Positions 1 to 64,000 of a stretch of 64,000 nucleotides of DNA are shown here, piece after piece. Origin of the DNA: a virus (Duplodnaviria; Caudoviricetes); the IMG/VR virus record IMGVR_UViG_3300022217_000003, positions 64,001 through 128,000 of that record. One strand, 5' to 3'. The notes below the pieces were generated by a model. That model was not told the DNA's origin, made no database searches, and saw only the letters and a program-made list of their open reading frames with translations. The translations under genes were made by a program, and so were the position numbers. Position 1 is the stretch's first letter, and each line of letters begins with the position of its first letter.

Positions 1-210
1 TATATACCATAATTCTCTCTCTGACACGCCTATATCGACTGCCACTTGTGGCAGGATCTTGGTTATACCGTTACTTTTTTCTTTATATAGCCTTACCCCT
101 ATCTCCCATTTAAATTTAATGAATTCTATATTTGACTTTTTCCAATAACTATCACTCATCTCCTTTATATCTGATATTATATTTTTATAACTACTGTCTC
201 TTACTTGCAT
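1..210 (-). CDS. DUF1016/YhcG N-terminal-like helical protein, truncated by window edge (not in ORF track)
   Basis: Hand-translated from ATG at 210: MQVRDSSYKNIISDIKEM...FKWEIGVRLY...VAVDIGVSERELWYI, open to base 1. The WEIG and SERELWY motifs resemble the DUF1016 N-domain. Confidence 0.5.
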   Translation of the reverse strand, partial: MQVRDSSYKNIISDIKEMSDSYWKKSNIEFIKFKWEIGVRLYKEKSNGITKILPQVAVDIGVSERELWYI

Positions 211-222
211 TTTTTATCCTTT

Positions 223-912
223 TTATAATTGGAGGTTAACGCCTTTTTTAAATAAGTTTTTAATAGACAATCTCATATTAATGCTTTTCTTTTTTTTAAG
301 GTAGTTACAGATAACGATCAGCATATTAGCCGTATCGATGTGATTATAATTATCTAATATGTGATTTACCAATTTTATATCCTTCACAATATTAAACCTA
401 TAGGATTCTAACAATAATAATATTTTTAAATGCTTAATAACATCATTGGGGTCTTTATCAGACAGGGCTTTTATGGTAGGTGTGACAAAGTCATTGTCGC
501 CGTGATTTAGCTTGCTTATAAATCTTTCAGTTGCCAATTCATAAGCATCCCTACTTTTATGCTCTTCCTTATATAATAAAGGGATAAATGATATAGGGAT
601 AGATTTAATATTATTTACAGGTCTCTTCCCCCTATTTGTCCATTGTGTATGGTCAGGATTAAAATAATATTGATACTCTCCCCAATCATTATTTCGGGTT
701 ATATAATTATTCTTAATAAGAAAGTTAACAGCTCTTGATACCTGGGAAATACACAGGTTTGTCATTTTAATAAGTTCACCATAAGAAATAGTGCAAAACT
801 GATTATCCTTTAATATGGTTTCTTTTAAAATAGCCCACATTACCTTTCTGCATGGCTCTGAATGCATTTTGCACAATATAATAGAGTCCAATATATCTTC
901 GGGGATATCCAT
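223..912 (-). CDS. Phage replication initiator, lambda O N-terminal-like wHTH
   Basis: RKVMWAILKET...ISYGELIKMTNLCISQVSRAVNFLIK...YYFNPDHTQW matches the Phage_rep_O N-domain pattern. Confidence 0.55.
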   Translation of the reverse strand: MDIPEDILDSIILCKMHSEPCRKVMWAILKETILKDNQFCTISYGELIKMTNLCISQVSRAVNFLIKNNYITRNNDWGEYQYYFNPDHTQWTNRGKRPVNNIKSIPISFIPLLYKEEHKSRDAYELATERFISKLNHGDNDFVTPTIKALSDKDPNDVIKHLKILLLLESYRFNIVKDIKLVNHILDNYNHIDTANMLIVICNYLKKKKSINMRLSIKNLFKKGVNLQL

Positions 913-913
913 T

Positions 914-1480
914 CTATTCGGAATTATTGTTGTATAGCTCTGCCCTATATTCCATTGTCCGAAGATAGGTTAAGTTTCTGATAAGATCAATATAGCTATC
1001 CAATATAGGCAACATATTTTCCCATGTACTCTGCAGTGCCTTTGAAGCGGCAATAGAACATTTCTTCAAAAACAGTAATTTATTTTCTTCCATAATTTTA
1101 TTTTCTGTCTGCTTTTCTGACGTGGTTTTATTGATTAACATTTTAATCCTGGGCTTTTCCTTCTCGGCAAAAATATCCATTTGGTATCTAACTTCTTGAT
1201 CAACTTTGGTAAATGCCTCCCTGCGAGATATTTGAAAAGTCAAATACCCCTTAAAATTAATAAGACAATGCCTGTACTTATTTAGTTTAATAATATCCTT
1301 TTCTTCACAAAGCTTATCCTTACTCATATTCAGAATCTTTGTAATATCTGGATCAAAGGAATCTGGATTTAGCCCTATACCCTTATAGAAGTCATCTATA
1401 TTCTTGACTACCGCAGATCCCTTGGGTATTTTTTTTTGTTCCTCAACTACCTTGTTGTATTCTGTCTGTGTTATTCTCAT
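914..1480 (-). CDS. Helical protein, possible UvsY-like recombination mediator
   Basis: All-helical/coiled-coil composition, KTTSEKQTENKI segment, located near recA. Function is inference. Confidence 0.3.
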   Translation of the reverse strand: MRITQTEYNKVVEEQKKIPKGSAVVKNIDDFYKGIGLNPDSFDPDITKILNMSKDKLCEEKDIIKLNKYRHCLINFKGYLTFQISRREAFTKVDQEVRYQMDIFAEKEKPRIKMLINKTTSEKQTENKIMEENKLLFLKKCSIAASKALQSTWENMLPILDSYIDLIRNLTYLRTMEYRAELYNNNSE

Positions 1481-1643
1481 TTGTCCCCCTTTTATCTAAT
1501 ATACATGATAATATAACAAAAATACCGGACAAAATCAAGGATAAAATTGCCCATAAATAGCTTTGTTTTAATATCATATTGAACATAAAAATTATATTCA
1601 TTCCTACTACTACAACCTGTAGTAGTATAATTACTGTTGCCAT
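1443..1643 (-). CDS. Small two-TM membrane protein
   Basis: Two hydrophobic stretches in 66 aa with a polar C-tail. Confidence 0.5.
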   Translation of the reverse strand: MATVIILLQVVVVGMNIIFMFNMILKQSYLWAILSLILSGIFVILSCILDKRGTNENNTDRIQQGS

Positions 1644-1798
1644 GCTAACAATCCCTGTTTTTTCTTTTTCATATATATCTTTTTAAACATTTTGATATCA
1701 CACTTGTAAGGCGTAACATCCTTAGCTTTTTTGCCAGTAACCTTAGCCTGCATTTCTTTTATTTCTTGTTTTATTTTCTTTACCCTTGTTCCTCTCAT
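1631..1798 (-). CDS. Small basic protein, 55 aa (not in ORF track)
   Basis: AAGGAG RBS then MRGTRVKKIKQEIKEMQAK...MKKKKQGLLAWQQ*. Fills the gap between neighbours. Confidence 0.55.
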   Translation of the reverse strand: MRGTRVKKIKQEIKEMQAKVTGKKAKDVTPYKCDIKMFKKIYMKKKKQGLLAWQQ

Positions 1799-2003
1799 TT
1801 TTACTCCTTTCTATAAAGTTTTCACAATCTATTTTTATACAAGTAAAGCTACCTATAAATACTTGTCCATCTCCATGGTAAACCCCCATAAAAATATCTT
1901 GTTTTTTCCAAAACGCCCACCATGGTTTCTTTTTATAAGGTCTTGCTTTACCTATTCTTTTATCTATGGTTATAACATCCCCTATTTCTATTTCTTTATC
2001 CAT
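1743..2003 (-). CDS. Hypothetical protein
   Basis: ORF with GGTGG RBS, co-oriented; contains KKPWWAFWK. Confidence 0.5.
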   Translation of the reverse strand: MDKEIEIGDVITIDKRIGKARPYKKKPWWAFWKKQDIFMGVYHGDGQVFIGSFTCIKIDCENFIERSKNERNKGKENKTRNKRNAG

Positions 2004-2011
2004 ATTATATA

Positions 2012-2281
2012 TTAACCACCTTTTTTAATGCATCCACGGAGAGTAGATACAAGTAGCCTTGTATTAAAATCCTCTCTAGTTATTTTTTCTTTTATTGATT
2101 TTTTCCAACCTCCTGATGTTCTATCCCACCCATCAGGGTCTAATACAATAATATTACAATCTTCCCACTTTGTCTTATCTGATATACCATGTATATTTAA
2201 TTCTTCTGCCCATTGTACAGAACTCTTTTTTATACCTTTATGCATATTGCTTACTCCTTGTGAGGGATAGGGGCAGGACAT
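2012..2281 (-). CDS. Hypothetical phage protein (IIVLDPDGWDR motif)
   Basis: Co-oriented ORF with RBS; alternative internal start at MHKG with AGGAG. Confidence 0.55.
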   Translation of the reverse strand: MSCPYPSQGVSNMHKGIKKSSVQWAEELNIHGISDKTKWEDCNIIVLDPDGWDRTSGGWKKSIKEKITREDFNTRLLVSTLRGCIKKGG

Positions 2282-2324
2282 TATAAAAAATCCCCCTTGA
2301 CCAAAGACAAAATGTTATTACTAC

Positions 2325-2388
2325 TAAATCATAGTTTTACTACGACCCACCCCCTGCTTATTTCCACCATCAAAAGTGGAAAAACAAG
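2325..2388 (-). other. Two tandem RNA hairpins in intergenic region
   Basis: Minus strand: CUUGUUUUUCCACU/GGUGGAAAUAAGCAGG (~15 bp) then UGGGUCGUAG-UAAAA-CUAUGAUUUA (10 bp). Several G-U pairs work only on the minus strand. Confidence 0.45.
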
Positions 2389-2390
2389 AA

Positions 2391-2450
2391 TTACTCAATT
2401 TCGAGCAATTCTTTTAATTTCTTAATCTGTTCCTCTTTTAACTTTATCAT
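2391..2450 (-). CDS. 19-aa micro-ORF MIKLKEEQIKKLKELLEIE
   Basis: ATGA overlap with the upstream Zn-ribbon gene and GGGAG RBS; amphipathic-helix pattern. Confidence 0.4.
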   Translation of the reverse strand: MIKLKEEQIKKLKELLEIE

Positions 2451-2566
2451 TTACTCTCCCTAACCCATTGCTTCGCATTGCAATTACTGCACTTTTTTAA
2501 TTTAGATACTTTCATATCCGTATCTATTGTTGCGCCACACTTTTTGCATGTGTATTTATATATCAT
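2447..2566 (-). CDS. 39-aa zinc-ribbon protein (not in ORF track)
   Basis: MIYKYTCKKCGATIDTDMKVSKLKKCSNCNAKQWVRESK: two CxxC knuckles; overlaps both neighbours. Confidence 0.7.
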   Translation of the reverse strand: MIYKYTCKKCGATIDTDMKVSKLKKCSNCNAKQWVRESK

Positions 2567-2948
2567 CTTCTATCCCCTCTTGTATTTTTTTATTCATTTC
2601 ATTTAAAAAATCGTCTTCATCAAAATTATCACCGTCTATAGCTAAATACAATATGTCATTCATTTCGCAAAATTCTTTTTTTATCTTATCGTTCTCCTGC
2701 GCTTTTTTAAATCCTGCTTCTGTCTTATGAAAATGGGGAACAAATTTATGGTGCTGCTTACCCTGTATCTCAATAATCATTTGAAAGGGAGATTGGATAT
2801 ATATATCTGCAAACAGTGTCTTTCCATCAATATTTATCTGTTTTTCCTGCCATATAGTCCACGCAGGATATTCTTTTTTTAAACACCTAAATGCTTTTTT
2901 GTGCGCCTTACTGGCTTTTGCTTGGAAGGTATTATTATATATTACCAT
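2556..2948 (-). CDS. PD-(D/E)XK endonuclease, Vsr/DUF559-like
   Basis: FADIYI...IIEIQGKQH...QENDKIKKEFC pattern. Confidence 0.7.
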   Translation of the reverse strand: MVIYNNTFQAKASKAHKKAFRCLKKEYPAWTIWQEKQINIDGKTLFADIYIQSPFQMIIEIQGKQHHKFVPHFHKTEAGFKKAQENDKIKKEFCEMNDILYLAIDGDNFDEDDFLNEMNKKIQEGIEDDI

Positions 2949-2950
2949 TA

Positions 2951-3244
2951 TTATATTTTTCCTTTAAAAGAATTAAGGGGACAATAACGACTATCAATGG
3001 ATAACCACTGATCAAGTTGCTCTACAGTAAACCATCCATACGCCCCATCTGTCCCTCCACCATTAATCCAATATCTTATATTATAATCAGTTATATATTT
3101 ATGTTCTTTTTTTTGCATAGGTGTAATATATTCCGCAAGTATACAAGAAGCTTTTCTATGCTTATGTTTATTAATTCTATCTATAATTTTAACTTTGTTA
3201 TCTATTTCCCTGGCTTTATCACTCTCTATTATTATTTTCATCAA
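2951..3244 (-). CDS. Hypothetical protein
   Basis: Co-oriented ORF overlapping the recA end. Confidence 0.5.
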   Translation of the reverse strand: MMKIIIESDKAREIDNKVKIIDRINKHKHRKASCILAEYITPMQKKEHKYITDYNIRYWINGGGTDGAYGWFTVEQLDQWLSIDSRYCPLNSFKGKI

Positions 3245-4310
3245 GCCCCCATCTTTCTTTTACGTGTTTTTCTAACCTGTTAAACATATCCTTATCTTCT
3301 TCTATGGCTTTTCTTAAATTATTCTGTCCCTGAAACTTTAAGCCTGTTTCAACTTCTTCATACCATGACCCTGCAAGAACTATCAATGGGGGGAGGTCTT
3401 TTTCTTTCTGCATTGAGATTTGCATTATCTCTTCTTCTTTCCAAAAACCATGTCCGTCCTTTATGCACAACCTTCTCTTTTCACTTGGAGACGCTGTCTG
3501 TATTTTTTTAAAATCACAGGTTACGTGCGCCCCCAATCCATTTCCCTCATCATCCCTTATTCTATCACTCGGTTGCATATCTAATTTTATTCTTATTGTA
3601 GCAAAATAAGGTATAGAATTACCACCAGTTGTAGTTTTGTAAGCCATGCCTGTTCCCATACCCGCATCCCGATATTGATTTATCATTATAATATTACTAT
3701 GAGAATCGGATATCCTCCCTGAATTTCTTTGGAAGAATTCACTTAACTGCGCTGCTCTAAGGGCAATCTTTTTTTTCTCATACCATTGTTTTTGCAAGTG
3801 TGCGGAGGTAACAATAGCAGCTACAGAATCTATTATCATAAAATATCTATCCCCGGTAGTTAATAGATTTTCTATAGTCTCATACATCATATCGCTATGG
3901 TCTACGGGGCAATATAAAAAGCCCTTTTCAATATTAACTCCCAATTTTTGAACATAGGCAGGACTGGTTTTTCTTTCCAAATCAAAATCAACCACGATAC
4001 AGCCATCCCTTTGAGCATCAGCACCCAAACAAAAAGCTAAAGTGCTTTTATACCTATCTTCTCTGCCTGCTATTTCTATTGTTTTTCCGGTGGGCATACC
4101 ACCAATACCTGTCATCCTGTTAAATGAAAGGCTACCGGTAGGTATATAATTATATTCAGTTATATAATTTTTAAGTATATCTTTTTCGCTACCTTTTATA
4201 AACTTTGTATTACCAAATTTCTTTTTCATATTGGCAATAACAACATCTACTGCGTTTATCTTGGGTTTATCTTTTTTCTTTTCAGTTTGTTTTTTTTCAG
4301 CCTTGGACAT
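3219..4310 (-). CDS. recA: RecA/UvsX-family recombinase
   Basis: IPTGSL, GIGGMPTGK, P-loop GREDRYKST, IIDSVAA Walker B, INQYR, TTGGNSIPYFATIRI, AGSWY, QGQNN. Confidence 0.92.
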   Translation of the reverse strand: MSKAEKKQTEKKKDKPKINAVDVVIANMKKKFGNTKFIKGSEKDILKNYITEYNYIPTGSLSFNRMTGIGGMPTGKTIEIAGREDRYKSTLAFCLGADAQRDGCIVVDFDLERKTSPAYVQKLGVNIEKGFLYCPVDHSDMMYETIENLLTTGDRYFMIIDSVAAIVTSAHLQKQWYEKKKIALRAAQLSEFFQRNSGRISDSHSNIIMINQYRDAGMGTGMAYKTTTGGNSIPYFATIRIKLDMQPSDRIRDDEGNGLGAHVTCDFKKIQTASPSEKRRLCIKDGHGFWKEEEIMQISMQKEKDLPPLIVLAGSWYEEVETGLKFQGQNNLRKAIEEDKDMFNRLEKHVKERWGLDENNNRE

Positions 4311-4324
4311 ATATCATCCTTTTC

Positions 4325-4996
4325 TTATAATATTTTCATTCCTTTTTCTTTACAAAGTGCCTTAAATAATTGCATATCATTCATTTTGGGATTACCAGGT
4401 TTCCATAATTCCTTATTTTCAACAAACCAGAAATCCCTAACTATATTATCTCCAAATGGACATTCCCCACCGTTTATAGCCCATGCAGTCATTTTTTCTT
4501 CACCACATATTATTGCATCACGTTTCATTAATTCCAATGTTAGTTTATCAGATAAATTACCCCAATTAATATTATGTAATAAATTAGAAATTTGAAATTT
4601 TATTCCTGTTAAATTTTTGGCGTTGCACAGGTCGGCGTTGCGCAGGTTGGCGTTGCGCAGGTCGGCGTTGCGCAGGTCGGCGTTGCACAGGTTGGCGTTG
4701 CGCAGGTTGGCGTTGTACAGGTTGGCGTTGTACAGGTCGGCGTTGTACAGGTTGGCGTTGCACAGGTTGGCGTTGCACAGGTCGGCGTTGCACAGGTCGG
4801 CGTTGCGCAGGTCGGCGTTGTACAGGTCGGCGTTGTACAGGTTGGCGTTGTACAGGTTGGCGTTGCACAGGTTGGCGTTGCACAGGTCGGCGTTGTATTC
4901 ACCTTCTTTATATAGGTCTTGCCTATATTTATTAAATTGATCTACTTTGCCTTCTGTCAACATCTTAACTAAAGTTTGCTTGGTTTTCTTTCTCAT
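4325..4996 (-). CDS. Pentapeptide-repeat protein
   Basis: 18 NA(D/N)L(C/Y/R) units. Start moved to ATG 4996 (AAGGAGG RBS) because the TTG at 5020 overlaps the -10 box. Confidence 0.88.
   Translation of the reverse strand: MRKKTKQTLVKMLTEGKVDQFNKYRQDLYKEGEYNADLCNANLCNANLYNANLYNADLYNADLRNADLCNADLCNANLCNANLYNADLYNANLYNANLRNANLCNADLRNADLRNANLRNADLCNAKNLTGIKFQISNLLHNINWGNLSDKLTLELMKRDAIICGEEKMTAWAINGGECPFGDNIVRDFWFVENKELWKPGNPKMNDMQLFKALCKEKGMKIL
4619..4894 (-). repeat. 15-bp tandem repeat x18, AAC GCC (A/G)AC CTG (TGC/TAC/CGC)
   Basis: Directly visible; 53-73% GC per unit in an AT-rich background. Confidence 0.95.
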
Positions 4997-5019
4997 AAAT
5001 CCCTCCTTTATAATATCCA

Positions 5020-5048
5020 AATATACTAAAATTTTATGTAAAAGTCAA
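5020..5048 (-). promoter_or_regulatory. Sigma70-type promoter TTGACT-N17-TATATT
   Basis: Intergenic; near-identical to the copy at 7226-7254. Confidence 0.75.
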
Positions 5049-5056
5049 GAGCTGTT

Positions 5057-5326
5057 CTATTCTTTATACTCCCTTACCTTGATTACAATATCTTTGAAAT
5101 AAGAAGCCACTTTATCCTGGCATTCTTTTAAATCACCGAATAGCCATTCTTCTAAAATAGGGTTGTCTTTATCTTTTATCATATAAGTTGTAGTGGTTTC
5201 TATTGAATCGGAAATCAATACACTTTTGATAATTATTGCCCTGATAACAGTTTTCTTTATGCAACTTTCTTCGTTATCAAAGTGGTATACTTCATCCCCT
5301 ATATTATATTTTGTTTTTATTTCCAT
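5057..5326 (-). CDS. Hypothetical phage protein (TKYNIGDEVY, SH3-like)
   Basis: GGGAG RBS; common phage N-terminal motif. Confidence 0.6.
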   Translation of the reverse strand: MEIKTKYNIGDEVYHFDNEESCIKKTVIRAIIIKSVLISDSIETTTTYMIKDKDNPILEEWLFGDLKECQDKVASYFKDIVIKVREYKE

Positions 5327-5336
5327 TTGCTTCTCC

Positions 5337-5630
5337 CTACTTTGAATTTAATCCAAGTTTGTTAGCCTCGTCCAATATATCTCTTTTCTTTAATGCCAAT
5401 TCTATTTTTTCCTCTATCATTTTTTCAAGACCTTCTGGGGTATATTCTACTGTTACTAACGATGGTCGAGATTTTTTTCTTTCCCCGTTTTCCGTTTCAA
5501 AAACATCAAGATGGTTCACCCTTGGATTTTCCAATTGCTCTTTAATCATCTCTATTGCCTTTTCCGGTTCAGAAAAATCTAATTCCATCATCTCCCCTAA
5601 TTCGCCATTATCATATACACTTTGTGCCAT
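5337..5630 (-). CDS. Acidic hypothetical protein
   Basis: AAGGAGG RBS, co-oriented. Confidence 0.65.
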   Translation of the reverse strand: MAQSVYDNGELGEMMELDFSEPEKAIEMIKEQLENPRVNHLDVFETENGERKKSRPSLVTVEYTPEGLEKMIEEKIELALKKRDILDEANKLGLNSK

Positions 5631-5644
5631 ATTATATACCTCCT

Positions 5645-6475
5645 TTATTTCCCTTTCTTTTTTTGCAGTTCTAATTCCTGATAATATTTCTTTCTTGCTA
5701 TATGCACATCTTTTTCTGGCAAGTCCTCTATATATATTATATTACCAGTATCTCTTTCAACCTTTGCCTTCATTTTAAGGTAGCCCCAATAATAAGTCAT
5801 TGCACCTTTAGGCACTCCTCCTTTTCTTGTCCATTTAACTAGTTTAGTTGGTCCGCATCCAAAAGCAATTAGGGCCTTTTTCATTCCAAATCTTTTTTTC
5901 ATGTCATAATAAAATTGGATTCCCATAGTTGTATTTTTAAAGGGATCCTTTAGTGTTTTAAAACCTTCCCATTTAATACCCATGGCAGGGGCAATATATT
6001 TTCCTGTCATATACATGATCTGCATTAATCCAGTAGCCTCTGTATCTTTATTCTGGGCATTGGGGTTTCCCCTGCTCTCATAGGCAATCAATACCCCCAC
6101 TTCTTCTATCTGGAGGTGTTTTTCCATTACTGCCTTTTGATATATATGTTCAGCCAATCTGCTTAGTTTGTTAGCGTCCCAATAGGGATGATAGGTCAAT
6201 AGAACATTTGCTATCCATTTAGTTTCCAATGATTTACGAGTTTTTTTAAATTCCGCTGATTGATTAAGGCTGTATAGCTGTTGATGTAATAACTTTTGTT
6301 GTTTTTGATAAAACTTTGATTGACTCATATTTATTATAAGAACAGCAATTAATGCCACGACTGCCACACCGAATGCCACTATTATTATTTTAAATATGTG
6401 GTTACTGTGGACAAGTCTTGCTATGAATGGGTCTTTAATTAACTCTCCATCCAATTCTTCTACATCTTTACTCAT
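5645..6475 (-). CDS. Membrane-anchored lytic transglycosylase (SLT/GH23)
   Basis: N-terminal TM (IFKIIIVAFGVAVVALIAVLII), catalytic YESRGNPNA, ATGLMQIM, LKDPFKN, ALIAFGCGP. Confidence 0.85.
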   Translation of the reverse strand: MSKDVEELDGELIKDPFIARLVHSNHIFKIIIVAFGVAVVALIAVLIINMSQSKFYQKQQKLLHQQLYSLNQSAEFKKTRKSLETKWIANVLLTYHPYWDANKLSRLAEHIYQKAVMEKHLQIEEVGVLIAYESRGNPNAQNKDTEATGLMQIMYMTGKYIAPAMGIKWEGFKTLKDPFKNTTMGIQFYYDMKKRFGMKKALIAFGCGPTKLVKWTRKGGVPKGAMTYYWGYLKMKAKVERDTGNIIYIEDLPEKDVHIARKKYYQELELQKKKGK

Positions 6476-7193
6476 GAATTAACTCCTTTGCGATATTTAT
6501 AATTTGATTTGAGAACCTACAGTGTGGGTTTGATATAATTGCGGGAGTTCTCATATTTATATATTTATTAATATCGTTACACTTATCTATGTTGCCTAAA
6601 TACTTTACCTCTTTATCAAGAAATTTCTTAAAGTTATTATACAGTCTGTCGAATTGTTTGTGTGCTAAACAGGTGTCTGCCATATTCACTATAATATTTA
6701 TTCCAACTTGTTTATTGTTTAAAACGACTAATTTTCCAACATGATATGCCGCCAAAACACCTTCCCTGTTATCACCTTGGGCAATAACTATAACTCTATT
6801 GGATATAAATAAAAAGGACGTTACTGCTCGTGATACACCCGCAGACATATCACAAATAATATAATCATAATCATCATATATCTGCATAATAGCATTTGTA
6901 ATTTTATCAAGTTTGCCTATTTCTAAATTTGCCATTGTGGTACTGCATGGTAGGTTGTCAATAAAATCTATTCCATGAATGGGTTCTATTATATTTTTTA
7001 TATCCTCTCCCTGTAAGATATGGGATAGATTCTTAGCATTATATTTATTAAGATATCCATGTAGCCTGGCTGATCCCATATCGGCATCTATTAATAATAC
7101 TTTCTTTCCCAATTGAGACAATGCTAAAGATATATTAAGTGAGCACAGGCTCTTGCCAATACCACCATTTTTGCCAGTTGTAGATATTATCAT
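6468..7193 (-). CDS. flhG: MinD-family ATPase, FlhG/FleN-like
   Basis: GKNGGIGKS, LLIDADMG, YDYIICDMSAGVS..V.SFL, AAYHVGK, IIVNMA, KKFLDKEVKYLGNI. Matches FlhG/FleN better than ParA or MinD. Confidence 0.72.
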   Translation of the reverse strand: MIISTTGKNGGIGKSLCSLNISLALSQLGKKVLLIDADMGSARLHGYLNKYNAKNLSHILQGEDIKNIIEPIHGIDFIDNLPCSTTMANLEIGKLDKITNAIMQIYDDYDYIICDMSAGVSRAVTSFLFISNRVIVIAQGDNREGVLAAYHVGKLVVLNNKQVGINIIVNMADTCLAHKQFDRLYNNFKKFLDKEVKYLGNIDKCNDINKYINMRTPAIISNPHCRFSNQIINIAKELIHE

Positions 7194-7225
7194 TGTTTGC
7201 CCCTTTTATTAACCATAATGTATCA

Positions 7226-7254
7226 AATATACTAAATATTTAGAAGAAAGTCAA
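7226..7254 (-). promoter_or_regulatory. Sigma70-type promoter TTGACT-N17-TATATT
   Basis: CTTGACTTT...TTTAGTATATTTG is shared with the 5020-5048 copy. Confidence 0.75.
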
Positions 7255-7258
7255 GTAC

Positions 7259-7296
7259 AAAAAGCCCTATTATAAAATCAATCATAATAGGGCTTT
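7259..7296 (-). terminator. Intrinsic terminator after the GH5 gene
   Basis: 13-bp inverted repeat AAAGCCCTATTAT/ATAATAGGGCTTT with a U-run on the minus strand. Confidence 0.75.
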
Positions 7297-7325
7297 ATGA
7301 AAATAATTTAATGAATTATTTATTA

Positions 7326-8606
7326 TTAATAAGTTCCTGTATCAATTACCTTTAAGGATAAAATACAGTCATCAAATCCGATACTCGACAGAGAAGCTTT
7401 TGTTTTCGTAAATATTTCCGAGCCTCCTGAAAAGTCACCGTTTTTGTAAACCTTTACCTTGAAACCCCAAGGGACCATAAGAGATGAAATCTTGTCTGCG
7501 AGTCCTAAGTCTTCCAGATCAGACATTCTATATTTTCCTACACCCAATCTGACACCTTTTCCTCCATAGCCACTTTCAGTATAAAAAGAAGCTTGGTTGG
7601 GATTTACAATAATATCTCTTACCGGCATACCACCTAACGTTCCACCAGAATTGTTTTCATACCATTCCTTTTTTTCGCGGTCATATAATTTGCTAATAGT
7701 ATTCACGCAAAAAGGAACATTCAATCTGTTCAATTCTCTGGTAAAGAAAGTTGCAAATTTTACTTGGTTAGGGATATTTAGTCTGGGATCGTCAGCATTA
7801 TAGTTGCCCGGCATCCATGCTCCAACCCATGTTTTGCACCCAGGGTTGTCATTAATCCATTGTTCAGCATCACCTAAGATATTCAGAACCCGATTTCTAT
7901 CTTCCAATGTTCCGGTAGTCCAATACTTCTTACTGGTTGGGCGATTATTCGGACCCGCAGCATAGATGTGCCATTCAATAATAATGTAATCATCGTACCA
8001 CATATTTAAATCAAGATCGCATAGTGAACCCGGCTGTGAACCAGAAGGTGCTGCTGGAATAAGAATGCGGTAAGGATTTGTTATTCGGATTTCATCAATC
8101 GTTTGTTTGTAAATAGTATTTATCAAGTCAACATCTTTAAGCCGTCCACTGGGTTCAATCAACAGGTTAAACACGAGTTTATATGAGTCGTTCTTGTAAC
8201 GACTAGCAACTTTTGACCACCAGTTTCGAACAATTCTTTTTGCTTCACCGTCTGTACTAGCCAGTTCAGCGTCTTTCGCCCCGAAGGCAAGTACAACAAC
8301 AAGTTTTTCAGCTATCGCTGTATCAATATGAGTATCCAAAGTGCTGAATAAAGTGTTGTCTGCGGGTAACTGAGTGCGTATTCGAACTGTATTGTACCCA
8401 GCGGCTTTCAAGTCCCGTGGTATCAAATAGCTAAAGGTCCTTGTCGCTATACCTGTTCCAGACCAATCACAATCAAACCCCACACTAAGTTTTTTTACCA
8501 TATTATGGGGGGTTACAGGATTACCAATAGGTAGACTATGCACTTGAAAAACAAAAAAACATGTTATCAGTGCGACAGTCCATAAAAAACATTTTAAACG
8601 TTTCAT
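7326..8606 (-). CDS. Secreted GH5-like glycoside hydrolase with C-terminal beta/gamma-crystallin domain
   Basis: Signal peptide; AGYNTVRIR, FNLLIEP, IRITNPYRILI, EWHIY; C-terminal ASFY..GYGG...DKISSLMVPWGFKVKVY..GDFSG crystallin motif. Confidence 0.75.
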   Translation of the reverse strand: MKRLKCFLWTVALITCFFVFQVHSLPIGNPVTPHNMVKKLSVGFDCDWSGTGIATRTFSYLIPRDLKAAGYNTVRIRTQLPADNTLFSTLDTHIDTAIAEKLVVVLAFGAKDAELASTDGEAKRIVRNWWSKVASRYKNDSYKLVFNLLIEPSGRLKDVDLINTIYKQTIDEIRITNPYRILIPAAPSGSQPGSLCDLDLNMWYDDYIIIEWHIYAAGPNNRPTSKKYWTTGTLEDRNRVLNILGDAEQWINDNPGCKTWVGAWMPGNYNADDPRLNIPNQVKFATFFTRELNRLNVPFCVNTISKLYDREKKEWYENNSGGTLGGMPVRDIIVNPNQASFYTESGYGGKGVRLGVGKYRMSDLEDLGLADKISSLMVPWGFKVKVYKNGDFSGGSEIFTKTKASLSSIGFDDCILSLKVIDTGTY

Positions 8607-8623
8607 TTCAATTCCTCCTATAC

Positions 8624-8671
8624 TTATTTTAAGGCTAAGTTTTTTATTTTACTAAATGCGTTTGATCTCAT
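8624..8671 (-). CDS. 15-aa micro-ORF MRSNAFSKIKNLALK
   Basis: Strong AAGGAGG RBS just upstream of the ATG; stop precedes the GH5 RBS. Confidence 0.35.
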   Translation of the reverse strand: MRSNAFSKIKNLALK

Positions 8672-8693
8672 ATATCCTCCTTACCATATTCAC

Positions 8694-9140
8694 TCACTCT
8701 TTGAATTCAATAAAACAATCAAATGATTTATTGGTATTATTAAAATGGGTACTCATTATTGAATTTGTATCCAATGAATTCTTATCATCTAAATACAAAA
8801 AATGTCCAAATTCATGAGCTAATATAATTTTATTATATATTCTTATATATATGTGTGCGGGTCTTATTGCTTTTACCCATCTAATACCAAGATAATCCCA
8901 TGAATACCATTTTGTTAATGCAAGTTCATTATTGGGTAACTTGTTTGTTTTTTTGATAATAATGTCTGGATTTTTATCTAATTCAACGTATTCAATATCC
9001 TTATTCCATATCTCTATGCCTTCTTTAGATATTTCTTTATCAATATTAATTCTTATTGGCTCTTGATTAACTCCTTTTTCACAAGATACTAATACTATTA
9101 TTATAAATACAAACAACAAAATAGTATTTTTCATAATCAA
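8694..9140 (-). CDS. Lipoprotein zinc metallopeptidase (matrixin/metzincin-like)
   Basis: Lipobox LVSC, AHEFGHFLYLDD, Met-turn SIM. Confidence 0.75.
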   Translation of the reverse strand: MIMKNTILLFVFIIIVLVSCEKGVNQEPIRINIDKEISKEGIEIWNKDIEYVELDKNPDIIIKKTNKLPNNELALTKWYSWDYLGIRWVKAIRPAHIYIRIYNKIILAHEFGHFLYLDDKNSLDTNSIMSTHFNNTNKSFDCFIEFKE

Positions 9141-9152
9141 CCTCCTTTTTAA

Positions 9153-9605
9153 TTAAAATGCGAAATGCAATTCTACCTTAGCCTTAGCATTAATAACCTC
9201 TTCATCTTTCCAAGTGGATATGGCATACATCTCAGCTATACTTATAATAACCAAGTATAATTTTCTAAATACCATTGCATGCCTTTTTGGAATAGTGCTA
9301 TCCCAATACCACCATGATGCAATAAAATACAAACCTGCATTTAATATTGCGCTACATACATATAGTCCATTATAATATCCCCTAGAGGTAAACCACCGAG
9401 CAATATCATTATTCTCTTCATACCTGCCATCTCGTAAACCTATCTTTGTACAATCATATATATCTACCCTTACAAGGTTTAACACTTGTAAAAACCAATA
9501 GCTATCAAGGGCATATTGCCATATTTGAGCCTGAGAAAAGGTATATGCATTAGCAATTGTAGTCATTATAAACAGTAAGATTAAAATTAAAACCATTCTT
9601 TTCAT
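9153..9605 (-). CDS. Exported membrane protein, DUF5658-like
   Basis: Signal peptide ending ANA; D..TKIGL..G.YEENN motif; TM helices; C-terminal beta strand ending in Phe. Confidence 0.5.
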   Translation of the reverse strand: MKRMVLILILLFIMTTIANAYTFSQAQIWQYALDSYWFLQVLNLVRVDIYDCTKIGLRDGRYEENNDIARWFTSRGYYNGLYVCSAILNAGLYFIASWWYWDSTIPKRHAMVFRKLYLVIISIAEMYAISTWKDEEVINAKAKVELHFAF

Positions 9606-9622
9606 AAAACCCTCCTATAATA

Positions 9623-9757
9623 TTAATTATTGGTTGACCAATCTACAGTTGGCTCAGTAGGAAGAATAATACTCTTCCTTACAGAAGTAGTGCATCCCAT
9701 AGCTACCATTGTTATAACTATAACAATCATTATGATAACAGTTAGTTTGGCTTTCAT
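9623..9757 (-). CDS. Small lipoprotein, 44 aa
   Basis: AAGGAG RBS then MKAKLTVII...VAMGC lipobox. The ORF-track TTG start at 9820 is the -35 box. Confidence 0.65.
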   Translation of the reverse strand: MKAKLTVIIMIVIVITMVAMGCTTSVRKSIILPTEPTVDWSTNN

Positions 9758-9791
9758 TTTGGTTTCTCCTTTCTTTTTAGTGTATAATATA

Positions 9792-9820
9792 ATTATACTC
9801 CATTTATCGTCATTTGTCAA
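9792..9820 (-). promoter_or_regulatory. Perfect consensus sigma70 promoter TTGACA-N17-TATAAT
   Basis: Exact consensus between the tail operon end and the exported-protein cassette. Confidence 0.85.
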
Positions 9821-9828
9821 GGAAAACT

Positions 9829-10620
9829 TTAATTAATTTCTAAACTAATCATGGGGACTTCCATAATTTTAGGATGATAAAATCCATGCCCGAAGCAGTC
9901 GTCTTCTCCCATGCAATCACCGTGATCTCCCATTATGAATATATGTGCAGGCTTGGGTATAAAATCAATAACTTTCATAATATGCTTATCAATATATTCT
10001 AAACAATTGGCCTGTCCCCTTATTGTTTTATCCTCCCCTCTATATGGCAAGTGAGTCGAAGATACATTCATAAAAAAGAACAATGGTTTATCATTAGGAA
10101 TATTTATAGATTCTATCTTTTTAATCTGATTTTCCAATCCATCAAAATACCTTTCTGAAAAACATTCTTCCCAATAAAATTCAGAAAAATAATTACTCCA
10201 AAATTCTGATGTCTCTGTATCTGCCCTAAACCATTGAACCCCTCCTATACCCAATGTATAATACCCATCTTTTTCAAAGCCGTTGGGCAAAGACTTCGCC
10301 TCTGGAACAGAGTACAGAGAATCATTGTAATATTTTAATTTATTTGAAGGGATATACAAATTAGGAGTTCTTAAAGTAAAAACCCTCCTTTTTTTAGAAA
10401 ATGGGAACTTTAAATTTGGATAACTTGGCAATATACCAGCTTTCAAAATAGCAATGTGGGAAGGAAGAGTATAAGTTGCATTTGAACCAACTTTTACCCA
10501 ATTATTATATTGATCTTGATAGTTATAAATTAATTCTTTAAAATTAGGAACTGATGCTTCAATAGAAGAATCATATCTTAAAGAATCCAAAGTTATTATT
10601 GCTATATTTTTATTCTTCAC
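9829..10620 (-). CDS. Alkaline-phosphatase/sulfatase-superfamily metalloenzyme
   Basis: ITLDSLRYD, TYTLPSH, STHLPY, GDHGD, GHG metal ligands; Thr at the nucleophile position. Confidence 0.75.
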   Translation of the reverse strand: MKNKNIAIITLDSLRYDSSIEASVPNFKELIYNYQDQYNNWVKVGSNATYTLPSHIAILKAGILPSYPNLKFPFSKKRRVFTLRTPNLYIPSNKLKYYNDSLYSVPEAKSLPNGFEKDGYYTLGIGGVQWFRADTETSEFWSNYFSEFYWEECFSERYFDGLENQIKKIESINIPNDKPLFFFMNVSSTHLPYRGEDKTIRGQANCLEYIDKHIMKVIDFIPKPAHIFIMGDHGDCMGEDDCFGHGFYHPKIMEVPMISLEIN

Positions 10621-10807
10621 CTAATATTTCTTTTCTTTTGGCTTTTATCTCCTTAGACAACCCCACTCGCACTTTTGAATCTTCTTCAATATTTCCTGTA
10701 GATCTAAGCCTTAAACTTTTTTTTTGCTTTACTAACGGGACAACCTCTTTATATAATCTATGCCTTTTTTTAATAAATTTTATTTCATCTTGTGTTAATT
10801 CTAACAT
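10610..10807 (-). CDS. Small basic hypothetical protein
   Basis: AAGGT RBS, coupled to the downstream gene. Confidence 0.55.
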   Translation of the reverse strand: MLELTQDEIKFIKKRHRLYKEVVPLVKQKKSLRLRSTGNIEEDSKVRVGLSKEIKAKRKEILGEE

Positions 10808-10822
10808 ATTTTTTACCTTTCA

Positions 10823-12997
10823 TTATATTAATGTTTTTTTTATTACTATTCTATAATAATAGAAGCCACTATCTAGGAAGGATTCAGTTCCAGCATCAGA
10901 TAAATAATGTATTCCGCCCTCCGCCGTTTGTATTTTTAATGAATTATTATTAACTTGATAAATTTGTATTCCATAGTTGTATTCTCCGCCCCCCCCATAA
11001 TATGTGGACCACGAATAATAAGAACTACTATCAATTTCTATAGAATTATTATCCGTTGCGTCGCTTGATATATAGGTATAAACATTTAAATCTGACATAT
11101 TAGTCCTAAAATTATGCAAAATATCTACATCTTGATTTATAGTATTCCCATTAACATCAGCAGTAGCTCCAGAAGTTCCACCAGTTATCTGCCTTCCGTT
11201 AGTAAAAATACCTAAACCCGTAACGCTTTCTAAATATAAATTAGCTCCATCGTCTTCTGTAACGATACCAGTGATACCGCTAATAGCTTCTGTTATAATT
11301 TCCCCACTTTGGAATGTTCCTACTAAATTATTATATATAACCTTAACAGAGCCTAAATGCACATTTGTCCAATCACTTCTTCTAATCCAACCTGTATCAT
11401 ACTTATCATGTCGTATATCGTTCGTCTTCCACTCAGAAGAATTCCCATATAAAGCTATTTTGCTATTAATTCTAGGAAGTATAACATTTGTCTGTCCATT
11501 AATAGTTCCAGTCGCCGTAACCACTCCTGTGCCACGGTCAATTTTAATAATAGAAATTTCTCTTTTTAGATTATTGGCTAATGAGGGAAGCGTTATTATT
11601 CTATCCGTATCGCCCGTTGTGACTTCAACGATACTATAATAATCATTATCTAAAATGGTATAATTATCATTGGCTACCGTAAGAATATTATTTATATCAT
11701 GTCTAATATCTATATCAACTAACAATACAGTAGTAGAATATGCGCCCCCTATTCTGATATGTGTTTGGGTAGTTGTAAGATTTCCAGATGAATCCATATA
11801 ATATACGGAATTCGCAGTTAAGCCAGAAAGTCCTGTTTTTTGTCCAAATAAAGTAACTTCCCCGCTACTAGTCAATATACCTCGTGGTAAATTTGTATAA
11901 CTCGCCTTTTCCCATCTTGAATTAGTGTTATTATAATAGACACAATCTTTTATAGATAAGCCTGATTGAACTGTCTCGCCTGTTAATAATACATTTTTAT
12001 TTATATATGCGTCCCAAAGAGAACTTCTTCCGGGAATAAATACTCTTAAATCCGCTATGATCAATGGGAAAGCCCCAGTATGAGCAGTAGATGATACAGA
12101 TTCTTCATCACTTGCTATAGATGCCAACGATGTCCTTACGACTACTTCAAAGTCATCTTGTATCCTACTGTATTCAGGCGTACCTAGCCTTGGATTTGTT
12201 TCTTGATCGGTTAGCGTCTCTTTATATTTTAAAGTAATATAATTAGTTACGCCAGATGTATCCGCCAGATTAACTTTTCTCTGGACTGTATTTACTTCTA
12301 TTGGATCTCCATTTTTATAAGCAATACCCGTAGCTATTTGAACCGCATCGGTAAATACCTTAATATAGAGATCCCTTGTAAGATAATTAGTATAAGTATC
12401 ACTTGGGAAATCATAATATCTTACATATCCATTATCATATTGATTAGAAGTAGAATATCTTATATCTATACTACCAACCACACTGTCCCTTGCGAATGCT
12501 ACCGCATAATAATTGCCTACCGTTAAACGCCCTGCATCAGCAACTGCCGCCTGTGCGGAAAAATCAAAAGTGACTTCTCCAAACATTGCTCCTATAGAAC
12601 CTGAACTAACTACTGCCTGGGCAATAGCGGTTGAACTTAATGCTGAAGTTGGGTCAGTGGGGGTGGCTAATGTATAAATGGAGGCAGTAACATTTCCAGT
12701 GGCATCAACATTACGCATTCGGGCAATAACACTTTGTAAATTATCCGCCGTTGCCAAAAATATTTGTATTACCTGATTGCCAAGTGTATCTATCTGACTG
12801 GTCTCTGTAGCATTACTACTGTCCTGAAATACCATTTGGCTATCATCTGTTACCAATAGCCCTGACGTTACACCGTCCCCCAGTAGTCTATCAAATATAT
12901 TTTTTGTCCTTGTGATATGGTATTCTTGTTCGGTAGTTTGATCAGTAAGGTCTACCTGCTGTCTATCATACCATTTTACTCTTTTGTCACCTGCCAT
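10823..12997 (-). CDS. Tail fibre / baseplate-attached receptor-binding protein
   Basis: Follows the baseplate genes; T/S/G-rich beta composition; ITLPS..N..R.I.I.K and GTF..GE.IT..TSGATA fibre-type motifs. Confidence 0.65.
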   Translation of the reverse strand: MAGDKRVKWYDRQQVDLTDQTTEQEYHITRTKNIFDRLLGDGVTSGLLVTDDSQMVFQDSSNATETSQIDTLGNQVIQIFLATADNLQSVIARMRNVDATGNVTASIYTLATPTDPTSALSSTAIAQAVVSSGSIGAMFGEVTFDFSAQAAVADAGRLTVGNYYAVAFARDSVVGSIDIRYSTSNQYDNGYVRYYDFPSDTYTNYLTRDLYIKVFTDAVQIATGIAYKNGDPIEVNTVQRKVNLADTSGVTNYITLKYKETLTDQETNPRLGTPEYSRIQDDFEVVVRTSLASIASDEESVSSTAHTGAFPLIIADLRVFIPGRSSLWDAYINKNVLLTGETVQSGLSIKDCVYYNNTNSRWEKASYTNLPRGILTSSGEVTLFGQKTGLSGLTANSVYYMDSSGNLTTTQTHIRIGGAYSTTVLLVDIDIRHDINNILTVANDNYTILDNDYYSIVEVTTGDTDRIITLPSLANNLKREISIIKIDRGTGVVTATGTINGQTNVILPRINSKIALYGNSSEWKTNDIRHDKYDTGWIRRSDWTNVHLGSVKVIYNNLVGTFQSGEIITEAISGITGIVTEDDGANLYLESVTGLGIFTNGRQITGGTSGATADVNGNTINQDVDILHNFRTNMSDLNVYTYISSDATDNNSIEIDSSSYYSWSTYYGGGGEYNYGIQIYQVNNNSLKIQTAEGGIHYLSDAGTESFLDSGFYYYRIVIKKTLI

Positions 12998-13015
12998 AAT
13001 ATTTTTATTCTCCTT

Positions 13016-14017
13016 TTATGTGGTTTCTAAAAATGTAACGAAAGCTCTTGTATGAGCCGGTTTCATTAAATTTATTAAATCTTCCAATAATGTCCTCACT
13101 ACAGTAGATAGCGTGGACGCAAAATGGAAGCGGACTTCAAATTCATAAAATCCTGTTTGCTCACTTAATAATAATGTACCATCTGTTGTATCTATTAGAG
13201 GGTTATTCCAATCATCTTCTGTATATAATATACTTTCACCCAAAATCCACCCTGTTCTAAAACCTTCTATTATTTCTATAAAATCTCTTGGGTGAAAAAC
13301 AGATAAGGCATCTTTAATACTGTCTATTGTTGGACCTGCCAAAAAAGCTAATACCAATGCCTTAATTGCCTTTCTGTATTCAACATAAGACTGCTCATCT
13401 ATTTTTTGTAATTGTGTTAATATTCCAAAATTATCATATAGCTTACTGTCCCTACATCCATATCTGTATGTTACATAATAAGTTACGCCCTCTTGAGGTT
13501 CTTTTCTACCATAAGGATAGTAGGGGTTGTTCTGATAACATGTTTCCTCTGTTCCTGGAACATCTATTATAGTAGAAGTATCTCTTTGTCCATATGGATA
13601 TAACGGTGCGTAAGAGGGATAATAAACAGGATATGTTGGATAATAACAATATTCCGTTGGGTCTACTGTCCAGCATACACCCCTCGTCCACCTGGTAAAA
13701 TCTACAGTTTCTGTATAGTCCGATGCGCCAGGGGTATCCCCAATACTTATGATTTCAACTACTTCCCAATTCTGAAAACAATCACACCCGTTTAGTGACC
13801 CTTTAACAACTGGCTCATCAACTACATCTACCCATAAATAGTTGTCATTTTTAATATATGTTTGGTCAACGTAAGCTTCACATAATTCATTATTTATCAT
13901 TTTTAATATTTGGTATAAATTAGTATTTGTATCTATTTTATTATAGATAGCTTCATCTAGCTTGGCCAACATTTTTGGAGTATATATGTTACATTCACAA
14001 TCATACGGGAAACTCAT
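13016..14017 (-). CDS. Baseplate wedge protein (P2 gpI / T4 gp7-like)
   Basis: YRKAIKALV...GPTIDSI and C-terminal LMKPAHT; follows baseplate J. Confidence 0.7.
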   Translation of the reverse strand: MSFPYDCECNIYTPKMLAKLDEAIYNKIDTNTNLYQILKMINNELCEAYVDQTYIKNDNYLWVDVVDEPVVKGSLNGCDCFQNWEVVEIISIGDTPGASDYTETVDFTRWTRGVCWTVDPTEYCYYPTYPVYYPSYAPLYPYGQRDTSTIIDVPGTEETCYQNNPYYPYGRKEPQEGVTYYVTYRYGCRDSKLYDNFGILTQLQKIDEQSYVEYRKAIKALVLAFLAGPTIDSIKDALSVFHPRDFIEIIEGFRTGWILGESILYTEDDWNNPLIDTTDGTLLLSEQTGFYEFEVRFHFASTLSTVVRTLLEDLINLMKPAHTRAFVTFLETT

Positions 14018-14030
14018 TGTCTGTCCTTTC

Positions 14031-15512
14031 CTATGATGTTAATACGGGGTTAACAGTAATAGTCCCCGCAGATGAATACTCATTTGAACCAAATGTAATT
14101 TTATCATTAGTCCCTGTTTCATAACCGGATTTAGTTGGGGCGTTCAGTGCAGTAAATGGTATTGCCGTCCGGTCTACACCAGAAACATTTGTATATAAAG
14201 TATTTACTATGTCTGACTGTTCAACTACATTCGCCAGGGTCTGGGAATTTAAATATTCATTAATATAAGTTTCGCAATTACCCTTAAACGTATCCGAATC
14301 TGTAATTGTGCTGTCTGCATATACAGTAAGTGTAACATTTACGGGGATATCAATACCAAGTTTAACCAATACGTCTGCGGTAACATTTCTATTAGCGTCT
14401 ATAAGTGCGTCTAGTTCTGTCAATAGGGTATAATAAGAATAATTTATGGTAATCTGTTCACCTAATATTGGGGCATTTGTTTTCCAATGTAATTTATCTA
14501 GGGCAGAACTACTCCCGGCATAAGCCGAAGAAGTATCTGGGACTAATTCATAGTGTACGTCTTGTGTGAATGTACCAGAAACCGTTCCGACCACGGAAGT
14601 GATCTGTTTAACTGGCTGACTATTTAGTATAACATCATTTAAAGGATCGGTTGCGCCATTTCCGCCTGATAAATCGTTATAAACATATGATTGCGGTGAA
14701 GCGTTTGCAAACGATGTGCTTGCCGTTAGGTTGGCATGTACATATATATCTACCTTACCGCCCAGGCCACTATCCCTTGTCATCAAATCATCGCCTGGAC
14801 CAACTAATTCTGCGTCATTGACCCTTTCATCTTCTAATAGAGTTGATATATATCCCGATTCTGTTCCTACATTATTTCCTGTTAATGCCAATAGAACTCT
14901 TGTTGCAAGGGCTTCATTTGCTTCCTGTGCAGTCCCTCCTGTTGTTGCAGCACTATTATTTACTGCGTCTATACCATTTATACTATCAGTTAATACTGTT
15001 ATCTTACCCGTGGTTACATTCCCAGAAGTCCCCGCAACATCAGCCTCTACCGTTACATCAATTTCCCAAAATCCAGTAGTAGAATTATAATATGTAGATG
15101 CCAACGAAGCAGACATAGTTTGACTCTCGGTAGTTATAAAATCCACACTGTCTTCATCGGCATCTCTTCTGGTAGATACCTTCAGTCCAGAAGATATAAC
15201 AACGTCTTCTGTAGGGGCGGTGTTTCTTCTAAACTGAACCGTTCCTGTCGCCTTATCCGCAGGATGCCTTGTTATACCAAAATTATATGCCCATCGGTCT
15301 AATTCATCTGTTGACATTTGTGCAAAATGAAATAAACTATGCAAAAAACTTATGTGTTCATTATCAGAATATATACCTTCTATTTCATTTGAGGGCGGAT
15401 CTATTACAACGTCCCTTAAAACACTACCGACTGATGTATCCTTTGAAGCATCCACAGATGCTATATAGGATATCATATCCGCAACTATTTCTTCAAATGT
15501 TTTCTTAGCCAT
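14031..15512 (-). CDS. Baseplate J-like wedge protein
   Basis: KTFEEIV, GSVLRD, LDRWAYNFGITR..A.KATGTVQF, GTSGNV, GGTAQEANEAL, GKVDIYV. Confidence 0.9.
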   Translation of the reverse strand: MAKKTFEEIVADMISYIASVDASKDTSVGSVLRDVVIDPPSNEIEGIYSDNEHISFLHSLFHFAQMSTDELDRWAYNFGITRHPADKATGTVQFRRNTAPTEDVVISSGLKVSTRRDADEDSVDFITTESQTMSASLASTYYNSTTGFWEIDVTVEADVAGTSGNVTTGKITVLTDSINGIDAVNNSAATTGGTAQEANEALATRVLLALTGNNVGTESGYISTLLEDERVNDAELVGPGDDLMTRDSGLGGKVDIYVHANLTASTSFANASPQSYVYNDLSGGNGATDPLNDVILNSQPVKQITSVVGTVSGTFTQDVHYELVPDTSSAYAGSSSALDKLHWKTNAPILGEQITINYSYYTLLTELDALIDANRNVTADVLVKLGIDIPVNVTLTVYADSTITDSDTFKGNCETYINEYLNSQTLANVVEQSDIVNTLYTNVSGVDRTAIPFTALNAPTKSGYETGTNDKITFGSNEYSSAGTITVNPVLTS

Positions 15513-15515
15513 TAT

Positions 15516-15941
15516 TTATCTCCTTGAAACCACGGGGACATTCAATTTTTCTCCCAGTCTGTTTAACATAGATATATTTATTATAAAATGAGTTATACTT
15601 ATTTCACTTACTTCTACATTTAATACCCTGTATAACACTTCCGCATCAGTCATTTCCTGTTTTAATTCCTGATTAGCCTGTATCCTCTGGTAATATTTTA
15701 ATGTATTATCTATTTCTTCCGAAGATAAAGAATTCAACGCCTCTTCATCTTGAAATCTTCCTATCAAAGAATAAAGGCTAGATCCATAAACAGTATGAAA
15801 TACATTTCCGCCCTTTAATGATAGTAATATTTTCAACCCCTGTTGTGACAATTTCTCGTCATTATCAATTACCTTAATACTGCCATTATCAAAGTATATA
15901 TCACCCTGATATAATTTTAATTCATTACTCACTACTTCCAC
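15516..15941 (-). CDS. gp25/gpW-like baseplate protein (sheath initiator)
   Basis: GDIYF, LLSLKGGNVFHTVYGSSL pattern and position. Confidence 0.75.
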   Translation of the reverse strand: MEVVSNELKLYQGDIYFDNGSIKVIDNDEKLSQQGLKILLSLKGGNVFHTVYGSSLYSLIGRFQDEEALNSLSSEEIDNTLKYYQRIQANQELKQEMTDAEVLYRVLNVEVSEISITHFIINISMLNRLGEKLNVPVVSRR

Positions 15942-16872
15942 CTACTTTTACAGTACTACTTGCTTTTGTTATTTTACCCGTCAATGATGATGGGACTGGA
16001 CTCGTTGCTATATATGCAACCACGGCGGCTTTTAACGCTGCTCCTCCATCAGCAGGAACAACAGTCCATGTCATTAAAATATTTACAAGACCAGATAACC
16101 ATGTCCAATACGTAGAATCCTCAGAACTTGTTGATTTTATTTCATCATCTTTTCTGGCAGACCCCTTTGCCCCATCTCCAATATTAATATTATTATCTTC
16201 ATTTATACTTACCAATGTCTTTGTAGCAGATTTGATTTGAACTTTTACTTTTTTATCATCTACATCTGTTAATTCTTCGCCATCATCATCTACAATTCTA
16301 CCAAAAGACACCGTGAGCTCAGGGGAGGTTATCTTATTATCATCGTCCCTATCACCTATTTTAAAAGTTATTTGCTTGGGGGATTCCAATAATATTCTGC
16401 CAATATAATCAATAAATATATCAGCAAGTCCTGAACTTCTAAAGAACAATTCCCCCCATTTTAATATATCATCATCTAATTTATCATCACGCTTATCATC
16501 GTCCTTAATTGGCAACCGATTCATTTTTAGCTTGCTTTCATTGCGCCAATTAGATATTAAATCTGCAGTTGATGGAGGCAATGTGGTTATAATATATGTC
16601 AATCCATTTTGAATAGTGGCTGTTAATACCAATGAATTTTTACTGATTGTTCCAAACACACCCCATGCATAATGCTTATAATCTTCTGGCGTGCTACTTG
16701 ATTGATCACCTATATTAGGGAACACCTGATTCATCTTGGCCTCTACAGGTGTTCCTATAAATGAATAAACAACATAAGCAATATTTTTAGTAGTATCTAT
16801 ACTATCTACCAATCCAATTTTAAGATTAATATCATGGTCTTCATATAATTCTGGGAATCTTTCATCTTTCAT
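15925..16872 (-). CDS. Baseplate central spike (gpV/gp5-like)
   Basis: N-terminal OB-like region, ARKDD and C-terminal GKITKASSTVKVG; lies between hub and gp25. Confidence 0.6.
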   Translation of the reverse strand: MKDERFPELYEDHDINLKIGLVDSIDTTKNIAYVVYSFIGTPVEAKMNQVFPNIGDQSSSTPEDYKHYAWGVFGTISKNSLVLTATIQNGLTYIITTLPPSTADLISNWRNESKLKMNRLPIKDDDKRDDKLDDDILKWGELFFRSSGLADIFIDYIGRILLESPKQITFKIGDRDDDNKITSPELTVSFGRIVDDDGEELTDVDDKKVKVQIKSATKTLVSINEDNNINIGDGAKGSARKDDEIKSTSSEDSTYWTWLSGLVNILMTWTVVPADGGAALKAAVVAYIATSPVPSSLTGKITKASSTVKVGGSSE

Positions 16873-19454
16873 GATATACTACTATCTATCCCTTCATATA
16901 CATCATCTACTAATTCTTCTATCTTAGTGCCACCTTCATCTATTCTTTTTATACCCGATTCTGATCCCTTAGCCCATTCTAATGTTATTGATTTTGGAGG
17001 TAGATTATTATCATTATTTTCATATTCTGTTAAAACATATGTTGCTATTTTTCTTTTTATAGCATTTTCTTTAGCTCTTTTTCTTTGATCTTCATAATCT
17101 TTTTTATATCCATCTAATTTAGATTCAAAATTAGACCTAGTTGTTCCTGAAAAATTATTCAAATTTGTTTTAAATAGTTGATTGTTATATTGCGCATTAA
17201 GCTCTTGTGCCTTAGCATAAAACTTACTAAATTCAGAATTATAAGATTTTATCTTGAGTTGTAATGCTTGAATTATATCATCTGTCTGGTCTATTATATA
17301 TGCATCGGGATTAGAAAAGTTCAATAATCCAAAATATTGTTCCCAATATCTGCCATGTGTAAGACTTATAGTTGTTATAGTATTTGTTCCAACTTTCCAA
17401 GTATGGGTTATTGAATTTATATAATATACCAATACATTACTTATGTCTTCTTTTACGCCTTGCTTAGGCTTTACTTTTTTACCATCATCTGTGGTTGCCC
17501 CAGATGCCGTTGTATATTGATCAAAAGACAAAAATAATGAATTCAACAATGTACACAGTGTATTATCTTTGAATTTATATGGATTAAAATCTTCTATGCT
17601 TAAATATTTTTTTACATCCCCTGGAATAATAGCGATTGTTTTACCTAGAGATAATTCTGGTCGAAGTGTTATGGATATTGAACCAGATTTGTATTTTGAA
17701 TTCTTCCTATTCATATAACTTTTGGCATAATCTTCTCTAGATTCTTTTTTTTCAGGTCGCCCGAATAAAGGTATTGTTTTTTGCTGTGCTCTATACCCAA
17801 ACCTTTGAGCCAATTTAACATCGGATACATAAGTGGTATTTGCAACCATTCCAACGCTTCCGAATATATCATAATCAACTTTCCCCTCTACCCAAAATAC
17901 AGTGCATATTCCTGAATCATCTTCAGTAAAAGTATATTTTTTTAATTCTTCTTCAAATATTAAATATTGATCTCCATTAATTACTTCATATTCATCTGCA
18001 GTTATATTATTTCTTTCTTTTACCCTATATCTTACACCGGGATTAATATTATAATAAGGTGGTTTATACACCAATTGCCCATTTGAATCCATAAAAAATT
18101 CACATTCTAGTGGAGCAATTATATCATTCTTAATGATATCCCATCTATTTTTATATTGATGATTCCATAATTCAAAAACATTTTTGAACATTCTCAAAAC
18201 AGGCGGAAAATCCTTTACATTGGGATCTATATATAAAGTTTCATTATTAAAATCAGTTTGTTGTTGTATTTCTTTCACTGTTTTATTTTGATCTTTGGTT
18301 TCTTTGCCATTTTCTGAAGGAGATAATTTTAAAAATCCACACCCAGAAGTTTTAGGAGTCTCTACAAAGTATTTTGTCTCAACACTTTGTTCTGCTTGTT
18401 TGGGTACTCCTGTTTTTCTATCGCTAGAAGGCACTATTCCATCTGTATTATAATTATCTATTGCACTTGTTCCAGATATATAAAATAATCTATTTCTATA
18501 TCCATCAAATGAATATAAATATTGATATCTTTCAGGGGTTAACTCCAATATACCCTCTTCCGAACCCAAAACAATATTTTTAATGATTTCTGTCGATAAC
18601 TGAGAGGCTAAGTTAGATTGAAACGGAGTAACTTTTCCATCGCCTGTTATATCATCAAATAATGCCTTGCTTAATGCGGGATTAAAATTATATATAGAAT
18701 TTAATAACCATTTAGCTATATCAGAACATTGAATAGTTATAGTAATTCCGCCGTTATTATAATTCACAGTAGATTTATCAATTAATCCCTCAAACACTTT
18801 GCTATATTTAAGATCGCCATTGGGATTATCAAATCTATTTTGCATAAATACCTTCACTTTATCCATTGGCTTAAAAAAGCATTGTGTTTTTGTGGCATCT
18901 AATATTGGATAATATTTTATTGCATTACTATTAAGATCAATGTCTGTATATGTTAAACTAGCATTATTTTCTATGGCATTATCCGATGCTACTGCTATCC
19001 TCTCTTTTAACGAAGATATTTTAATTGGTAATATACTAATTTTCTGTCCTATAGTTACAGAACTAATATTATTATTTCTTTTGCTTATTTTATCAGTGGT
19101 TGTCCCATATTTCTGGGCAATGCTCTGTAATGTATCATCTTTTTGAACGGTATAAACTATAGGTTGTTTGCCATCTGCTATATCATCCCCAAACCTTGAA
19201 TCATATTTTCTTTCTATTAAAATATTGTGGTTAACCGCAGATATACCCTGTTGTGAAATGTCCACAGGAGGTATAATAATAATATTTGCGCTACCCCTTC
19301 CATCTATAGATACTGTAGTTGTAACCGATTGAAGTCCATTAAATATTTCATAGTATTTTTCAGTATCATATAAGGTTTCATTTGAATCAGAATTACCTAT
19401 ATATTTAGAAATATAAACTATACAATCATATTGTCTTGGTATTACTGTTGACAT
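16869..19454 (-). CDS. Baseplate hub (gp27/gpD-like) with LysM domain
   Basis: LysM YTVQKDDTLQSIAQKYG...IGQKISI; KVFEGLID, EFFMDSNGQLVYKPPYYN, RFGYR, LRPELSLG, YYINSITHTW. Confidence 0.75.
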   Translation of the reverse strand: MSTVIPRQYDCIVYISKYIGNSDSNETLYDTEKYYEIFNGLQSVTTTVSIDGRGSANIIIIPPVDISQQGISAVNHNILIERKYDSRFGDDIADGKQPIVYTVQKDDTLQSIAQKYGTTTDKISKRNNNISSVTIGQKISILPIKISSLKERIAVASDNAIENNASLTYTDIDLNSNAIKYYPILDATKTQCFFKPMDKVKVFMQNRFDNPNGDLKYSKVFEGLIDKSTVNYNNGGITITIQCSDIAKWLLNSIYNFNPALSKALFDDITGDGKVTPFQSNLASQLSTEIIKNIVLGSEEGILELTPERYQYLYSFDGYRNRLFYISGTSAIDNYNTDGIVPSSDRKTGVPKQAEQSVETKYFVETPKTSGCGFLKLSPSENGKETKDQNKTVKEIQQQTDFNNETLYIDPNVKDFPPVLRMFKNVFELWNHQYKNRWDIIKNDIIAPLECEFFMDSNGQLVYKPPYYNINPGVRYRVKERNNITADEYEVINGDQYLIFEEELKKYTFTEDDSGICTVFWVEGKVDYDIFGSVGMVANTTYVSDVKLAQRFGYRAQQKTIPLFGRPEKKESREDYAKSYMNRKNSKYKSGSISITLRPELSLGKTIAIIPGDVKKYLSIEDFNPYKFKDNTLCTLLNSLFLSFDQYTTASGATTDDGKKVKPKQGVKEDISNVLVYYINSITHTWKVGTNTITTISLTHGRYWEQYFGLLNFSNPDAYIIDQTDDIIQALQLKIKSYNSEFSKFYAKAQELNAQYNNQLFKTNLNNFSGTTRSNFESKLDGYKKDYEDQRKRAKENAIKRKIATYVLTEYENNDNNLPPKSITLEWAKGSESGIKRIDEGGTKIEELVDDVYEGIDSSIS

Positions 19455-19455
19455 A

Positions 19456-20319
19456 TTATCTTAAAACAACCTTCGAAGGAGTGGTATCAACATAATCTTG
19501 AATACCAATCTTTTTAGTAAATGCATTAACTCCATCTTGTGCCAATTGAGAACTTTTATTAAGGGCTGCATCTGAAAACTTAGTAATAGACCCAGATGGG
19601 TTGGTAAATGTCTCTGCCAAAACCCCAGGAACATTTTTAGAAGTAATGTCCTGTACATTAACATCAACAGGCAATATATTGAATTTAAATCCATAGTTTA
19701 TTATAAATGGAGTGCTTGCATCTAAAGAATAATCAAAACTATCAAAATACCCCCTGTAAGCGGTTCCTTCGTATACAAGAGTGATAATAGGTTTTCCTCG
19801 ATATGGCAAGTCCCCATCAAACCTGCGGTTATAAACATTTTCTTTTATCTTTTCAAATACCTTTAAGGGGTCTTTGGATACACCGGAACCAGTATTGGTC
19901 TTACTTGATTCCCCCGTAAAAATATTTGATTTATTGCCCTTATGGACTCCATAATATCCAGAGGTTGCACTTACTGTTAATACAGTCAGGTCATGTCCCC
20001 AGAATTGAACGACCCACCCACCCTTTGTAAGTGTCTTTCTATTAAATGTTTTTTTACTAACATTTATACTTTGTGGGTCAATATACATTTCCACATCGGG
20101 CAGGCTATATACCCTTTCTGAAAGGCTACCCTCGGAAGAAACAACTTCCGTTGCTTGCAAGGATGTAAATAACATCCTTTTATTTTTTCTGCCATATAAA
20201 CCACTATTTTTTATTTTGAAAGATGGGACTAAGTCTTTTACGGTATTTTTTATAGTATCAAGTGCGCCTTTATCTAAGCTAGATTGAAAAGGCTTATAAT
20301 TTTCATAATCTATAGGCAT
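19456..20319 (-). CDS. Tail tube initiator / baseplate protein
   Basis: MYIDPQSI, TKGGWVVQFWGHDL, YRGYFDSFDYS pattern; follows the tape measure gene. Confidence 0.6.
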   Translation of the reverse strand: MPIDYENYKPFQSSLDKGALDTIKNTVKDLVPSFKIKNSGLYGRKNKRMLFTSLQATEVVSSEGSLSERVYSLPDVEMYIDPQSINVSKKTFNRKTLTKGGWVVQFWGHDLTVLTVSATSGYYGVHKGNKSNIFTGESSKTNTGSGVSKDPLKVFEKIKENVYNRRFDGDLPYRGKPIITLVYEGTAYRGYFDSFDYSLDASTPFIINYGFKFNILPVDVNVQDITSKNVPGVLAETFTNPSGSITKFSDAALNKSSQLAQDGVNAFTKKIGIQDYVDTTPSKVVLR

Positions 20320-20331
20320 AATTTTTATTCC

Positions 20332-21930
20332 TTAATCTTGTTCCTGAATTTTATTCTTTCTTTCGTAGTCAATTTGCTCTACCTTGCTTTGTATACTTTC
20401 TCCAGTTATTTCAAGTTCAAGTTTACCTTTAATTACTTCTTCTTTTTTACCTGATATAAATGTAGGCATTGCCCCCAAGCCAGGCATTGATACTGAGCCC
20501 GTCCTCCGCATTTCCCTTACGGTTGCAGTCCTTTCTGCAGCCCTTTTTTCTTCTTCTTTTTTAATTGTCTCATCAAACTGCTTTATAGTTTCATTTAATT
20601 CTACTGTATTTCCACTAATTAAAATTATCTGTTTATACCATGCACTTAAGGCATCTGATGTTTTTTTAAGGTCAGAGCGGGCTACGGAGAATTCCTTTAC
20701 AGCCTCTTTTGTTGCAATATTATATTCTTTTGTTGAGCCAGGGACATCTTTTAATGAATCCACTTGCTGTTTTATCATTTTACCGCCTAATGCCCATGTT
20801 TTTGCCGTTTCTGGATCTAAGCCATATGTTTTTGCAAACATAGCGAATTGAATAGGTTCACCACGTTCATATCCACCTTTTGGTCTTTCGCCCAAACCGG
20901 CAAGCCTTGCTATTGATTCCATCATTCCTCGCCCTTGGTCAGTTATTGGTTTACCAGTTCTTAAATCTTTCATTATACCTTGAACTTGAGCTATTTGTTC
21001 ATATACATTACCCCCAAGCCCCATTTGTTGTGCTAAAAAAGCCTGTTTTCCATAATCCATTTGTCTAACACCCGTTGTCAATGCTTCAACCTGTCTTTGT
21101 GCTTGTGCAAATGAAAGACCCCTTTTGGCAGCATCATCAAAATATACTCCTATTTCTTTTATACCTAATCCGAAATCTTGTCCTTTTTTCATCAAATCAG
21201 ATAATATTTCTATACGTTCTTTATTTGTTATATTGTATCCCTTAAGTTGCTTAGACAATTTAAATAATGTTACCTGAGAATCAGTAAGTCCCATTTTATA
21301 CTCAGTCCTAAGTGTTTTGCTAAACTTACCTACTTCCGCAGAAGTTAAAGACAGTGCCTTGCTAGTCCCAAGACTTAATGCCCATAAGTCTTGGGATGAC
21401 GCTTCTTCTGATTTAAATCCCGCTAAACGCATAGATCCTATACGCTTTCGGACTTCTTCTTCTTCTTCGCCTAATAGTTTTGCGCCCTTAACTATAGCCT
21501 GAAAAGTCGATTTCGTTTCTTTTTCCAATGATACATTAAAGTCACCTAATGCATAACTCGTAGATAAAATAACTTTATGTGTTTCATCTAATGCCTTTTG
21601 ATGATCTTTAAACATTTTCCATGTTATTTTTCCAATAGCTATTGCCATTTGTGCGGCTGGATGAGTAACAACCTTATCAAGTTGATCCCCTATTTTCTTA
21701 CCGCCTATGCCCTTAATTCCGCCCTCTATAACACCGGCAATAGATTTACCTAATTTGTCTATGTCTCCCTGAGATATAGAATCAGCAATTCCTTCAATCC
21801 CACTAGCTATTTTTTTACTAGCAGTTTGAGACATTTTTTGTACGGCTTTTTCTATACGTTGAAACTTTTTTATGAATTGTTCTTCTGTCAGACCTTCTAT
21901 ATCAGTTGGATCATACGGATCATCTGGCAT
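20332..21930 (-). CDS. Tape measure protein
   Basis: Ala/Gly/Lys-rich helical protein downstream of the tail chaperones. Confidence 0.7.
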   Translation of the reverse strand: MPDDPYDPTDIEGLTEEQFIKKFQRIEKAVQKMSQTASKKIASGIEGIADSISQGDIDKLGKSIAGVIEGGIKGIGGKKIGDQLDKVVTHPAAQMAIAIGKITWKMFKDHQKALDETHKVILSTSYALGDFNVSLEKETKSTFQAIVKGAKLLGEEEEEVRKRIGSMRLAGFKSEEASSQDLWALSLGTSKALSLTSAEVGKFSKTLRTEYKMGLTDSQVTLFKLSKQLKGYNITNKERIEILSDLMKKGQDFGLGIKEIGVYFDDAAKRGLSFAQAQRQVEALTTGVRQMDYGKQAFLAQQMGLGGNVYEQIAQVQGIMKDLRTGKPITDQGRGMMESIARLAGLGERPKGGYERGEPIQFAMFAKTYGLDPETAKTWALGGKMIKQQVDSLKDVPGSTKEYNIATKEAVKEFSVARSDLKKTSDALSAWYKQIILISGNTVELNETIKQFDETIKKEEEKRAAERTATVREMRRTGSVSMPGLGAMPTFISGKKEEVIKGKLELEITGESIQSKVEQIDYERKNKIQEQD

Positions 21931-21933
21931 AAT

Positions 21934-22101
21934 TTATTGTCTCCATTCGCTACATACTCCATTTATATTTTTCTGACCATTCCAGCGTGTACAGTATATC
22001 CAACCACTTGGGGTCTTTACATCTTGTAGATCATACCTATTGGCATACGCACATGTTCCACATTTTTTAACCCTGGCTTTTGTTATTATAACCTTATCCA
22101 T
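21934..22101 (-). CDS. 55-aa four-Cys protein (C-x2-C-x19-C-x12-C)
   Basis: Start placed at ATG 22101, overlapping the upstream stop; KCGTC...IYC...GVCSEW. Confidence 0.6.
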   Translation of the reverse strand: MDKVIITKARVKKCGTCAYANRYDLQDVKTPSGWIYCTRWNGQKNINGVCSEWRQ

Positions 22102-22800
22102 TATTAAATTTTTCACCATCTCTTGATAATTGTTGTAATTGTTTAGAGTATTCATCATCAGAAATTGAATGATGTCCGTGGGTCTCTTTTTTTAATTCAT
22201 AAGAAGTTTCAGGTCTTAATCGCATGTTCAGAATTTTCATCCATCCGTCTACTTCTTTGTATTTTTCTTTTTTATCTTCTAAGATATTATACATACACCA
22301 TAGATATTGGGGAGGGTTTATCCCTCCCTCAATATTAATTACTTGATGAATGCCTATTTCTTTTCCGATTCTCCATCTTGTTCTTGACCAGATTTCTCTG
22401 ATTTTTTTTTTAGTTCCCCAACCATAGTTTCTTGTTCTTTAACTAATTGTAAATACTCATTGTATAGTCCATCCATAACTGGCTGAGAAACTTTTTTAAG
22501 AATTCTTAAATTCTGATTAATTAATTCCTGTTTTCTAATCTTCCGACCTTCATCTTCGTCAGGAACACTGACAATAATTTTTTGTCCATCAATTGCCTTA
22601 ATGGATCTTGCCATGGTTTCATGTTGCAAGGCCCTCATTCTGGCTATTGCATCCATATCGCCAGTATTTTCTAATACATCTTTTTGTTCCCCACTGTTTA
22701 ATACCTGCATCCTAAACTTATGCCCCAAAAACACTCTTTCTGCAGATAATCTCCCAATGGCTATCAAAGACTCTAGCGGATTATCAAATCCAAATTGCAT
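22094..22800 (-). CDS. Tail assembly chaperone, long form (G-T-like fusion via -1 frameshift, ~235 aa)
   Basis: The -1 frame after the A10 run reads KIREIWSRTRWRIGKEIG...PPQYLWCMYNILED, open and in frame with ORF 22094-22294. Confidence 0.8.
22304..22335 (-). other. GC-rich hairpin just after the short chaperone stop
   Basis: ATATTGGGGAGGG-TTTAT-CCCTCCC(T)CAATAT, 13 bp with one bulge, no U-tract. Confidence 0.5.
22354..22800 (-). CDS. Tail assembly chaperone, short form (G-like)
   Basis: Follows the tube gene; GGAGG RBS; ends ELKKKS at the slippery site. Confidence 0.8.
   Translation of the reverse strand: MQFGFDNPLESLIAIGRLSAERVFLGHKFRMQVLNSGEQKDVLENTGDMDAIARMRALQHETMARSIKAIDGQKIIVSVPDEDEGRKIRKQELINQNLRILKKVSQPVMDGLYNEYLQLVKEQETMVGELKKKSEKSGQEQDGESEKK
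22402..22411 (-). promoter_or_regulatory. Slippery sequence for -1 ribosomal frameshift (CTA AAA AAA AAA)
   Basis: Run of 10 A near the end of the chaperone gene, with an open -1 frame. Confidence 0.8.
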
Positions 22801-22834
22801 ATTAAGTTCCTCCTATTTTTTTAGTTATTTTGTA

Positions 22835-23380
22835 TTAGCCGTTAAGTATATCCCTAACTTCTATATTACATGTTTCTGTAATTGTTAAATTCCCTGTTGC
22901 GTCAATCGGTCTTGTATAGTTAGTAATAAAACAGTCTATATATTTTGTTACTGATACAGAATCATCAAACGGATCTGTTTCAAATACCTGTATGTTGAAC
23001 GGTATTGGCATTTCTACTATTACAGACCATGCCGATGTTGCTTCATTGACCCCTACTTCCTGTAATTTTGATTTAATGGTTTCATAAAGGTCATTTTCCT
23101 GAACACCTTGACCTGCAAAGATACGTAATAAATTGTATTTATATATAGCAACTTTATTAGCCGTCAAGTTATAGGCAGGCTGTCCAGGAACAAGTTCTAT
23201 ACGACCAGTAGATCCGACTTCATGTATAGGATTAGCGGGTCTTGATTGTGTTTCAGTAAGAGACTGTATATACCCCATAGTAACACCATTGATAACAATA
23301 GTAATCGCAGGAGATACTACAGACTTACCGATCTGAGTTAAGGCGTGGCTATCAGCAGTTTTTTCATAAGGATTTGCCAT
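22835..23380 (-). CDS. Tail tube protein
   Basis: Directly after the sheath gene; GYIQSLTETQSR...HEVGSTG.IELVPG, YIDCFITNY. Confidence 0.8.
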   Translation of the reverse strand: MANPYEKTADSHALTQIGKSVVSPAITIVINGVTMGYIQSLTETQSRPANPIHEVGSTGRIELVPGQPAYNLTANKVAIYKYNLLRIFAGQGVQENDLYETIKSKLQEVGVNEATSAWSVIVEMPIPFNIQVFETDPFDDSVSVTKYIDCFITNYTRPIDATGNLTITETCNIEVRDILNG

Positions 23381-23397
23381 TATCTATATCTCCTTTC

Positions 23398-24726
23398 TTA
23401 TAAATTAGGATTAATTGTAAATGTTACAATAATTGTATTAATAGGATATGCTGGTTTGATGCTGAAACTTACATCTATCTGAGTAGGGGTAGTTGTATTT
23501 TGCGTAGCTGTAATATCGCCAAATGCCGTAATAGCCCCTTCTTCAAATATTTTTGTTAACGTTGCCTGAGTTGTAATTACAATATTCTTTTCAGTTCGTG
23601 GTGTCATTGGCGTAGCAATATAAATTCTGTCAAGAACTTTTCTTACATTCTGAATACAATAGTCCCTGATTAACATAACAGATATTTCTTGATTATCTGC
23701 AGACGAAGCGTCTGTAGTTATACCATGACGTACATCAATGATCCCTGACTTGATATCAAATACCGTAACACTACTACTGGCTAATGAATCCTTTTCGGTC
23801 TCAAGCCAATTAGGTGATTTGTTAAGGTCTGAAAAACCATTAACATTTTTACGTGTCATTGGTTCTTGGACAGGGAACGCAGTCATCATGCCCGCCAAAG
23901 CACATGATATAAAACCACTGTCTAATGTCCTTTCGGTATATGTCCCATCATCATTAATAACTTCTCTCTTTGGTTCATCATAGGGCAGTATCATCCTGTT
24001 ATAGTCCAATGCCTCTGCCTTGGACTTGACAGCAGAGTCAGTGGACCCTACGGCCATAGCTATAAGCCCATAGCGTTCTTTTCTCTGTGTAGAAGAAGAC
24101 ATATACTGAACGTGCGTTTTAAGATAAGTATGTACAGTTGCTGATGTTGACAGTGGAACAATTATTGTAGCATCTAAGCTAGATATCTGATATTTTAATT
24201 TATCAATAGCTGCGGTAAACCCAGCCGAATTGTCGGCTTCTACTTGGACAAGTATTAATTGCTTTGCGCCATTTTCAAAACATATCTTTGCCCCAAGTGA
24301 TAATGTATTAGCATAAGTAGGTGCTCCATATTCGGCTTCAACATCACTCATCCGTGTAAATACCTGTGCATTATAATCGGCTGCAACCTTGGCATATTGA
24401 TAACTTACATAGTAAGTTTCACCCAATGAAGGCTCATCCCCACCTGGTGACCAATCCACCTGACCACTTGTTAAAAGATAATCGGTTGTCACAGAATAAT
24501 TAGACATACCAGGAGCATCACCAACCCTGATAATAGAAGTCGCAGTATTAGCTAACGCATCTGCCGTATTGGCATATACTGAACTTCTATCTACTGCTTC
24601 ATCTGTAATAGTAAAACTAGTTGGTGCAACCCCAATGATTGCCGGTATTCTTGTACCAGCCCCTAAAATAATTGTCCCAGGGTTATTGATAAAATTACTG
24701 TAAACTCCTGGTTTTCTATAAGGCAT
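23398..24726 (-). CDS. Contractile tail sheath protein
   Basis: MPYRKPGVYS, RHGITT, EISVMLIRDY, IDVSFSIKPAYPINTIIVTF. Confidence 0.92.
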   Translation of the reverse strand: MPYRKPGVYSNFINNPGTIILGAGTRIPAIIGVAPTSFTITDEAVDRSSVYANTADALANTATSIIRVGDAPGMSNYSVTTDYLLTSGQVDWSPGGDEPSLGETYYVSYQYAKVAADYNAQVFTRMSDVEAEYGAPTYANTLSLGAKICFENGAKQLILVQVEADNSAGFTAAIDKLKYQISSLDATIIVPLSTSATVHTYLKTHVQYMSSSTQRKERYGLIAMAVGSTDSAVKSKAEALDYNRMILPYDEPKREVINDDGTYTERTLDSGFISCALAGMMTAFPVQEPMTRKNVNGFSDLNKSPNWLETEKDSLASSSVTVFDIKSGIIDVRHGITTDASSADNQEISVMLIRDYCIQNVRKVLDRIYIATPMTPRTEKNIVITTQATLTKIFEEGAITAFGDITATQNTTTPTQIDVSFSIKPAYPINTIIVTFTINPNL

Positions 24727-24742
24727 TTTCTAACCTCCTTTA

Positions 24743-25627
24743 TTATTCTTGTATAGTTTGTTCATAATTAAGTTTTGATATTTCTGTATCATATAAGTCT
24801 CTCAAAAACCACTGTGTCGCCAATGAAAGATTAATACTCGCCGCATATAATAATCTGGAACCATAGGGTTCCGTTATTTCTCCGCCACCTGAAACGCCTA
24901 ATACTACTATATTCTTTTTTAATAAATTCCAACGTTGTTTTGCCCATATAGCAGATGTGCATTTATCAACTAGCGATTCCTGCGTACCTTTATCTTCTGC
25001 TATCGCCGTTAAATTAAGGGTCAGGTCATGCCATCCGCCACGATCCTGATAATTCCCATCATCACTATAATAATCCCCTATATAATGATCTCCTATTGAT
25101 ACCATTCTGGGATTTATTGAGCTTCCTGATACTATTATCTGAGGGAAGTCCCTCGTGGTATAGGAAAATCCATTTAAATAAATGGGTCTATCCGTTGCGC
25201 CTGTTGATGGATAGAGATCCTGATCATTATCCAATTCAAATTTCAAAGCATTTAATATATCTTGTCTTAAACGCTTAACGCCTGTGAGTAGTTCCGTACC
25301 CCTATCTATATAATCAGTAGGGGGGTCTTGGACTACTACCTCAACTGTCTTTGTTCCCGTGGTCAATGATGCTTTGGATGCGACAAAGACTATATTATAA
25401 GTCCCTGTTACGGAAGATGTTGGTGTAAATATAGTTCTAAATACGCCATTTACATCACTAACACCAGAAGATGGATTAAATGTTCCACCTTCTGCACAGG
25501 TTACGGTAACGGAAGAATTGTTTATATCAATTCCCTTGGCAGTAATATCCGCTATCATTTCTAGCTTCTCACTCGTAGTAATAGTATTTTGCTTTACCGT
25601 AACATATATCTTTAATTGCGCTGCCAT
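24743..25627 (-). CDS. Tail terminator/completion protein with N-terminal Ig-like domain
   Basis: SGVSDVNGVFRTIFTP...GTYNIVFVASK (Big_1-like) plus a C-terminal FPQIIVS domain; immediately upstream of the sheath gene. Confidence 0.55.
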   Translation of the reverse strand: MAAQLKIYVTVKQNTITTSEKLEMIADITAKGIDINNSSVTVTCAEGGTFNPSSGVSDVNGVFRTIFTPTSSVTGTYNIVFVASKASLTTGTKTVEVVVQDPPTDYIDRGTELLTGVKRLRQDILNALKFELDNDQDLYPSTGATDRPIYLNGFSYTTRDFPQIIVSGSSINPRMVSIGDHYIGDYYSDDGNYQDRGGWHDLTLNLTAIAEDKGTQESLVDKCTSAIWAKQRWNLLKKNIVVLGVSGGGEITEPYGSRLLYAASINLSLATQWFLRDLYDTEISKLNYEQTIQE

Positions 25628-25629
25628 TA

Positions 25630-26529
25630 TTATTCTCTACTAAACCAATCCGAAACAGGGAATGGATACTGTTGTCTAGTATCGTCAAAGCTCCTTAATG
25701 TAATATGGTCATAAACCGGATGATTAATATCCAATTCAGTTATTTCTAAATCCTGATGGAGTATAACACCTCTCCAGGTTGACCTTGTTACACTATTGAC
25801 CTCAAACATCCTGTAGTTACTCTTTGAGACCAGATATGTAACAAAGTATGAGTCCAGCGAATCTGGACTACTGCCGAATGATGTCCATAATATACCATTA
25901 TTGGACAATGTATAATCTATATTCTCTTTATAATTCGCTTCTGAATTTGCAGTATCAGATATTTTTTCAATCCTCAGTATATCCTCATTTGATAATGAGT
26001 CAAACTGTATACCACTAACGTCTTCGTCTGTCCTTCTTACTAATTCTTCATCTACAACCCTTTTGTCTTGGACTAAAACATCCCTATCAACCGCCACTAA
26101 TATATCATGTGACAGAAGCTCTGGTTCAGGCATTGTCCATGTTTTGGGATTTGAAATTTTCGCCATACCCGATGGAGTTATCGTAAACTGTAAAACATTT
26201 GGGTTTACTGAAATTAAAGCTTCCCCCTGATATATATACCCACCTGTGAAGCCAGTTGATTTGCACCGCGGACAATTCGCTGAAGGAGCTTGCCTGTGAT
26301 CTTTATAAATCGCACAACTTGGATTATCGCAAATGGTTCCTGCTTTTGGGAATTTCCACGCTTGGAAAGTTTCACCCAAATCTTCTAACAAAAGTCTGTT
26401 TCGATAAAGAATTTGCTCATAAATATAATCAATATCATTTATTTCGCCAGGAACAAGAATGTCCTGATTCCCTCTCGCATCATCTATTAAAGGATGCTTA
26501 TATCTATCTTCATAATCTATTATTCCCAT
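25630..26529 (-). CDS. Neck / head-closure protein with Cys knuckle
   Basis: CDNPSC...CPRCKSTGFTGGY; position upstream of the tail genes. Confidence 0.6.
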   Translation of the reverse strand: MGIIDYEDRYKHPLIDDARGNQDILVPGEINDIDYIYEQILYRNRLLLEDLGETFQAWKFPKAGTICDNPSCAIYKDHRQAPSANCPRCKSTGFTGGYIYQGEALISVNPNVLQFTITPSGMAKISNPKTWTMPEPELLSHDILVAVDRDVLVQDKRVVDEELVRRTDEDVSGIQFDSLSNEDILRIEKISDTANSEANYKENIDYTLSNNGILWTSFGSSPDSLDSYFVTYLVSKSNYRMFEVNSVTRSTWRGVILHQDLEITELDINHPVYDHITLRSFDDTRQQYPFPVSDWFSRE

Positions 26530-26559
26530 ATATAATCAACTTTAAGTACTTTAACTATC

Positions 26560-27342
26560 TTAGCGAATTAAGGTTTGATGGGGACTCATCGTACGAATTC
26601 TCATCGAAAGTTGCTCACTAAGAATTATTGAGGGTGCAGTATTCTCCATCCAATGCTGTTTTTTTATGTCTTCTTTCTTTGACTGGTATGATTGCATAAG
26701 CATTTGCGCTATGCTATTATATTTTCCGCTACGGTCTATATTTAAACTTATTCCCGCATTGGAATATGAAAAGGTCTTGCCTACTTCGATAATACCAATA
26801 TTAATTAATGCAAATATTAGTGCGCCCTCAAGAAATATTCCCCTGAACTGAGGGACGCTTGCTTCAAAATTCTCAGGCGTATAAGCTGTAAATCCCGGTG
26901 GTGTCGAATTGAAGTCCCAAAATGCATTCTCAATGAACGTTCCGAGTTCGGAATCTGTCCACTTCTTCTTTGTTGAACTTGGGTGGACATCTCCAAGCCT
27001 CCTCCTTAATTCTACCAACATTGTTGATACAGAAGCAGATGATACATAAAAGTCCTGGAGAACATTCGTTTCTGTTTCCCCACTTTTCCACGTGAAATAA
27101 ACTTTATCATACCATGTAGTAATTGTAGATAAAATATTCGCAGGGATTGTTATATAATATACACCCGTTGATTCCTTTGTTGGTGTATATGATGTTACAG
27201 GGGAACTCTCATCTGGATTTGCATTATATATTTCAACCGTCCTAACCTCATAGGGATCATATACTATTCCTTCAATCCTGAAAGTGGTTTTTAATGTCAC
27301 AGGCTGATTATAAACAGCATTTCCTCTGTTGTAGGTAGCCAT
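26560..27342 (-). CDS. Head-tail adaptor (neck) protein
   Basis: ELRRRLGD, WTDSEL, FNSTPP, FSYSNAGISLNIDRS; N-terminal Ig-like part (ESTGVYY). Confidence 0.6.
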   Translation of the reverse strand: MATYNRGNAVYNQPVTLKTTFRIEGIVYDPYEVRTVEIYNANPDESSPVTSYTPTKESTGVYYITIPANILSTITTWYDKVYFTWKSGETETNVLQDFYVSSASVSTMLVELRRRLGDVHPSSTKKKWTDSELGTFIENAFWDFNSTPPGFTAYTPENFEASVPQFRGIFLEGALIFALINIGIIEVGKTFSYSNAGISLNIDRSGKYNSIAQMLMQSYQSKKEDIKKQHWMENTAPSIILSEQLSMRIRTMSPHQTLIR

Positions 27343-27426
27343 ATTATAAATACTCCATTTTACTAATTATATCTTGTGGTTTAAAATTATTATATTTTAA
27401 TTTTTTGATATTAAATTCCAAATATT

Positions 27427-28899
27427 TTATCCCTCTGAAACATTTCTTATCTCACCAGATTTTGCAAATATCAAATTTTGCTTTTCTTCCGTTGCAGGAT
27501 TCGTGGGAACACGGCTATCGAGTGCCGCAGTATCCGCCAAAATAGCATCAATCTCATCATCCTTATCGGTTTTAACGGAGCTTCCCATAATATTATTTGT
27601 CGGGAGTTTCCCTTGTATTTCATTTGTATCTACCAAGACTGCATCAACAACAGTATCTATAGTATCAATTTTTGTTTCATTTGCGTTGATTTCTGTTATA
27701 ATATCATAAAAATTAACTGTTGTCCCTCCGGTATTATTAGTCACTACTGCATTTCCATATATATTTATCGTTCCGGCTGTACAAGAATTAGCAATGGTAA
27801 TCGCACATCCTTTTGCAGAATGGATATTCACCGCCCCCCCGGTCATCGTTGCTAATGTAAAATGCCCTCCAACCCCTGAAAATTCACACCTTGAAGGAGA
27901 ATTAACTGTTATAATTGTATCAGCTAAAATGCTAAATTCTACATCATCAAAAGTAATATATCCATTATTTTTAAGGCTTAATGTATTTCCAACTTGGCAC
28001 GTCCTTGCAATGCCATTAAATGAACTTAGTGAATATAAAAGACAATTAGTAGCCATTATACAGTCCGTAAGGGATGACCCTCCAGCTTGAGCACCAGTTA
28101 AGATCAAGTCTCTAAAAGAACTGTGGTCAACATCCTGATTATTAATATTAAAAAGAAAAGTAGTATTAATATGTCCATTGCCCGTAAAGGCATAATATTG
28201 CATTGCTGCCGGAGTAACCCAATCCCCCTCAACATGGATGATCCGTATATTATTATTATCTGCTATTGTCTTAGCATTTGCTTCATCATTTACTGGATGT
28301 AATATTGTACCTAATGGATAAGCTGTCCCCGCTGCCCCCAAAACATTATCAAAATGAACACCTAATGGAAAACACGCCTCTTGAGAACGGAGTGTGGCTT
28401 CATCTAAAATCAAGTCTAATCTACCTCCATCTGCCCAATCCGCATCAAGTGCCGCAGTATCTTCCAAAATATCATCTACGATCCCATCTACGGTATCTAA
28501 TTTGCCGTCGTGAGTCGCCAATGCCGCTGATGTAGCTAAAGCACTTACATCCGCTTTATAAGAAGCCGCATTGTATGCAAAATAAGTATCTTCTTCAGAT
28601 GTCGCATTTCCATCTACTGTCCATTCCCATAATACCCTATAAAAGTTTCCTGCGGTAAATAAAGATTTGTCAACTAACACTCCATAATTACCGACTTTGG
28701 CATTGATTATTGCACAGGTAAAAGGACTTCCAGCTATTTCACTATTATCAAAAGTATTATCTGCCCCACCTTCTTCATATATAGAAACCGTGGGTGTAGC
28801 TGTAGGATTTGTTTTCACCCCCGCAGCAGTATTTGAAACTTTCTCAAAAGGAATATATGCCGGTAATAAATCTAATGGTAATGCTATTAATACACCCAT
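27427..28899 (-). CDS. Virion accessory/fibre-like structural protein
   Basis: N-terminal beta domain, repeated DT(V/I)D..VD.IL.DT segments, central beta-helix-like region; within the structural operon. Confidence 0.5.
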   Translation of the reverse strand: MGVLIALPLDLLPAYIPFEKVSNTAAGVKTNPTATPTVSIYEEGGADNTFDNSEIAGSPFTCAIINAKVGNYGVLVDKSLFTAGNFYRVLWEWTVDGNATSEEDTYFAYNAASYKADVSALATSAALATHDGKLDTVDGIVDDILEDTAALDADWADGGRLDLILDEATLRSQEACFPLGVHFDNVLGAAGTAYPLGTILHPVNDEANAKTIADNNNIRIIHVEGDWVTPAAMQYYAFTGNGHINTTFLFNINNQDVDHSSFRDLILTGAQAGGSSLTDCIMATNCLLYSLSSFNGIARTCQVGNTLSLKNNGYITFDDVEFSILADTIITVNSPSRCEFSGVGGHFTLATMTGGAVNIHSAKGCAITIANSCTAGTINIYGNAVVTNNTGGTTVNFYDIITEINANETKIDTIDTVVDAVLVDTNEIQGKLPTNNIMGSSVKTDKDDEIDAILADTAALDSRVPTNPATEEKQNLIFAKSGEIRNVSEG

Positions 28900-29657
28900 T
28901 ACATTAATCCTCCACTAAGCAAAGGCGAATGAATACTTCCATCTAATAATCCAAATCCCCCGGCTATTACTGGCGGGCCTTCATTATCGTTATCAACTAT
29001 ATCCGATAAGAAAGGAATAGCATTCTCATTGTATACTAGTATATCGTCAATAACTACATTGACACAAGATTGTTGATACACACCACCACCCGCAGCAATA
29101 GCAGCCAGAAATGCGTAGTTTGGATTAAGAACAGTAAAATTAAAAACTTTATTTCCCGAAAACAATTCAACCTTATTCCTATATACTGCCCATGTCTTAG
29201 CCCCATCAAATGTAGCATTAGCATCTACTATGACAACAAAATGATCAATGTCATTAGCGGCAAAAGTTAAGACAGCAGAACTGTACCCATCATCCCCTGC
29301 CGTATCCTTCAACACAACTCTAATCTCCCCCGTATTAAGCATTCCTAATAATAATCCATGATATACACCAGACCTTCGATCCCCCAAAAACCATTCAAAT
29401 GTGTTCCACGACGTGCTTGCTTTTTTCCATTTTGTCCAAAAATCAAGTACATACCGATTCGGATTTGGTGCTACATTGGACCTTCCGTATCCAAGTCCAG
29501 ATATAACATTACCAGGTCTTGCTCCATTATTAAATTTTGCTGATTCATGATTGATAGTACCCGTAATAGTTCCAGAAAAAGCCCCGATATCTGGGGTTAC
29601 TAAGTTAGCGTTATTTTCTGCCTTAGTATATAAAACTACTTCATCTGCTGCTGCCAT
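28899..29657 (-). CDS. LamG/concanavalin-like virion protein
   Basis: AKFNNG, LDFWTK, DHFVVIVD, AVYRN, IDDILVYN motifs. Confidence 0.55.
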   Translation of the reverse strand: MAAADEVVLYTKAENNANLVTPDIGAFSGTITGTINHESAKFNNGARPGNVISGLGYGRSNVAPNPNRYVLDFWTKWKKASTSWNTFEWFLGDRRSGVYHGLLLGMLNTGEIRVVLKDTAGDDGYSSAVLTFAANDIDHFVVIVDANATFDGAKTWAVYRNKVELFSGNKVFNFTVLNPNYAFLAAIAAGGGVYQQSCVNVVIDDILVYNENAIPFLSDIVDNDNEGPPVIAGGFGLLDGSIHSPLLSGGLM

Positions 29658-29660
29658 TTA

Positions 29661-29933
29661 TTATTCCTTATACTTTGGTCGATTAGCCTCTATAAAATCT
29701 ATTATAGTTTGGAATTTCTCTAAATCAGTTACGATAATATCAATATCAAGGTTTTCTGAAGTAAGTCCATTTTTAATCAGATTCTTTTCTGTTGGATCTC
29801 CTGATTTGATTATTCCCTGATATTTACTAACCATTATATTGACACTCTGTACAACAGATCTCAAGGCAGAGTCTGCTTGAAGCAATTCCTGTACAAATAC
29901 CTTAGCCTTTTCCTTTTCTTTTATTGTTGCCAT
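29661..29933 (-). CDS. Hypothetical helical protein
   Basis: GAGGT RBS; first gene of the structural run. Confidence 0.55.
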   Translation of the reverse strand: MATIKEKEKAKVFVQELLQADSALRSVVQSVNIMVSKYQGIIKSGDPTEKNLIKNGLTSENLDIDIIVTDLEKFQTIIDFIEANRPKYKE

Positions 29934-30009
29934 ATTTTACCTCTTTTTTTATTAAAAAGTATAGTTCTCTTTCTACTAATAGTGGTTTTATGAACTTTTT
30001 AAGATACAT

Positions 30010-30852
30010 TTAATCGTTTATTTTGACTATATGATACATGGGGTGAGACTTCATTACTTCTGGATGGTCTTTATCAAACTTTTTAACTGTAACAGGATCA
30101 CAATTAACCCCTTTTAGCCACTGGGGGTCAAACCAACCAGCCTCTTTTATTCTTTCTTCATACTTCTCTTTTGGGACTTCGGGTTCGTCCTGCCCTAAAA
30201 AAAACTCTATTTTTCTTTTCATCCTTTCAGATGTCCTGGCATGACCATAATGATAACATACCAACTCATCTTTATTAAATAATTTGAAAAACCCCTTCCA
30301 ATATTCCATAAAATATACATCATTAACAAATAGCGTGTGATCGCCTAATTTAGGTTCATAATCCTGATAATGCATATGTCCTTCAATATTTCTAAAGACC
30401 TTGGGCATTAAATATGAATTTTCAAAGGCATCATTAATAGATACATGCCAGAAGTCATGCCAAAAATGATGACTTCTGACCTGAAGACAGGATAATTTGG
30501 GGTTTTGTATATAAGTATCTCTAATATTTATTAAATGTTCTAATTTATATACTTCATCAGCGTCAATATAGTGTATCCAATCTGTCTGGCTCTCTTCCAA
30601 GTAAATATTTCGTTGATTATTCAAATGTTCAAACTTATTATGTATAAGTAGCACATCGTCTTCTCTGCCATACTGATGTATTTTATCTCTTATTATATCG
30701 AGTGTTGAATCTGTGCTTCCTCCATCAACCACAATTAAAGAATCGTAAATTTGCAATGGACCATCTATAGAATATTCTATCCATTTTTCTTCATCCTGTA
30801 CGATCATACAACCAGTTATAGTTTGTTTATTCACTTTTACCCTCCCCATCAA
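30010..30852 (-). CDS. Glycosyltransferase family 2
   Basis: CMIVQDEE, VVDGGSTDST, QRN, WIHYIDADE, YHYGH. Confidence 0.88.
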   Translation of the reverse strand: MMGRVKVNKQTITGCMIVQDEEKWIEYSIDGPLQIYDSLIVVDGGSTDSTLDIIRDKIHQYGREDDVLLIHNKFEHLNNQRNIYLEESQTDWIHYIDADEVYKLEHLINIRDTYIQNPKLSCLQVRSHHFWHDFWHVSINDAFENSYLMPKVFRNIEGHMHYQDYEPKLGDHTLFVNDVYFMEYWKGFFKLFNKDELVCYHYGHARTSERMKRKIEFFLGQDEPEVPKEKYEERIKEAGWFDPQWLKGVNCDPVTVKKFDKDHPEVMKSHPMYHIVKIND

Positions 30853-31018
30853 CTATGTCAAAATAATCTTCCCCGTCATCAATCATCCACTGTCTCGCTT
30901 GTTCTATAGTATAAATACTACCTTGAGTATAATAATCTATTATTCCCCATAAAACTTCTTTATCTGTCATTGAGGCAACCATATTTTCTAAATCTTCATA
31001 TGTTATTTTTTCTTTCAT
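30827..31018 (-). CDS. Small acidic hypothetical protein
   Basis: Start at ATG 31018 (ATGA overlap with the upstream stop). Confidence 0.55.
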   Translation of the reverse strand: MKEKITYEDLENMVASMTDKEVLWGIIDYYTQGSIYTIEQARQWMIDDGEDYFDIVDGEGKSE

Positions 31019-31305
31019 AAAACCTTTATCACCTTCCCATAAACTTGTTTTGTCCATCCGTTTACGTAATTGTGATTATTAGATATTTGACATCCTTTTT
31101 CATTATTCTTTGCCGTTACCAAGTGAGTTGTTATCATTCCTCTCACCTTACAGAATACAGCATCCCCAACCTTGGCTTTTTCCCATGTGCAAGGAGTTAA
31201 TAGTACTTTTTGCCCAGATTTTATTCTTGGAGTCATAGAATTTCCTTTACCCCTGTGTATTACATCTTCACCCCTTTGTAATTTTTCTATAACCATTCTT
31301 TTCAT
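31015..31305 (-). CDS. S24/S26-like peptidase domain protein (no TM)
   Basis: GNSMTPRIKSG, VGDAVF, THLV (Ser-His type), QVYGKV. Confidence 0.7.
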   Translation of the reverse strand: MKRMVIEKLQRGEDVIHRGKGNSMTPRIKSGQKVLLTPCTWEKAKVGDAVFCKVRGMITTHLVTAKNNEKGCQISNNHNYVNGWTKQVYGKVIKVL

Positions 31306-31427
31306 TTAATAAAACCACTCACAAATAGAGTTATTATTAACAAGATACACATAAACACCATAATATACCACAACCAATTAGGCACTCCATCGTAATAAAA
31401 TTGTGGTTTTAATATTGGTTTTACCAT
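31302..31427 (-). CDS. 41-aa single-TM protein (not in ORF track)
   Basis: GGGAG RBS; MVKPILKPQFYYDGVPNWLWYIMVFMCILLIITLFVSGFIK; ATGA overlap with the peptidase gene. Confidence 0.6.
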   Translation of the reverse strand: MVKPILKPQFYYDGVPNWLWYIMVFMCILLIITLFVSGFIK

Positions 31428-31428
31428 T

Positions 31429-33468
31429 CTATTCTCCCTTAACCATTAATTTAACTAACTCTTCAAACTTAACAGTTGGCTCCCATCCCAATATATTTTT
31501 TGCTTTAGACGCATCGCCTATTAATAAGTCAACTTCCGCTGGCCTAAAATGTTTTTCGTTAATCTCTACTAAAACTCTATTGGTTTTTTTATCAATTCCC
31601 TTTTCTAATATCCCCTTACCTTCCCATGTTATGTTTATATTAATCTCTCTAAATGCTAATTCTACAAATTTCCTAACAGAATGAGTCTCACCTGTTGCGA
31701 CAACATAATCATCTGGATTATCTTGCTGTAACATCAAATACATTGCATTGCAATATTCTGGAGCATATCCCCAATCTCTTTGAGCTTCAAGGTTCCCTAA
31801 TTGCAATGGCTCGCTACCATCGGAACGATTTATATAATCCGTTATTTTTTTTGTTACAAATGTTCCGCCCCTTCTAGGTGAATTACCAATAATAGATGTG
31901 CCAATACCTGCATTCAAACAACCCGATTCCGTTTCTATGTCATAAACATAATTACTAGGCTGTATTTTCATTATTTTTTTTATAATTTTAGGATCCCTTT
32001 TGAGATGCTGTCCCTTCTTTGTATTAATATCAGAATGTAAATTTATTTTATAAAATGGTTTACCATCTTGCATACGCACATTTGCATTAAAGGTTTGCTT
32101 CCGAATAGAATCTATGAGTAAAAGGACTCCTTGAGCTAAAAGAGGGGAGGTTGTTCCAAAGGACTTGTATTTATATACACATTTATCTTTTTTTAAACCA
32201 TCACCTAGATAATATCCTTCTAAAAATGCTTCTTTTATATCGTTGGTAGAATTAAATATTCTGCTTGGGATCTTTTTTAATTTTGTTTTTTTTTCATAAA
32301 GCCCTTGTCTAATATTTTTCACAATAAAGGAAGGAACACCATTAACATCTATATATTCTGATTTACCTCCAAATCCAGAAACACCGATTGTATATCTAAA
32401 GTTGTATGATCCGAATACCTTTTTGCATAAATCCATAAAGATTTGTCTAATATTTTTATCTATATTACTAAATCTCATTTTTCCACCTGATACATATCCA
32501 TCTGCCATTAACATTCCTAATAATTTAGCCTCTTCCTTTGTAATAGCGACATAGGTATTTAAAATAGGGTATTTACCAAATTTTATTTTATCATCAATGC
32601 ATAAATCCCTTGCTTCAATTTTTTCATCATTATTTTTTATATAGCTATGATTAGGTGTTGTAATAGATATTGAATTTCTAGTATTTATAACTAAGCCTAC
32701 CCTGTCATTTTCATTTAATGTCTTTATCTTCCTTCTTGTTATAGTTTTAATTCTTACAAATTCATCTCCATCCCAAACATATTTATTTTTACTTTCAATA
32801 TTTTGTGATAAAACAGAATTATCTTTTGTCGTATTTTTTCTCTCCGGTGCTAAATTCCTTATAAAATCTATATCAATATATCCATTTTCATCTTTTATTA
32901 TTATAGGCGTATCTGCATAAAAGCATTCATGATTAAAAAGTATCCCATTGGATATGTGCATTCCATAAGCTTCTCTATAATTTTTACATATCCAAAAAGA
33001 ATACAGCTTTGCTACTCCATAGGGGCTACGCGGATAAAAAGGGGTGTCTTCCTTCTGTGGAATTTCCTGAACTTTTCCATATAATTCACTGGTTGTCGCA
33101 TTATATATTCTAACCTTTTTCTCTAACCCTAATATTCTAACAGCTTCCAATAATCTCAATGTCCCAATCGCATCAACGTTTGCGGTATATTCGGGGATCT
33201 CAAATGAGACGGCTACATGGCTCTGCGCCGAAAGATTATATATTTCATCGGGACTAACCCTCCTTATAGTATTAATCAAATTAGCGGAATCTGTTACATC
33301 GCCATAATATAAATTTACCTTTGATAACGCATGATCTATTCTACCTGTATTAAAAGATGAACTCCTCCTTACGATGCCGTGAACTTCATATCCTTTTTCC
33401 AATAACAAATCCATTAAGTGTGACCCATCCATGCCGGTTATCCCCGTTATCAAAGCAACTTTTTTCAT
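31429..33468 (-). CDS. gmd: GDP-mannose 4,6-dehydratase with intein
   Basis: [45 protein letters not shown]|SPRRG split by the intein, [16 protein letters not shown]. Start at TAATG overlap. Confidence 0.95.
31882..32925 (-). mobile_element. Intein (348 aa) with LAGLIDADG homing endonuclease
   Basis: Begins CFYADTPI; block B TTPNH; LLGMLMADG and [10 protein letters not shown]; block F YVYDIETE; ends IIGN before Ser+1. Confidence 0.93.
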
Positions 33469-34613
33469 TAAATAACTCTCCTTATTACATCGCAAACAAA
33501 TTGTATATCATCTTTAGTTAGATTGGGATGGTTAGGAACATAGAATCCGCAATTATCTATATGTTGTGCCATGTTATCGTAAACAATACAATTTGCTTTT
33601 TTAATAAATGGTTGGTTTCCCATATTCCCACATACGAGCGGTCTATTTTCTATATTATTTTTATTTAATGCTTTTATTATTTTATCTCTTTTGGTATGAA
33701 CAATGGGATATGCGAAACTTGATATTGTGTCGCCTTTATGTCCCCTTAATGGACTACACATATTCAGATATTCTTGATATAAATTAAAGTTATCTTGACG
33801 CTTTTGAACTATATCATCCAATTTATCCAATTGCCTAAGCCCTAAAAATGCGCCTATCTCAGTATTTCTAATATTAAATCCAGGATAATAGAACTTATAA
33901 AGAGACTCAAATTCACTAACCTTATACTTTTTTCTCAATTTCTTTTGATCTTTAGATGGCAGATCCCTACTCCATCCATGATTTCGTATCATTCTTAATA
34001 TGTTGTACAACTCTTTATCATCTGTACACACAGCTCCGCCTTCTACGCAACTCATTTGATGACTCATATACATAGAATGACTACTCATTAATCCAAAATT
34101 ACCTAATTTTTTTAATTTATACTGACTACCGATTGACTCACAATTGTCTTCAAGAAGTATTACATCATATTCCTTGCATAGATGTATTATTTCATCATAT
34201 TGAGGAGAAAATCCTAATATATTTACTGCCAATAGCACTGCGGGTTTATATTTTTTGAATATTTTACTTAAACAATCTAGATCAACACTGAAATTATTCA
34301 ATTCAACATCGCAAATAATTGTTTGAAATCCTAATTGTATCCCAGGAGAGGCAGAGGTTGCCCAACTTATTGCTGGTATTACTATTTTATTATTTTTCAA
34401 CCTACCTGATAATTTTAAAGCATATATCATTGCCAAATTAGCTGAACTTCCTGAATTAACAAATACACAGTGCTTACATCCTATATAATCAGAAAACTTT
34501 TGTTCAAATTCTTTTACTAATTCGCCCTGAGATAGCCTTGGATTGGTCAATATCCATTCCGCCAAAGTCCTTCGGTCTCTTTTATCAAAATTATCCGATG
34601 CTAATTTAATCAC
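33468..34613 (-). CDS. colD: GDP-4-keto-6-deoxymannose 3-dehydratase (ColD-type, DegT family)
   Basis: [17 protein letters not shown], His at the PLP-Lys position ([14 protein letters not shown]), RNHGWSRDL. Confidence 0.75.
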
Positions 34614-35538
34614 TAATTAATTCCTTATAATACTCAACTGTTTTTTCTATACCTTCTTCTAAATTAGTCGTTGCCTTCCAACCCAATTTATTTATTTTAG
34701 AAACATCAAGACATTTTAATTTCATCCCATCTGGCTTTGAGGTATCATATTTAAACTTACCTTTCCATTCTATAACCCTTGCCACCGTTTCCGCAAGCTC
34801 AGTAATGCTTGCATCCTTACCTGTCCCAACATTTAAAAATGTTTTTGATTTGATATTATTCATTGCCCATACCATACAATCGGCAAGGTCTTCAACGTAT
34901 AAAAATTCTCTCCTGGGCTCTCCTGTCCCCCAGATAGTTATTACTTTTTTATTACTTTTTTTTGCATCATATATCTTTTTTATAAGGGACTGCAATACAT
35001 GGGAGTCCGTAGGGTCAAAGTGGTCATATATGCCATATAGATTAGTGGGGGATAAAATTATAAACTTATCCCCTAATGTTTTATTCGCATATTCACATAG
35101 TTTCGTACCGCATATCTTTGAAAGGGCATATCCTTCATTGGTGGGCTCCACAGGTGCTTCTAATAAATATGATTCCTTTAGCGGTTGTTTGTAATCTCTG
35201 GGGAACATACACGCAGAGGCAAGGTACATAGTTTTTTCAACATTATATTTTATAGCACAATTGATAATATTGTTTTGTATCATAAGATTTTCATATAAAA
35301 ACTTATATGGTTCATTTATATTCGCCTGTATACCCCCTACAATTGAGGCACAATGATATATATACATGGGTCTATGGCAACGGATAAAAGATTCTGTATC
35401 TTCCTGGCTTGTAAGATCTAATTGATTATGTTCTCTTGTTATAATATTATCATATCCGGATTCCTTTAGTTTCTTCACAAGATTCCTTCCAACTAACCCC
35501 GTTGCACCCGATACATATATCAGATCTTCTTTTTTCAT
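34606..35538 (-). CDS. fcl: GDP-L-fucose/colitose synthase (Fcl/ColC)
   Basis: GATGLVG, VGGIQAN, EPTNEGYALSK, PTNLYG..DHF, WGTGEPRREFLYVED, KPDGM. Confidence 0.9.
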   Translation of the reverse strand: MKKEDLIYVSGATGLVGRNLVKKLKESGYDNIITREHNQLDLTSQEDTESFIRCHRPMYIYHCASIVGGIQANINEPYKFLYENLMIQNNIINCAIKYNVEKTMYLASACMFPRDYKQPLKESYLLEAPVEPTNEGYALSKICGTKLCEYANKTLGDKFIILSPTNLYGIYDHFDPTDSHVLQSLIKKIYDAKKSNKKVITIWGTGEPRREFLYVEDLADCMVWAMNNIKSKTFLNVGTGKDASITELAETVARVIEWKGKFKYDTSKPDGMKLKCLDVSKINKLGWKATTNLEEGIEKTVEYYKELISD

Positions 35539-36569
35539 AACCTATCCAACATAATACATTTATTATTAGAAACATATTTTTTTTCTGTTTCTATTGAAGC
35601 GCATTCATTTATAATATTCATAAATTCTTCTTTTGTAATAGGTTCTTCTTCCCACATACAGGCCTTCTTTGAGAATATTCCACGTTCGACCCTATCATTC
35701 CATGTTCCCTGATATACAGGATGCATTTTATCAGTTAGTATTACTGGGAAATTGGATCTGGTATGACTTGAAATAGCACCACCCATTCCGTCAGCTATTA
35801 AGCCCTTTGATAAATAAAGTAAGCATAATAATTCACTATATGTCATGTCCTCGCTATTAATTTCATGATAATTTCCGTGTTCTATACCTGTAGGAAAACA
35901 GGGGAATCCAATATTAACCACGCCATAACCATTATTTAGCATTTCTTCAAAATGGGACTTAATTTCCATTCGTGTGTTATGCATAGGGGCCTTAAAACTA
36001 AAATTTCTTGTTATAGCGAGAAAAGTTTTGTCTGTAAATAAATGTTTATATTGGCTATCTATTTTTTCTTTGTCTTCTTGGAAAGGATATATAAAATTAC
36101 CTTCCTTTATACACCTTCCTATATTTCCAAATTCAATATAAAACTGCCCCCACATGTCCTTATTATATTCTGATTCGGTATTTTGACTAAAAATTTTACA
36201 ATCAGGGGGCAATGCATCTAATATTTCTTGACATGGATAAGGCCCATCATGGAAATAATGGAAATCGCATTCCAGATAATGTTTATTAATATATTCAATA
36301 GCCATTTTCATAAAACCAGATGTTACATACCCAGGGACATCCCTTTCGTTTTGCTCTAGAATATATGGATAATTTGCCTTCGCCCTTGCTAAAAATTCTG
36401 TCGAAACACAAAGCATTTCATCTGCATATGTTATTAATGACGCAGCCACATAAGGGACAACTGCAACAACTTTATCATATTCTTTTTTTAATTTATAGAG
36501 ATATGTGCAATCGAATCGGTTGAATGCGTGAAATTCCCCGAAGGGACCAAAGGCTACGGCGATTTTCAT
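35535..36569 (-). CDS. Possible glycosyltransferase (GT-B-like), uncertain
   Basis: Soluble alpha/beta protein between neuB and fcl; no firm motif. Confidence 0.3.
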   Translation of the reverse strand: MKIAVAFGPFGEFHAFNRFDCTYLYKLKKEYDKVVAVVPYVAASLITYADEMLCVSTEFLARAKANYPYILEQNERDVPGYVTSGFMKMAIEYINKHYLECDFHYFHDGPYPCQEILDALPPDCKIFSQNTESEYNKDMWGQFYIEFGNIGRCIKEGNFIYPFQEDKEKIDSQYKHLFTDKTFLAITRNFSFKAPMHNTRMEIKSHFEEMLNNGYGVVNIGFPCFPTGIEHGNYHEINSEDMTYSELLCLLYLSKGLIADGMGGAISSHTRSNFPVILTDKMHPVYQGTWNDRVERGIFSKKACMWEEEPITKEEFMNIINECASIETEKKYVSNNKCIMLDRL

Positions 36570-36573
36570 TTAA

Positions 36574-37395
36574 TTACTTCCTCAACTTTTTTTTTATTGG
36601 AATTTCGCTATCCAAACACCTTATCACCCCATCGCCCCATGACTTTTTGTAACTATTTAATATGTCTTTTATTTTTAAAACCCCTGGTATTTCTATTGAA
36701 GCGGATTGATCAGACCCATACATTGCACGATCCAATGTAATATGATACTCCGCCATCTCACAGCCAAGAGCGTACGCCATTGTAATAAAATGTATCCCAG
36801 GAGAATGATTGGAAAATCCTATCTTATATTTATGACCATAAAAATCCTGTAATGTTTTTATTCTATTCATGTTCATGTCTTCGTCTGACGTGGGATATGT
36901 TGAAGTTGTAGATAAAATATATTCCACACTATCCCCAAGTATTCCCAATGCGTTATTTAATTCTTCGGGTGATGTCATCCCCGTAGAAAGAATAATTGGC
37001 TTACCCGTTTCCTTTATCTTTTCCAACAATTCAATATCAGTATTAGATGCTGATGCAACCTTTATAAATGGTATATCATATTGCATTAAAAAATCGACAG
37101 ATGCGCAATCCCATGGGCTCGCATACCACTTAATCCCTTTTTCTTTACAGTAACGATCTATCTCATCATAATCTTCCTTAGAATATTCCAATTGATTCTT
37201 TAAGTCCCTATTTGTTTTGCCATAAGGTGATTCCCTTAGTTTATCTAATTCTGCTTCAGTATAAACATTTTCTATAGTTCGCTTTTGAAACTTCACTGCA
37301 AAGCACCCCCCCAATACAGCTACGTCAATTAACTTTTTAGTTAAGTCTATATTCCCTAATCCATTTATTCCTATTTCAGCTACTAATTTCATCAA
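36574..37395 (-). CDS. neuB: NeuB-family nonulosonate synthase, short form
   Basis: AEIGIN, AVKFQKR, IKVAS, IILSTGM, STYP, GFSNH, EYHITLDR; no C-terminal SAF domain. Confidence 0.88.
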   Translation of the reverse strand: MMKLVAEIGINGLGNIDLTKKLIDVAVLGGCFAVKFQKRTIENVYTEAELDKLRESPYGKTNRDLKNQLEYSKEDYDEIDRYCKEKGIKWYASPWDCASVDFLMQYDIPFIKVASASNTDIELLEKIKETGKPIILSTGMTSPEELNNALGILGDSVEYILSTTSTYPTSDEDMNMNRIKTLQDFYGHKYKIGFSNHSPGIHFITMAYALGCEMAEYHITLDRAMYGSDQSASIEIPGVLKIKDILNSYKKSWGDGVIRCLDSEIPIKKKLRK

Positions 37396-37978
37396 CCTGT
37401 CCTTCTTTTTTTATTTTAAATAGGCCTATATCAAAGCCTCTTAATTCTCTTTTTATAATATCTACCTCCCATTGTCCAGCTACCCCGCCCATGAAATCTT
37501 CTGGAGTCCAAAAAGACAAATGACTTTCATGCACATTTCCATAAACTTCCCCCTGACTCCATTGGGAACTATCGCCCAGCGGAATGCATACGACCAAATA
37601 TTTTGAGGCTTTATTTTTCAATTTATCCAGAACTATTAATGCATCTTCTCTATGAAGATGCTCTATAACATCCCCTGCATATATAAATTCATATTCAGGT
37701 AGCGTATCTATAATATCAAAAATATTACCAATATATATATTATCATATATATATTTTTGATGTTCGTGGGCATTAATATAATGTTCAAAAATTTCAACCC
37801 CATCTATTTGCGTTATCCAATCATCTTTTTCAAATCTACCTACAAATATGTCTCCATACTCACGAAATAAATGCCCCCACTTCCCAAATCCCACACCTAT
37901 ATCCAAGACTGTTTTAGGGGACACCCCCATAAACACCCTTACAACTTCATCTAAAAATCCATAATATGAACTTGGCAT
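37376..37978 (-). CDS. Class I SAM methyltransferase
   Basis: VLDIGVGFGKWG, IDGVEIF, GDVIEHL. Confidence 0.82.
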   Translation of the reverse strand: MPSSYYGFLDEVVRVFMGVSPKTVLDIGVGFGKWGHLFREYGDIFVGRFEKDDWITQIDGVEIFEHYINAHEHQKYIYDNIYIGNIFDIIDTLPEYEFIYAGDVIEHLHREDALIVLDKLKNKASKYLVVCIPLGDSSQWSQGEVYGNVHESHLSFWTPEDFMGGVAGQWEVDIIKRELRGFDIGLFKIKKEGQVDEISS

Positions 37979-37983
37979 TTTAA

Positions 37984-38124
37984 TTATTTCTCCTTCTTCT
38001 CTAAATATTCAACCATTATCTGTCGAATTATTTCACCGCAACTTCTTTTTTCTTTCTTGGCTTGCTCTTTAAACTCATGTATGATATTTTTATCTACCCT
38101 TACATTAAACGTAGGTTTTTTCAT
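37984..38124 (-). CDS. 46-aa ribbon-helix-helix DNA-binding protein (not in ORF track)
   Basis: MKKPTFNVRVDKNIIHEFKEQAKKEKRSCGEIIRQIMVEYL, Arc/CopG pattern. Confidence 0.75.
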   Translation of the reverse strand: MKKPTFNVRVDKNIIHEFKEQAKKEKRSCGEIIRQIMVEYLEKKEK

Positions 38125-38151
38125 AGCAAATCACCCGCCTTGCCCTTCTAT

Positions 38152-38532
38152 CTATTGTCTACTTATGAACTTTTTAAGATCTTCTTGGTCAAATTTTCCA
38201 CTTGGTTCTTTTCGATAGCTGTCAGAATCTATGTGGTGGGTGCTTATTTCTATTATCTTGCTATTTTTTAATCCCCAGAATCTGTGGTATTTACATGGTT
38301 CAATTACTATCACGTCACCCTTCTTCATAATATAATACTTATTGTCATATTGCATTAATACCTTTCCGCTGTCAATAACAAAGGTTTCATGTTTTATTTT
38401 GTGCATATGAACCGAACACCTTCTATTCTTTTTTAGTTTTAATATTTTATAACAGTATAAGCCCCCATTAACTATCCAATATTCTTTCCCCCATTTTTTT
38501 TCTACCATTTTAGGTTTTTTATAATCCTTCAT
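38152..38532 (-). CDS. Cupin sugar isomerase-like protein
   Basis: VEKKWGKE, SVHMHKIKHETF, YHRF, IIEIST. Confidence 0.8.
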   Translation of the reverse strand: MKDYKKPKMVEKKWGKEYWIVNGGLYCYKILKLKKNRRCSVHMHKIKHETFVIDSGKVLMQYDNKYYIMKKGDVIVIEPCKYHRFWGLKNSKIIEISTHHIDSDSYRKEPSGKFDQEDLKKFISRQ

Positions 38533-39412
38533 ATATTCCCTCTAATTGATTTACCGTTAATCTTGGATGCCAATATGTTTCCATCCACTTCCTATTTCTT
38601 TCTCCTATGTTATTAATATAATCAAACCCCTGGTTTATAATTCCCTGTAGACCTGCTTCTAAATTATCCATCCATATATTTTCGAATGGTATTATATCTG
38701 AATTAGTTACCGCCCTAAGAACGGACGCAACCGGTTCGTCAAGAGAACAGACAACTAAGGCACCGAGACCTAATCCCTCCAATCCGCTTCTATGATAACT
38801 ATTTGTGACACACTCATCTATTACTATATTGCAGTCTGATTTCCTTGCTATGCATTCTTCTATTCCAACTCCATGAATAACATCAAAATCAATATTAGCA
38901 TTTCTTTCTTTTAATCTTTCTAATATATCTTTTGTTTCAAGATGTCCCTTGGCTTCAGCTACCCTGCACCCCCTATCATATTTTTGAGAAGGGGAAAACC
39001 CTATTTTAATATAATCCTTTTTCTTATATGTATATTCAGCCCCATCTATATCTATTATATTTCTTATTGGTATGCACCCACGAGATATGTAATCGCCTAA
39101 TGTCGCATGGAACTGTGCTATAACCAGTTTGGCACCTGGAAATTCAAGGTCTACATACGCCGTCGGGCTATGATACTGTATTATTTTAGGCTTCGTTGTT
39201 TCACAAAACTTGTTGTGAAAATGAACCACATCAAATTCATTTATTCTATTTAGATCTTTTATAATAGGAATATCAGCATAAGATATCGCATCATTGGGAT
39301 TTAATAATACTGCTTCATACTTATCGGAATATTTATTTATTGCCCTTACTGTTTCATCTGGCGACCATGCCATATTGGTAAACTTTACATGAACTACTTT
39401 CTTTTTATCCAC
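38519..39412 (-). CDS. Glycosyltransferase, GT-B-like
   Basis: DVVHFHN, IGFSPS, KGH, IVIDEC...SGLEGLGLG; likely GTG start at 39412. Confidence 0.6.
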   Translation of the reverse strand: MDKKKVVHVKFTNMAWSPDETVRAINKYSDKYEAVLLNPNDAISYADIPIIKDLNRINEFDVVHFHNKFCETTKPKIIQYHSPTAYVDLEFPGAKLVIAQFHATLGDYISRGCIPIRNIIDIDGAEYTYKKKDYIKIGFSPSQKYDRGCRVAEAKGHLETKDILERLKERNANIDFDVIHGVGIEECIARKSDCNIVIDECVTNSYHRSGLEGLGLGALVVCSLDEPVASVLRAVTNSDIIPFENIWMDNLEAGLQGIINQGFDYINNIGERNRKWMETYWHPRLTVNQLEGIYEGL

Positions 39413-40217
39413 GGGGAACTCCATAATAATGACATTTTGAACACAAAGGAACATCATTTCGATTTCCATCTATATGCTTCTTTAGCCATTCTTTTCTTTT
39501 ATCACCATTCCATATTTCTTCTAATGTTTTATCATTTAAACTGCCAAGCCTGCCAATGCCATCGGGGTCAAACCTCACGCATATCGATACGTTACCATGG
39601 CGATCAATGGCAGGATGAGTCAACATATCTAGGCATATATCATATTCGGGACGAGTGATCTTTTTCTCATAATCGAAGCTTCCCATTGGAGAATGCAAAA
39701 TCCTTTTGACAATTGGAATATTCATTTTTTTATACATATCCATTCTTTTATCAGAAATATTCCCTAGCATCCTAAGCACAACCCTCGGCTTTTCATCTTT
39801 TGGAAGGGACGTTATAAACTCCAATAAAGACAGATAATTAATAATATCTTCTTTTCCGTTTTCTTTTTGTATGACTGAGATGGTTAATACCTCTAAGTTC
39901 CCGACAATATCTTCTTTTTTTAAGTTCAACTGATTACCACCCTTGGTATTAAAACATCTTATTCGCCCTTCAAACAATTTCAATGCTTCGCCTAAGCGAG
40001 GATACTCCAAGGGATCGCCGTTATTATGAAACTGAACTAGGGTTCCCGGGGGTATCTGGGGCTCTATTTTCTTTAACAATTCGAAATCCATGTGCCCATA
40101 TGACCTGGCTATCTCTGGATATTCCCTTTCTATCTTTCTTCTACCACACATTTCGCACGAAAAATTACAGATACTTGTAAGCTCAATATTTATTGTTGAC
40201 AATCCATTTAAACTCAT
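39405..40217 (-). CDS. Radical SAM/SPASM(twitch) protein
   Basis: IELTSICNFSCEMC; C-terminal C..ML...IDRHGNVSIC...CSKC. Confidence 0.88.
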   Translation of the reverse strand: MSLNGLSTINIELTSICNFSCEMCGRRKIEREYPEIARSYGHMDFELLKKIEPQIPPGTLVQFHNNGDPLEYPRLGEALKLFEGRIRCFNTKGGNQLNLKKEDIVGNLEVLTISVIQKENGKEDIINYLSLLEFITSLPKDEKPRVVLRMLGNISDKRMDMYKKMNIPIVKRILHSPMGSFDYEKKITRPEYDICLDMLTHPAIDRHGNVSICVRFDPDGIGRLGSLNDKTLEEIWNGDKRKEWLKKHIDGNRNDVPLCSKCHYYGVPRG

Positions 40218-40867
40218 TTTTTTCCTACCCCCAATACTGTGGAGTCATTCATCCACCTAAAGTATTTAATGCCGGTTGCATAGGTCAACCACTTGGCAAA
40301 TTTAATTGGCAATGACAATCTTATCTTATTTAAAATGGGGAACTTCCAGGCAGGGGGATAATGATAAAATATTTCCGACTCAACATTTTCAAAATTATAC
40401 ATTTTTAATAAATCTCTAATGCCTTCCCTTGAATAAGGGTGGACATGTGTGGGATCGTCATAAAAAACCCCAGACTGCTTATTCCAATCGGGGGTCATAA
40501 TAATTAACACCCCGCCCTTTTTCAATATTCTATAACATTCCTTTATTAAATTATCAGAATTATGCAAATGCTCTATTAAGGATTTACAAAATATAAAATC
40601 AAATTTACAACTCCCTATGGGGATTATCTCATTTTCAATATCTATGACGAACTTAGTATAATATGAATTCTTCTCCCTATCTATTCCATAAACCCCTATC
40701 CCCATTTGTTGGAATAAATCTGAATATTCCCCTCGACCACACCCAATATCTAATAATATATCTTTTCCCTTCATATTAAATCTATCATACAAATACTTAG
40801 CCAATTTAGGGGGGTAATCAGTATAGGGCTTATCTTTCTTATTATATATAGTCTCTGTATAATCCAT
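40214..40867 (-). CDS. Class I SAM methyltransferase (type 11)
   Basis: LLDIGCGRG, FDFIF..SLIEHL, RILKKGG, YDDPTH. Confidence 0.88.
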   Translation of the reverse strand: MDYTETIYNKKDKPYTDYPPKLAKYLYDRFNMKGKDILLDIGCGRGEYSDLFQQMGIGVYGIDREKNSYYTKFVIDIENEIIPIGSCKFDFIFCKSLIEHLHNSDNLIKECYRILKKGGVLIIMTPDWNKQSGVFYDDPTHVHPYSREGIRDLLKMYNFENVESEIFYHYPPAWKFPILNKIRLSLPIKFAKWLTYATGIKYFRWMNDSTVLGVGKK

Positions 40868-40869
40868 AT

Positions 40870-41256
40870 TTATATCTTTTCTACCAATTCAATTTCAAGC
40901 CCATTCGGATCTTCTATAAATGCAACCCTGACAGATTTGTCAGGGGATAACACGAACTCAATATCCTTTTTTAATTTTGTTAATATCTTTTCTATATCAT
41001 CTACACCAATAGCCATATGGCAGGCATAATAAAGATCATGGGTCCAAAAAGGATCGCTTTCACACTCATATGTTTCTGTTAATTCAAAAATAGTTCCATT
41101 TAATTCCATTTTCACCACTTTTATTTTTCCAATAAAATCATCTATTCCGTTCCAATCTTCTGTTTTATTATATACAACTTTAAATCCGAGTTTTTTATAA
41201 AATTTCATTGATTCTTTAAATTTTTTTGTTCGTATTCCAAAATGTCTAATATTCAT
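40870..41256 (-). CDS. VOC/glyoxalase-family protein (possible epimerase)
   Basis: IRHFGI, SMKFY..LGF, CHMAIGVDDI, FIEDPNGLEIELVE. Confidence 0.85.
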   Translation of the reverse strand: MNIRHFGIRTKKFKESMKFYKKLGFKVVYNKTEDWNGIDDFIGKIKVVKMELNGTIFELTETYECESDPFWTHDLYYACHMAIGVDDIEKILTKLKKDIEFVLSPDKSVRVAFIEDPNGLEIELVEKI

Positions 41257-42409
41257 TTATTACACTCCTTAATATATCCAATCCCATTATTAAATTTTTT
41301 TCTGATATTATTAATGGCGGACCTACCTTTATAGACTCTCTCCCCGTATATACTAATAGTAATCCCTTTTTTAATGCCGTCTTGCAAACATGCGATGCGA
41401 TGTATTTATTTTCAAATATTATGCTCGCCACGAGCCCCCTTGAATGCCACCCTGCTATTTTATTATGACCACAATCCAACATACCTATAATCCTACCTAT
41501 TAGCGTTACGCCTCTAAGGTATGCATTATATACAATATGCTTGCTTTCCATCTCTTCCAAAACGGCTAACCCCGCAGAACAGCTAATGGGATTGGCTGAA
41601 TGGGTGCTACTCATATCGCCAACGCTGGGAGTATCTAATATTTCACGCCTTCCCAATACACCTGACAACGGCAACCCATTACCTATAGCCTTACCTATAC
41701 AAATAAGGTCAGGCACCACATTAAAATATTCATACCCAAATAACCTTCCCGTCCTTCCAAGGCCAGATTGTATTTCATCAAAGCAGACCAAACTATTATT
41801 TTCTTTCGCAAACGAACATAGATTTTGTATATATTCCTTGTCTGGAAATTTAGCCGACCAACCCTGATATGTCTCTATCATAAATCCGGCAATATCCTTA
41901 GTATTTATATTTAACTTATTTATTTCCTTAATGAAATTTGATCCCAGGGTTGGGAAATCCAATTGGACAAAATCCTTATGGGAATATATCCCCGAACCCT
42001 TCATTAATTCAGCAGCCATAGTTCTGCCATGCATAGCCCCCTTAAAAGATACTATTATATTTCTTTTAGTGTATCCCCTCATTAATTTTACAGCAGCTTC
42101 CGTAGCTTCTGTTCCAGATGATAATAAAAATACTTTTTCGCAAAAGTCTGGAGTCATTTCAATCAGCTTCTTTGTAAACTTTTCCCTGGGTTCGTTATTG
42201 AATGTATAAGAATGTATCAGATTTTTATTTATCTGCCTTTTAACATACTTATTCACCCTTTTATTTGAATGCCCTACGTTAGTTACAAATATAGTAGAAG
42301 TAAAATCTATATATTTTTTATTATTAGAATCCCAAACAAATTCATTCTTTGCTTTCTTCCATGTGATTCCTAATGGGTTTTGCATTGATTTTGGTTCATA
42401 TTGATTCAT
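41246..42409 (-). CDS. Class III PLP aminotransferase
   Basis: YIDFTS, SSGTEATEAA, MHGRT, FDEIQSGLGRTG, PDLICIGK; start moved to ATG 42409. Confidence 0.88.
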   Translation of the reverse strand: MNQYEPKSMQNPLGITWKKAKNEFVWDSNNKKYIDFTSTIFVTNVGHSNKRVNKYVKRQINKNLIHSYTFNNEPREKFTKKLIEMTPDFCEKVFLLSSGTEATEAAVKLMRGYTKRNIIVSFKGAMHGRTMAAELMKGSGIYSHKDFVQLDFPTLGSNFIKEINKLNINTKDIAGFMIETYQGWSAKFPDKEYIQNLCSFAKENNSLVCFDEIQSGLGRTGRLFGYEYFNVVPDLICIGKAIGNGLPLSGVLGRREILDTPSVGDMSSTHSANPISCSAGLAVLEEMESKHIVYNAYLRGVTLIGRIIGMLDCGHNKIAGWHSRGLVASIIFENKYIASHVCKTALKKGLLLVYTGRESIKVGPPLIISEKNLIMGLDILRSVINEY

Positions 42410-43091
42410 TTTTTTTCTCCATAATAAGTTCCAATAAATCAAATTCTTCTTGCGTATCTACTTCTATAACAGGCGGAGTTTTAAATGCCCTAACCATATT
42501 CCCATAAGTTGTCTTGGTATTAAGTATGGAGCTAACTTTTATAATATCAGCGTAGCCATTGGGTTTGTAACAATCATCAAAGGCTTGCCTTGGTTGGTTG
42601 GATAACTCTATGTCTATATCCATATAAGGTTTTGCGAATATACCATTTTCTATTTTGTATAATTTTTCTGGAGGCTCTGGCATTTTGTGCATTGATCTCA
42701 AAGAATCAAATAGCATCGAATCCCCCATAAAACTCAACCATGCCCCATCTATAACTTTGGAATCCCGCAAGGGAGTAGTCGGCCTCAACAACACTATAAT
42801 ATCATCGTACATCATATTCATTGTATAAATAGCATGCAATAAATAATCTATGTCGCCCGATGTGTTACTTGAACAATGATCTGGCCTAATAATTCCGCCT
42901 GCGCCATACTTATTGGCAATCTTAATATATTCTTCACTATCAGTTGTAACCATAATACTGTCTATACTTTTTAATTGTTTTGCCGTTTCTATTGTATAGG
43001 CTATTAATGGCTTCCCATTTAATTCCTTGATGTTCTTATCTGGAACACCCTTCGAACCCGACCTGGCGGGTATTAAAACATATGTTTGCAT
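42396..43091 (-). CDS. neuA: CMP-nonulosonate synthetase (acylneuraminate cytidylyltransferase)
   Basis: IPARSGSKGVPDKNI, GKPLIAY, VTTDS, LRPTTPLR, PRQ, EVDT. Confidence 0.92.
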   Translation of the reverse strand: MQTYVLIPARSGSKGVPDKNIKELNGKPLIAYTIETAKQLKSIDSIMVTTDSEEYIKIANKYGAGGIIRPDHCSSNTSGDIDYLLHAIYTMNMMYDDIIVLLRPTTPLRDSKVIDGAWLSFMGDSMLFDSLRSMHKMPEPPEKLYKIENGIFAKPYMDIDIELSNQPRQAFDDCYKPNGYADIIKVSSILNTKTTYGNMVRAFKTPPVIEVDTQEEFDLLELIMEKKNESI

Positions 43092-43102
43092 TGTTTATCC
43101 TT

Positions 43103-44485
43103 CTACAGTTGTCTGAACCCTCTGAAAGAAGGGTCTCTTTCGTTATACAATCTTGCACATTGTTTAAGCATATTCTTCCTGTTCTTTTCATAATAATCAT
43201 TAATCAATTCTGTATTAGCCCGCTTGAGTGCTTCATAAAATTCGTCATCGGGTATATTTGTAAAATTTACCGCCAACAAATCAGAATTCAAATGTTTTAC
43301 TTCATAAAATTCTTTTACATCTTTTAATAAACCCTTTTCTATTGCATAATAATATAATGGGCTACCTGGATATGGAGTTACCGGCCTAATGGATCTCATT
43401 TCATAACCAGTATTATACTTCTTTAAAAATTCAACACCCTTCTTTAGTATTTCCTTCGTCTCGCCTATATTTCCAAAAATAACATTTAACCCAGGAGTTA
43501 TCCCCTCCTTTAAAGTATTTTCTATGCCTGGTATTATTTGCTCTACAGTAAGGTGCTTATTCATATTTTTTAATGCTTGATTATCTATGGATTCAATACC
43601 ATAATTTAAATATGAGCATCCCGCCTTTTTCATTACCTTTAATACTTCGGGGGTTGCAAAATTTAACCGCCCATTGCAATACCATCTTATATCAAGCTTC
43701 TCTTTAATGAAAGCTTCACATATTTCTATTGTTCTTTTTTTGGACGACATTATTAATTCATCTGCAAAATATATTGCACTAATATCATATTTCCATTTTA
43801 AATATTTTATTTCTTCTACTATGGATTCTGTAGATCTTGGCCTAAACCCCTTAGACAAGCGGAAGCAGAAATTACAAGTGAAGGGACATCCGCGCCCCGA
43901 TAACATAGCCATACTTCTATCTGTCTTTTTAAATCCCGCAGTATGCAATAAGGCATAATGATCGATTGGGAATAAGTCATATGCGGGATAGGATATATTA
44001 TCTATGTCCTTAATTAAATCTCTGGGCTTTGTTTGTATATATTCATCATTGTCATTTATGAATGCAATACCATCAACTTTTTCAGGCGAATCCAAATTTT
44101 CCAATAGGTCAACAATGGTTATTTCACCTTCACCCACAACTACATAATCTGCAGAAGTTAATCTTAAAAAATATTCTGGCTCTGGCGATGGACCGTGCCC
44201 ACCCATTATATAAATTGGTTTCTTTTTTGCTTTTTTAATTGCCTTGGATATCTTTATCATTTTTTGGTATTGATAATATCCGCCAATTATACCTAATCCT
44301 ATTACATCAAAATCATTTTTATCTATATATTCAGTAAGGTGTTCCTCTGGATAATGATATACGTCCTGGCTATAAATAGTGACATCATGCCCCTCGTCTC
44401 TCAGTGCCGATGCTATATACGCCATATTTGATGGAAACCAATTAATATGGCTTCCGTTATCATAAACTATCAATGCAATTTTCAT
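43103..44485 (-). CDS. Cobalamin-dependent radical SAM enzyme
   Basis: N-terminal B12-binding domain (GGHGP, VVGEGE), GRGCPFTCNFC, YGIES, PYPGSPLY. Confidence 0.9.
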   Translation of the reverse strand: MKIALIVYDNGSHINWFPSNMAYIASALRDEGHDVTIYSQDVYHYPEEHLTEYIDKNDFDVIGLGIIGGYYQYQKMIKISKAIKKAKKKPIYIMGGHGPSPEPEYFLRLTSADYVVVGEGEITIVDLLENLDSPEKVDGIAFINDNDEYIQTKPRDLIKDIDNISYPAYDLFPIDHYALLHTAGFKKTDRSMAMLSGRGCPFTCNFCFRLSKGFRPRSTESIVEEIKYLKWKYDISAIYFADELIMSSKKRTIEICEAFIKEKLDIRWYCNGRLNFATPEVLKVMKKAGCSYLNYGIESIDNQALKNMNKHLTVEQIIPGIENTLKEGITPGLNVIFGNIGETKEILKKGVEFLKKYNTGYEMRSIRPVTPYPGSPLYYYAIEKGLLKDVKEFYEVKHLNSDLLAVNFTNIPDDEFYEALKRANTELINDYYEKNRKNMLKQCARLYNERDPSFRGFRQL

Positions 44486-45936
44486 TTATGCTTTTTACCC
44501 GCCTTATCATAATTAGTTGGTCTTTTCCATCTACTATACACAAAATAGATAGGGTTCATAAAATCTTTGTATTTTAAATATTGAAATAAGGTCTGTGGGT
44601 GCTTTAGGAGATAAAAAATATAATTCCTGAAAACTCTTTTTATTGTCTTGGGCGCAAGATCCATTAATTCACCATCACTAAACTCAGTAAAATTAATCCT
44701 AAATCTATATGGACCTGTTCCATCCCCGATTGATTCAAGGTATTTTTCTTCATCTTTTATAGTCCCGTCTTCAAGACACCTGTTATATAAGCCGCTGCCT
44801 GGATATGGGGTTATGTACCTAAAGCTAAGTCCTGGGTATCCTACGTCTTTTAATAAATTAACTGTATCATCAACTGTTTCTTCGGTTTCTCCTGGATAGC
44901 CCAATATTAATCCCATATTTATTGGCATTCCTTTTCGCATTGTCATTTTTAAAACATCTTTTATTTGGGAGGGATTAGTTTTTTTATTCATATTCTTTAA
45001 TATCTTTGAACTTCCCGATTCCACCCCATAACTTATTAAAAGGCATCTATTTTTTATAGCAATATCTATCATTTCTTTTTTAATTGTATCTATTCTGGCA
45101 TTTCCATACCAACTAATTTTCAATGGCTCTATTTTTTTACAAAAATCGGAGATATAATCTTTGTTTATAAATAGTAATTCATCCTGGAATCCAAAAACAT
45201 TAATGCCATAATTATCTTTTAAATATTTCATTTCGCTAAAAACACTACCTATACTCCTTCGTCTAATCCTCTTAAACATCTTTGAACAAAAATCGCAATT
45301 AAAGGGACATCCCCTTCCAATTTCCATTGATGCCCGTCTGTATTGTTTCTCTTTTGGCAAAAATTTCTTCGGCAAATATATATCGTTCATAGACATCCTG
45401 GAATATTTTTCCATGTCAAATAGCTCATATGCAGGAAAGGGAATAGTATCTATGTCCTTTATTAATTCCCTGGGTGGATTTAATATAATAACGCCAGATC
45501 TTCCTTTGTAAGCTATGCCATTTACATTTCTGATGTCATCAATATTATTTACCAGATCTATAGCAGTTAATTCACCCTCTCCTATTACGCAAATATCTAT
45601 ATTCGTTCTTCTTAATACTATATCATAGTTATGGGAGGCCAGGTGTCCACCTAGAACAATTTTGCAGCCACCCGCCTTTTTCAAGAAACTGCTTAGTTTT
45701 TTTACCTGAGAATACTCGTAGCTTAACGCACTGATACCAATAATATCTGGATTAAAATTTCTTATTCTCCGGACAAGATTATTATAATTTACATCTTCCA
45801 ATGTAAGGTCTATTACATCAACATTATGGCCATCCTTTTTTAAAACGGATGCAATATACCCAATACCCAATGGAAATGTGACATAGGTATCTTGCTTATC
45901 CTGCGTGCTATTTGGCCTTATTAATAAAACTTTCAT
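44482..45936 (-). CDS. Cobalamin-dependent radical SAM enzyme
   Basis: PLGIGYIAS, GGH, IGEGE, GRGCPFNCDFC, GVESGS, GYPGET; start at ATG 45936. Confidence 0.9.
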   Translation of the reverse strand: MKVLLIRPNSTQDKQDTYVTFPLGIGYIASVLKKDGHNVDVIDLTLEDVNYNNLVRRIRNFNPDIIGISALSYEYSQVKKLSSFLKKAGGCKIVLGGHLASHNYDIVLRRTNIDICVIGEGELTAIDLVNNIDDIRNVNGIAYKGRSGVIILNPPRELIKDIDTIPFPAYELFDMEKYSRMSMNDIYLPKKFLPKEKQYRRASMEIGRGCPFNCDFCSKMFKRIRRRSIGSVFSEMKYLKDNYGINVFGFQDELLFINKDYISDFCKKIEPLKISWYGNARIDTIKKEMIDIAIKNRCLLISYGVESGSSKILKNMNKKTNPSQIKDVLKMTMRKGMPINMGLILGYPGETEETVDDTVNLLKDVGYPGLSFRYITPYPGSGLYNRCLEDGTIKDEEKYLESIGDGTGPYRFRINFTEFSDGELMDLAPKTIKRVFRNYIFYLLKHPQTLFQYLKYKDFMNPIYFVYSRWKRPTNYDKAGKKHK

Positions 45937-45937
45937 T

Positions 45938-46672
45938 TTATATAGAGATATCTCCCTTTTCAAAAGTATCAAACCACGCATTTTTATTAGCGTTAATTAT
46001 TTTTACACCTATATTCTTTGCGGCATTGTTAATAATTTCTAAATTTGGAATAACATACTCCCTCCAAATATTATTATCAACATGGGGTACATTAATTGAG
46101 GAGGATTGAAGTTCGGCATATCCTTGACTATAATCTAGGTCTATACCTATAAAATAAACAGGGTTGCACCCCATTAAAACAGCAAAAAGGAGCATGTTTA
46201 AAGCAACCGTCCCTATCATTTTGGGTAGGGTGTGATGCTTGGTATATGCCACAAACTCCTCTGGTAAAGTAAGTCTTCCGGGAATAATATTATCACAGCA
46301 TGCACCCCTACAGGGTAAACATGGCATGCACTTATTATGCCTTTGATCGTAAGGTAAATAATCTGTGGTTAACGTTTTTTCTATATAATCTCTTGGGGTT
46401 AAATCAACTGAATCAGCATATAGATAAGGCACATTATGCGCATTAATAGTGGCATGGAAATTCTGAATCGTATATTCATTATTTGCTACGACCCAATAAT
46501 CGGGGGCGACGGATTGAAAAAATTCCCATTCATTGCAATCAAGTCTGATAATACCCCTGTCTTTATATTTCTGCATCTGCCCTTTGTGTTGATTATAACT
46601 TGGCCCATGCGCAATAACTAATGCAGGCGATCCCCTGTGTTTATTTACAATATTTTTAATTTCTAACTTCAT
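45938..46672 (-). CDS. Maf/DUF115 (MptE-like) domain protein, putative nonulosonate transferase
   Basis: NKHRGSPALVIAHGPS, PDYWVV, GTVA...AVLMGCNPVYFIGIDL, IINAN. Confidence 0.7.
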   Translation of the reverse strand: MKLEIKNIVNKHRGSPALVIAHGPSYNQHKGQMQKYKDRGIIRLDCNEWEFFQSVAPDYWVVANNEYTIQNFHATINAHNVPYLYADSVDLTPRDYIEKTLTTDYLPYDQRHNKCMPCLPCRGACCDNIIPGRLTLPEEFVAYTKHHTLPKMIGTVALNMLLFAVLMGCNPVYFIGIDLDYSQGYAELQSSSINVPHVDNNIWREYVIPNLEIINNAAKNIGVKIINANKNAWFDTFEKGDISI

Positions 46673-46962
46673 TTAAAAAACACCTTTTCTGATAGGGCTT
46701 TATCGTCTATAAATAAATCATAAATCGGCTTATCAAGACGTAACTGATGGAACATCACGCCCCATTTTTTTAATTGATTTAAGGTAATATCATACCAACA
46801 AACACTATTTAAAATTCCCCTACTTGTCCAATAAACAATAGTGTGCCCTTTGTCATACAAAGAATTCATTTTATTTATATTTTTCTTTATAGGCCTAGAA
46901 TTTTTATAATCCATATTATCAGTTGTACAGATAGTGCCGTCTATATCACAATAAATTATCAC
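46669..46962 (-). CDS. Minimal HAD phosphatase
   Basis: CDIDGTIC, WTSRG, KP..DLFIDDK. Confidence 0.85.
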   Translation of the reverse strand: MIIYCDIDGTICTTDNMDYKNSRPIKKNINKMNSLYDKGHTIVYWTSRGILNSVCWYDITLNQLKKWGVMFHQLRLDKPIYDLFIDDKALSEKVFFK

Positions 46963-47831
46963 ATTAAATCTCCCCTCAATTTTTTGATGGTTTCTTTTTC
47001 TTTTTTTAATATTTTCTTTTCCTTAGAACCCAGGGCTAAACTTATTTGCCCTATGTATTTTAATATATATTTTATACCATCAATCGTTAAAGAAGATGAA
47101 TGATCTGATCCTTTCCAATAAGGGTGTAGCGTAAAGTGTCTTTCAATAATAGTTGCCCCCAACATATACGCTGCTATATCTGCCGATACACCGGGGTAAT
47201 GCCCACTAAACCCAACTCCGTCAATTAAACCAAAATATTCTATTTTATATGTATTAATAACATTTAAGTTAAGGTCAGGAAAATCCGCCGGATAAAGACT
47301 GGTGCATTGCAATAAATATTTTTCACAATCTTCTAATATATGAAGTGCCGTATGAATATCATCACATGTAGACATCCCTGTTGAAATTATAGTGGGTAAT
47401 TTTTTTAATGCAACCTGCTTTAGCAATGGGATATCTATGATCCTCTGCGAGGGTATCTTTAATATTTTAGTCCCTATATCAACCAAGAAATCCAAACTAT
47501 TAACATCAGTGAAGCTTGATATAAAATCTAACCCGGTATCTTCAATATATTTTTTCAAAGTTATAAAATCATCTTTTGAAAATTCCAACGCCTTCCTGTG
47601 TTCATAATAAGTATCCCCAAATGAATTAGGATTAATATAAGGCATATTTTTTTGTTCTTCTGATAAACATATATCAATATCCCTTTTAACTAATTTTATC
47701 GCAGATATATTTGTTTGTTTCAATTCATCCACCATTTTTTTTGCTATATCTAAAGACCCCTGATGATTCTGACCGATTTCCGCAATGAAATATACATTTC
47801 TTTCTTCTGCCTTTTTTAATATTTCTGTCAT
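46959..47831 (-). CDS. neuB: NeuB-family nonulosonate(-9-phosphate) synthase, short form
   Basis: IAEIGQNHQG, LKIPS, IISTGMS, QCTSLYP, GFSGH, IERHFTL, KGSDH. Confidence 0.9.
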   Translation of the reverse strand: MTEILKKAEERNVYFIAEIGQNHQGSLDIAKKMVDELKQTNISAIKLVKRDIDICLSEEQKNMPYINPNSFGDTYYEHRKALEFSKDDFITLKKYIEDTGLDFISSFTDVNSLDFLVDIGTKILKIPSQRIIDIPLLKQVALKKLPTIISTGMSTCDDIHTALHILEDCEKYLLQCTSLYPADFPDLNLNVINTYKIEYFGLIDGVGFSGHYPGVSADIAAYMLGATIIERHFTLHPYWKGSDHSSSLTIDGIKYILKYIGQISLALGSKEKKILKKEKETIKKLRGDLM

Positions 47832-48367
47832 ATGAGTGATTTCAAATCCTTTTCATAATGTATTTCTACCCCATATGATTTAATCATGCCAATATAGGTA
47901 GAAAGCTCATGTTTGTTGTATATAACACTTTCTCTTATTGCCAATATACCATTTTCTATATTACCCCTGCCGCAAGATCTAACTTCCTTTAATTCTGTAT
48001 TTTTGATTAACATACTGACACATTTATCAATGTCAATAGCTTGGTGCCCAATGCTATTTGCCAATATGCTAACTACAATATCATATCTATTTTCTATACA
48101 TTTATAAATATGTTTTAAAATACTAAATAAGGGTTCATCGTTGTGTATTGCATTAACCCCTCTATGTATTATATTAACTTCCCTTTTACGGCAATACTCT
48201 TTAATTATATCAGAGTCAGTTGCCACATAAACATCGTCAATAACGTTTGATTTCAGCAATGGACACACCGCATGCCAAAACATAGGTACGCCATTAACTA
48301 TATAAATATTTTTGTTATTGAATCGTTTTGATTCCTTTTTAGCTATTACTATTCCAACAATTTTCAT
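47828..48367 (-). CDS. Short cytidylyltransferase (NeuA/KdsB-like)
   Basis: VIAKKESKRFNNKNI..VNGVPM, VYVATDS, VEIH..DL. Confidence 0.75.
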   Translation of the reverse strand: MKIVGIVIAKKESKRFNNKNIYIVNGVPMFWHAVCPLLKSNVIDDVYVATDSDIIKEYCRKREVNIIHRGVNAIHNDEPLFSILKHIYKCIENRYDIVVSILANSIGHQAIDIDKCVSMLIKNTELKEVRSCGRGNIENGILAIRESVIYNKHELSTYIGMIKSYGVEIHYEKDLKSLI

Positions 48368-48948
48368 AAAAATTTATACCCAAAATATTCTATATCCCTT
48401 TCATGCAATCTGGCCACTATGTCTTTTGTATTTTTATTATAATATTTTCTATAGTCTTCATGTATGCTTTTATTAAAATGGGGGATACTTCCCTTAATAT
48501 GTAATTTTTTGAATACATACTCCATATCCTTTTCCAGTGTTTCATATTTCCCAACAAAATCCACAAGCGTTATAGTCACATTGGGTTTAAAAATATACTC
48601 ACCTAAACCATTGTCCCATTCCCATGTAGGCAATGAAATCCAATCCAATTGATTGCCCACTTGATTTATATGCCCATTTCTTAAATATTCTTCAAAAGAC
48701 ATATCTATTTGTTTCCCATCTTTGCGCTGTATCTGATAATGATATTCTGAAACCATTCTATCCCAGGGGTTTCTTACAAATGCAAAAGTAAAGTAATTCT
48801 TTATTTTATTTTCGCCCACCTTATTAATATAATCAAAAATATTTCTGTGGGGATTACCCTCATCATTTTCGCCTAACGCCTTTGTAATGCTGCTTCCTGC
48901 GGTCTTTGTAATGTGAACAAAGATACATTTCGTTTTTTCATGTATCAT
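48364..48948 (-). CDS. PAPS-dependent sulfotransferase (family 2)
   Basis: 5'-PSB FVHITKTAGSS, 3'-PB FVRNPWDRMVSEY, DFVGKYETL, DIEYFGY. Confidence 0.88.
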   Translation of the reverse strand: MIHEKTKCIFVHITKTAGSSITKALGENDEGNPHRNIFDYINKVGENKIKNYFTFAFVRNPWDRMVSEYHYQIQRKDGKQIDMSFEEYLRNGHINQVGNQLDWISLPTWEWDNGLGEYIFKPNVTITLVDFVGKYETLEKDMEYVFKKLHIKGSIPHFNKSIHEDYRKYYNKNTKDIVARLHERDIEYFGYKFL

Positions 48949-49706
48949 AACATATTTTCCAATGGGATGAATTCAGCTCCGGCTTCTACTAAAATACTAT
49001 CCTGCTCTGTAGATATTATTTGTATATTATTTTGTTTTAATTTATCAAAGCAATTTGTAAAAGCATCAAGATTGTCATTATATCCCGATATCTTTGTTGA
49101 TTTAGTAACATTATAATCTTTATTCATTTTTTCTAATATTATTGGAGCTTCGCCCATGCCGTGATCATATTCTTCTTTGTCTTTATATTTATATTTGGAT
49201 AATATATATTTAATATTGTATGTAAGCTCTTGTTTATAATTTATATTAATATCATAAAAATGAGTTATTCCTCTTTGGCTAAACCCAATATAAACTATCT
49301 TGCTTGCGCCCATATAATAAGCTAGCCCTGTCGCAGTCATCCCGATATTCATACAACCAAATATTTTATTGCTGCCCTTAGATAGATCATTAATATCGTA
49401 ACTGCACAAGATAGGAATGATCATATCTTCGTCTCCATTATCCATTATCCATTCAGAATGCTCTTCCTGTGTTCCCTTAGAGAAAAATTTAATTGTTTCA
49501 GGGGAGCAGAAATTAATAGAATACAAGGTGTGGAATATATGAGCCCCTATCCAATAGGTAGGGTTATAAACCATATGAGAATAATTACAGGCTATTGTTA
49601 TTTTGTTAACCATTTGTTCATTTGACAATTCTAACATTTCGGGGCTATCCCCAGTTATAAAAATGGTTTTTCCAATATGTTTATTATTAAAGTCTTTCAA
49701 CGTCAT
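48945..49706 (-). CDS. Second Maf/DUF115-like protein
   Basis: NKHIGKTIFITGDSP, TIACN, LAYYMGASKIVYIGF. Confidence 0.6.
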   Translation of the reverse strand: MTLKDFNNKHIGKTIFITGDSPEMLELSNEQMVNKITIACNYSHMVYNPTYWIGAHIFHTLYSINFCSPETIKFFSKGTQEEHSEWIMDNGDEDMIIPILCSYDINDLSKGSNKIFGCMNIGMTATGLAYYMGASKIVYIGFSQRGITHFYDININYKQELTYNIKYILSKYKYKDKEEYDHGMGEAPIILEKMNKDYNVTKSTKISGYNDNLDAFTNCFDKLKQNNIQIISTEQDSILVEAGAEFIPLENML

Positions 49707-51133
49707 TTTCTACGTCTCCAATTTTCCCATACAAACGAATAGTCATAGGTCAAATAGTGAGTTTCAGATAATTTATTTCTTAATTTTATTCTTTCATTTA
49801 TAGCATCGGGATAACATTTATGGAACTGAACCTGAATATCATTTATAAAATCAATAAATCCATTGGCTATGATATTATTTAAAATATTAAATTCCGCACC
49901 TTCTACATTCAATTTTAACAAATCTATCTTTGTGATATCATTATTCTTAACAAACTCCATGAATTCTACTAATTTAATAACCTCTGTTGGCTCATCACCC
50001 CCATGAACACTGGAACTATCTTCTTTTAAATATAGGGGTGATGTCATGGTTTTGTCATATAAGCCAATGTTGTATGTTTTTATTTTCCCCTTATACTTAT
50101 TATTAAAAGAAAACTCATATATCCTTGTTTTGAAATCGTATACAGATATTAACCCCAAATCAATTAGTGGCTCTTCCAAATATCCCTTTATATCCATAGG
50201 ATCATTGCGTATGAATCGCTCCAAACCTAAAAAATAAAATTCTTGGGAAGGCTCAAAAGAAAATATATTACATTTATACCTATTATATATATCTTCTGTC
50301 CATTTCCCAATATAGCTTCCGACATCAAAAACCACACTGTCTTTATTTAGGTTATAATTCAATCTTAATGTTTCTTCCCCATTGTTCAATCCCCAAAATC
50401 TAGAATCAAGGTGTTCTTGTGTTATATCCAACTTCCTCCATCCATCTTCCAATTCCGAAATAACTCCCATTGTTGATAAATCCCCATTGACTGCCAAATC
50501 ACAAAAACGAACATCCTTATTGTTTAATGCTAATACTTTTTCGGCAGTAGGCAATAACAACAATGATTCATCTATTACATCTTCTTTGCTATTAAAATCT
50601 ATAACCCCTAGGCCCAAATCTTCCACATATTTTATTTTCTTGAAAAATCCAATCCTGGTATTAAAATCTTGGCTCGCAAAATCAAGGCTTTTATATTTTT
50701 CATCATACCCCCCCAAGTCCAAAAAATCACTTCTTCTAATTATACCTATCTTGTGATTATCTCTGGGTATAACCCTTCTCGATCTAGATACCTCCAGATC
50801 CTGTTCTACATATTTTGTCATTTTCTCAATATAATCTTCAGTGTAAATTGTATTTATATCAGAAACAAAAAAATATTCTGAGGTTACAAAATTTCTAACC
50901 CCGCGATTTATTAACTTAGAGATATTATTTTTTTTCTGCATAGGGAAATAATGATAAAAAATATCTTCTAATCCCACTATATCATCCCTGATATCTTTTT
51001 TAGACGTATTGGCAACTATAATATTTACTGGCTTTGTTGACTTCTTTATACTTTCAATTGATTTATATAAGCATGTGGTTGCTTCCTTAACATGGTCGTC
51101 TCCATAATCAAATACATATAAAAAATCTAGCAC
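49703..51133 (-). CDS. GT-A-like domain fused to FkbM-family methyltransferase
   Basis: N-half paralogous to 51133-51882 (GGYDEKY); C-half VFDVGSYIG, FEP, IDLLKLNVEGAEF, IQVQFH. GTG start via TAGTG overlap. Confidence 0.8.
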   Translation of the reverse strand: MLDFLYVFDYGDDHVKEATTCLYKSIESIKKSTKPVNIIVANTSKKDIRDDIVGLEDIFYHYFPMQKKNNISKLINRGVRNFVTSEYFFVSDINTIYTEDYIEKMTKYVEQDLEVSRSRRVIPRDNHKIGIIRRSDFLDLGGYDEKYKSLDFASQDFNTRIGFFKKIKYVEDLGLGVIDFNSKEDVIDESLLLLPTAEKVLALNNKDVRFCDLAVNGDLSTMGVISELEDGWRKLDITQEHLDSRFWGLNNGEETLRLNYNLNKDSVVFDVGSYIGKWTEDIYNRYKCNIFSFEPSQEFYFLGLERFIRNDPMDIKGYLEEPLIDLGLISVYDFKTRIYEFSFNNKYKGKIKTYNIGLYDKTMTSPLYLKEDSSSVHGGDEPTEVIKLVEFMEFVKNNDITKIDLLKLNVEGAEFNILNNIIANGFIDFINDIQVQFHKCYPDAINERIKLRNKLSETHYLTYDYSFVWENWRRRK

Positions 51134-51882
51134 TATAATATTCCCCTTAATGTTCCCCAATGCTCATCATTATATTGCAAATCCTCTATTTTGGAATATG
51201 CTTTTAAATCAGCTTGAGTTTTGTGATAAATATCTGAATTTTTTTGTTCTTGTATTCTGTTAAAATGCTCATGCCAAAGGTGAGTGGTAACTATCGACCT
51301 ATCATATATTAATTTATTTACAAGACCTATGCGTTCGTTGTAATCTGCGTCTTCAGGACCATATCCCACAAATTCCTCATTATATCCCTGAACATCCATA
51401 AAAGATTTCAAAAAGAACAACCCATTCCCATGCGCAAACCCACCACCGTGCTTATCCAATTTCATTAATTCGTAAAAATTGGAAGAATAGCATTCCTGAT
51501 ATATATTATGATTATATGGGATCACTCTATATAATGAGCTATAGTCATAAACATATTTTTTCATCTGAACAACATAATCTTCCTGGTATACTATATCTAT
51601 ATCTGAAAAAATAAAATAAGGGGTTTTGACATAGTTCTTTACCGCAAAATTAATTAACTTTGACTTATTAAAATAACCAATAACGGGCTTGTGTATATAC
51701 TCCGATCCACTATTACTTGTAAGCCCATCATTTATTTTTGGTTTTATATCCTTGTCGGATGCATTAAATACAATAATACGCACCCCTTGATTTAAAATAC
51801 TTCCCATAGAACATCTTAATCTTTCTATTGCTTTATCTATATTTTCCTGAGTATATCTGAACACATATAAAAAATCTATCAT
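51133..51882 (-). CDS. Glycosyltransferase (GT2/GT7C-like)
   Basis: FNKSKLIN, FSDID, GYNEEFVGYGPED, HLWH. Confidence 0.82.
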   Translation of the reverse strand: MIDFLYVFRYTQENIDKAIERLRCSMGSILNQGVRIIVFNASDKDIKPKINDGLTSNSGSEYIHKPVIGYFNKSKLINFAVKNYVKTPYFIFSDIDIVYQEDYVVQMKKYVYDYSSLYRVIPYNHNIYQECYSSNFYELMKLDKHGGGFAHGNGLFFLKSFMDVQGYNEEFVGYGPEDADYNERIGLVNKLIYDRSIVTTHLWHEHFNRIQEQKNSDIYHKTQADLKAYSKIEDLQYNDEHWGTLRGIL

Positions 51883-53478
51883 TTAATACCAATCCTCTTT
51901 GGGAACTTGTAAGATTTCCTGATGAGTTGGATTTAATTCAACATCTTCTACATCTTCATTATAAAAGATTTTACAAAATACCGCATAATTACCAATAGCA
52001 AACCCCGCATACCCATCTTCCCTCTGTTCCGGTTGAGATCTCAATGTATTATAAAGATCTTGCCCAGATCCAACACCACAGAAGTGGGCTATCTTATTGC
52101 CAACTTCTATTGAATGATTTATTGAACCACATACATTATCTCTGTTGCCATTCTCAGCAACACCCCCGACATCATTATAATCCAGGTGAAAAACCTTCCC
52201 GCCATTCTTTATAATGGTATACATCGGGACATCAAAGAAATCCGTATTATATAATCCATCTGGGTTAAACGCACTGCAAAGAAATTTAGTTGTTGTGTCC
52301 CTATCATACTTAGGAAGCTTTTCTTTGTTAAATGAAATGAGGGTAGTGGGGCATACAGTCGGATGACCCGCATACCTTCTGCGTGGACCTATTAAATCAA
52401 ATCCTTCTTCCGCTTTCATAATCATCTCACTTATTATGTCGCCCCTAAAAACGACATCACTATCAAAATGTATTATATTTTGCGCTTCTGTTTCTGTTAT
52501 TATCTTTGCCCAAAGCAAAAACATCCCCCAATGAGCTGGGTCTTTGTAACCCTCCATGATATCAAATTCATTGCCGACATCTATTAAAATATTATTGTCA
52601 TTAGGTATAAGCATTTTAAAATCTTCTTGCGTCCCATAAACATGAACCTTGTGATTGTGATGCTTATGAAATGAATCTAAAGATATTCTCCCCGCCTTGC
52701 CCGCATTTACTATTTCCGTAAAAATCATGTGATCCATAAAAGATCTCCTTTCATATGATTCCTTATCGCATATATATTGATTTTCTCTTAATTCTTCTGG
52801 CTCATCGATCTTATATTCATTAATGGGATTTAAGTTATTATATACATACAATGGTTTATCGACATATTTAATTCTGTCTAATCCACATACTTCAATTGCA
52901 GGTCTCATTATAGGACTATCCCATGCCCGCTGAATATACTTACCATCCCACCTTCTTAAATCTTCGTCTTTTATGCATTTCCACACTTTATATCTCATGG
53001 TTTTTAGGTGAGAGAAATTGTTTTTGGGCTCCCTTACTTCCTCCAATGAAAATATTTCCTTACTACACCCAAGCGTTGTTTTATTATCCTTTATATCAGA
53101 ATCAGTTATATATTGCCCATAAGTCAAAAGAATATCTTTATTATTATAGATATCATTGAGATATTCCAATGCATCATCACAATACAACCAATCATCTCCA
53201 TCCACGAAACATAATATATCATTCCCATCATTGCATATATGCTTTATACCCATAATAACATTTGCAATTGCTTTCTGGTTTTTATAATTCTTTAGAGTAG
53301 CAAATCTTTTGTCGTCTCCAATTGTATCCCATGCAATATTAAATGTATTATCGGTAGATGCATCATCTATAATAACGCATTCCCAATTTGGATAATATTG
53401 TGATTTAATCGAATTAATGCACTTACCAATATACTTCTCAGCATTATAAACAGGTATTATGATTTTAAACTTATTCAC
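51883..53478 (-). CDS. Two-domain glycosyltransferase (GT2 + second GT-A domain)
   Basis: IIPVYNAEKYI, IDDASTD, VDGDDWL; second half IHFDSDVVF. Confidence 0.8.
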   Translation of the reverse strand: MNKFKIIIPVYNAEKYIGKCINSIKSQYYPNWECVIIDDASTDNTFNIAWDTIGDDKRFATLKNYKNQKAIANVIMGIKHICNDGNDILCFVDGDDWLYCDDALEYLNDIYNNKDILLTYGQYITDSDIKDNKTTLGCSKEIFSLEEVREPKNNFSHLKTMRYKVWKCIKDEDLRRWDGKYIQRAWDSPIMRPAIEVCGLDRIKYVDKPLYVYNNLNPINEYKIDEPEELRENQYICDKESYERRSFMDHMIFTEIVNAGKAGRISLDSFHKHHNHKVHVYGTQEDFKMLIPNDNNILIDVGNEFDIMEGYKDPAHWGMFLLWAKIITETEAQNIIHFDSDVVFRGDIISEMIMKAEEGFDLIGPRRRYAGHPTVCPTTLISFNKEKLPKYDRDTTTKFLCSAFNPDGLYNTDFFDVPMYTIIKNGGKVFHLDYNDVGGVAENGNRDNVCGSINHSIEVGNKIAHFCGVGSGQDLYNTLRSQPEQREDGYAGFAIGNYAVFCKIFYNEDVEDVELNPTHQEILQVPKEDWY

Positions 53479-54985
53479 AATTGCGCCTCCTTGGGCTTAA
53501 ATTATTATAAACTACCTTTAACTCTTCTAGCATAGCATCTCCTTCTTCTGTTGACTGTTCTGCAATTTTAATTTTTGGATAATATTCCTTGGGTAAACAT
53601 ACATATAAAACAAAAGTTCTTAAAAGGCCTTCTATTTCATTTTCAGGGAATTGTGGCATATGCAAAAAAGACTCACCCATAATACTGCTATTAATATCTT
53701 TTAAGCTCCCCTCTTTTAAATATCCTTTTTCTAAACAATATTCCCTTAAATATGTTCCTCTATATGGCTGAAAGGCAAAGCCGTTTACAGAATCAAACTT
53801 TAACTTTCTATTTAATTCTATAGTATCAAAAGCCAATTCCCTTGTCTCATCGGGGAATCCTATAATATTATTAATTCCTATTTTAACATCATATTTATTT
53901 AATATACCGAGACCTTTTACAATTTGATCATTGGTAATATGTTTTTTTAATACCGTTTTTCTAAATTCTTCATTGCCATGTTCTATGCTCACTGCAACTC
54001 TGTCACAATTCATCTTTACCAATATTTCCATTTTTTCATCTGTTATGGTATCTATTCTAGTTTGACACCAAAATGGAATTTTAAACTCAGAATACATTTC
54101 TTCAAATTTTTTTAATTTATCTAATGACCTGGACAAAAATGTTTCGGAATTAAAATATAAATAATCTACCCGAAACTTATCAACCTGGTATTTTAATTCT
54201 TTGTATATCCTATCAATAGATTTCTCCCTATAATACTTATATCCATTTTCATGATATAATTTTAAAAGGAAGGGAGCTCCACAAAAAGTGCACGGATAAG
54301 GACATCCTCTGTCAAAATTAATAGGCAACATTTTGAGCATCTTCCCACGCATAGGGGAATATAACCGCTGCTCTTCAAATACTGAAAAATCCTCAAATGG
54401 CAAATCATTTAAATCCACAGGTGCTTTTAGTTTATTTTTATAAACCTTTCCAAGCGAACGATCTTTAACCCATAAATTTTCTAAGTTTTTATAGTCTGTC
54501 CCATTTTTTAAATGATCACACAGATCTACTAAGGTTTGCTCTCCCTCACCAATACAAATAATATCAATATTGAAATGCTCTATCAATTCTTCTGGACTAA
54601 ATATCGCATACTTGCCCCCGAATACAATAGGTATATTCATGCATCCTATTGTATTAATTAATTTAAATGCTAATTCAATAGTGCTATCAACAACTGAAAC
54701 ACCTATTAAATCAGGCTTATAATTTTTGACTATATTAAAAAAATCATCAAATACATTATTTTTATTAATCTTCAAACCTTCTGATAAATCCATTTTTTTA
54801 ACTTGTATGCGTTTTTCCCTGAGATCACCAAGGTTCTTGTCAGATGTCTTATATAAAGTTGTATCAAATAATTTAACATCGTATCCTTTTTCTTTTAAGC
54901 AAGCTGCCAATAACGGTATATTGCTCGGTAGTTGCATTTGATACATTAGATTGGGAAATACTAATAAAACCTTGAACTTGCTCAT
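53471..54985 (-). CDS. Cobalamin-dependent radical SAM enzyme
   Basis: PDLIGVS, VFGG, IGEGE, DRGCPYPCTFC, IIGFPDET, PYRGT. Confidence 0.88.
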   Translation of the reverse strand: MSKFKVLLVFPNLMYQMQLPSNIPLLAACLKEKGYDVKLFDTTLYKTSDKNLGDLREKRIQVKKMDLSEGLKINKNNVFDDFFNIVKNYKPDLIGVSVVDSTIELAFKLINTIGCMNIPIVFGGKYAIFSPEELIEHFNIDIICIGEGEQTLVDLCDHLKNGTDYKNLENLWVKDRSLGKVYKNKLKAPVDLNDLPFEDFSVFEEQRLYSPMRGKMLKMLPINFDRGCPYPCTFCGAPFLLKLYHENGYKYYREKSIDRIYKELKYQVDKFRVDYLYFNSETFLSRSLDKLKKFEEMYSEFKIPFWCQTRIDTITDEKMEILVKMNCDRVAVSIEHGNEEFRKTVLKKHITNDQIVKGLGILNKYDVKIGINNIIGFPDETRELAFDTIELNRKLKFDSVNGFAFQPYRGTYLREYCLEKGYLKEGSLKDINSSIMGESFLHMPQFPENEIEGLLRTFVLYVCLPKEYYPKIKIAEQSTEEGDAMLEELKVVYNNLSPRRRNCE

Positions 54986-55800
54986 CTTTTTATAAACCTA
55001 TATGGCAAAACCCCCTGTATCATATTTGTATTATATCCGATTAACGGATCAAGGTCTATTATGTTGCCATCCAAAAACTTATCATTCAAACTTCGTACAC
55101 TGTGTTCTGTATCGATCTGTTCGGGCTCTGCGCTTTTAACATAGTTATTTGCAATACAAAAAACCCGTGGGGTTAAAAATGAATACAAAAGGGGCTTATT
55201 GTAATTCCTATTTTCATTCATCCTGCCTTCTAATTCATTCGGGAACCCAAAATTAATAGAATTTATTAACGCCTTAAACTCGTCGGTTCTATAAATATGA
55301 CCATTAATACAATGCGGATATCCCCACTCCCCATTAGGATTAGATTTAGTCCAGTCCCATACTAAAAAAACCGCATCGTTAATAAACTCAGGCAAATCTA
55401 TATCAAATTGTGCCGAATAACAATATGTGACACCCTTATGTAATTTTAACGATATAGCCACAGCCCTGGAATCATTTTTGAATGCATCTGTTATCTGCCT
55501 TATATCGGGCTCATCTATTGGATTAAATATAATTTCATCATCGACAAAGCAAAGAGAAAGCTCTTTATCAAATTTATTAATAATTATATCCTTGGTATCT
55601 TTTTGGAAATCGTTTTCCTTATGCCATTCTATTCTACCGTGACTCGATTTAACTATATCATACCCTTGTCTATATATATCATTGGTATAATTATATAAAA
55701 CATGTATCGTTCCTATGGACTTAAACCTGCTTCTTATACTCCTAATACACAGGTCTAACTGGCAAGCCCGATCAAGGCTGAAAATTAATACATTAATCAC
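54982..55800 (-). CDS. Putative glycosyltransferase (GT-A-like)
   Basis: FSLDRACQL...S, FVDDE, WGYP...GHIYR, PNELEG. Confidence 0.55.
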   Translation of the reverse strand: MINVLIFSLDRACQLDLCIRSIRSRFKSIGTIHVLYNYTNDIYRQGYDIVKSSHGRIEWHKENDFQKDTKDIIINKFDKELSLCFVDDEIIFNPIDEPDIRQITDAFKNDSRAVAISLKLHKGVTYCYSAQFDIDLPEFINDAVFLVWDWTKSNPNGEWGYPHCINGHIYRTDEFKALINSINFGFPNELEGRMNENRNYNKPLLYSFLTPRVFCIANNYVKSAEPEQIDTEHSVRSLNDKFLDGNIIDLDPLIGYNTNMIQGVLPYRFIKR

Positions 55801-56630
55801 TTCCTCAAACCTCTCAATTGTTTTTTTAGATTAGAAATATTACCCAAACCAGATTTCCTATCCCACTCATAGGCCTTTTCTGTAATATCTACATACTCCT
55901 GCTTTGACATATTTAACATCCTATCAACCAATTGTATATCACTAACAAATTCCCCATAGTCTATGTATAAATCTTTAGGAACAATATCCCCTATGTTATA
56001 TGCTCCATAATAAACAGCTACTGTCTTTGCCTTCATAGTATCTCTAATTTTTTCAGTTACCCAATCCCAACTATATAAAGGATGATAACAATTCTCAAAA
56101 GCAAGGTTAAACTTATATTCATTTATTTTTTTTAATTTAGGAAAACTGCTTGGGAAGGTTTCCTGTGTTCCTACTTCGCCTATAGGGCCTCTATATAAAT
56201 TCCCATATGGTTTTATTCCATAACAATCTGTTTCTAATCCGCCAATCATATTTATGGTTTCCATAATTTGAAGTCTTGTGTGTGCTATATCTCCAGATAT
56301 GCCGCTATGTTCTCTGTGCCTACATGCCAGCATAATGCCATTTATTTTTTCTTCAAATGGCTTAAATGAGTCTAATTTATAATTATTATTAAATAAGGGG
56401 AATCCGTTAATTAATACGATATTAAATTTGTCTTTATACATATCGTATAATTTTGAATTCCATGTTATAATACCTTTATAATGTTTCCAATATTCCAGAT
56501 TGTAGTATTGGGGAAAGACGGTATACCCATCAATTAAAAATAGATACTTATTGGGATCGACTATGCCATCACAATCAAATGAAATAATATCCTTAAACTC
56601 ATTTTTCAGCTTTACATATTCGTCACTCAA
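55797..56630 (-). CDS. GT10 (alpha-1,3/4-fucosyltransferase-like)
   Basis: YKFNLAFEN...DWVTEKI.D...TVAVYYGA, the GT10 donor-binding motif. Confidence 0.8.
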   Translation of the reverse strand: MSDEYVKLKNEFKDIISFDCDGIVDPNKYLFLIDGYTVFPQYYNLEYWKHYKGIITWNSKLYDMYKDKFNIVLINGFPLFNNNYKLDSFKPFEEKINGIMLACRHREHSGISGDIAHTRLQIMETINMIGGLETDCYGIKPYGNLYRGPIGEVGTQETFPSSFPKLKKINEYKFNLAFENCYHPLYSWDWVTEKIRDTMKAKTVAVYYGAYNIGDIVPKDLYIDYGEFVSDIQLVDRMLNMSKQEYVDITEKAYEWDRKSGLGNISNLKKQLRGLRK

Positions 56631-57216
56631 TTACGAATCCCCATTTCCTTCTAAATAATTCTTTATTACGTTTCCCAAATTCGGGCTCTCTTTTCATTTC
56701 GTTCTTGTGCTTTAATCTAACTAAATTAGTCAGATATACTCTGCCTGCAGGATTAGCTTGTTTTAATTTCATAGTAAATTCAATATCCTCCATGCCCCAT
56801 CCATGATATTCTTCATTAAATATTAAATCATTTTTTCTATACGCCATGCAGGCCCCTGGAACATACTCCACGGGAACATAGTCATCTACTACATTACTTG
56901 ATTTGCTAACCGTATTTTGTATAGAGCCATCTATATTTAATAGCCTTGCTCCCATCATTAATACGGAGGGATCGCGCAATCTGCGAATCATTGTTTCATC
57001 CCAGCTTTCTGGAAAACCATAAAGGTCATCGTCAATGAAAATTACAAAATCTCCTTTACATTGTCGCAGGCAATCATTTCTATTTTTTGCCACACCTCCA
57101 CTGGGGTTAGATACTAAAATAAATTCATAATCCCCTCTTGCATTACTTAGAGCTTCATCTATTCTGTCTTGGACTTCCGTATCCGGTTTAATGGTAATCA
57201 TACATATAGATATCAT
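56623..57216 (-). CDS. Glycosyltransferase family 2
   Basis: AKNRN, IFIDDD, GACM, FNEEYHGWGMED. Confidence 0.82.
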   Translation of the reverse strand: MISICMITIKPDTEVQDRIDEALSNARGDYEFILVSNPSGGVAKNRNDCLRQCKGDFVIFIDDDLYGFPESWDETMIRRLRDPSVLMMGARLLNIDGSIQNTVSKSSNVVDDYVPVEYVPGACMAYRKNDLIFNEEYHGWGMEDIEFTMKLKQANPAGRVYLTNLVRLKHKNEMKREPEFGKRNKELFRRKWGFVIE

Positions 57217-58311
57217 TTAAAGAGTTCCTTCCATACAAATTTCCTTTACTAAATTAATAGCCCCCAATACAGCCTCATCCATATCCATATATTTATACGA
57301 CCCAAGCCTTCCCCCAAAGTATATTATATTTTTATATCGCTTGGCATAATTTAAATATAATTTATATAGGTCATTGTTTTTTTTATCATTAATTGGGTAG
57401 AATGGATCTCCTTTGTCTTGGGGGTATTCTTTTGTTATAATCGTGTGATCAACATCTATAGGCTCAAAATGTTTATGTTCAAGTATTCTTGTATAAGAAA
57501 CATTTTCATCTGTATAATTTATAACCGCATTGCCCTGAAAATCTTTAATATTAATTTTTTCTTCTTCAAACGACAATGATCTATATTCCAGTTTACCAAA
57601 TTTATAATTAAAGAATTCATCTATTGGTCCTGTAAATATAACATTATTATATAAATATCTTTCGTCTTTAACCTCATCCCACGATGTTTTTAATTTTATA
57701 TCAGACCCCCAAAGCAAGTTATGAAACAAGGTTGTATAACCGCCAAGTGGTATTCCCTGAAACTTTCCCCGCAAATAAGTATCATCAAAATTCAATCTAA
57801 TAGGAACCCTCTTAATAATATCTATTGGTAAATCCCTGGGTTCTCTACCCCATTGTTTTTTAGTATACCCATAAAAAAATATTTTATATATTTGCTCTCC
57901 CACCTGAGATAAGATCCACTCTTCTAAGTTATTGGGATTTTGGATATCACATTTTGTGATTTCCAATTTTTCCCTTGCTTCCTCTGGTGTGGTAACTCCC
58001 CACAATTGATATAGGGTCATAAGATTAATTGGGAATGAATATATTTTATTCTTATAACAAGCCTTGACCCTGTTTAAAAATAAGTTTAAACCACTATACT
58101 TATTTATATAATCCCAGATCCGCTTATTGTCTGTGTGAAAAATGTGTCCTCCGTATTTATGAATAGCAATGCCATCTACTTCCTCTGTATAACAGTTTCC
58201 GCCAACGTGATCTCTTTTATCTATTACAAGGCATTTATATCCCCTATCATATAACTCCCTCGCACATACACTCCCGAAAATTCCTGCTCCAACAATTAAA
58301 AAATCATACAT
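57217..58311 (-). CDS. glf: UDP-galactopyranose mutase
   Basis: MYDFLIVGAG, HVGGNCY, HKYGGHIFHT, YTKKQWG, LEYRSL, TRILEHKHF, GRLGSYKYMDMD. Confidence 0.95.
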   Translation of the reverse strand: MYDFLIVGAGIFGSVCARELYDRGYKCLVIDKRDHVGGNCYTEEVDGIAIHKYGGHIFHTDNKRIWDYINKYSGLNLFLNRVKACYKNKIYSFPINLMTLYQLWGVTTPEEAREKLEITKCDIQNPNNLEEWILSQVGEQIYKIFFYGYTKKQWGREPRDLPIDIIKRVPIRLNFDDTYLRGKFQGIPLGGYTTLFHNLLWGSDIKLKTSWDEVKDERYLYNNVIFTGPIDEFFNYKFGKLEYRSLSFEEEKINIKDFQGNAVINYTDENVSYTRILEHKHFEPIDVDHTIITKEYPQDKGDPFYPINDKKNNDLYKLYLNYAKRYKNIIYFGGRLGSYKYMDMDEAVLGAINLVKEICMEGTL

Positions 58312-58312
58312 T

Positions 58313-59572
58313 TTAATGCCACACCTCAAGAGCTTTCGCATTATATTCATCTATTTCTTTTGCAACGATATGTTTTATTTCATTATATCTATCTTTGGGT
58401 ATCTTGGGACAAAAATAATTGTATGGGGATTGGTGTGAGAATAGGGCGGAATCATAATTATCATTTATTAATCCCTCTTCAAGACATTCGGTATATAATT
58501 CAGTTCCCTTATATGGTGTAAAGAAACTTAATGTTATCCTGAACGGATTTAGTGACTTAATAAACTTCATTGTTGTCAATATATCTTCTTCTGTTTCTTC
58601 CGGGAATCCTATAATACAGTAAGCCTTCCACTGTATTTTATTCTTGTTTAAAATATCGGCGGCTTTTAAGAAGGTCTCTGTCTTCTCTCCCTTATTTATA
58701 TATTCCAATATGCGGTTAACCCCACTTTCAAGCCCTATGCTCATTTGCTTACACCCGGACTTTTTCATGCACTTAACCATTTCATCTGTTATCACATCAG
58801 CCCTTGTATCACACCGCCAACTGGATCTTAAATTATATTTATCACAAAATTCAAGCAACTTCTTCTTATTTAATGTAAATGTTTCGTCCCAGAATGTAAA
58901 AAAATCTGATTTAAATGCATCTTCAATATATTTCATTTCTCTAATTATTCTATCCACGCTTTTACATGTTACTTTTCTCCCCCAAATATTTGATGAGGAA
59001 CAAAATCTGCAGTTAAAGGGACACCCCCTGGACGACATCACATGGGCATATCCATTGGGAGAATACTTATCTAATAACATATCAAAATCAGGAAATGGCA
59101 ATTCGTCCAAGTCCTGTAACCTGCCCCCATTTGACTCGTATTCCCCTCTAAATACCTCTACATCAGAGGGGTATTCTTCGGGGCTAATGGTGGGATGCGC
59201 CCCACCCACGAACACAGGTATACCAAATTCTTGTTTTGCTATCTTGTAAATTGACATAAATGACTTATATTTTACGTTTAAAACCGTAACTCCTATTTTA
59301 TCAGGTCTCTCTTTTGATATAGTGGCCCTTAATTCATTCCATATGCTATGATTTAGGTCACTTATTCCGTTTATAAACTTATTATAGTTTTCTTGCCTGC
59401 CATCATATCCCTCATAATGTGTCTTTGCGCCTACTTCCATATTCTTTATCTTGACATCATACCCTTCACTTTTCAACTTTGACCCTACTGCTAATAGGGA
59501 TAATGGCACGTAGTCTTGTTGTAGCGTCACGAACCTGTAAAACGGTGGGTTTATTAATAAAACTTTTTTCAC
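58313..59572 (-). CDS. Cobalamin-dependent radical SAM enzyme
   Basis: VLLINPP, PLSL, GGAHPT, SRGCPFNCRFC, GLESG, IIGFPEET, PYKGTELY. Confidence 0.88.
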   Translation of the reverse strand: MKKVLLINPPFYRFVTLQQDYVPLSLLAVGSKLKSEGYDVKIKNMEVGAKTHYEGYDGRQENYNKFINGISDLNHSIWNELRATISKERPDKIGVTVLNVKYKSFMSIYKIAKQEFGIPVFVGGAHPTISPEEYPSDVEVFRGEYESNGGRLQDLDELPFPDFDMLLDKYSPNGYAHVMSSRGCPFNCRFCSSSNIWGRKVTCKSVDRIIREMKYIEDAFKSDFFTFWDETFTLNKKKLLEFCDKYNLRSSWRCDTRADVITDEMVKCMKKSGCKQMSIGLESGVNRILEYINKGEKTETFLKAADILNKNKIQWKAYCIIGFPEETEEDILTTMKFIKSLNPFRITLSFFTPYKGTELYTECLEEGLINDNYDSALFSHQSPYNYFCPKIPKDRYNEIKHIVAKEIDEYNAKALEVWH

Positions 59573-60444
59573 AGATTCGTAGCCAACTCTTTTAATTCTT
59601 TTAAAAAAGTTGGTTCGTTTTGTTTATAAAAATCATATGCCTTCTCGGTCATTTCAATATACCGATCCCTTGGAAAGTTAATCAAATAATCGGATAGTTC
59701 TGCATCATTTGAAAAATCCCTATAGTCTATATATAATTCCTTGGGGATTCTTTGTTCTATGTTATAGCAACCATAATAAACAGCCACTGTTTTTGCCGAG
59801 AACACATCCCATATCTTTTCTGTTATATAATCCCAACTCCAAAATTCATGGTAAGAATTTTCACAGACCAAAGAAAATCTATATTCATTCACCTTTGAAA
59901 TCTTATCATATCCATATTTATGTAGATTGACATATTGATGATCTGGGTCTCGCTGTCCTAATATGCCTTTATACATTTCACCGCAATTCAAACCGCCATA
60001 TACATGCTTTACCAAACTTTGTATTCCGTTCATTATCTGCAATCGCTTATAGCCAATTGCACCCTCATTGCAATCAAAAAAGGTTTTGAGATTACTTACA
60101 ACACATATTCCATTTATCTTTTCTTCATAAGACTTATAACTATCTAATACTATATCTTCTCTATACATATCGTGACATAGGCAGAAATCTTTAACAAGAT
60201 GTATGTTCAGTTCGTTCTTATGAGCTTCATAAAATTTAGAGTTCCATGTTACCACGCACTTATATTGTTTTAAAAGATCTATATTATATCCATTGGGGGA
60301 TATAGAATATACTTCTCCTAAGTGAGCAATCTTATCTTTTTTATTTTCATCTCCCACCCCTGGGCACAGTATAAAGTTAGGATTTAATTGTTTCCATTCT
60401 CCTGGTATATCTCTTTGTCCGCTAATTGATGTGGGATTTATCAT
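59569..60444 (-). CDS. GT10 (fucosyltransferase-like), paralog of 55797-56630
   Basis: YRFSLVCENS...DYITEKIWD...KTVAVYYG. Confidence 0.8.
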   Translation of the reverse strand: MINPTSISGQRDIPGEWKQLNPNFILCPGVGDENKKDKIAHLGEVYSISPNGYNIDLLKQYKCVVTWNSKFYEAHKNELNIHLVKDFCLCHDMYREDIVLDSYKSYEEKINGICVVSNLKTFFDCNEGAIGYKRLQIMNGIQSLVKHVYGGLNCGEMYKGILGQRDPDHQYVNLHKYGYDKISKVNEYRFSLVCENSYHEFWSWDYITEKIWDVFSAKTVAVYYGCYNIEQRIPKELYIDYRDFSNDAELSDYLINFPRDRYIEMTEKAYDFYKQNEPTFLKELKELATNL

Positions 60445-61130
60445 TCCCTTGTAGCCCCTTCAAAGTCATTATAGACCTGCGATGTTATGCTCTCTCCACT
60501 CTTTTGCCATATTAATTTTGGTTTAACAACAACGCAATTGAAATAAGGCTGTATACGACTTAAATAAAAATTATCTAACTCTGCCCCATATAATATACCT
60601 TCGTCTAATATTTTATCATATAAAGTATTTTTAACTGCATATGCATGACATGATAATAGATTATTACCCTTGACCACGTTTTTTGCGATTGGCAATACAT
60701 GTGCCCCCTCTCTAATACTACTTCCTAAATATAGCATATCCCATCCAACCGTAGTCTGTTGTTCTATCGCAATTAATTGATTTGATACCTTTTCAAATAA
60801 TTCATTAACATCATCTCTAATACCAATATCATCTTCTAATATAAGAACATTATCATATTTTCTTTCTTTGGCCAATTCGACACATCGAACATGTGCTTTA
60901 TTCGCACCACATATTCCCAACTTATAATAATCATGTATTTTATTTGCACTGACTAGGTTTTGATAATGTTTTTCTGGTACATCATCAAGGTTTTTAAGTC
61001 TTATGCCGGGAACTCTTTCATAATTTTTAATATTGGCTTTCTCTAATTCTTCAACAACGTCCTTCCACCTATCTATACTTTCATCTAAATTTATAACAAA
61101 TATCTTATCAAAATAAGTATCTATATTCAT
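60441..61130 (-). CDS. Glycosyltransferase family 25
   Basis: IFVINLDESIDRW, G...AH, VLILEDD, WDMLYLG, HAYAV. Confidence 0.88.
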   Translation of the reverse strand: MNIDTYFDKIFVINLDESIDRWKDVVEELEKANIKNYERVPGIRLKNLDDVPEKHYQNLVSANKIHDYYKLGICGANKAHVRCVELAKERKYDNVLILEDDIGIRDDVNELFEKVSNQLIAIEQQTTVGWDMLYLGSSIREGAHVLPIAKNVVKGNNLLSCHAYAVKNTLYDKILDEGILYGAELDNFYLSRIQPYFNCVVVKPKLIWQKSGESITSQVYNDFEGATRE

Positions 61131-62086
61131 TCCATTTCCTTTTCAAAAAATTTATACGCCGAGGATATAATCTGTTTTAAACCATGTGTGGGCTTCCACC
61201 CCAGAACTTCTTTTGCTTTATCATAAGATGCTATTCTGATAGGGGGATCACCTTCTCTTTTTTTTGATTTCTTTGTCGCAACCTTTTTTATATTGTTAAC
61301 TTCATTAATGATTTCCATTACGCTATATCCAATACCTGTCCCCAAATTAAATACATTGATTTTATTATCCTTCTGTATATAATCCATTGCATCAATATGC
61401 GCCTGACAAATATCATTAACATGAATATAATCCCTTACACATGTACCGTCTATCGTGTCGTAATCCATACCATATATATTAACTGGTTTATTTGTTAATG
61501 CTGCTTTGATTACATTTGGAATCAGATGTGTTTCAGGATCATGCAGTTCTCCTGTCCGTAACTTTTTGTCACTACCTGCTACATTAAAATACCTAAAAAT
61601 AATATAATTAATATCATAATACAATTTATAATATTGCAGTATCATCTCGGCCATATATTTAGTATACCCATAGGGATTCATTGGCCTGATAAAAGAATGT
61701 TCTTGTATAGCACTGTCACAATCATCATATACGCAACATGTGGATGAAAATATAATATTTTTGATATCATAACAACTCATTGTATATAATAATGTATCAA
61801 CGCCCCTGACATTATTATACATATATTTATCGGGGTCTTTGAATGATTCTGATACAGTGGCATGTGCCGCCAAATGGATTACCAGATCTATTTTTGTATT
61901 ACTAAATATAGAATGGAGAATATCTGAACTATAATAAGTGCCTTTAAAAAAAACATCGTTAAATACGTGCTCTTTTTTTCCCTGACAAAAATTATCAATG
62001 CCTATAGTATAATGCCCTTGCTTCTTAAGCATTAAAGAAAGGTGGCTACCTATATATCCCGCACTACCTGTTATTAATATGTTCAT
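61127..62086 (-). CDS. galE: UDP-glucose 4-epimerase
   Basis: GSAGYIGSH, HLAA, YGYTK, RYFNVAG, PETHLIP, DGTCVRDYIHV. Confidence 0.93.
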   Translation of the reverse strand: MNILITGSAGYIGSHLSLMLKKQGHYTIGIDNFCQGKKEHVFNDVFFKGTYYSSDILHSIFSNTKIDLVIHLAAHATVSESFKDPDKYMYNNVRGVDTLLYTMSCYDIKNIIFSSTCCVYDDCDSAIQEHSFIRPMNPYGYTKYMAEMILQYYKLYYDINYIIFRYFNVAGSDKKLRTGELHDPETHLIPNVIKAALTNKPVNIYGMDYDTIDGTCVRDYIHVNDICQAHIDAMDYIQKDNKINVFNLGTGIGYSVMEIINEVNNIKKVATKKSKKREGDPPIRIASYDKAKEVLGWKPTHGLKQIISSAYKFFEKEME

Positions 62087-62567
62087 ATATTATTTCTTCC
62101 ACCTTATTAATACAATACCCAGGTGCCCATGTCTTTGTATCCAATATTAAATCGGGCTTTTTCGGTATTTGATATGGGCTATCTATGCCTGTAAAATTTT
62201 TTATTTTATTATCCCTTGCTTTTTTATACATCCCCTTAACATCTCTTTTTTCACACACTTCCAAATCTGCCTTACAGTATATTATATATGTATTAGGAAC
62301 TATATTTCTTATCTGTTCTCTGTATTTTTCAAAGGGCGATATAAAATCTGTTATTAAATTTATGTTTTCCGCATTAAGAATTTTGCATAGCTCAATTATT
62401 CTGCGCATATTTTCCCGCCTATCTTCAACGGAAAACCCCAGATCTTTACACAAGCCCTTTCTAATATTATCTCCATTTAACAATAAAAATTCTGGATATT
62501 TTTCTTTTAGCTTATTGGCTATGGTTGATTTACCCGAACAGGGCAATCCAGTAAACCATAAAATCAT
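62064..62567 (-). CDS. cysC: Adenylyl-sulfate (APS) kinase
   Basis: WFTGLPCSGKSTIA, GDNIRKGL..DLGFS..DR.EN, FISP, RDVKGMYKKA, FTGIDSPY. Confidence 0.93.
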   Translation of the reverse strand: MILWFTGLPCSGKSTIANKLKEKYPEFLLLNGDNIRKGLCKDLGFSVEDRRENMRRIIELCKILNAENINLITDFISPFEKYREQIRNIVPNTYIIYCKADLEVCEKRDVKGMYKKARDNKIKNFTGIDSPYQIPKKPDLILDTKTWAPGYCINKVEEIIYEHINNR

Positions 62568-62568
62568 T

Positions 62569-63432
62569 TTATACCCCCTTGATCCCATTGGATAAAATTT
62601 TAAAAAAAACATCTAGCGACTCATTTATTTTTTGTATTACAACCCCTCTATCATATGTCCAAAACCAGCTATAACTCGCATTGCCGACATCATTATTTAC
62701 CTCCGGTTTACACCCACACAACATGGCTTCTAAAACAGTTCTTCCCGCTGATTCAACCGCCCCATTAGTTGGGAGTAAATAACACCCGTGTGCTTTTGAA
62801 TAATATTGTCTTACAACATCCGGGGGCTGATGACCTATATATCTTACGTTATCACATTCTTTTATTGTCTCAATACCTATATCTCCGTTATCCGTTGTTC
62901 CCATAAATACATATTTATTCTCAGGATTTTTTTTTGCTATATCTAATATTTCAATAATCCCCTTATTTGAATGGATCAACCCCACATATATATAGAGATT
63001 CTTTTGTCTTACAAATCCGTCCTGCCTTTTGAAAAAATTATAATCTATTGGAACCACCACGTATTCATAATTATCAATTACTAAATGTTTTTGTACACTG
63101 GGTAATGCGTCTTGTATATGAGTCCTATGTCTTGGCGAAAAAAACAGAAGCTTATACGCATTGGGAATTAACCATTCTCTTATCCACTCCTTTTCAGGCA
63201 AAACCAATTCTATGCTATGTTCAATATATATATATTTCATGGGCTTTAAATGTTTTTTTAATTTATCTTCTGTACCTTTGTATATCATTCCAATAATATA
63301 AAACTCAATTGATTCATCAATGACATTAAATCCAACTTCAAACCCACGTTTTTTGGCTTGATTGTAATAACATCTCATGGTTAAGTCTGCGCCATATCCA
63401 ACCGTTGAATCATTTAAAAAGCTTATTTTCAT
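62569..63432 (-). CDS. Glycosyltransferase, GT4-like
   Basis: YVG.I...KG, ESAGRTVLEAMLCG. Confidence 0.8.
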   Translation of the reverse strand: MKISFLNDSTVGYGADLTMRCYYNQAKKRGFEVGFNVIDESIEFYIIGMIYKGTEDKLKKHLKPMKYIYIEHSIELVLPEKEWIREWLIPNAYKLLFFSPRHRTHIQDALPSVQKHLVIDNYEYVVVPIDYNFFKRQDGFVRQKNLYIYVGLIHSNKGIIEILDIAKKNPENKYVFMGTTDNGDIGIETIKECDNVRYIGHQPPDVVRQYYSKAHGCYLLPTNGAVESAGRTVLEAMLCGCKPEVNNDVGNASYSWFWTYDRGVVIQKINESLDVFFKILSNGIKGV

Positions 63433-63596
63433 ACTTTTTTCTTCCTAACCATTGCTTGAGCATAACAAATGAAAGAGTTAATAGGTGTATTATAAATACA
63501 TATCCCACCCTGTGGCTCCCAGCCTTTTTCTATATAGCCACTTATGGTCTCTAATAAAATATCCCTATCACGACTTTCTATTATTGTATATTCCAT
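63429..63596 (-). CDS. 55-aa DUF1737-like protein (not in ORF track)
   Basis: MEYTIIES...KGWEPQGGI...YAQAMVRK; ATGA overlap with the downstream GT gene. Confidence 0.65.
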   Translation of the reverse strand: MEYTIIESRDRDILLETISGYIEKGWEPQGGICIYNTPINSFICYAQAMVRKKKV

Positions 63597-63644
63597 TTAT
63601 CTACCCCTTGTTAAAAAGCTATATTCTTATATATAAAAATATAT

Positions 63645-63720
63645 GGAGACCGCAGTTTAGTTACCCGACACGTTCTCGGAGCTTCTTACAGAACTACTAA
63701 ACTAAACCGCTGAGTCTCCC
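63645..63720 (-). ncRNA. Candidate small structured RNA (~76 nt)
   Basis: 18-bp outer stem with a 2-nt bulge and G-U pairs on the minus strand, plus inner GUUCU/AGAAC stem; TATAAT just upstream. Confidence 0.4.
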
Positions 63721-63743
63721 AATAACATTCATTATAGTCCATA

Positions 63744-64000
63744 TTATAACTTATCCAATTCCTGTTTTATTTTATTGGCAATAACAGAGGCAGAAAAGTT
63801 TTGGATCAAATCCTGTCTGCCCTTTCTTGCCTTCTCTTTTGCTTCCCCATAATTTTCATATACTCTTCTCATGAGCTGTCTTAAATGTGCCTCTGACGGC
63901 TCTGCCCATTTTTGGTGACGATAATTCGGGGTTATCTTTTCCATTTCTTCCCCGATTTCTTTATAATCCAATACATCTATTAAATAGGCATTATCATTAT
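63744..64000 (-). CDS. Glycosyltransferase (GT4-like) C-terminus, truncated by window edge
   Basis: Frame open to base 64000 (NDNAYLID...WAEPS..HLRQLMRRVYEN..EA). Confidence 0.6.
   Translation of the reverse strand, partial: NDNAYLIDVLDYKEIGEEMEKITPNYRHQKWAEPSEAHLRQLMRRVYENYGEAKEKARKGRQDLIQNFSASVIANKIKQELDKL

Follow-up and report, generated by a model that had tools for sequence, protein, structure and literature searches.

In pelagimyophages, host-recognition clusters have a mean length of 44.6 kb and contain many glycosyltransferase (GT), LPS and radical-SAM genes. Such clusters, in pelagimyophages and cyanomyophages, have been interpreted as tools of host-envelope remodelling (PMC7029224). 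Phage-encoded transferases glycosylate the capsid and tail tube of mycobacteriophages (Freeman et al. 2023, as cited in PMC12619734), and 5hmC can receive mono- to trisaccharides from phage transferases (Pyle et al. 2024, as cited in PMC12619734).

A glycan gene block in a myovirus genome

The window (the whole stretch of phage DNA analysed, 64,000 nt) contains most of a 34.9-kb block of 42 ORFs, all on the minus strand. The ORF map places the block at window positions 30010 to 64877 (34,868 nt); it overruns the window end by 877 nt, to genome position 128877. At 39 of the 41 junctions, neighbouring ORFs overlap or are separated by 12 nt or less. The sequence-only reading had described at least 34 kb and about 40 co-oriented, coupled genes running into neck and tail genes, and both points hold, as fibre, neck, sheath, tube and baseplate genes follow downstream. 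The block is best explained as a glycan assembly line that belongs to the phage and works wholly in the cytoplasm.

The block is located in a 176-kb myovirus contig with 258 ORFs. Judged by protein similarity, the contig is a distant relative of Bacillus phage G. It is considered a phage genome because its sheath and capsid are both closest to those of Bacillus phage G (30% identity for the sheath), a head protease is present, and a cellular block is absent. Tail genes (sheath, tube, baseplate) lie directly downstream of the block. The genes of its surroundings in the window are as follows (- denotes the minus strand).

22835-24726 (-): tail sheath and tail tube, context (phrog_2839 E 3e-32 and phrog_985)
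27427-29933 (-): three genes directly downstream of the block, context (90 aa; 252 aa; 490 aa)

The 252-aa gene product shows a weak match to ConA-like lectins, and the 490-aa product is a mosaic fibre-like protein. On the upstream side, an HNH endonuclease ORF (HNH_3 match) directly precedes the first gene of the block. The head protease and major capsid genes were found upstream, the capsid gene non-adjacent, about 7.5 kb further upstream of the block. Promoter and terminator scans gave matches at chance level only.

The gene content resembles a bacterial O-antigen or capsule locus, as would be seen if host DNA were misjoined to phage DNA or if a host locus lay beside a prophage. Such an origin is extremely improbable. 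The block is not an assembly chimera, since its GC content matches that of the rest of the contig (33.1% vs 34.3%), the codon-frequency cosine is 0.988, and an independent Logan contig carries part of the block. Strand and GC skew are uniform throughout, phage genes flank the block on both sides, and homing-endonuclease and intein parasites typical of this phage reside inside and beside it. A 272-aa GT of the block is also on record on a 175,132-bp contig, which may be a second assembly. Across the 176 kb, both a chimera and host wzx, wzy or waaL in the flanks, named as refuting findings in the sequence-only reading, are excluded.

Donor synthesis and the nonulosonate-tailoring module

Family and fold searches (Pfam, NCBIfam and PDB) assigned the following genes to the synthesis of donor sugars and the sulfate donor.

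31429-33495 (-): GDP-mannose 4,6-dehydratase (Gmd) with LAGLIDADG intein (PF16363 E 1.7e-136, two stretches)
33468-34613 (-): ColD-type GDP-4-keto-6-deoxymannose 3-dehydratase (best PDB match ColD/WbdK 2GMS, E 7e-67)
34606-35538 (-): GDP-fucose synthase (Fcl)/ColC-like epimerase-reductase (NF047922 E 7e-108; 361 bits, under the 500-bit cut-off)
46959-47831 (-): NeuB-type synthase 2 (PF03102 E 1.4e-58)
47828-48367 (-): CMP-sugar synthetase 2, short, 179 aa (PF02348 E 1.1e-11)
57217-58350 (-): UDP-galactopyranose mutase, Glf (PF03275 E 3.9e-70)
61127-62086 (-): UDP-glucose 4-epimerase, GalE (TIGR01179 331 bits, over the 262-bit cut-off)
62064-62612 (-): APS kinase (CysC), PAPS maker (PF01583 E 1e-50)

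The Gmd intein is about 347 aa long (about 31882-32922) and shows LAGLIDADG_3 and Intein_splicing matches. Gmd is interrupted behind NHE and continues at SPRRG; Cys is the first residue of the insert and Asn the last. The ColD-type enzyme matches perosamine synthase more weakly (1e-29) than ColD/WbdK, and its usual Schiff-base Lys position is occupied by His. At the family level, the block is self-sufficient in donors, namely GDP-colitose and/or GDP-fucose, UDP-Gal, UDP-Galf and PAPS. Two CMP-activated nonulosonic acids are likewise covered at this level, by two NeuB and two cytidylyltransferases.

A second group of genes includes the predicted tailoring module for a sialic-acid-like sugar.

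36574-37395 (-): NeuB-type nonulosonate synthase 1, without C-terminal SAF domain (PF03102 E 2.4e-59)
38152-38532 (-): cupin (sugar isomerase/epimerase-like), module member (PF01050, PF07883)
39405-40217 (-): SPASM/twitch radical SAM, 270 aa, module member (PF13186 E 1.4e-9)
40214-40867 (-): SAM methyltransferase, module member (PF13489 E 1.5e-18)
40870-41256 (-): VOC/glyoxalase-fold protein, module member (PF00903 E 8.5e-10)
41246-42442 (-): class III (omega) aminotransferase, module member (PF00202 E 1.2e-78)
42396-43091 (-): CMP-nonulosonate synthetase 1 (PF02348 E 6.5e-22; PseF model 103 bits, under its cut-off)
43103-44485 (-): B12-binding-domain radical SAM, AprD4-like, module member (PF04055, PF02310)
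44482-45981 (-): second B12-domain radical SAM, paralogue, 35% identical (family search)
45938-46672 (-): DUF115/MptE-like minimal sialyltransferase-fold enzyme (PF01973 over cut-off)
46669-46962 (-): conserved 97-aa protein, weak HAD-like N-terminus (PF08282 E 0.002)

All families named earlier for donor synthesis (Gmd/ColD/Fcl, GalE/Glf, two NeuB and two NeuA, the latter as two CTP_transf_3) were recovered. So were CysC, the sulfotransferase, three methyltransferase domains and five radical SAM enzymes (four B12-domain and one SPASM). The best solved match of the AprD4-like enzyme is AprD4 (6FD2, E 1.5e-16); the sole solved match of the SPASM enzyme is BtrN, and it is weak (E 0.003). We infer that one nonulosonate would be remodelled by a conserved, virus-typical module of nine genes. 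Keto groups would be made by the AprD4-like radical SAM diol dehydratase and the BtrN-like radical SAM dehydrogenase, and aminated by the class III aminotransferase. The VOC and cupin proteins may isomerise the sugar and the methyltransferase may cap it, before activation by the cytidylyltransferase and transfer by DUF115.

At least three other large phage-like contigs, with GC contents of 26-42%, carry this module as well. NeuB 1 is 50-64% identical to module NeuB from other phage contigs, the AprD4-like enzyme 57-64% identical to the copies in L010, L014, L017 and L026, the cupin 50% identical to its L017 homologue, and the 97-aa protein 50% identical to a homologue in L015. The module, GT2, GT-A/7C, FkbM, GT10 and the 272-aa GT-A co-occur in contigs of 26%, 29%, 33% and 42% GC, which indicates different hosts. 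The gene families are almost virus-only. The Atlas clusters nearest to DUF115 and a 344-aa GT, and one for a 316-aa GT, are 92-100% viral (98% for DUF115). Only one cellular look-alike locus is seen, L026 of an Omnitrophota MAG; an MsbA-like ABC exporter immediately precedes it, and it also has GT10, GT11, GT2, Fcl and Gmd.

DUF115 is presumed to be the CMP-nonulosonate transferase. The sequence-only reading counted two Maf-like proteins, whereas the block has a single DUF115 gene, and its subfamily is found, weakly, at only 9 loci among 185,579 species genomes. In a Foldseek search with its AF2 model (pLDDT 93.7), the top match was Maf (5MU5), a protein O-nonulosonate transferase, followed by CstII/CstI; the glycan-acting CstII appears about as close as Maf. 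Maf has 632 residues with N- and C-terminal domains, whereas the phage enzyme is a 244-aa catalytic domain without either. These terminal domains of Maf are implicated in flagellin binding. Besides Maf, DUF115 counts WaaZ-type LPS Kdo transferases and teichoic-acid (glycerophosphotransferase) fusions among its relatives.

The flagellin-modifying role of its closest solved fold, and a sequence that does not fix the acceptor, leave room for a further reading, in which the target is a cytoplasmic protein of the host (such as flagellin or pilin) or a non-virion protein of the phage, or the product is soluble or lipid and has no dedicated export. This is unlikely, as the contig has no flagellin- or pilin-like gene, the Maf accessory domains are absent, and a late-type operon of 35 kb is costly, which favours a product kept by the phage or the cell surface.

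Transferases, export parts and the acceptor

The remaining ORFs of the block are mainly transferases.

30010-30852 (-): GT2 glycosyltransferase, 280 aa, final gene of the block, followed by the neck/fibre genes (PF00535 E 3.8e-12)
30827-31057 (-): 76-aa ORF (ORF list)
31015-31305 (-): S24-peptidase-like fragment of 96 aa, unlikely to be a glycan gene (PF00717 E 1e-4, just under cut-off)
31302-31427 (-): 41-aa peptide, single hydrophobic helix (ORF translation)
35535-36569 (-): GT-B-like transferase, 344 aa, without Pfam match (Atlas look-alikes: GT9/GT28-like clusters, 92-98% viral)
37376-37978 (-): class I methyltransferase-like protein, weak (PF13489 E 3.9e-5, under cut-off)
37984-38124 (-): 46-aa ribbon-helix-helix-like ORF (translation, judged by eye only)
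38519-39469 (-): GT-B (GT1/GT4-like), 316 aa, without Pfam match (Atlas TM 0.80-0.87 vs GT1-type clusters)
48364-48948 (-): sulfotransferase (PF03567 E 6e-15)
48945-49706 (-): 253-aa protein (ORF; no match in Pfam and PDB searches)
49703-51160 (-): GT2 domain fused to FkbM methyltransferase (PF00535, PF05050)
51133-51882 (-): GT-A transferase, Glyco_transf_7C signature (PF02709 E 5e-6)
51883-53478 (-): GT2 domain (1-245) and second 280-aa domain, the latter also found stand-alone in an exhaustive search (PF00535 E 2.6e-24)
53471-54985 (-): B12-domain radical SAM enzyme (family search)
54982-55800 (-): predicted GT-A fold transferase, 272 aa, without Pfam match (AF2 model pLDDT 90.8; Foldseek matches GnT-I, POMGnT1, SpsA, E 2e-8 to 1e-6)
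55797-56630 (-): GT10, fucosyltransferase family (PF00852 E 1e-11)
56623-57216 (-): GT2 transferase (PF00535 E 4e-10)
58313-59572 (-): B12-domain radical SAM enzyme (family search)
59569-60444 (-): GT10 paralogue, 39% identical to 55797-56630 (family search)
60441-61130 (-): GT25 transferase (PF01755 E 8e-10)
62569-63432 (-): GT4 transferase (PF00534 E 1e-9)
63429-63596 (-): 55-aa ORF (translation)
63744-64000 (-): GT4, 377 aa, first gene of the block, continuing to 64877 (L008:1744-2877) (PF00534 E 2.5e-15, PF20706 E 8.5e-8)

The tally of about 14 transferases comprises 10 Pfam GTs, two GT-B-like proteins (Atlas), one GT-A (fold) and one DUF115; the earlier count of about 13 GT-like genes is close to this tally of 13 transferase genes plus DUF115. 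The first GT4 also matches a model named 'GT4 in conflict systems', and the genome has a gene for a C5-cytosine DNA methylase that an HNH ORF interrupts. Together with the sugars on 5hmC cited in PMC12619734, these matches would fit oligosaccharides on hydroxymethyl-pyrimidines of phage DNA, serving restriction evasion. This target is very unlikely: neither a TET/JBP dioxygenase nor a thymidylate-synthase-type hydroxymethylase was found within the 176 kb, the block is distant from DNA-metabolism genes, and nonulosonates, sulfate and this many transferases go well beyond any known DNA glycan.

Hydropathy was scanned in every one of the 258 ORFs of the 176-kb contig, and no polytopic membrane protein of at least 200 aa was found; a 41-aa single-TM peptide was seen. 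No Wzx, Wzy, ABC permease, priming transferase or ligase was detected within 176 kb, as the sequence-only reading had proposed for the exporters and priming transferase, and the clean scan indicates that this absence is real. Polytopic membrane proteins are also absent from five phage-type module copies.

For LOS-type assembly on lipid A-core, soluble transferases and host MsbA suffice; Wzx, Wzy and a priming transferase are not required. The step from their absence to a protein acceptor is therefore weaker than was stated. Soluble phage transferases could instead act at the inner membrane face, where they would start or lengthen a glycan on a lipid-linked acceptor of the host (lipid A-core/LOS, Und-PP-sugar, or a precursor of teichoic-acid or S-layer glycans), with export by host MsbA, Wzx or ABC systems. 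The altered cell surface would mask receptors, and block superinfection or the sticking of progeny to debris. This is a serious possibility, though less likely than not. It is consistent with the MsbA-like exporter before L026, the CstII-like fold (CstII is a cytoplasmic LOS sialylation enzyme), the WaaZ Kdo-III-transferase and glycerophosphotransferase signatures among DUF115 relatives, and the interpretation given to pelagi- and cyanomyophage clusters (PMC7029224). Against it, a transferase set partly conserved over phages of 26-42% GC would have to suit very different acceptors, the gene families are almost virus-only, the phage supplies no membrane helper at all, and the position beside late-type structural genes and the coupling to them ill suit a mostly early-useful function.

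We tentatively prefer a phage or virion protein as the acceptor, with somewhat less than even confidence; this is the least certain step of the proposed mechanism. The acceptor would be phage-encoded; the likeliest candidates are virion proteins exposed at the surface (fibre, sheath, capsid or decoration protein), which would receive their sugars in the cytoplasm, ahead of particle assembly or in its course. The progeny released would then carry a glycan coat, acidic, sulfated and methylated, that acts as shield or adhesin. A phage-supplied acceptor is easier to reconcile than hypervariable host glycans with a multi-enzyme set common to contigs from different hosts. The Maf-like fold, the lack of export parts where the sole cellular look-alike follows an exporter, the virus-typical families, and the coupled block with phage codon usage running into fibre, neck and tail genes all argue for the phage-protein acceptor, as do the donor pathways and transferases identified in the block and the mycobacteriophage precedent cited in PMC12619734.

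Transferases of the GT9-like, GT25, GT10 and GT11 types are characteristic of LPS/LOS pathways, which weakens the phage-protein acceptor. So do a DUF115 lacking the Maf terminal domains, about equally CstII-like and related to WaaZ and teichoic-acid enzymes, and the absence of a Ser/Thr-rich tract from every virion protein of the contig. The virion glycosylation claimed earlier is thus supported in part: the soluble, phage-embedded, donor-self-sufficient block without export parts stands, the virion protein is a candidate acceptor, and the placement next to virion genes is not a conserved one.

Comparison with known phage gene islands

Placement beside virion genes, which the sequence-only reading proposed to survey in related phages, is not conserved. 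In L020, a phage-like contig of 141 kb, nucleotide-metabolism genes instead of virion genes come after the module. The head-to-tail interval of Bacillus phage G serves as a general cargo site, with genes unrelated to the glycan block. Both comparisons weaken the phage-protein acceptor. The claim that the block is larger than known phage examples was overstated, given the average of 44.6 kb for pelagimyophage clusters (PMC7029224); gene islands of about this size were known before from pelagi- and cyanomyophages. What is new here is the recurrence of the nine-gene tailoring module.

The phage genome and the glycan block

The source record of the window is 175,779 bp long, is classed as linear and has a CheckV completeness of 77%. 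Its GC content is 34%, and 225 of the 258 ORFs listed for the whole contig are on the minus strand. No near-identical DNA was found for an 8.6-kb and a 20-kb query among 50,697 phage records. Bacillus phage G provides the best match both for the tail sheath (window 23398-24726; 30% identity) and for the 3' exon of the gene for the major capsid protein (genome 136363-136935; 56% identity). PHROGs assignments downstream of the block include sheath, tube, chaperone, a tail protein bearing a lytic transglycosylase and baseplate wedge proteins, and a head maturation protease is encoded upstream. The likeness of sheath and capsid to phage G, the tail proteins and the head protease indicate that the source is an uncultured phage-G-like large myovirus. 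The Pfam models for sheath, HK97 capsid and terminase gave no match in the genome; as sheath and capsid are present, these models are too insensitive for this lineage. A tblastn search with a 718-aa head-region protein also gave no match.

The ribosome-binding sites have the AGGAGG form, and one clear promoter, TTGACT-17-TATATT, was found. Both argue that sigma-70 and Shine-Dalgarno usage in the host is classical. Scans for sigma-70 promoters and terminators over 44-64 kb stayed at shuffle level. A late-promoter candidate, AACCAC-N-TATA, picked by eye from four upstream regions, was dropped, having 5 matches on the minus strand against 8 on the plus strand genome-wide.

The 3' part of the capsid gene (L001:8363-9928, genome 136363-137928) is separated from the upstream coding pieces by an ORF for a LAGLIDADG_2 endonuclease. 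The N-terminal half (173 aa) of a C5-cytosine DNA methylase (L006:2339-5088, genome 42339-45088; PF00145, E 2.7e-59) is followed by an HNH endonuclease ORF and then by a 471-aa ORF with a terminal GNAVVP motif; a mobile element has apparently been inserted into the methylase gene. L001 and L006 are pieces of the same genome. L006 also encodes a CCA-adding/poly(A) polymerase-family enzyme with an HD domain (L006:315-1706), which is the one backbone gene in common with the other contigs bearing the nonulosonate module, and a Thg1-like tRNA-His guanylyltransferase (L006:5344-6033). There is no tRNA gene in the window. A UvsX-like recombinase and a ParA-like ATPase (window 3219-4310 and 6468-7193, minus strand) are located just past the tail-fibre region. 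Short segments of a 490-aa fibre-like protein (window 27427-28899, minus strand), with 50-90% identity, are common to hundreds of otherwise unrelated metagenomic proteins, which points to a mosaic fibre with exchangeable modules. L009, a sequence with a homologue of this protein, has just two genes in common with the phage and is uninformative on the insertion of the block.

The block, which extends from window 30010 to genome 128877 (window 64877), is 34,868 nt long and comprises 42 ORFs, all on the minus strand. At 39 of the 41 junctions, neighbouring ORFs overlap or leave a gap of at most 12 nt. Searches against Pfam, NCBIfam and PDB sequences bore out the enzyme classes recognized in the sequence-only reading. 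The donor enzymes are GDP-mannose 4,6-dehydratase (Gmd), an Fcl/ColC-like protein, GalE (above the curated cut-off), Glf, two NeuB synthases and two CTP_transf_3 cytidylyltransferases. An APS kinase and a sulfotransferase are also encoded. The modifying enzymes include three methyltransferase domains, a class III aminotransferase, a VOC protein and a cupin, and there are four radical SAM enzymes with a B12-binding domain and one of the SPASM type. Ten genes show GT2, GT4, GT10, GT25 or GT-7C signatures, and in the 531-aa GT2 two domains are fused, each of which also stands alone elsewhere. Three of the four proteins without a family match are transferases. The ESM Atlas offers GT-B look-alikes for the 344-aa and 316-aa proteins, and the 272-aa protein has a GT-A fold like GnT-I or SpsA (model pLDDT 90.8) with a conserved DDE motif. 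Unlike these three and DUF115, the 253-aa protein gained no assignment from fold or Atlas look-alikes. PDB sequence searches with these four proteins and DUF115 gave no match.

Some small ORFs lie among these genes. The only sizeable gap of the block contains a 46-aa ribbon-helix-helix-like ORF (window 37984-38124, minus strand), possibly for a small regulator. Between Gmd and the last GT2 are a 41-aa single-helix membrane peptide (window 31302-31427, minus strand) and a 96-aa S24-peptidase-like fragment (window 31015-31305, minus strand), neither with an obvious link to glycans.

The block is not a chimera. It matches the rest of the genome in GC content (33.1% vs. 34.3%), codon usage (cosine 0.988) and strand bias. 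The stretch Glf-GT2-GT10-GT-A-radical-SAM-GT2 is also present in an independent Logan assembly (L034, a 94,936-bp contig from SRR7134660). The 272-aa transferase is further on record on a 175,132-bp contig, which may be a second assembly. The selfish elements of the phage itself flank and invade the block: Gmd contains an intein, and an HNH endonuclease gene is located just upstream of the block. An origin of the block as an assembly artefact is thus scarcely credible. The HNH/NUMOD4 homing endonuclease (L008:2895-3419, genome 128895-129419; L008 is from the same genome) adjoins the first GT4 on its upstream side, where it marks the limit of the block.

The GDP-sugar branch resembles the E. 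coli O55-type GDP-colitose pathway in its Gmd, its His-type ColD and the adjoining Fcl/ColC-type reductase-epimerase. The DegT-family protein has ColD as its best solved relative (E 7e-67, vs. 1e-29 for perosamine synthase). In the alignment to 2GMS, His replaces the Schiff-base (PLP-binding) Lys of aminotransferases; this is the residue that we take to be catalytic from the family motif. The third enzyme scores 361 bits on the GDP-fucose synthase (Fcl) model, below the cut-off of 500, so that fucose and colitose are not distinguished by sequence. Unlike in the O55-type pathway, the phage Gmd is split by an intein:

Window 31882-32922, minus strand: Gmd intein of ~347 aa with a LAGLIDADG endonuclease, inside Gmd (31429-33495)

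Its insertion site is the conserved GILFNHE / SPRRG motif. The first residue of the intein is Cys and the last residues are Gly-Asn, after which comes Ser; His, which is usual at the penultimate position, is missing.

The nonulosonate module and the DUF115 transferase

Other contigs with the module were reached with the B12-radical-SAM and DUF115 proteins as queries. In the IMG/VR scans, the sheath or DUF115 as single queries gave no match, and the B12-radical-SAM query succeeded. The contigs found are L010 (IMG/VR, 187 kb, GC 29%), L015/L023/L024 (one 264-kb contig from two samples, GC 42%) and L017/L020/L018 (47-141 kb, GC 26-27%, one of them binned as 'Nanoarchaeia'). L014 is a 6-kb fragment of the closest relative, with 62-81% identity. 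The fullest copy, in L017/L020, has the order DUF115, cytidylyltransferase, class III aminotransferase, methyltransferase, VOC, B12-domain radical SAM, SPASM radical SAM, cupin and NeuB. Most of these genes are present in L010 and L015, the latter without the aminotransferase, VOC and B12 radical SAM genes. The order of the DUF115-NeuB-CMP-synthetase neighbourhood is conserved in L010, L015 and L017. Upstream in L015 and L017 are homologues of the GT2, GT-7C-like, FkbM, GT10 and 272-aa GT-A proteins of the window, of which L010 has the GT2 type only. The flanks of the other contigs are phage-type. They include PHROG families, a 5'-3' deoxyribonucleotidase and a CCA-adding enzyme whose gene is interrupted by a GIY-YIG ORF. 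No relative of the sheath of the window phage was found in the 187-kb contig. A NUDIX hydrolase gene, absent from the block, follows the glycan cluster at L020:6838-7278 (directly after NeuB) and L015:18852-19292.

The NeuA2-NeuB2-sulfotransferase segment is missing in L014. This absence indicates that the second NeuB/NeuA pair, a conserved 97-aa protein and the sulfotransferase are, as judged from gene content, an accessory cassette.

The best solved match of the 460-aa B12 radical SAM protein is AprD4 (E 1.5e-16), which acts in apramycin biosynthesis as a radical-SAM 1,2-diol dehydratase. The sole solved match of the 270-aa SPASM protein is BtrN, a radical-SAM sugar dehydrogenase with an equal length, and this match is weak (E 0.003). 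Chemistries like those of AprD4 and BtrN would yield keto-sugars, which the class III aminotransferase could aminate. Isomerization could plausibly be the task of the VOC and cupin proteins, and a methyltransferase step would follow. The cytidylyltransferase would then activate the nonulosonate, and DUF115 would transfer the activated sugar. From the likeness to keto-forming radical SAM enzymes and the presence of the aminotransferase and methyltransferase, we propose a deoxy-amino-methyl nonulosonate as the product of the module. The coupling of AprD4-like and BtrN-like radical SAM enzymes to a class III aminotransferase suggests a new nonulosonate chemistry.

The DUF115 gene (window 45938-46672, minus strand) matches PF01973 with 38.4 bits (cut-off 34.6). 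The sequence-only reading had counted two Maf-like genes; only this one, of the DUF115/MptE-like type, is present. The top Foldseek match of its model (pLDDT 93.7) is the central domain of the flagellin nonulosonate transferase Maf (5MU5, E 4.7e-6), and the matches to the LOS sialyltransferases CstII/CstI (GT42) of Campylobacter are nearly as good (E 3e-5 to 5e-4). For a link of Tannerella nonulosonate transferases to DUF115, no confirmation was found in PMC5420450. Maf and CstII/CstI share this catalytic fold with DUF115, which adjoins NeuB and CMP-synthetase genes, but identity is just 10-16%. The match covers only part of the 632-residue 5MU5 (TM by target 0.22); unlike Maf with its flanking N- and C-terminal domains, DUF115 is a 244-aa catalytic domain alone. 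Maf and CstII/CstI act in the cytoplasm.

The nearest Atlas cluster to the DUF115 model (TM 0.87) is 98% viral, and nearby bacterial DUF115 clusters have signatures of WaaZ (Kdo III transferase) or glycerophosphotransferase. An alignment of 43 DUF115 sequences was too diverse for a genome scan, and one of 11 sequences was used. The scan of 185,579 prokaryotic species (one genome each) revealed only nine weak loci, all in MAGs. The likeness to Maf and CstII/CstI and the WaaZ and glycerophosphotransferase relatives imply that the acceptors of the family would span protein, LPS core and wall polymers. No flagellin-family match was observed among ~90 proteins run against Pfam, PHROGs or NCBIfam.

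The acceptor of the glycan

A Kyte-Doolittle scan of every ORF of the 176-kb contig revealed no polytopic membrane protein of at least 200 aa. Apart from the 41-aa peptide, the hydrophobic stretches within the block are marginal. The 176-kb sequence therefore encodes no Wzx, Wzy, ABC permease, priming transferase, ligase or oligosaccharyltransferase. No membrane protein was found with the phage-type module copies in other contigs. The block clusters nucleotide-sugar synthesis genes with glycosyltransferases, as O-antigen and capsule loci do. However, a Wzx/Wzy- or ABC-dependent locus requires a membrane priming (phospho-)glycosyl transferase, a flippase and polymerase or an ABC permease/ATPase, and a ligase, none of which is in the contig. 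A cellular look-alike, L026 (a 96-kb contig of an Omnitrophota MAG, JAQUMX010000002.1), has seven module genes, and no cupin homologue was detected there. Its proteins are 29-60% identical to those of the window, the closest being the B12-domain radical SAM (60%), and its DUF115 protein is longer (325 aa). It also carries GT10, GT11, GT2, Fcl-like and Gmd genes. Directly upstream is an MsbA-like ABC exporter (ABC_membrane and ABC_tran, about six TM helices), which the phage copies lack.

That the acceptor is a phage or virion protein is a serious possibility, a little short of an even chance. It is favoured by the lack of membrane machinery in the phage copies against the exporter of the cellular look-alike. 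It is also favoured by a multi-transferase set partly conserved across phages of very different GC content and hence of different hosts, by virus-only families, and by the tight coupling of the block into the fibre, neck and tail genes. Mycobacteriophages, whose own transferases glycosylate virion proteins (Freeman et al. 2023, PMC10527164, as cited in PMC12619734), provide a precedent. Against a virion protein, the adjacency to virion genes is not conserved in L020. In phage G, the equivalent interval is occupied by genes for a sigma factor, a helicase and RNR and by tRNAs, so that the head-to-tail interval is a general cargo site. No Ser/Thr-rich acceptor was found in the sheath, tube, fibre or capsid exon; one 135-aa protein (genome 144092-144499) is mildly Ser/Thr-rich.

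The missing exporter and priming transferase had been taken in the sequence-only reading to imply virion proteins as the target. The absence holds for the whole contig, but the step to protein is weakened because in LOS-type assembly soluble transferases and the host MsbA suffice. Remodelling of the host envelope by soluble phage transferases is favoured by this and by the LPS-type GT families in the block. It is also the published reading of similar pelagi- and cyanomyophage islands (PMC7029224). This explanation is plausible, though clearly short of even. Glycosylation of DNA is judged unlikely, to the point of being very improbable: a split C5-cytosine methyltransferase is present in the genome, but no match to TET/JBP (PF12851) or hydroxymethylase (PF00303) was found in the contig, estimated to be 77% complete. 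Another acceptor is improbable.

The full form of the virion-protein reading is less likely than not. It holds that a virus-specific, host-portable radical-SAM pathway would supply a deoxy-amino-methyl nonulosonate, which would be combined with colitose/fucose, Galf and sulfate in an acidic glycan put on virion proteins in the cytoplasm. If true, a bacteriophage would for the first time be seen to carry a sialic-acid-like, sulfated glycan coat, and its makers would be a minimal family of DUF115 protein-sialyltransferases essentially confined to phages. Natural phage particles bearing such coats would have a bearing on adsorption, immune recognition, particle stickiness and marine/sediment carbon chemistry. 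If the acceptor is the host envelope, the block would be an extreme case of surface reprogramming by a lytic phage.

Comparison with known viral glycan systems

In the literature searched, we found neither the nine-gene radical-SAM/aminotransferase nonulosonate module nor a minimal virus-specific DUF115 transferase, nor the combination of the module or DUF115 with colitose, Galf and sulfation in one phage. Glycan islands of large size are common in uncultured phages, and to our knowledge none has an assigned product or target. The block is unusually complete, with donors, ~14 transferases, sulfation, methylation and radical-SAM tailoring, and the compact module common to several large phage-like contigs could be expressed and assayed.

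Mycobacteriophages are similar in having soluble phage transferases near structural genes, as the block runs into fibre, neck and tail genes; in mycobacteriophages, the glycan is attached to the virion proteins in the cytoplasm. Their systems reportedly consist of few transferases without donor pathways, with the C-terminal regions of capsid and tail-tube proteins as acceptors. The phage studied here differs in the ~40 genes of its block, and neither an acceptor nor a Ser/Thr-rich tail is recognizable. The glycans of the chlorovirus capsid and the Mimivirus fibrils are made by virus-encoded donor synthesis and transferases, independently of the host membrane glycosylation machinery. The clusters of these giant eukaryotic viruses are unlike the block in their eukaryotic hosts and unrelated enzymes, and we know of none that combines nonulosonate, radical-SAM and sulfation genes.

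The host-recognition clusters of pelagi- and cyanomyophages are variable islands of 34-45 kb whose function is unproven (Zaragoza-Solas et al. 2020, PMC7029224). Such islands average 44.6 kb in pelagimyophages (PMC7029224), and virion glycosylation is proven in mycobacteriophages. The block is therefore of a known kind, and the scale beyond known phage examples that the sequence-only reading gave it was overstated. Like the block, these clusters are large variable islands beside tail-fibre genes of large uncultured myophages, the variability of the block being seen from the segment missing in L014. Both are rich in glycosyltransferases, deoxy-sugar/LPS-type genes and radical-SAM genes. They differ in that those phages are T4-like, whereas the window phage is phage-G-like by sheath and capsid. 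Their islands contain fibres, with GT8 reported as the commonest GT family (PMC7029224), whereas the block is purely enzymatic. Beyond their pattern, the block has genes for colitose, Galf and sulfation, two pathways for nonulosonates and the nine-gene tailoring module.
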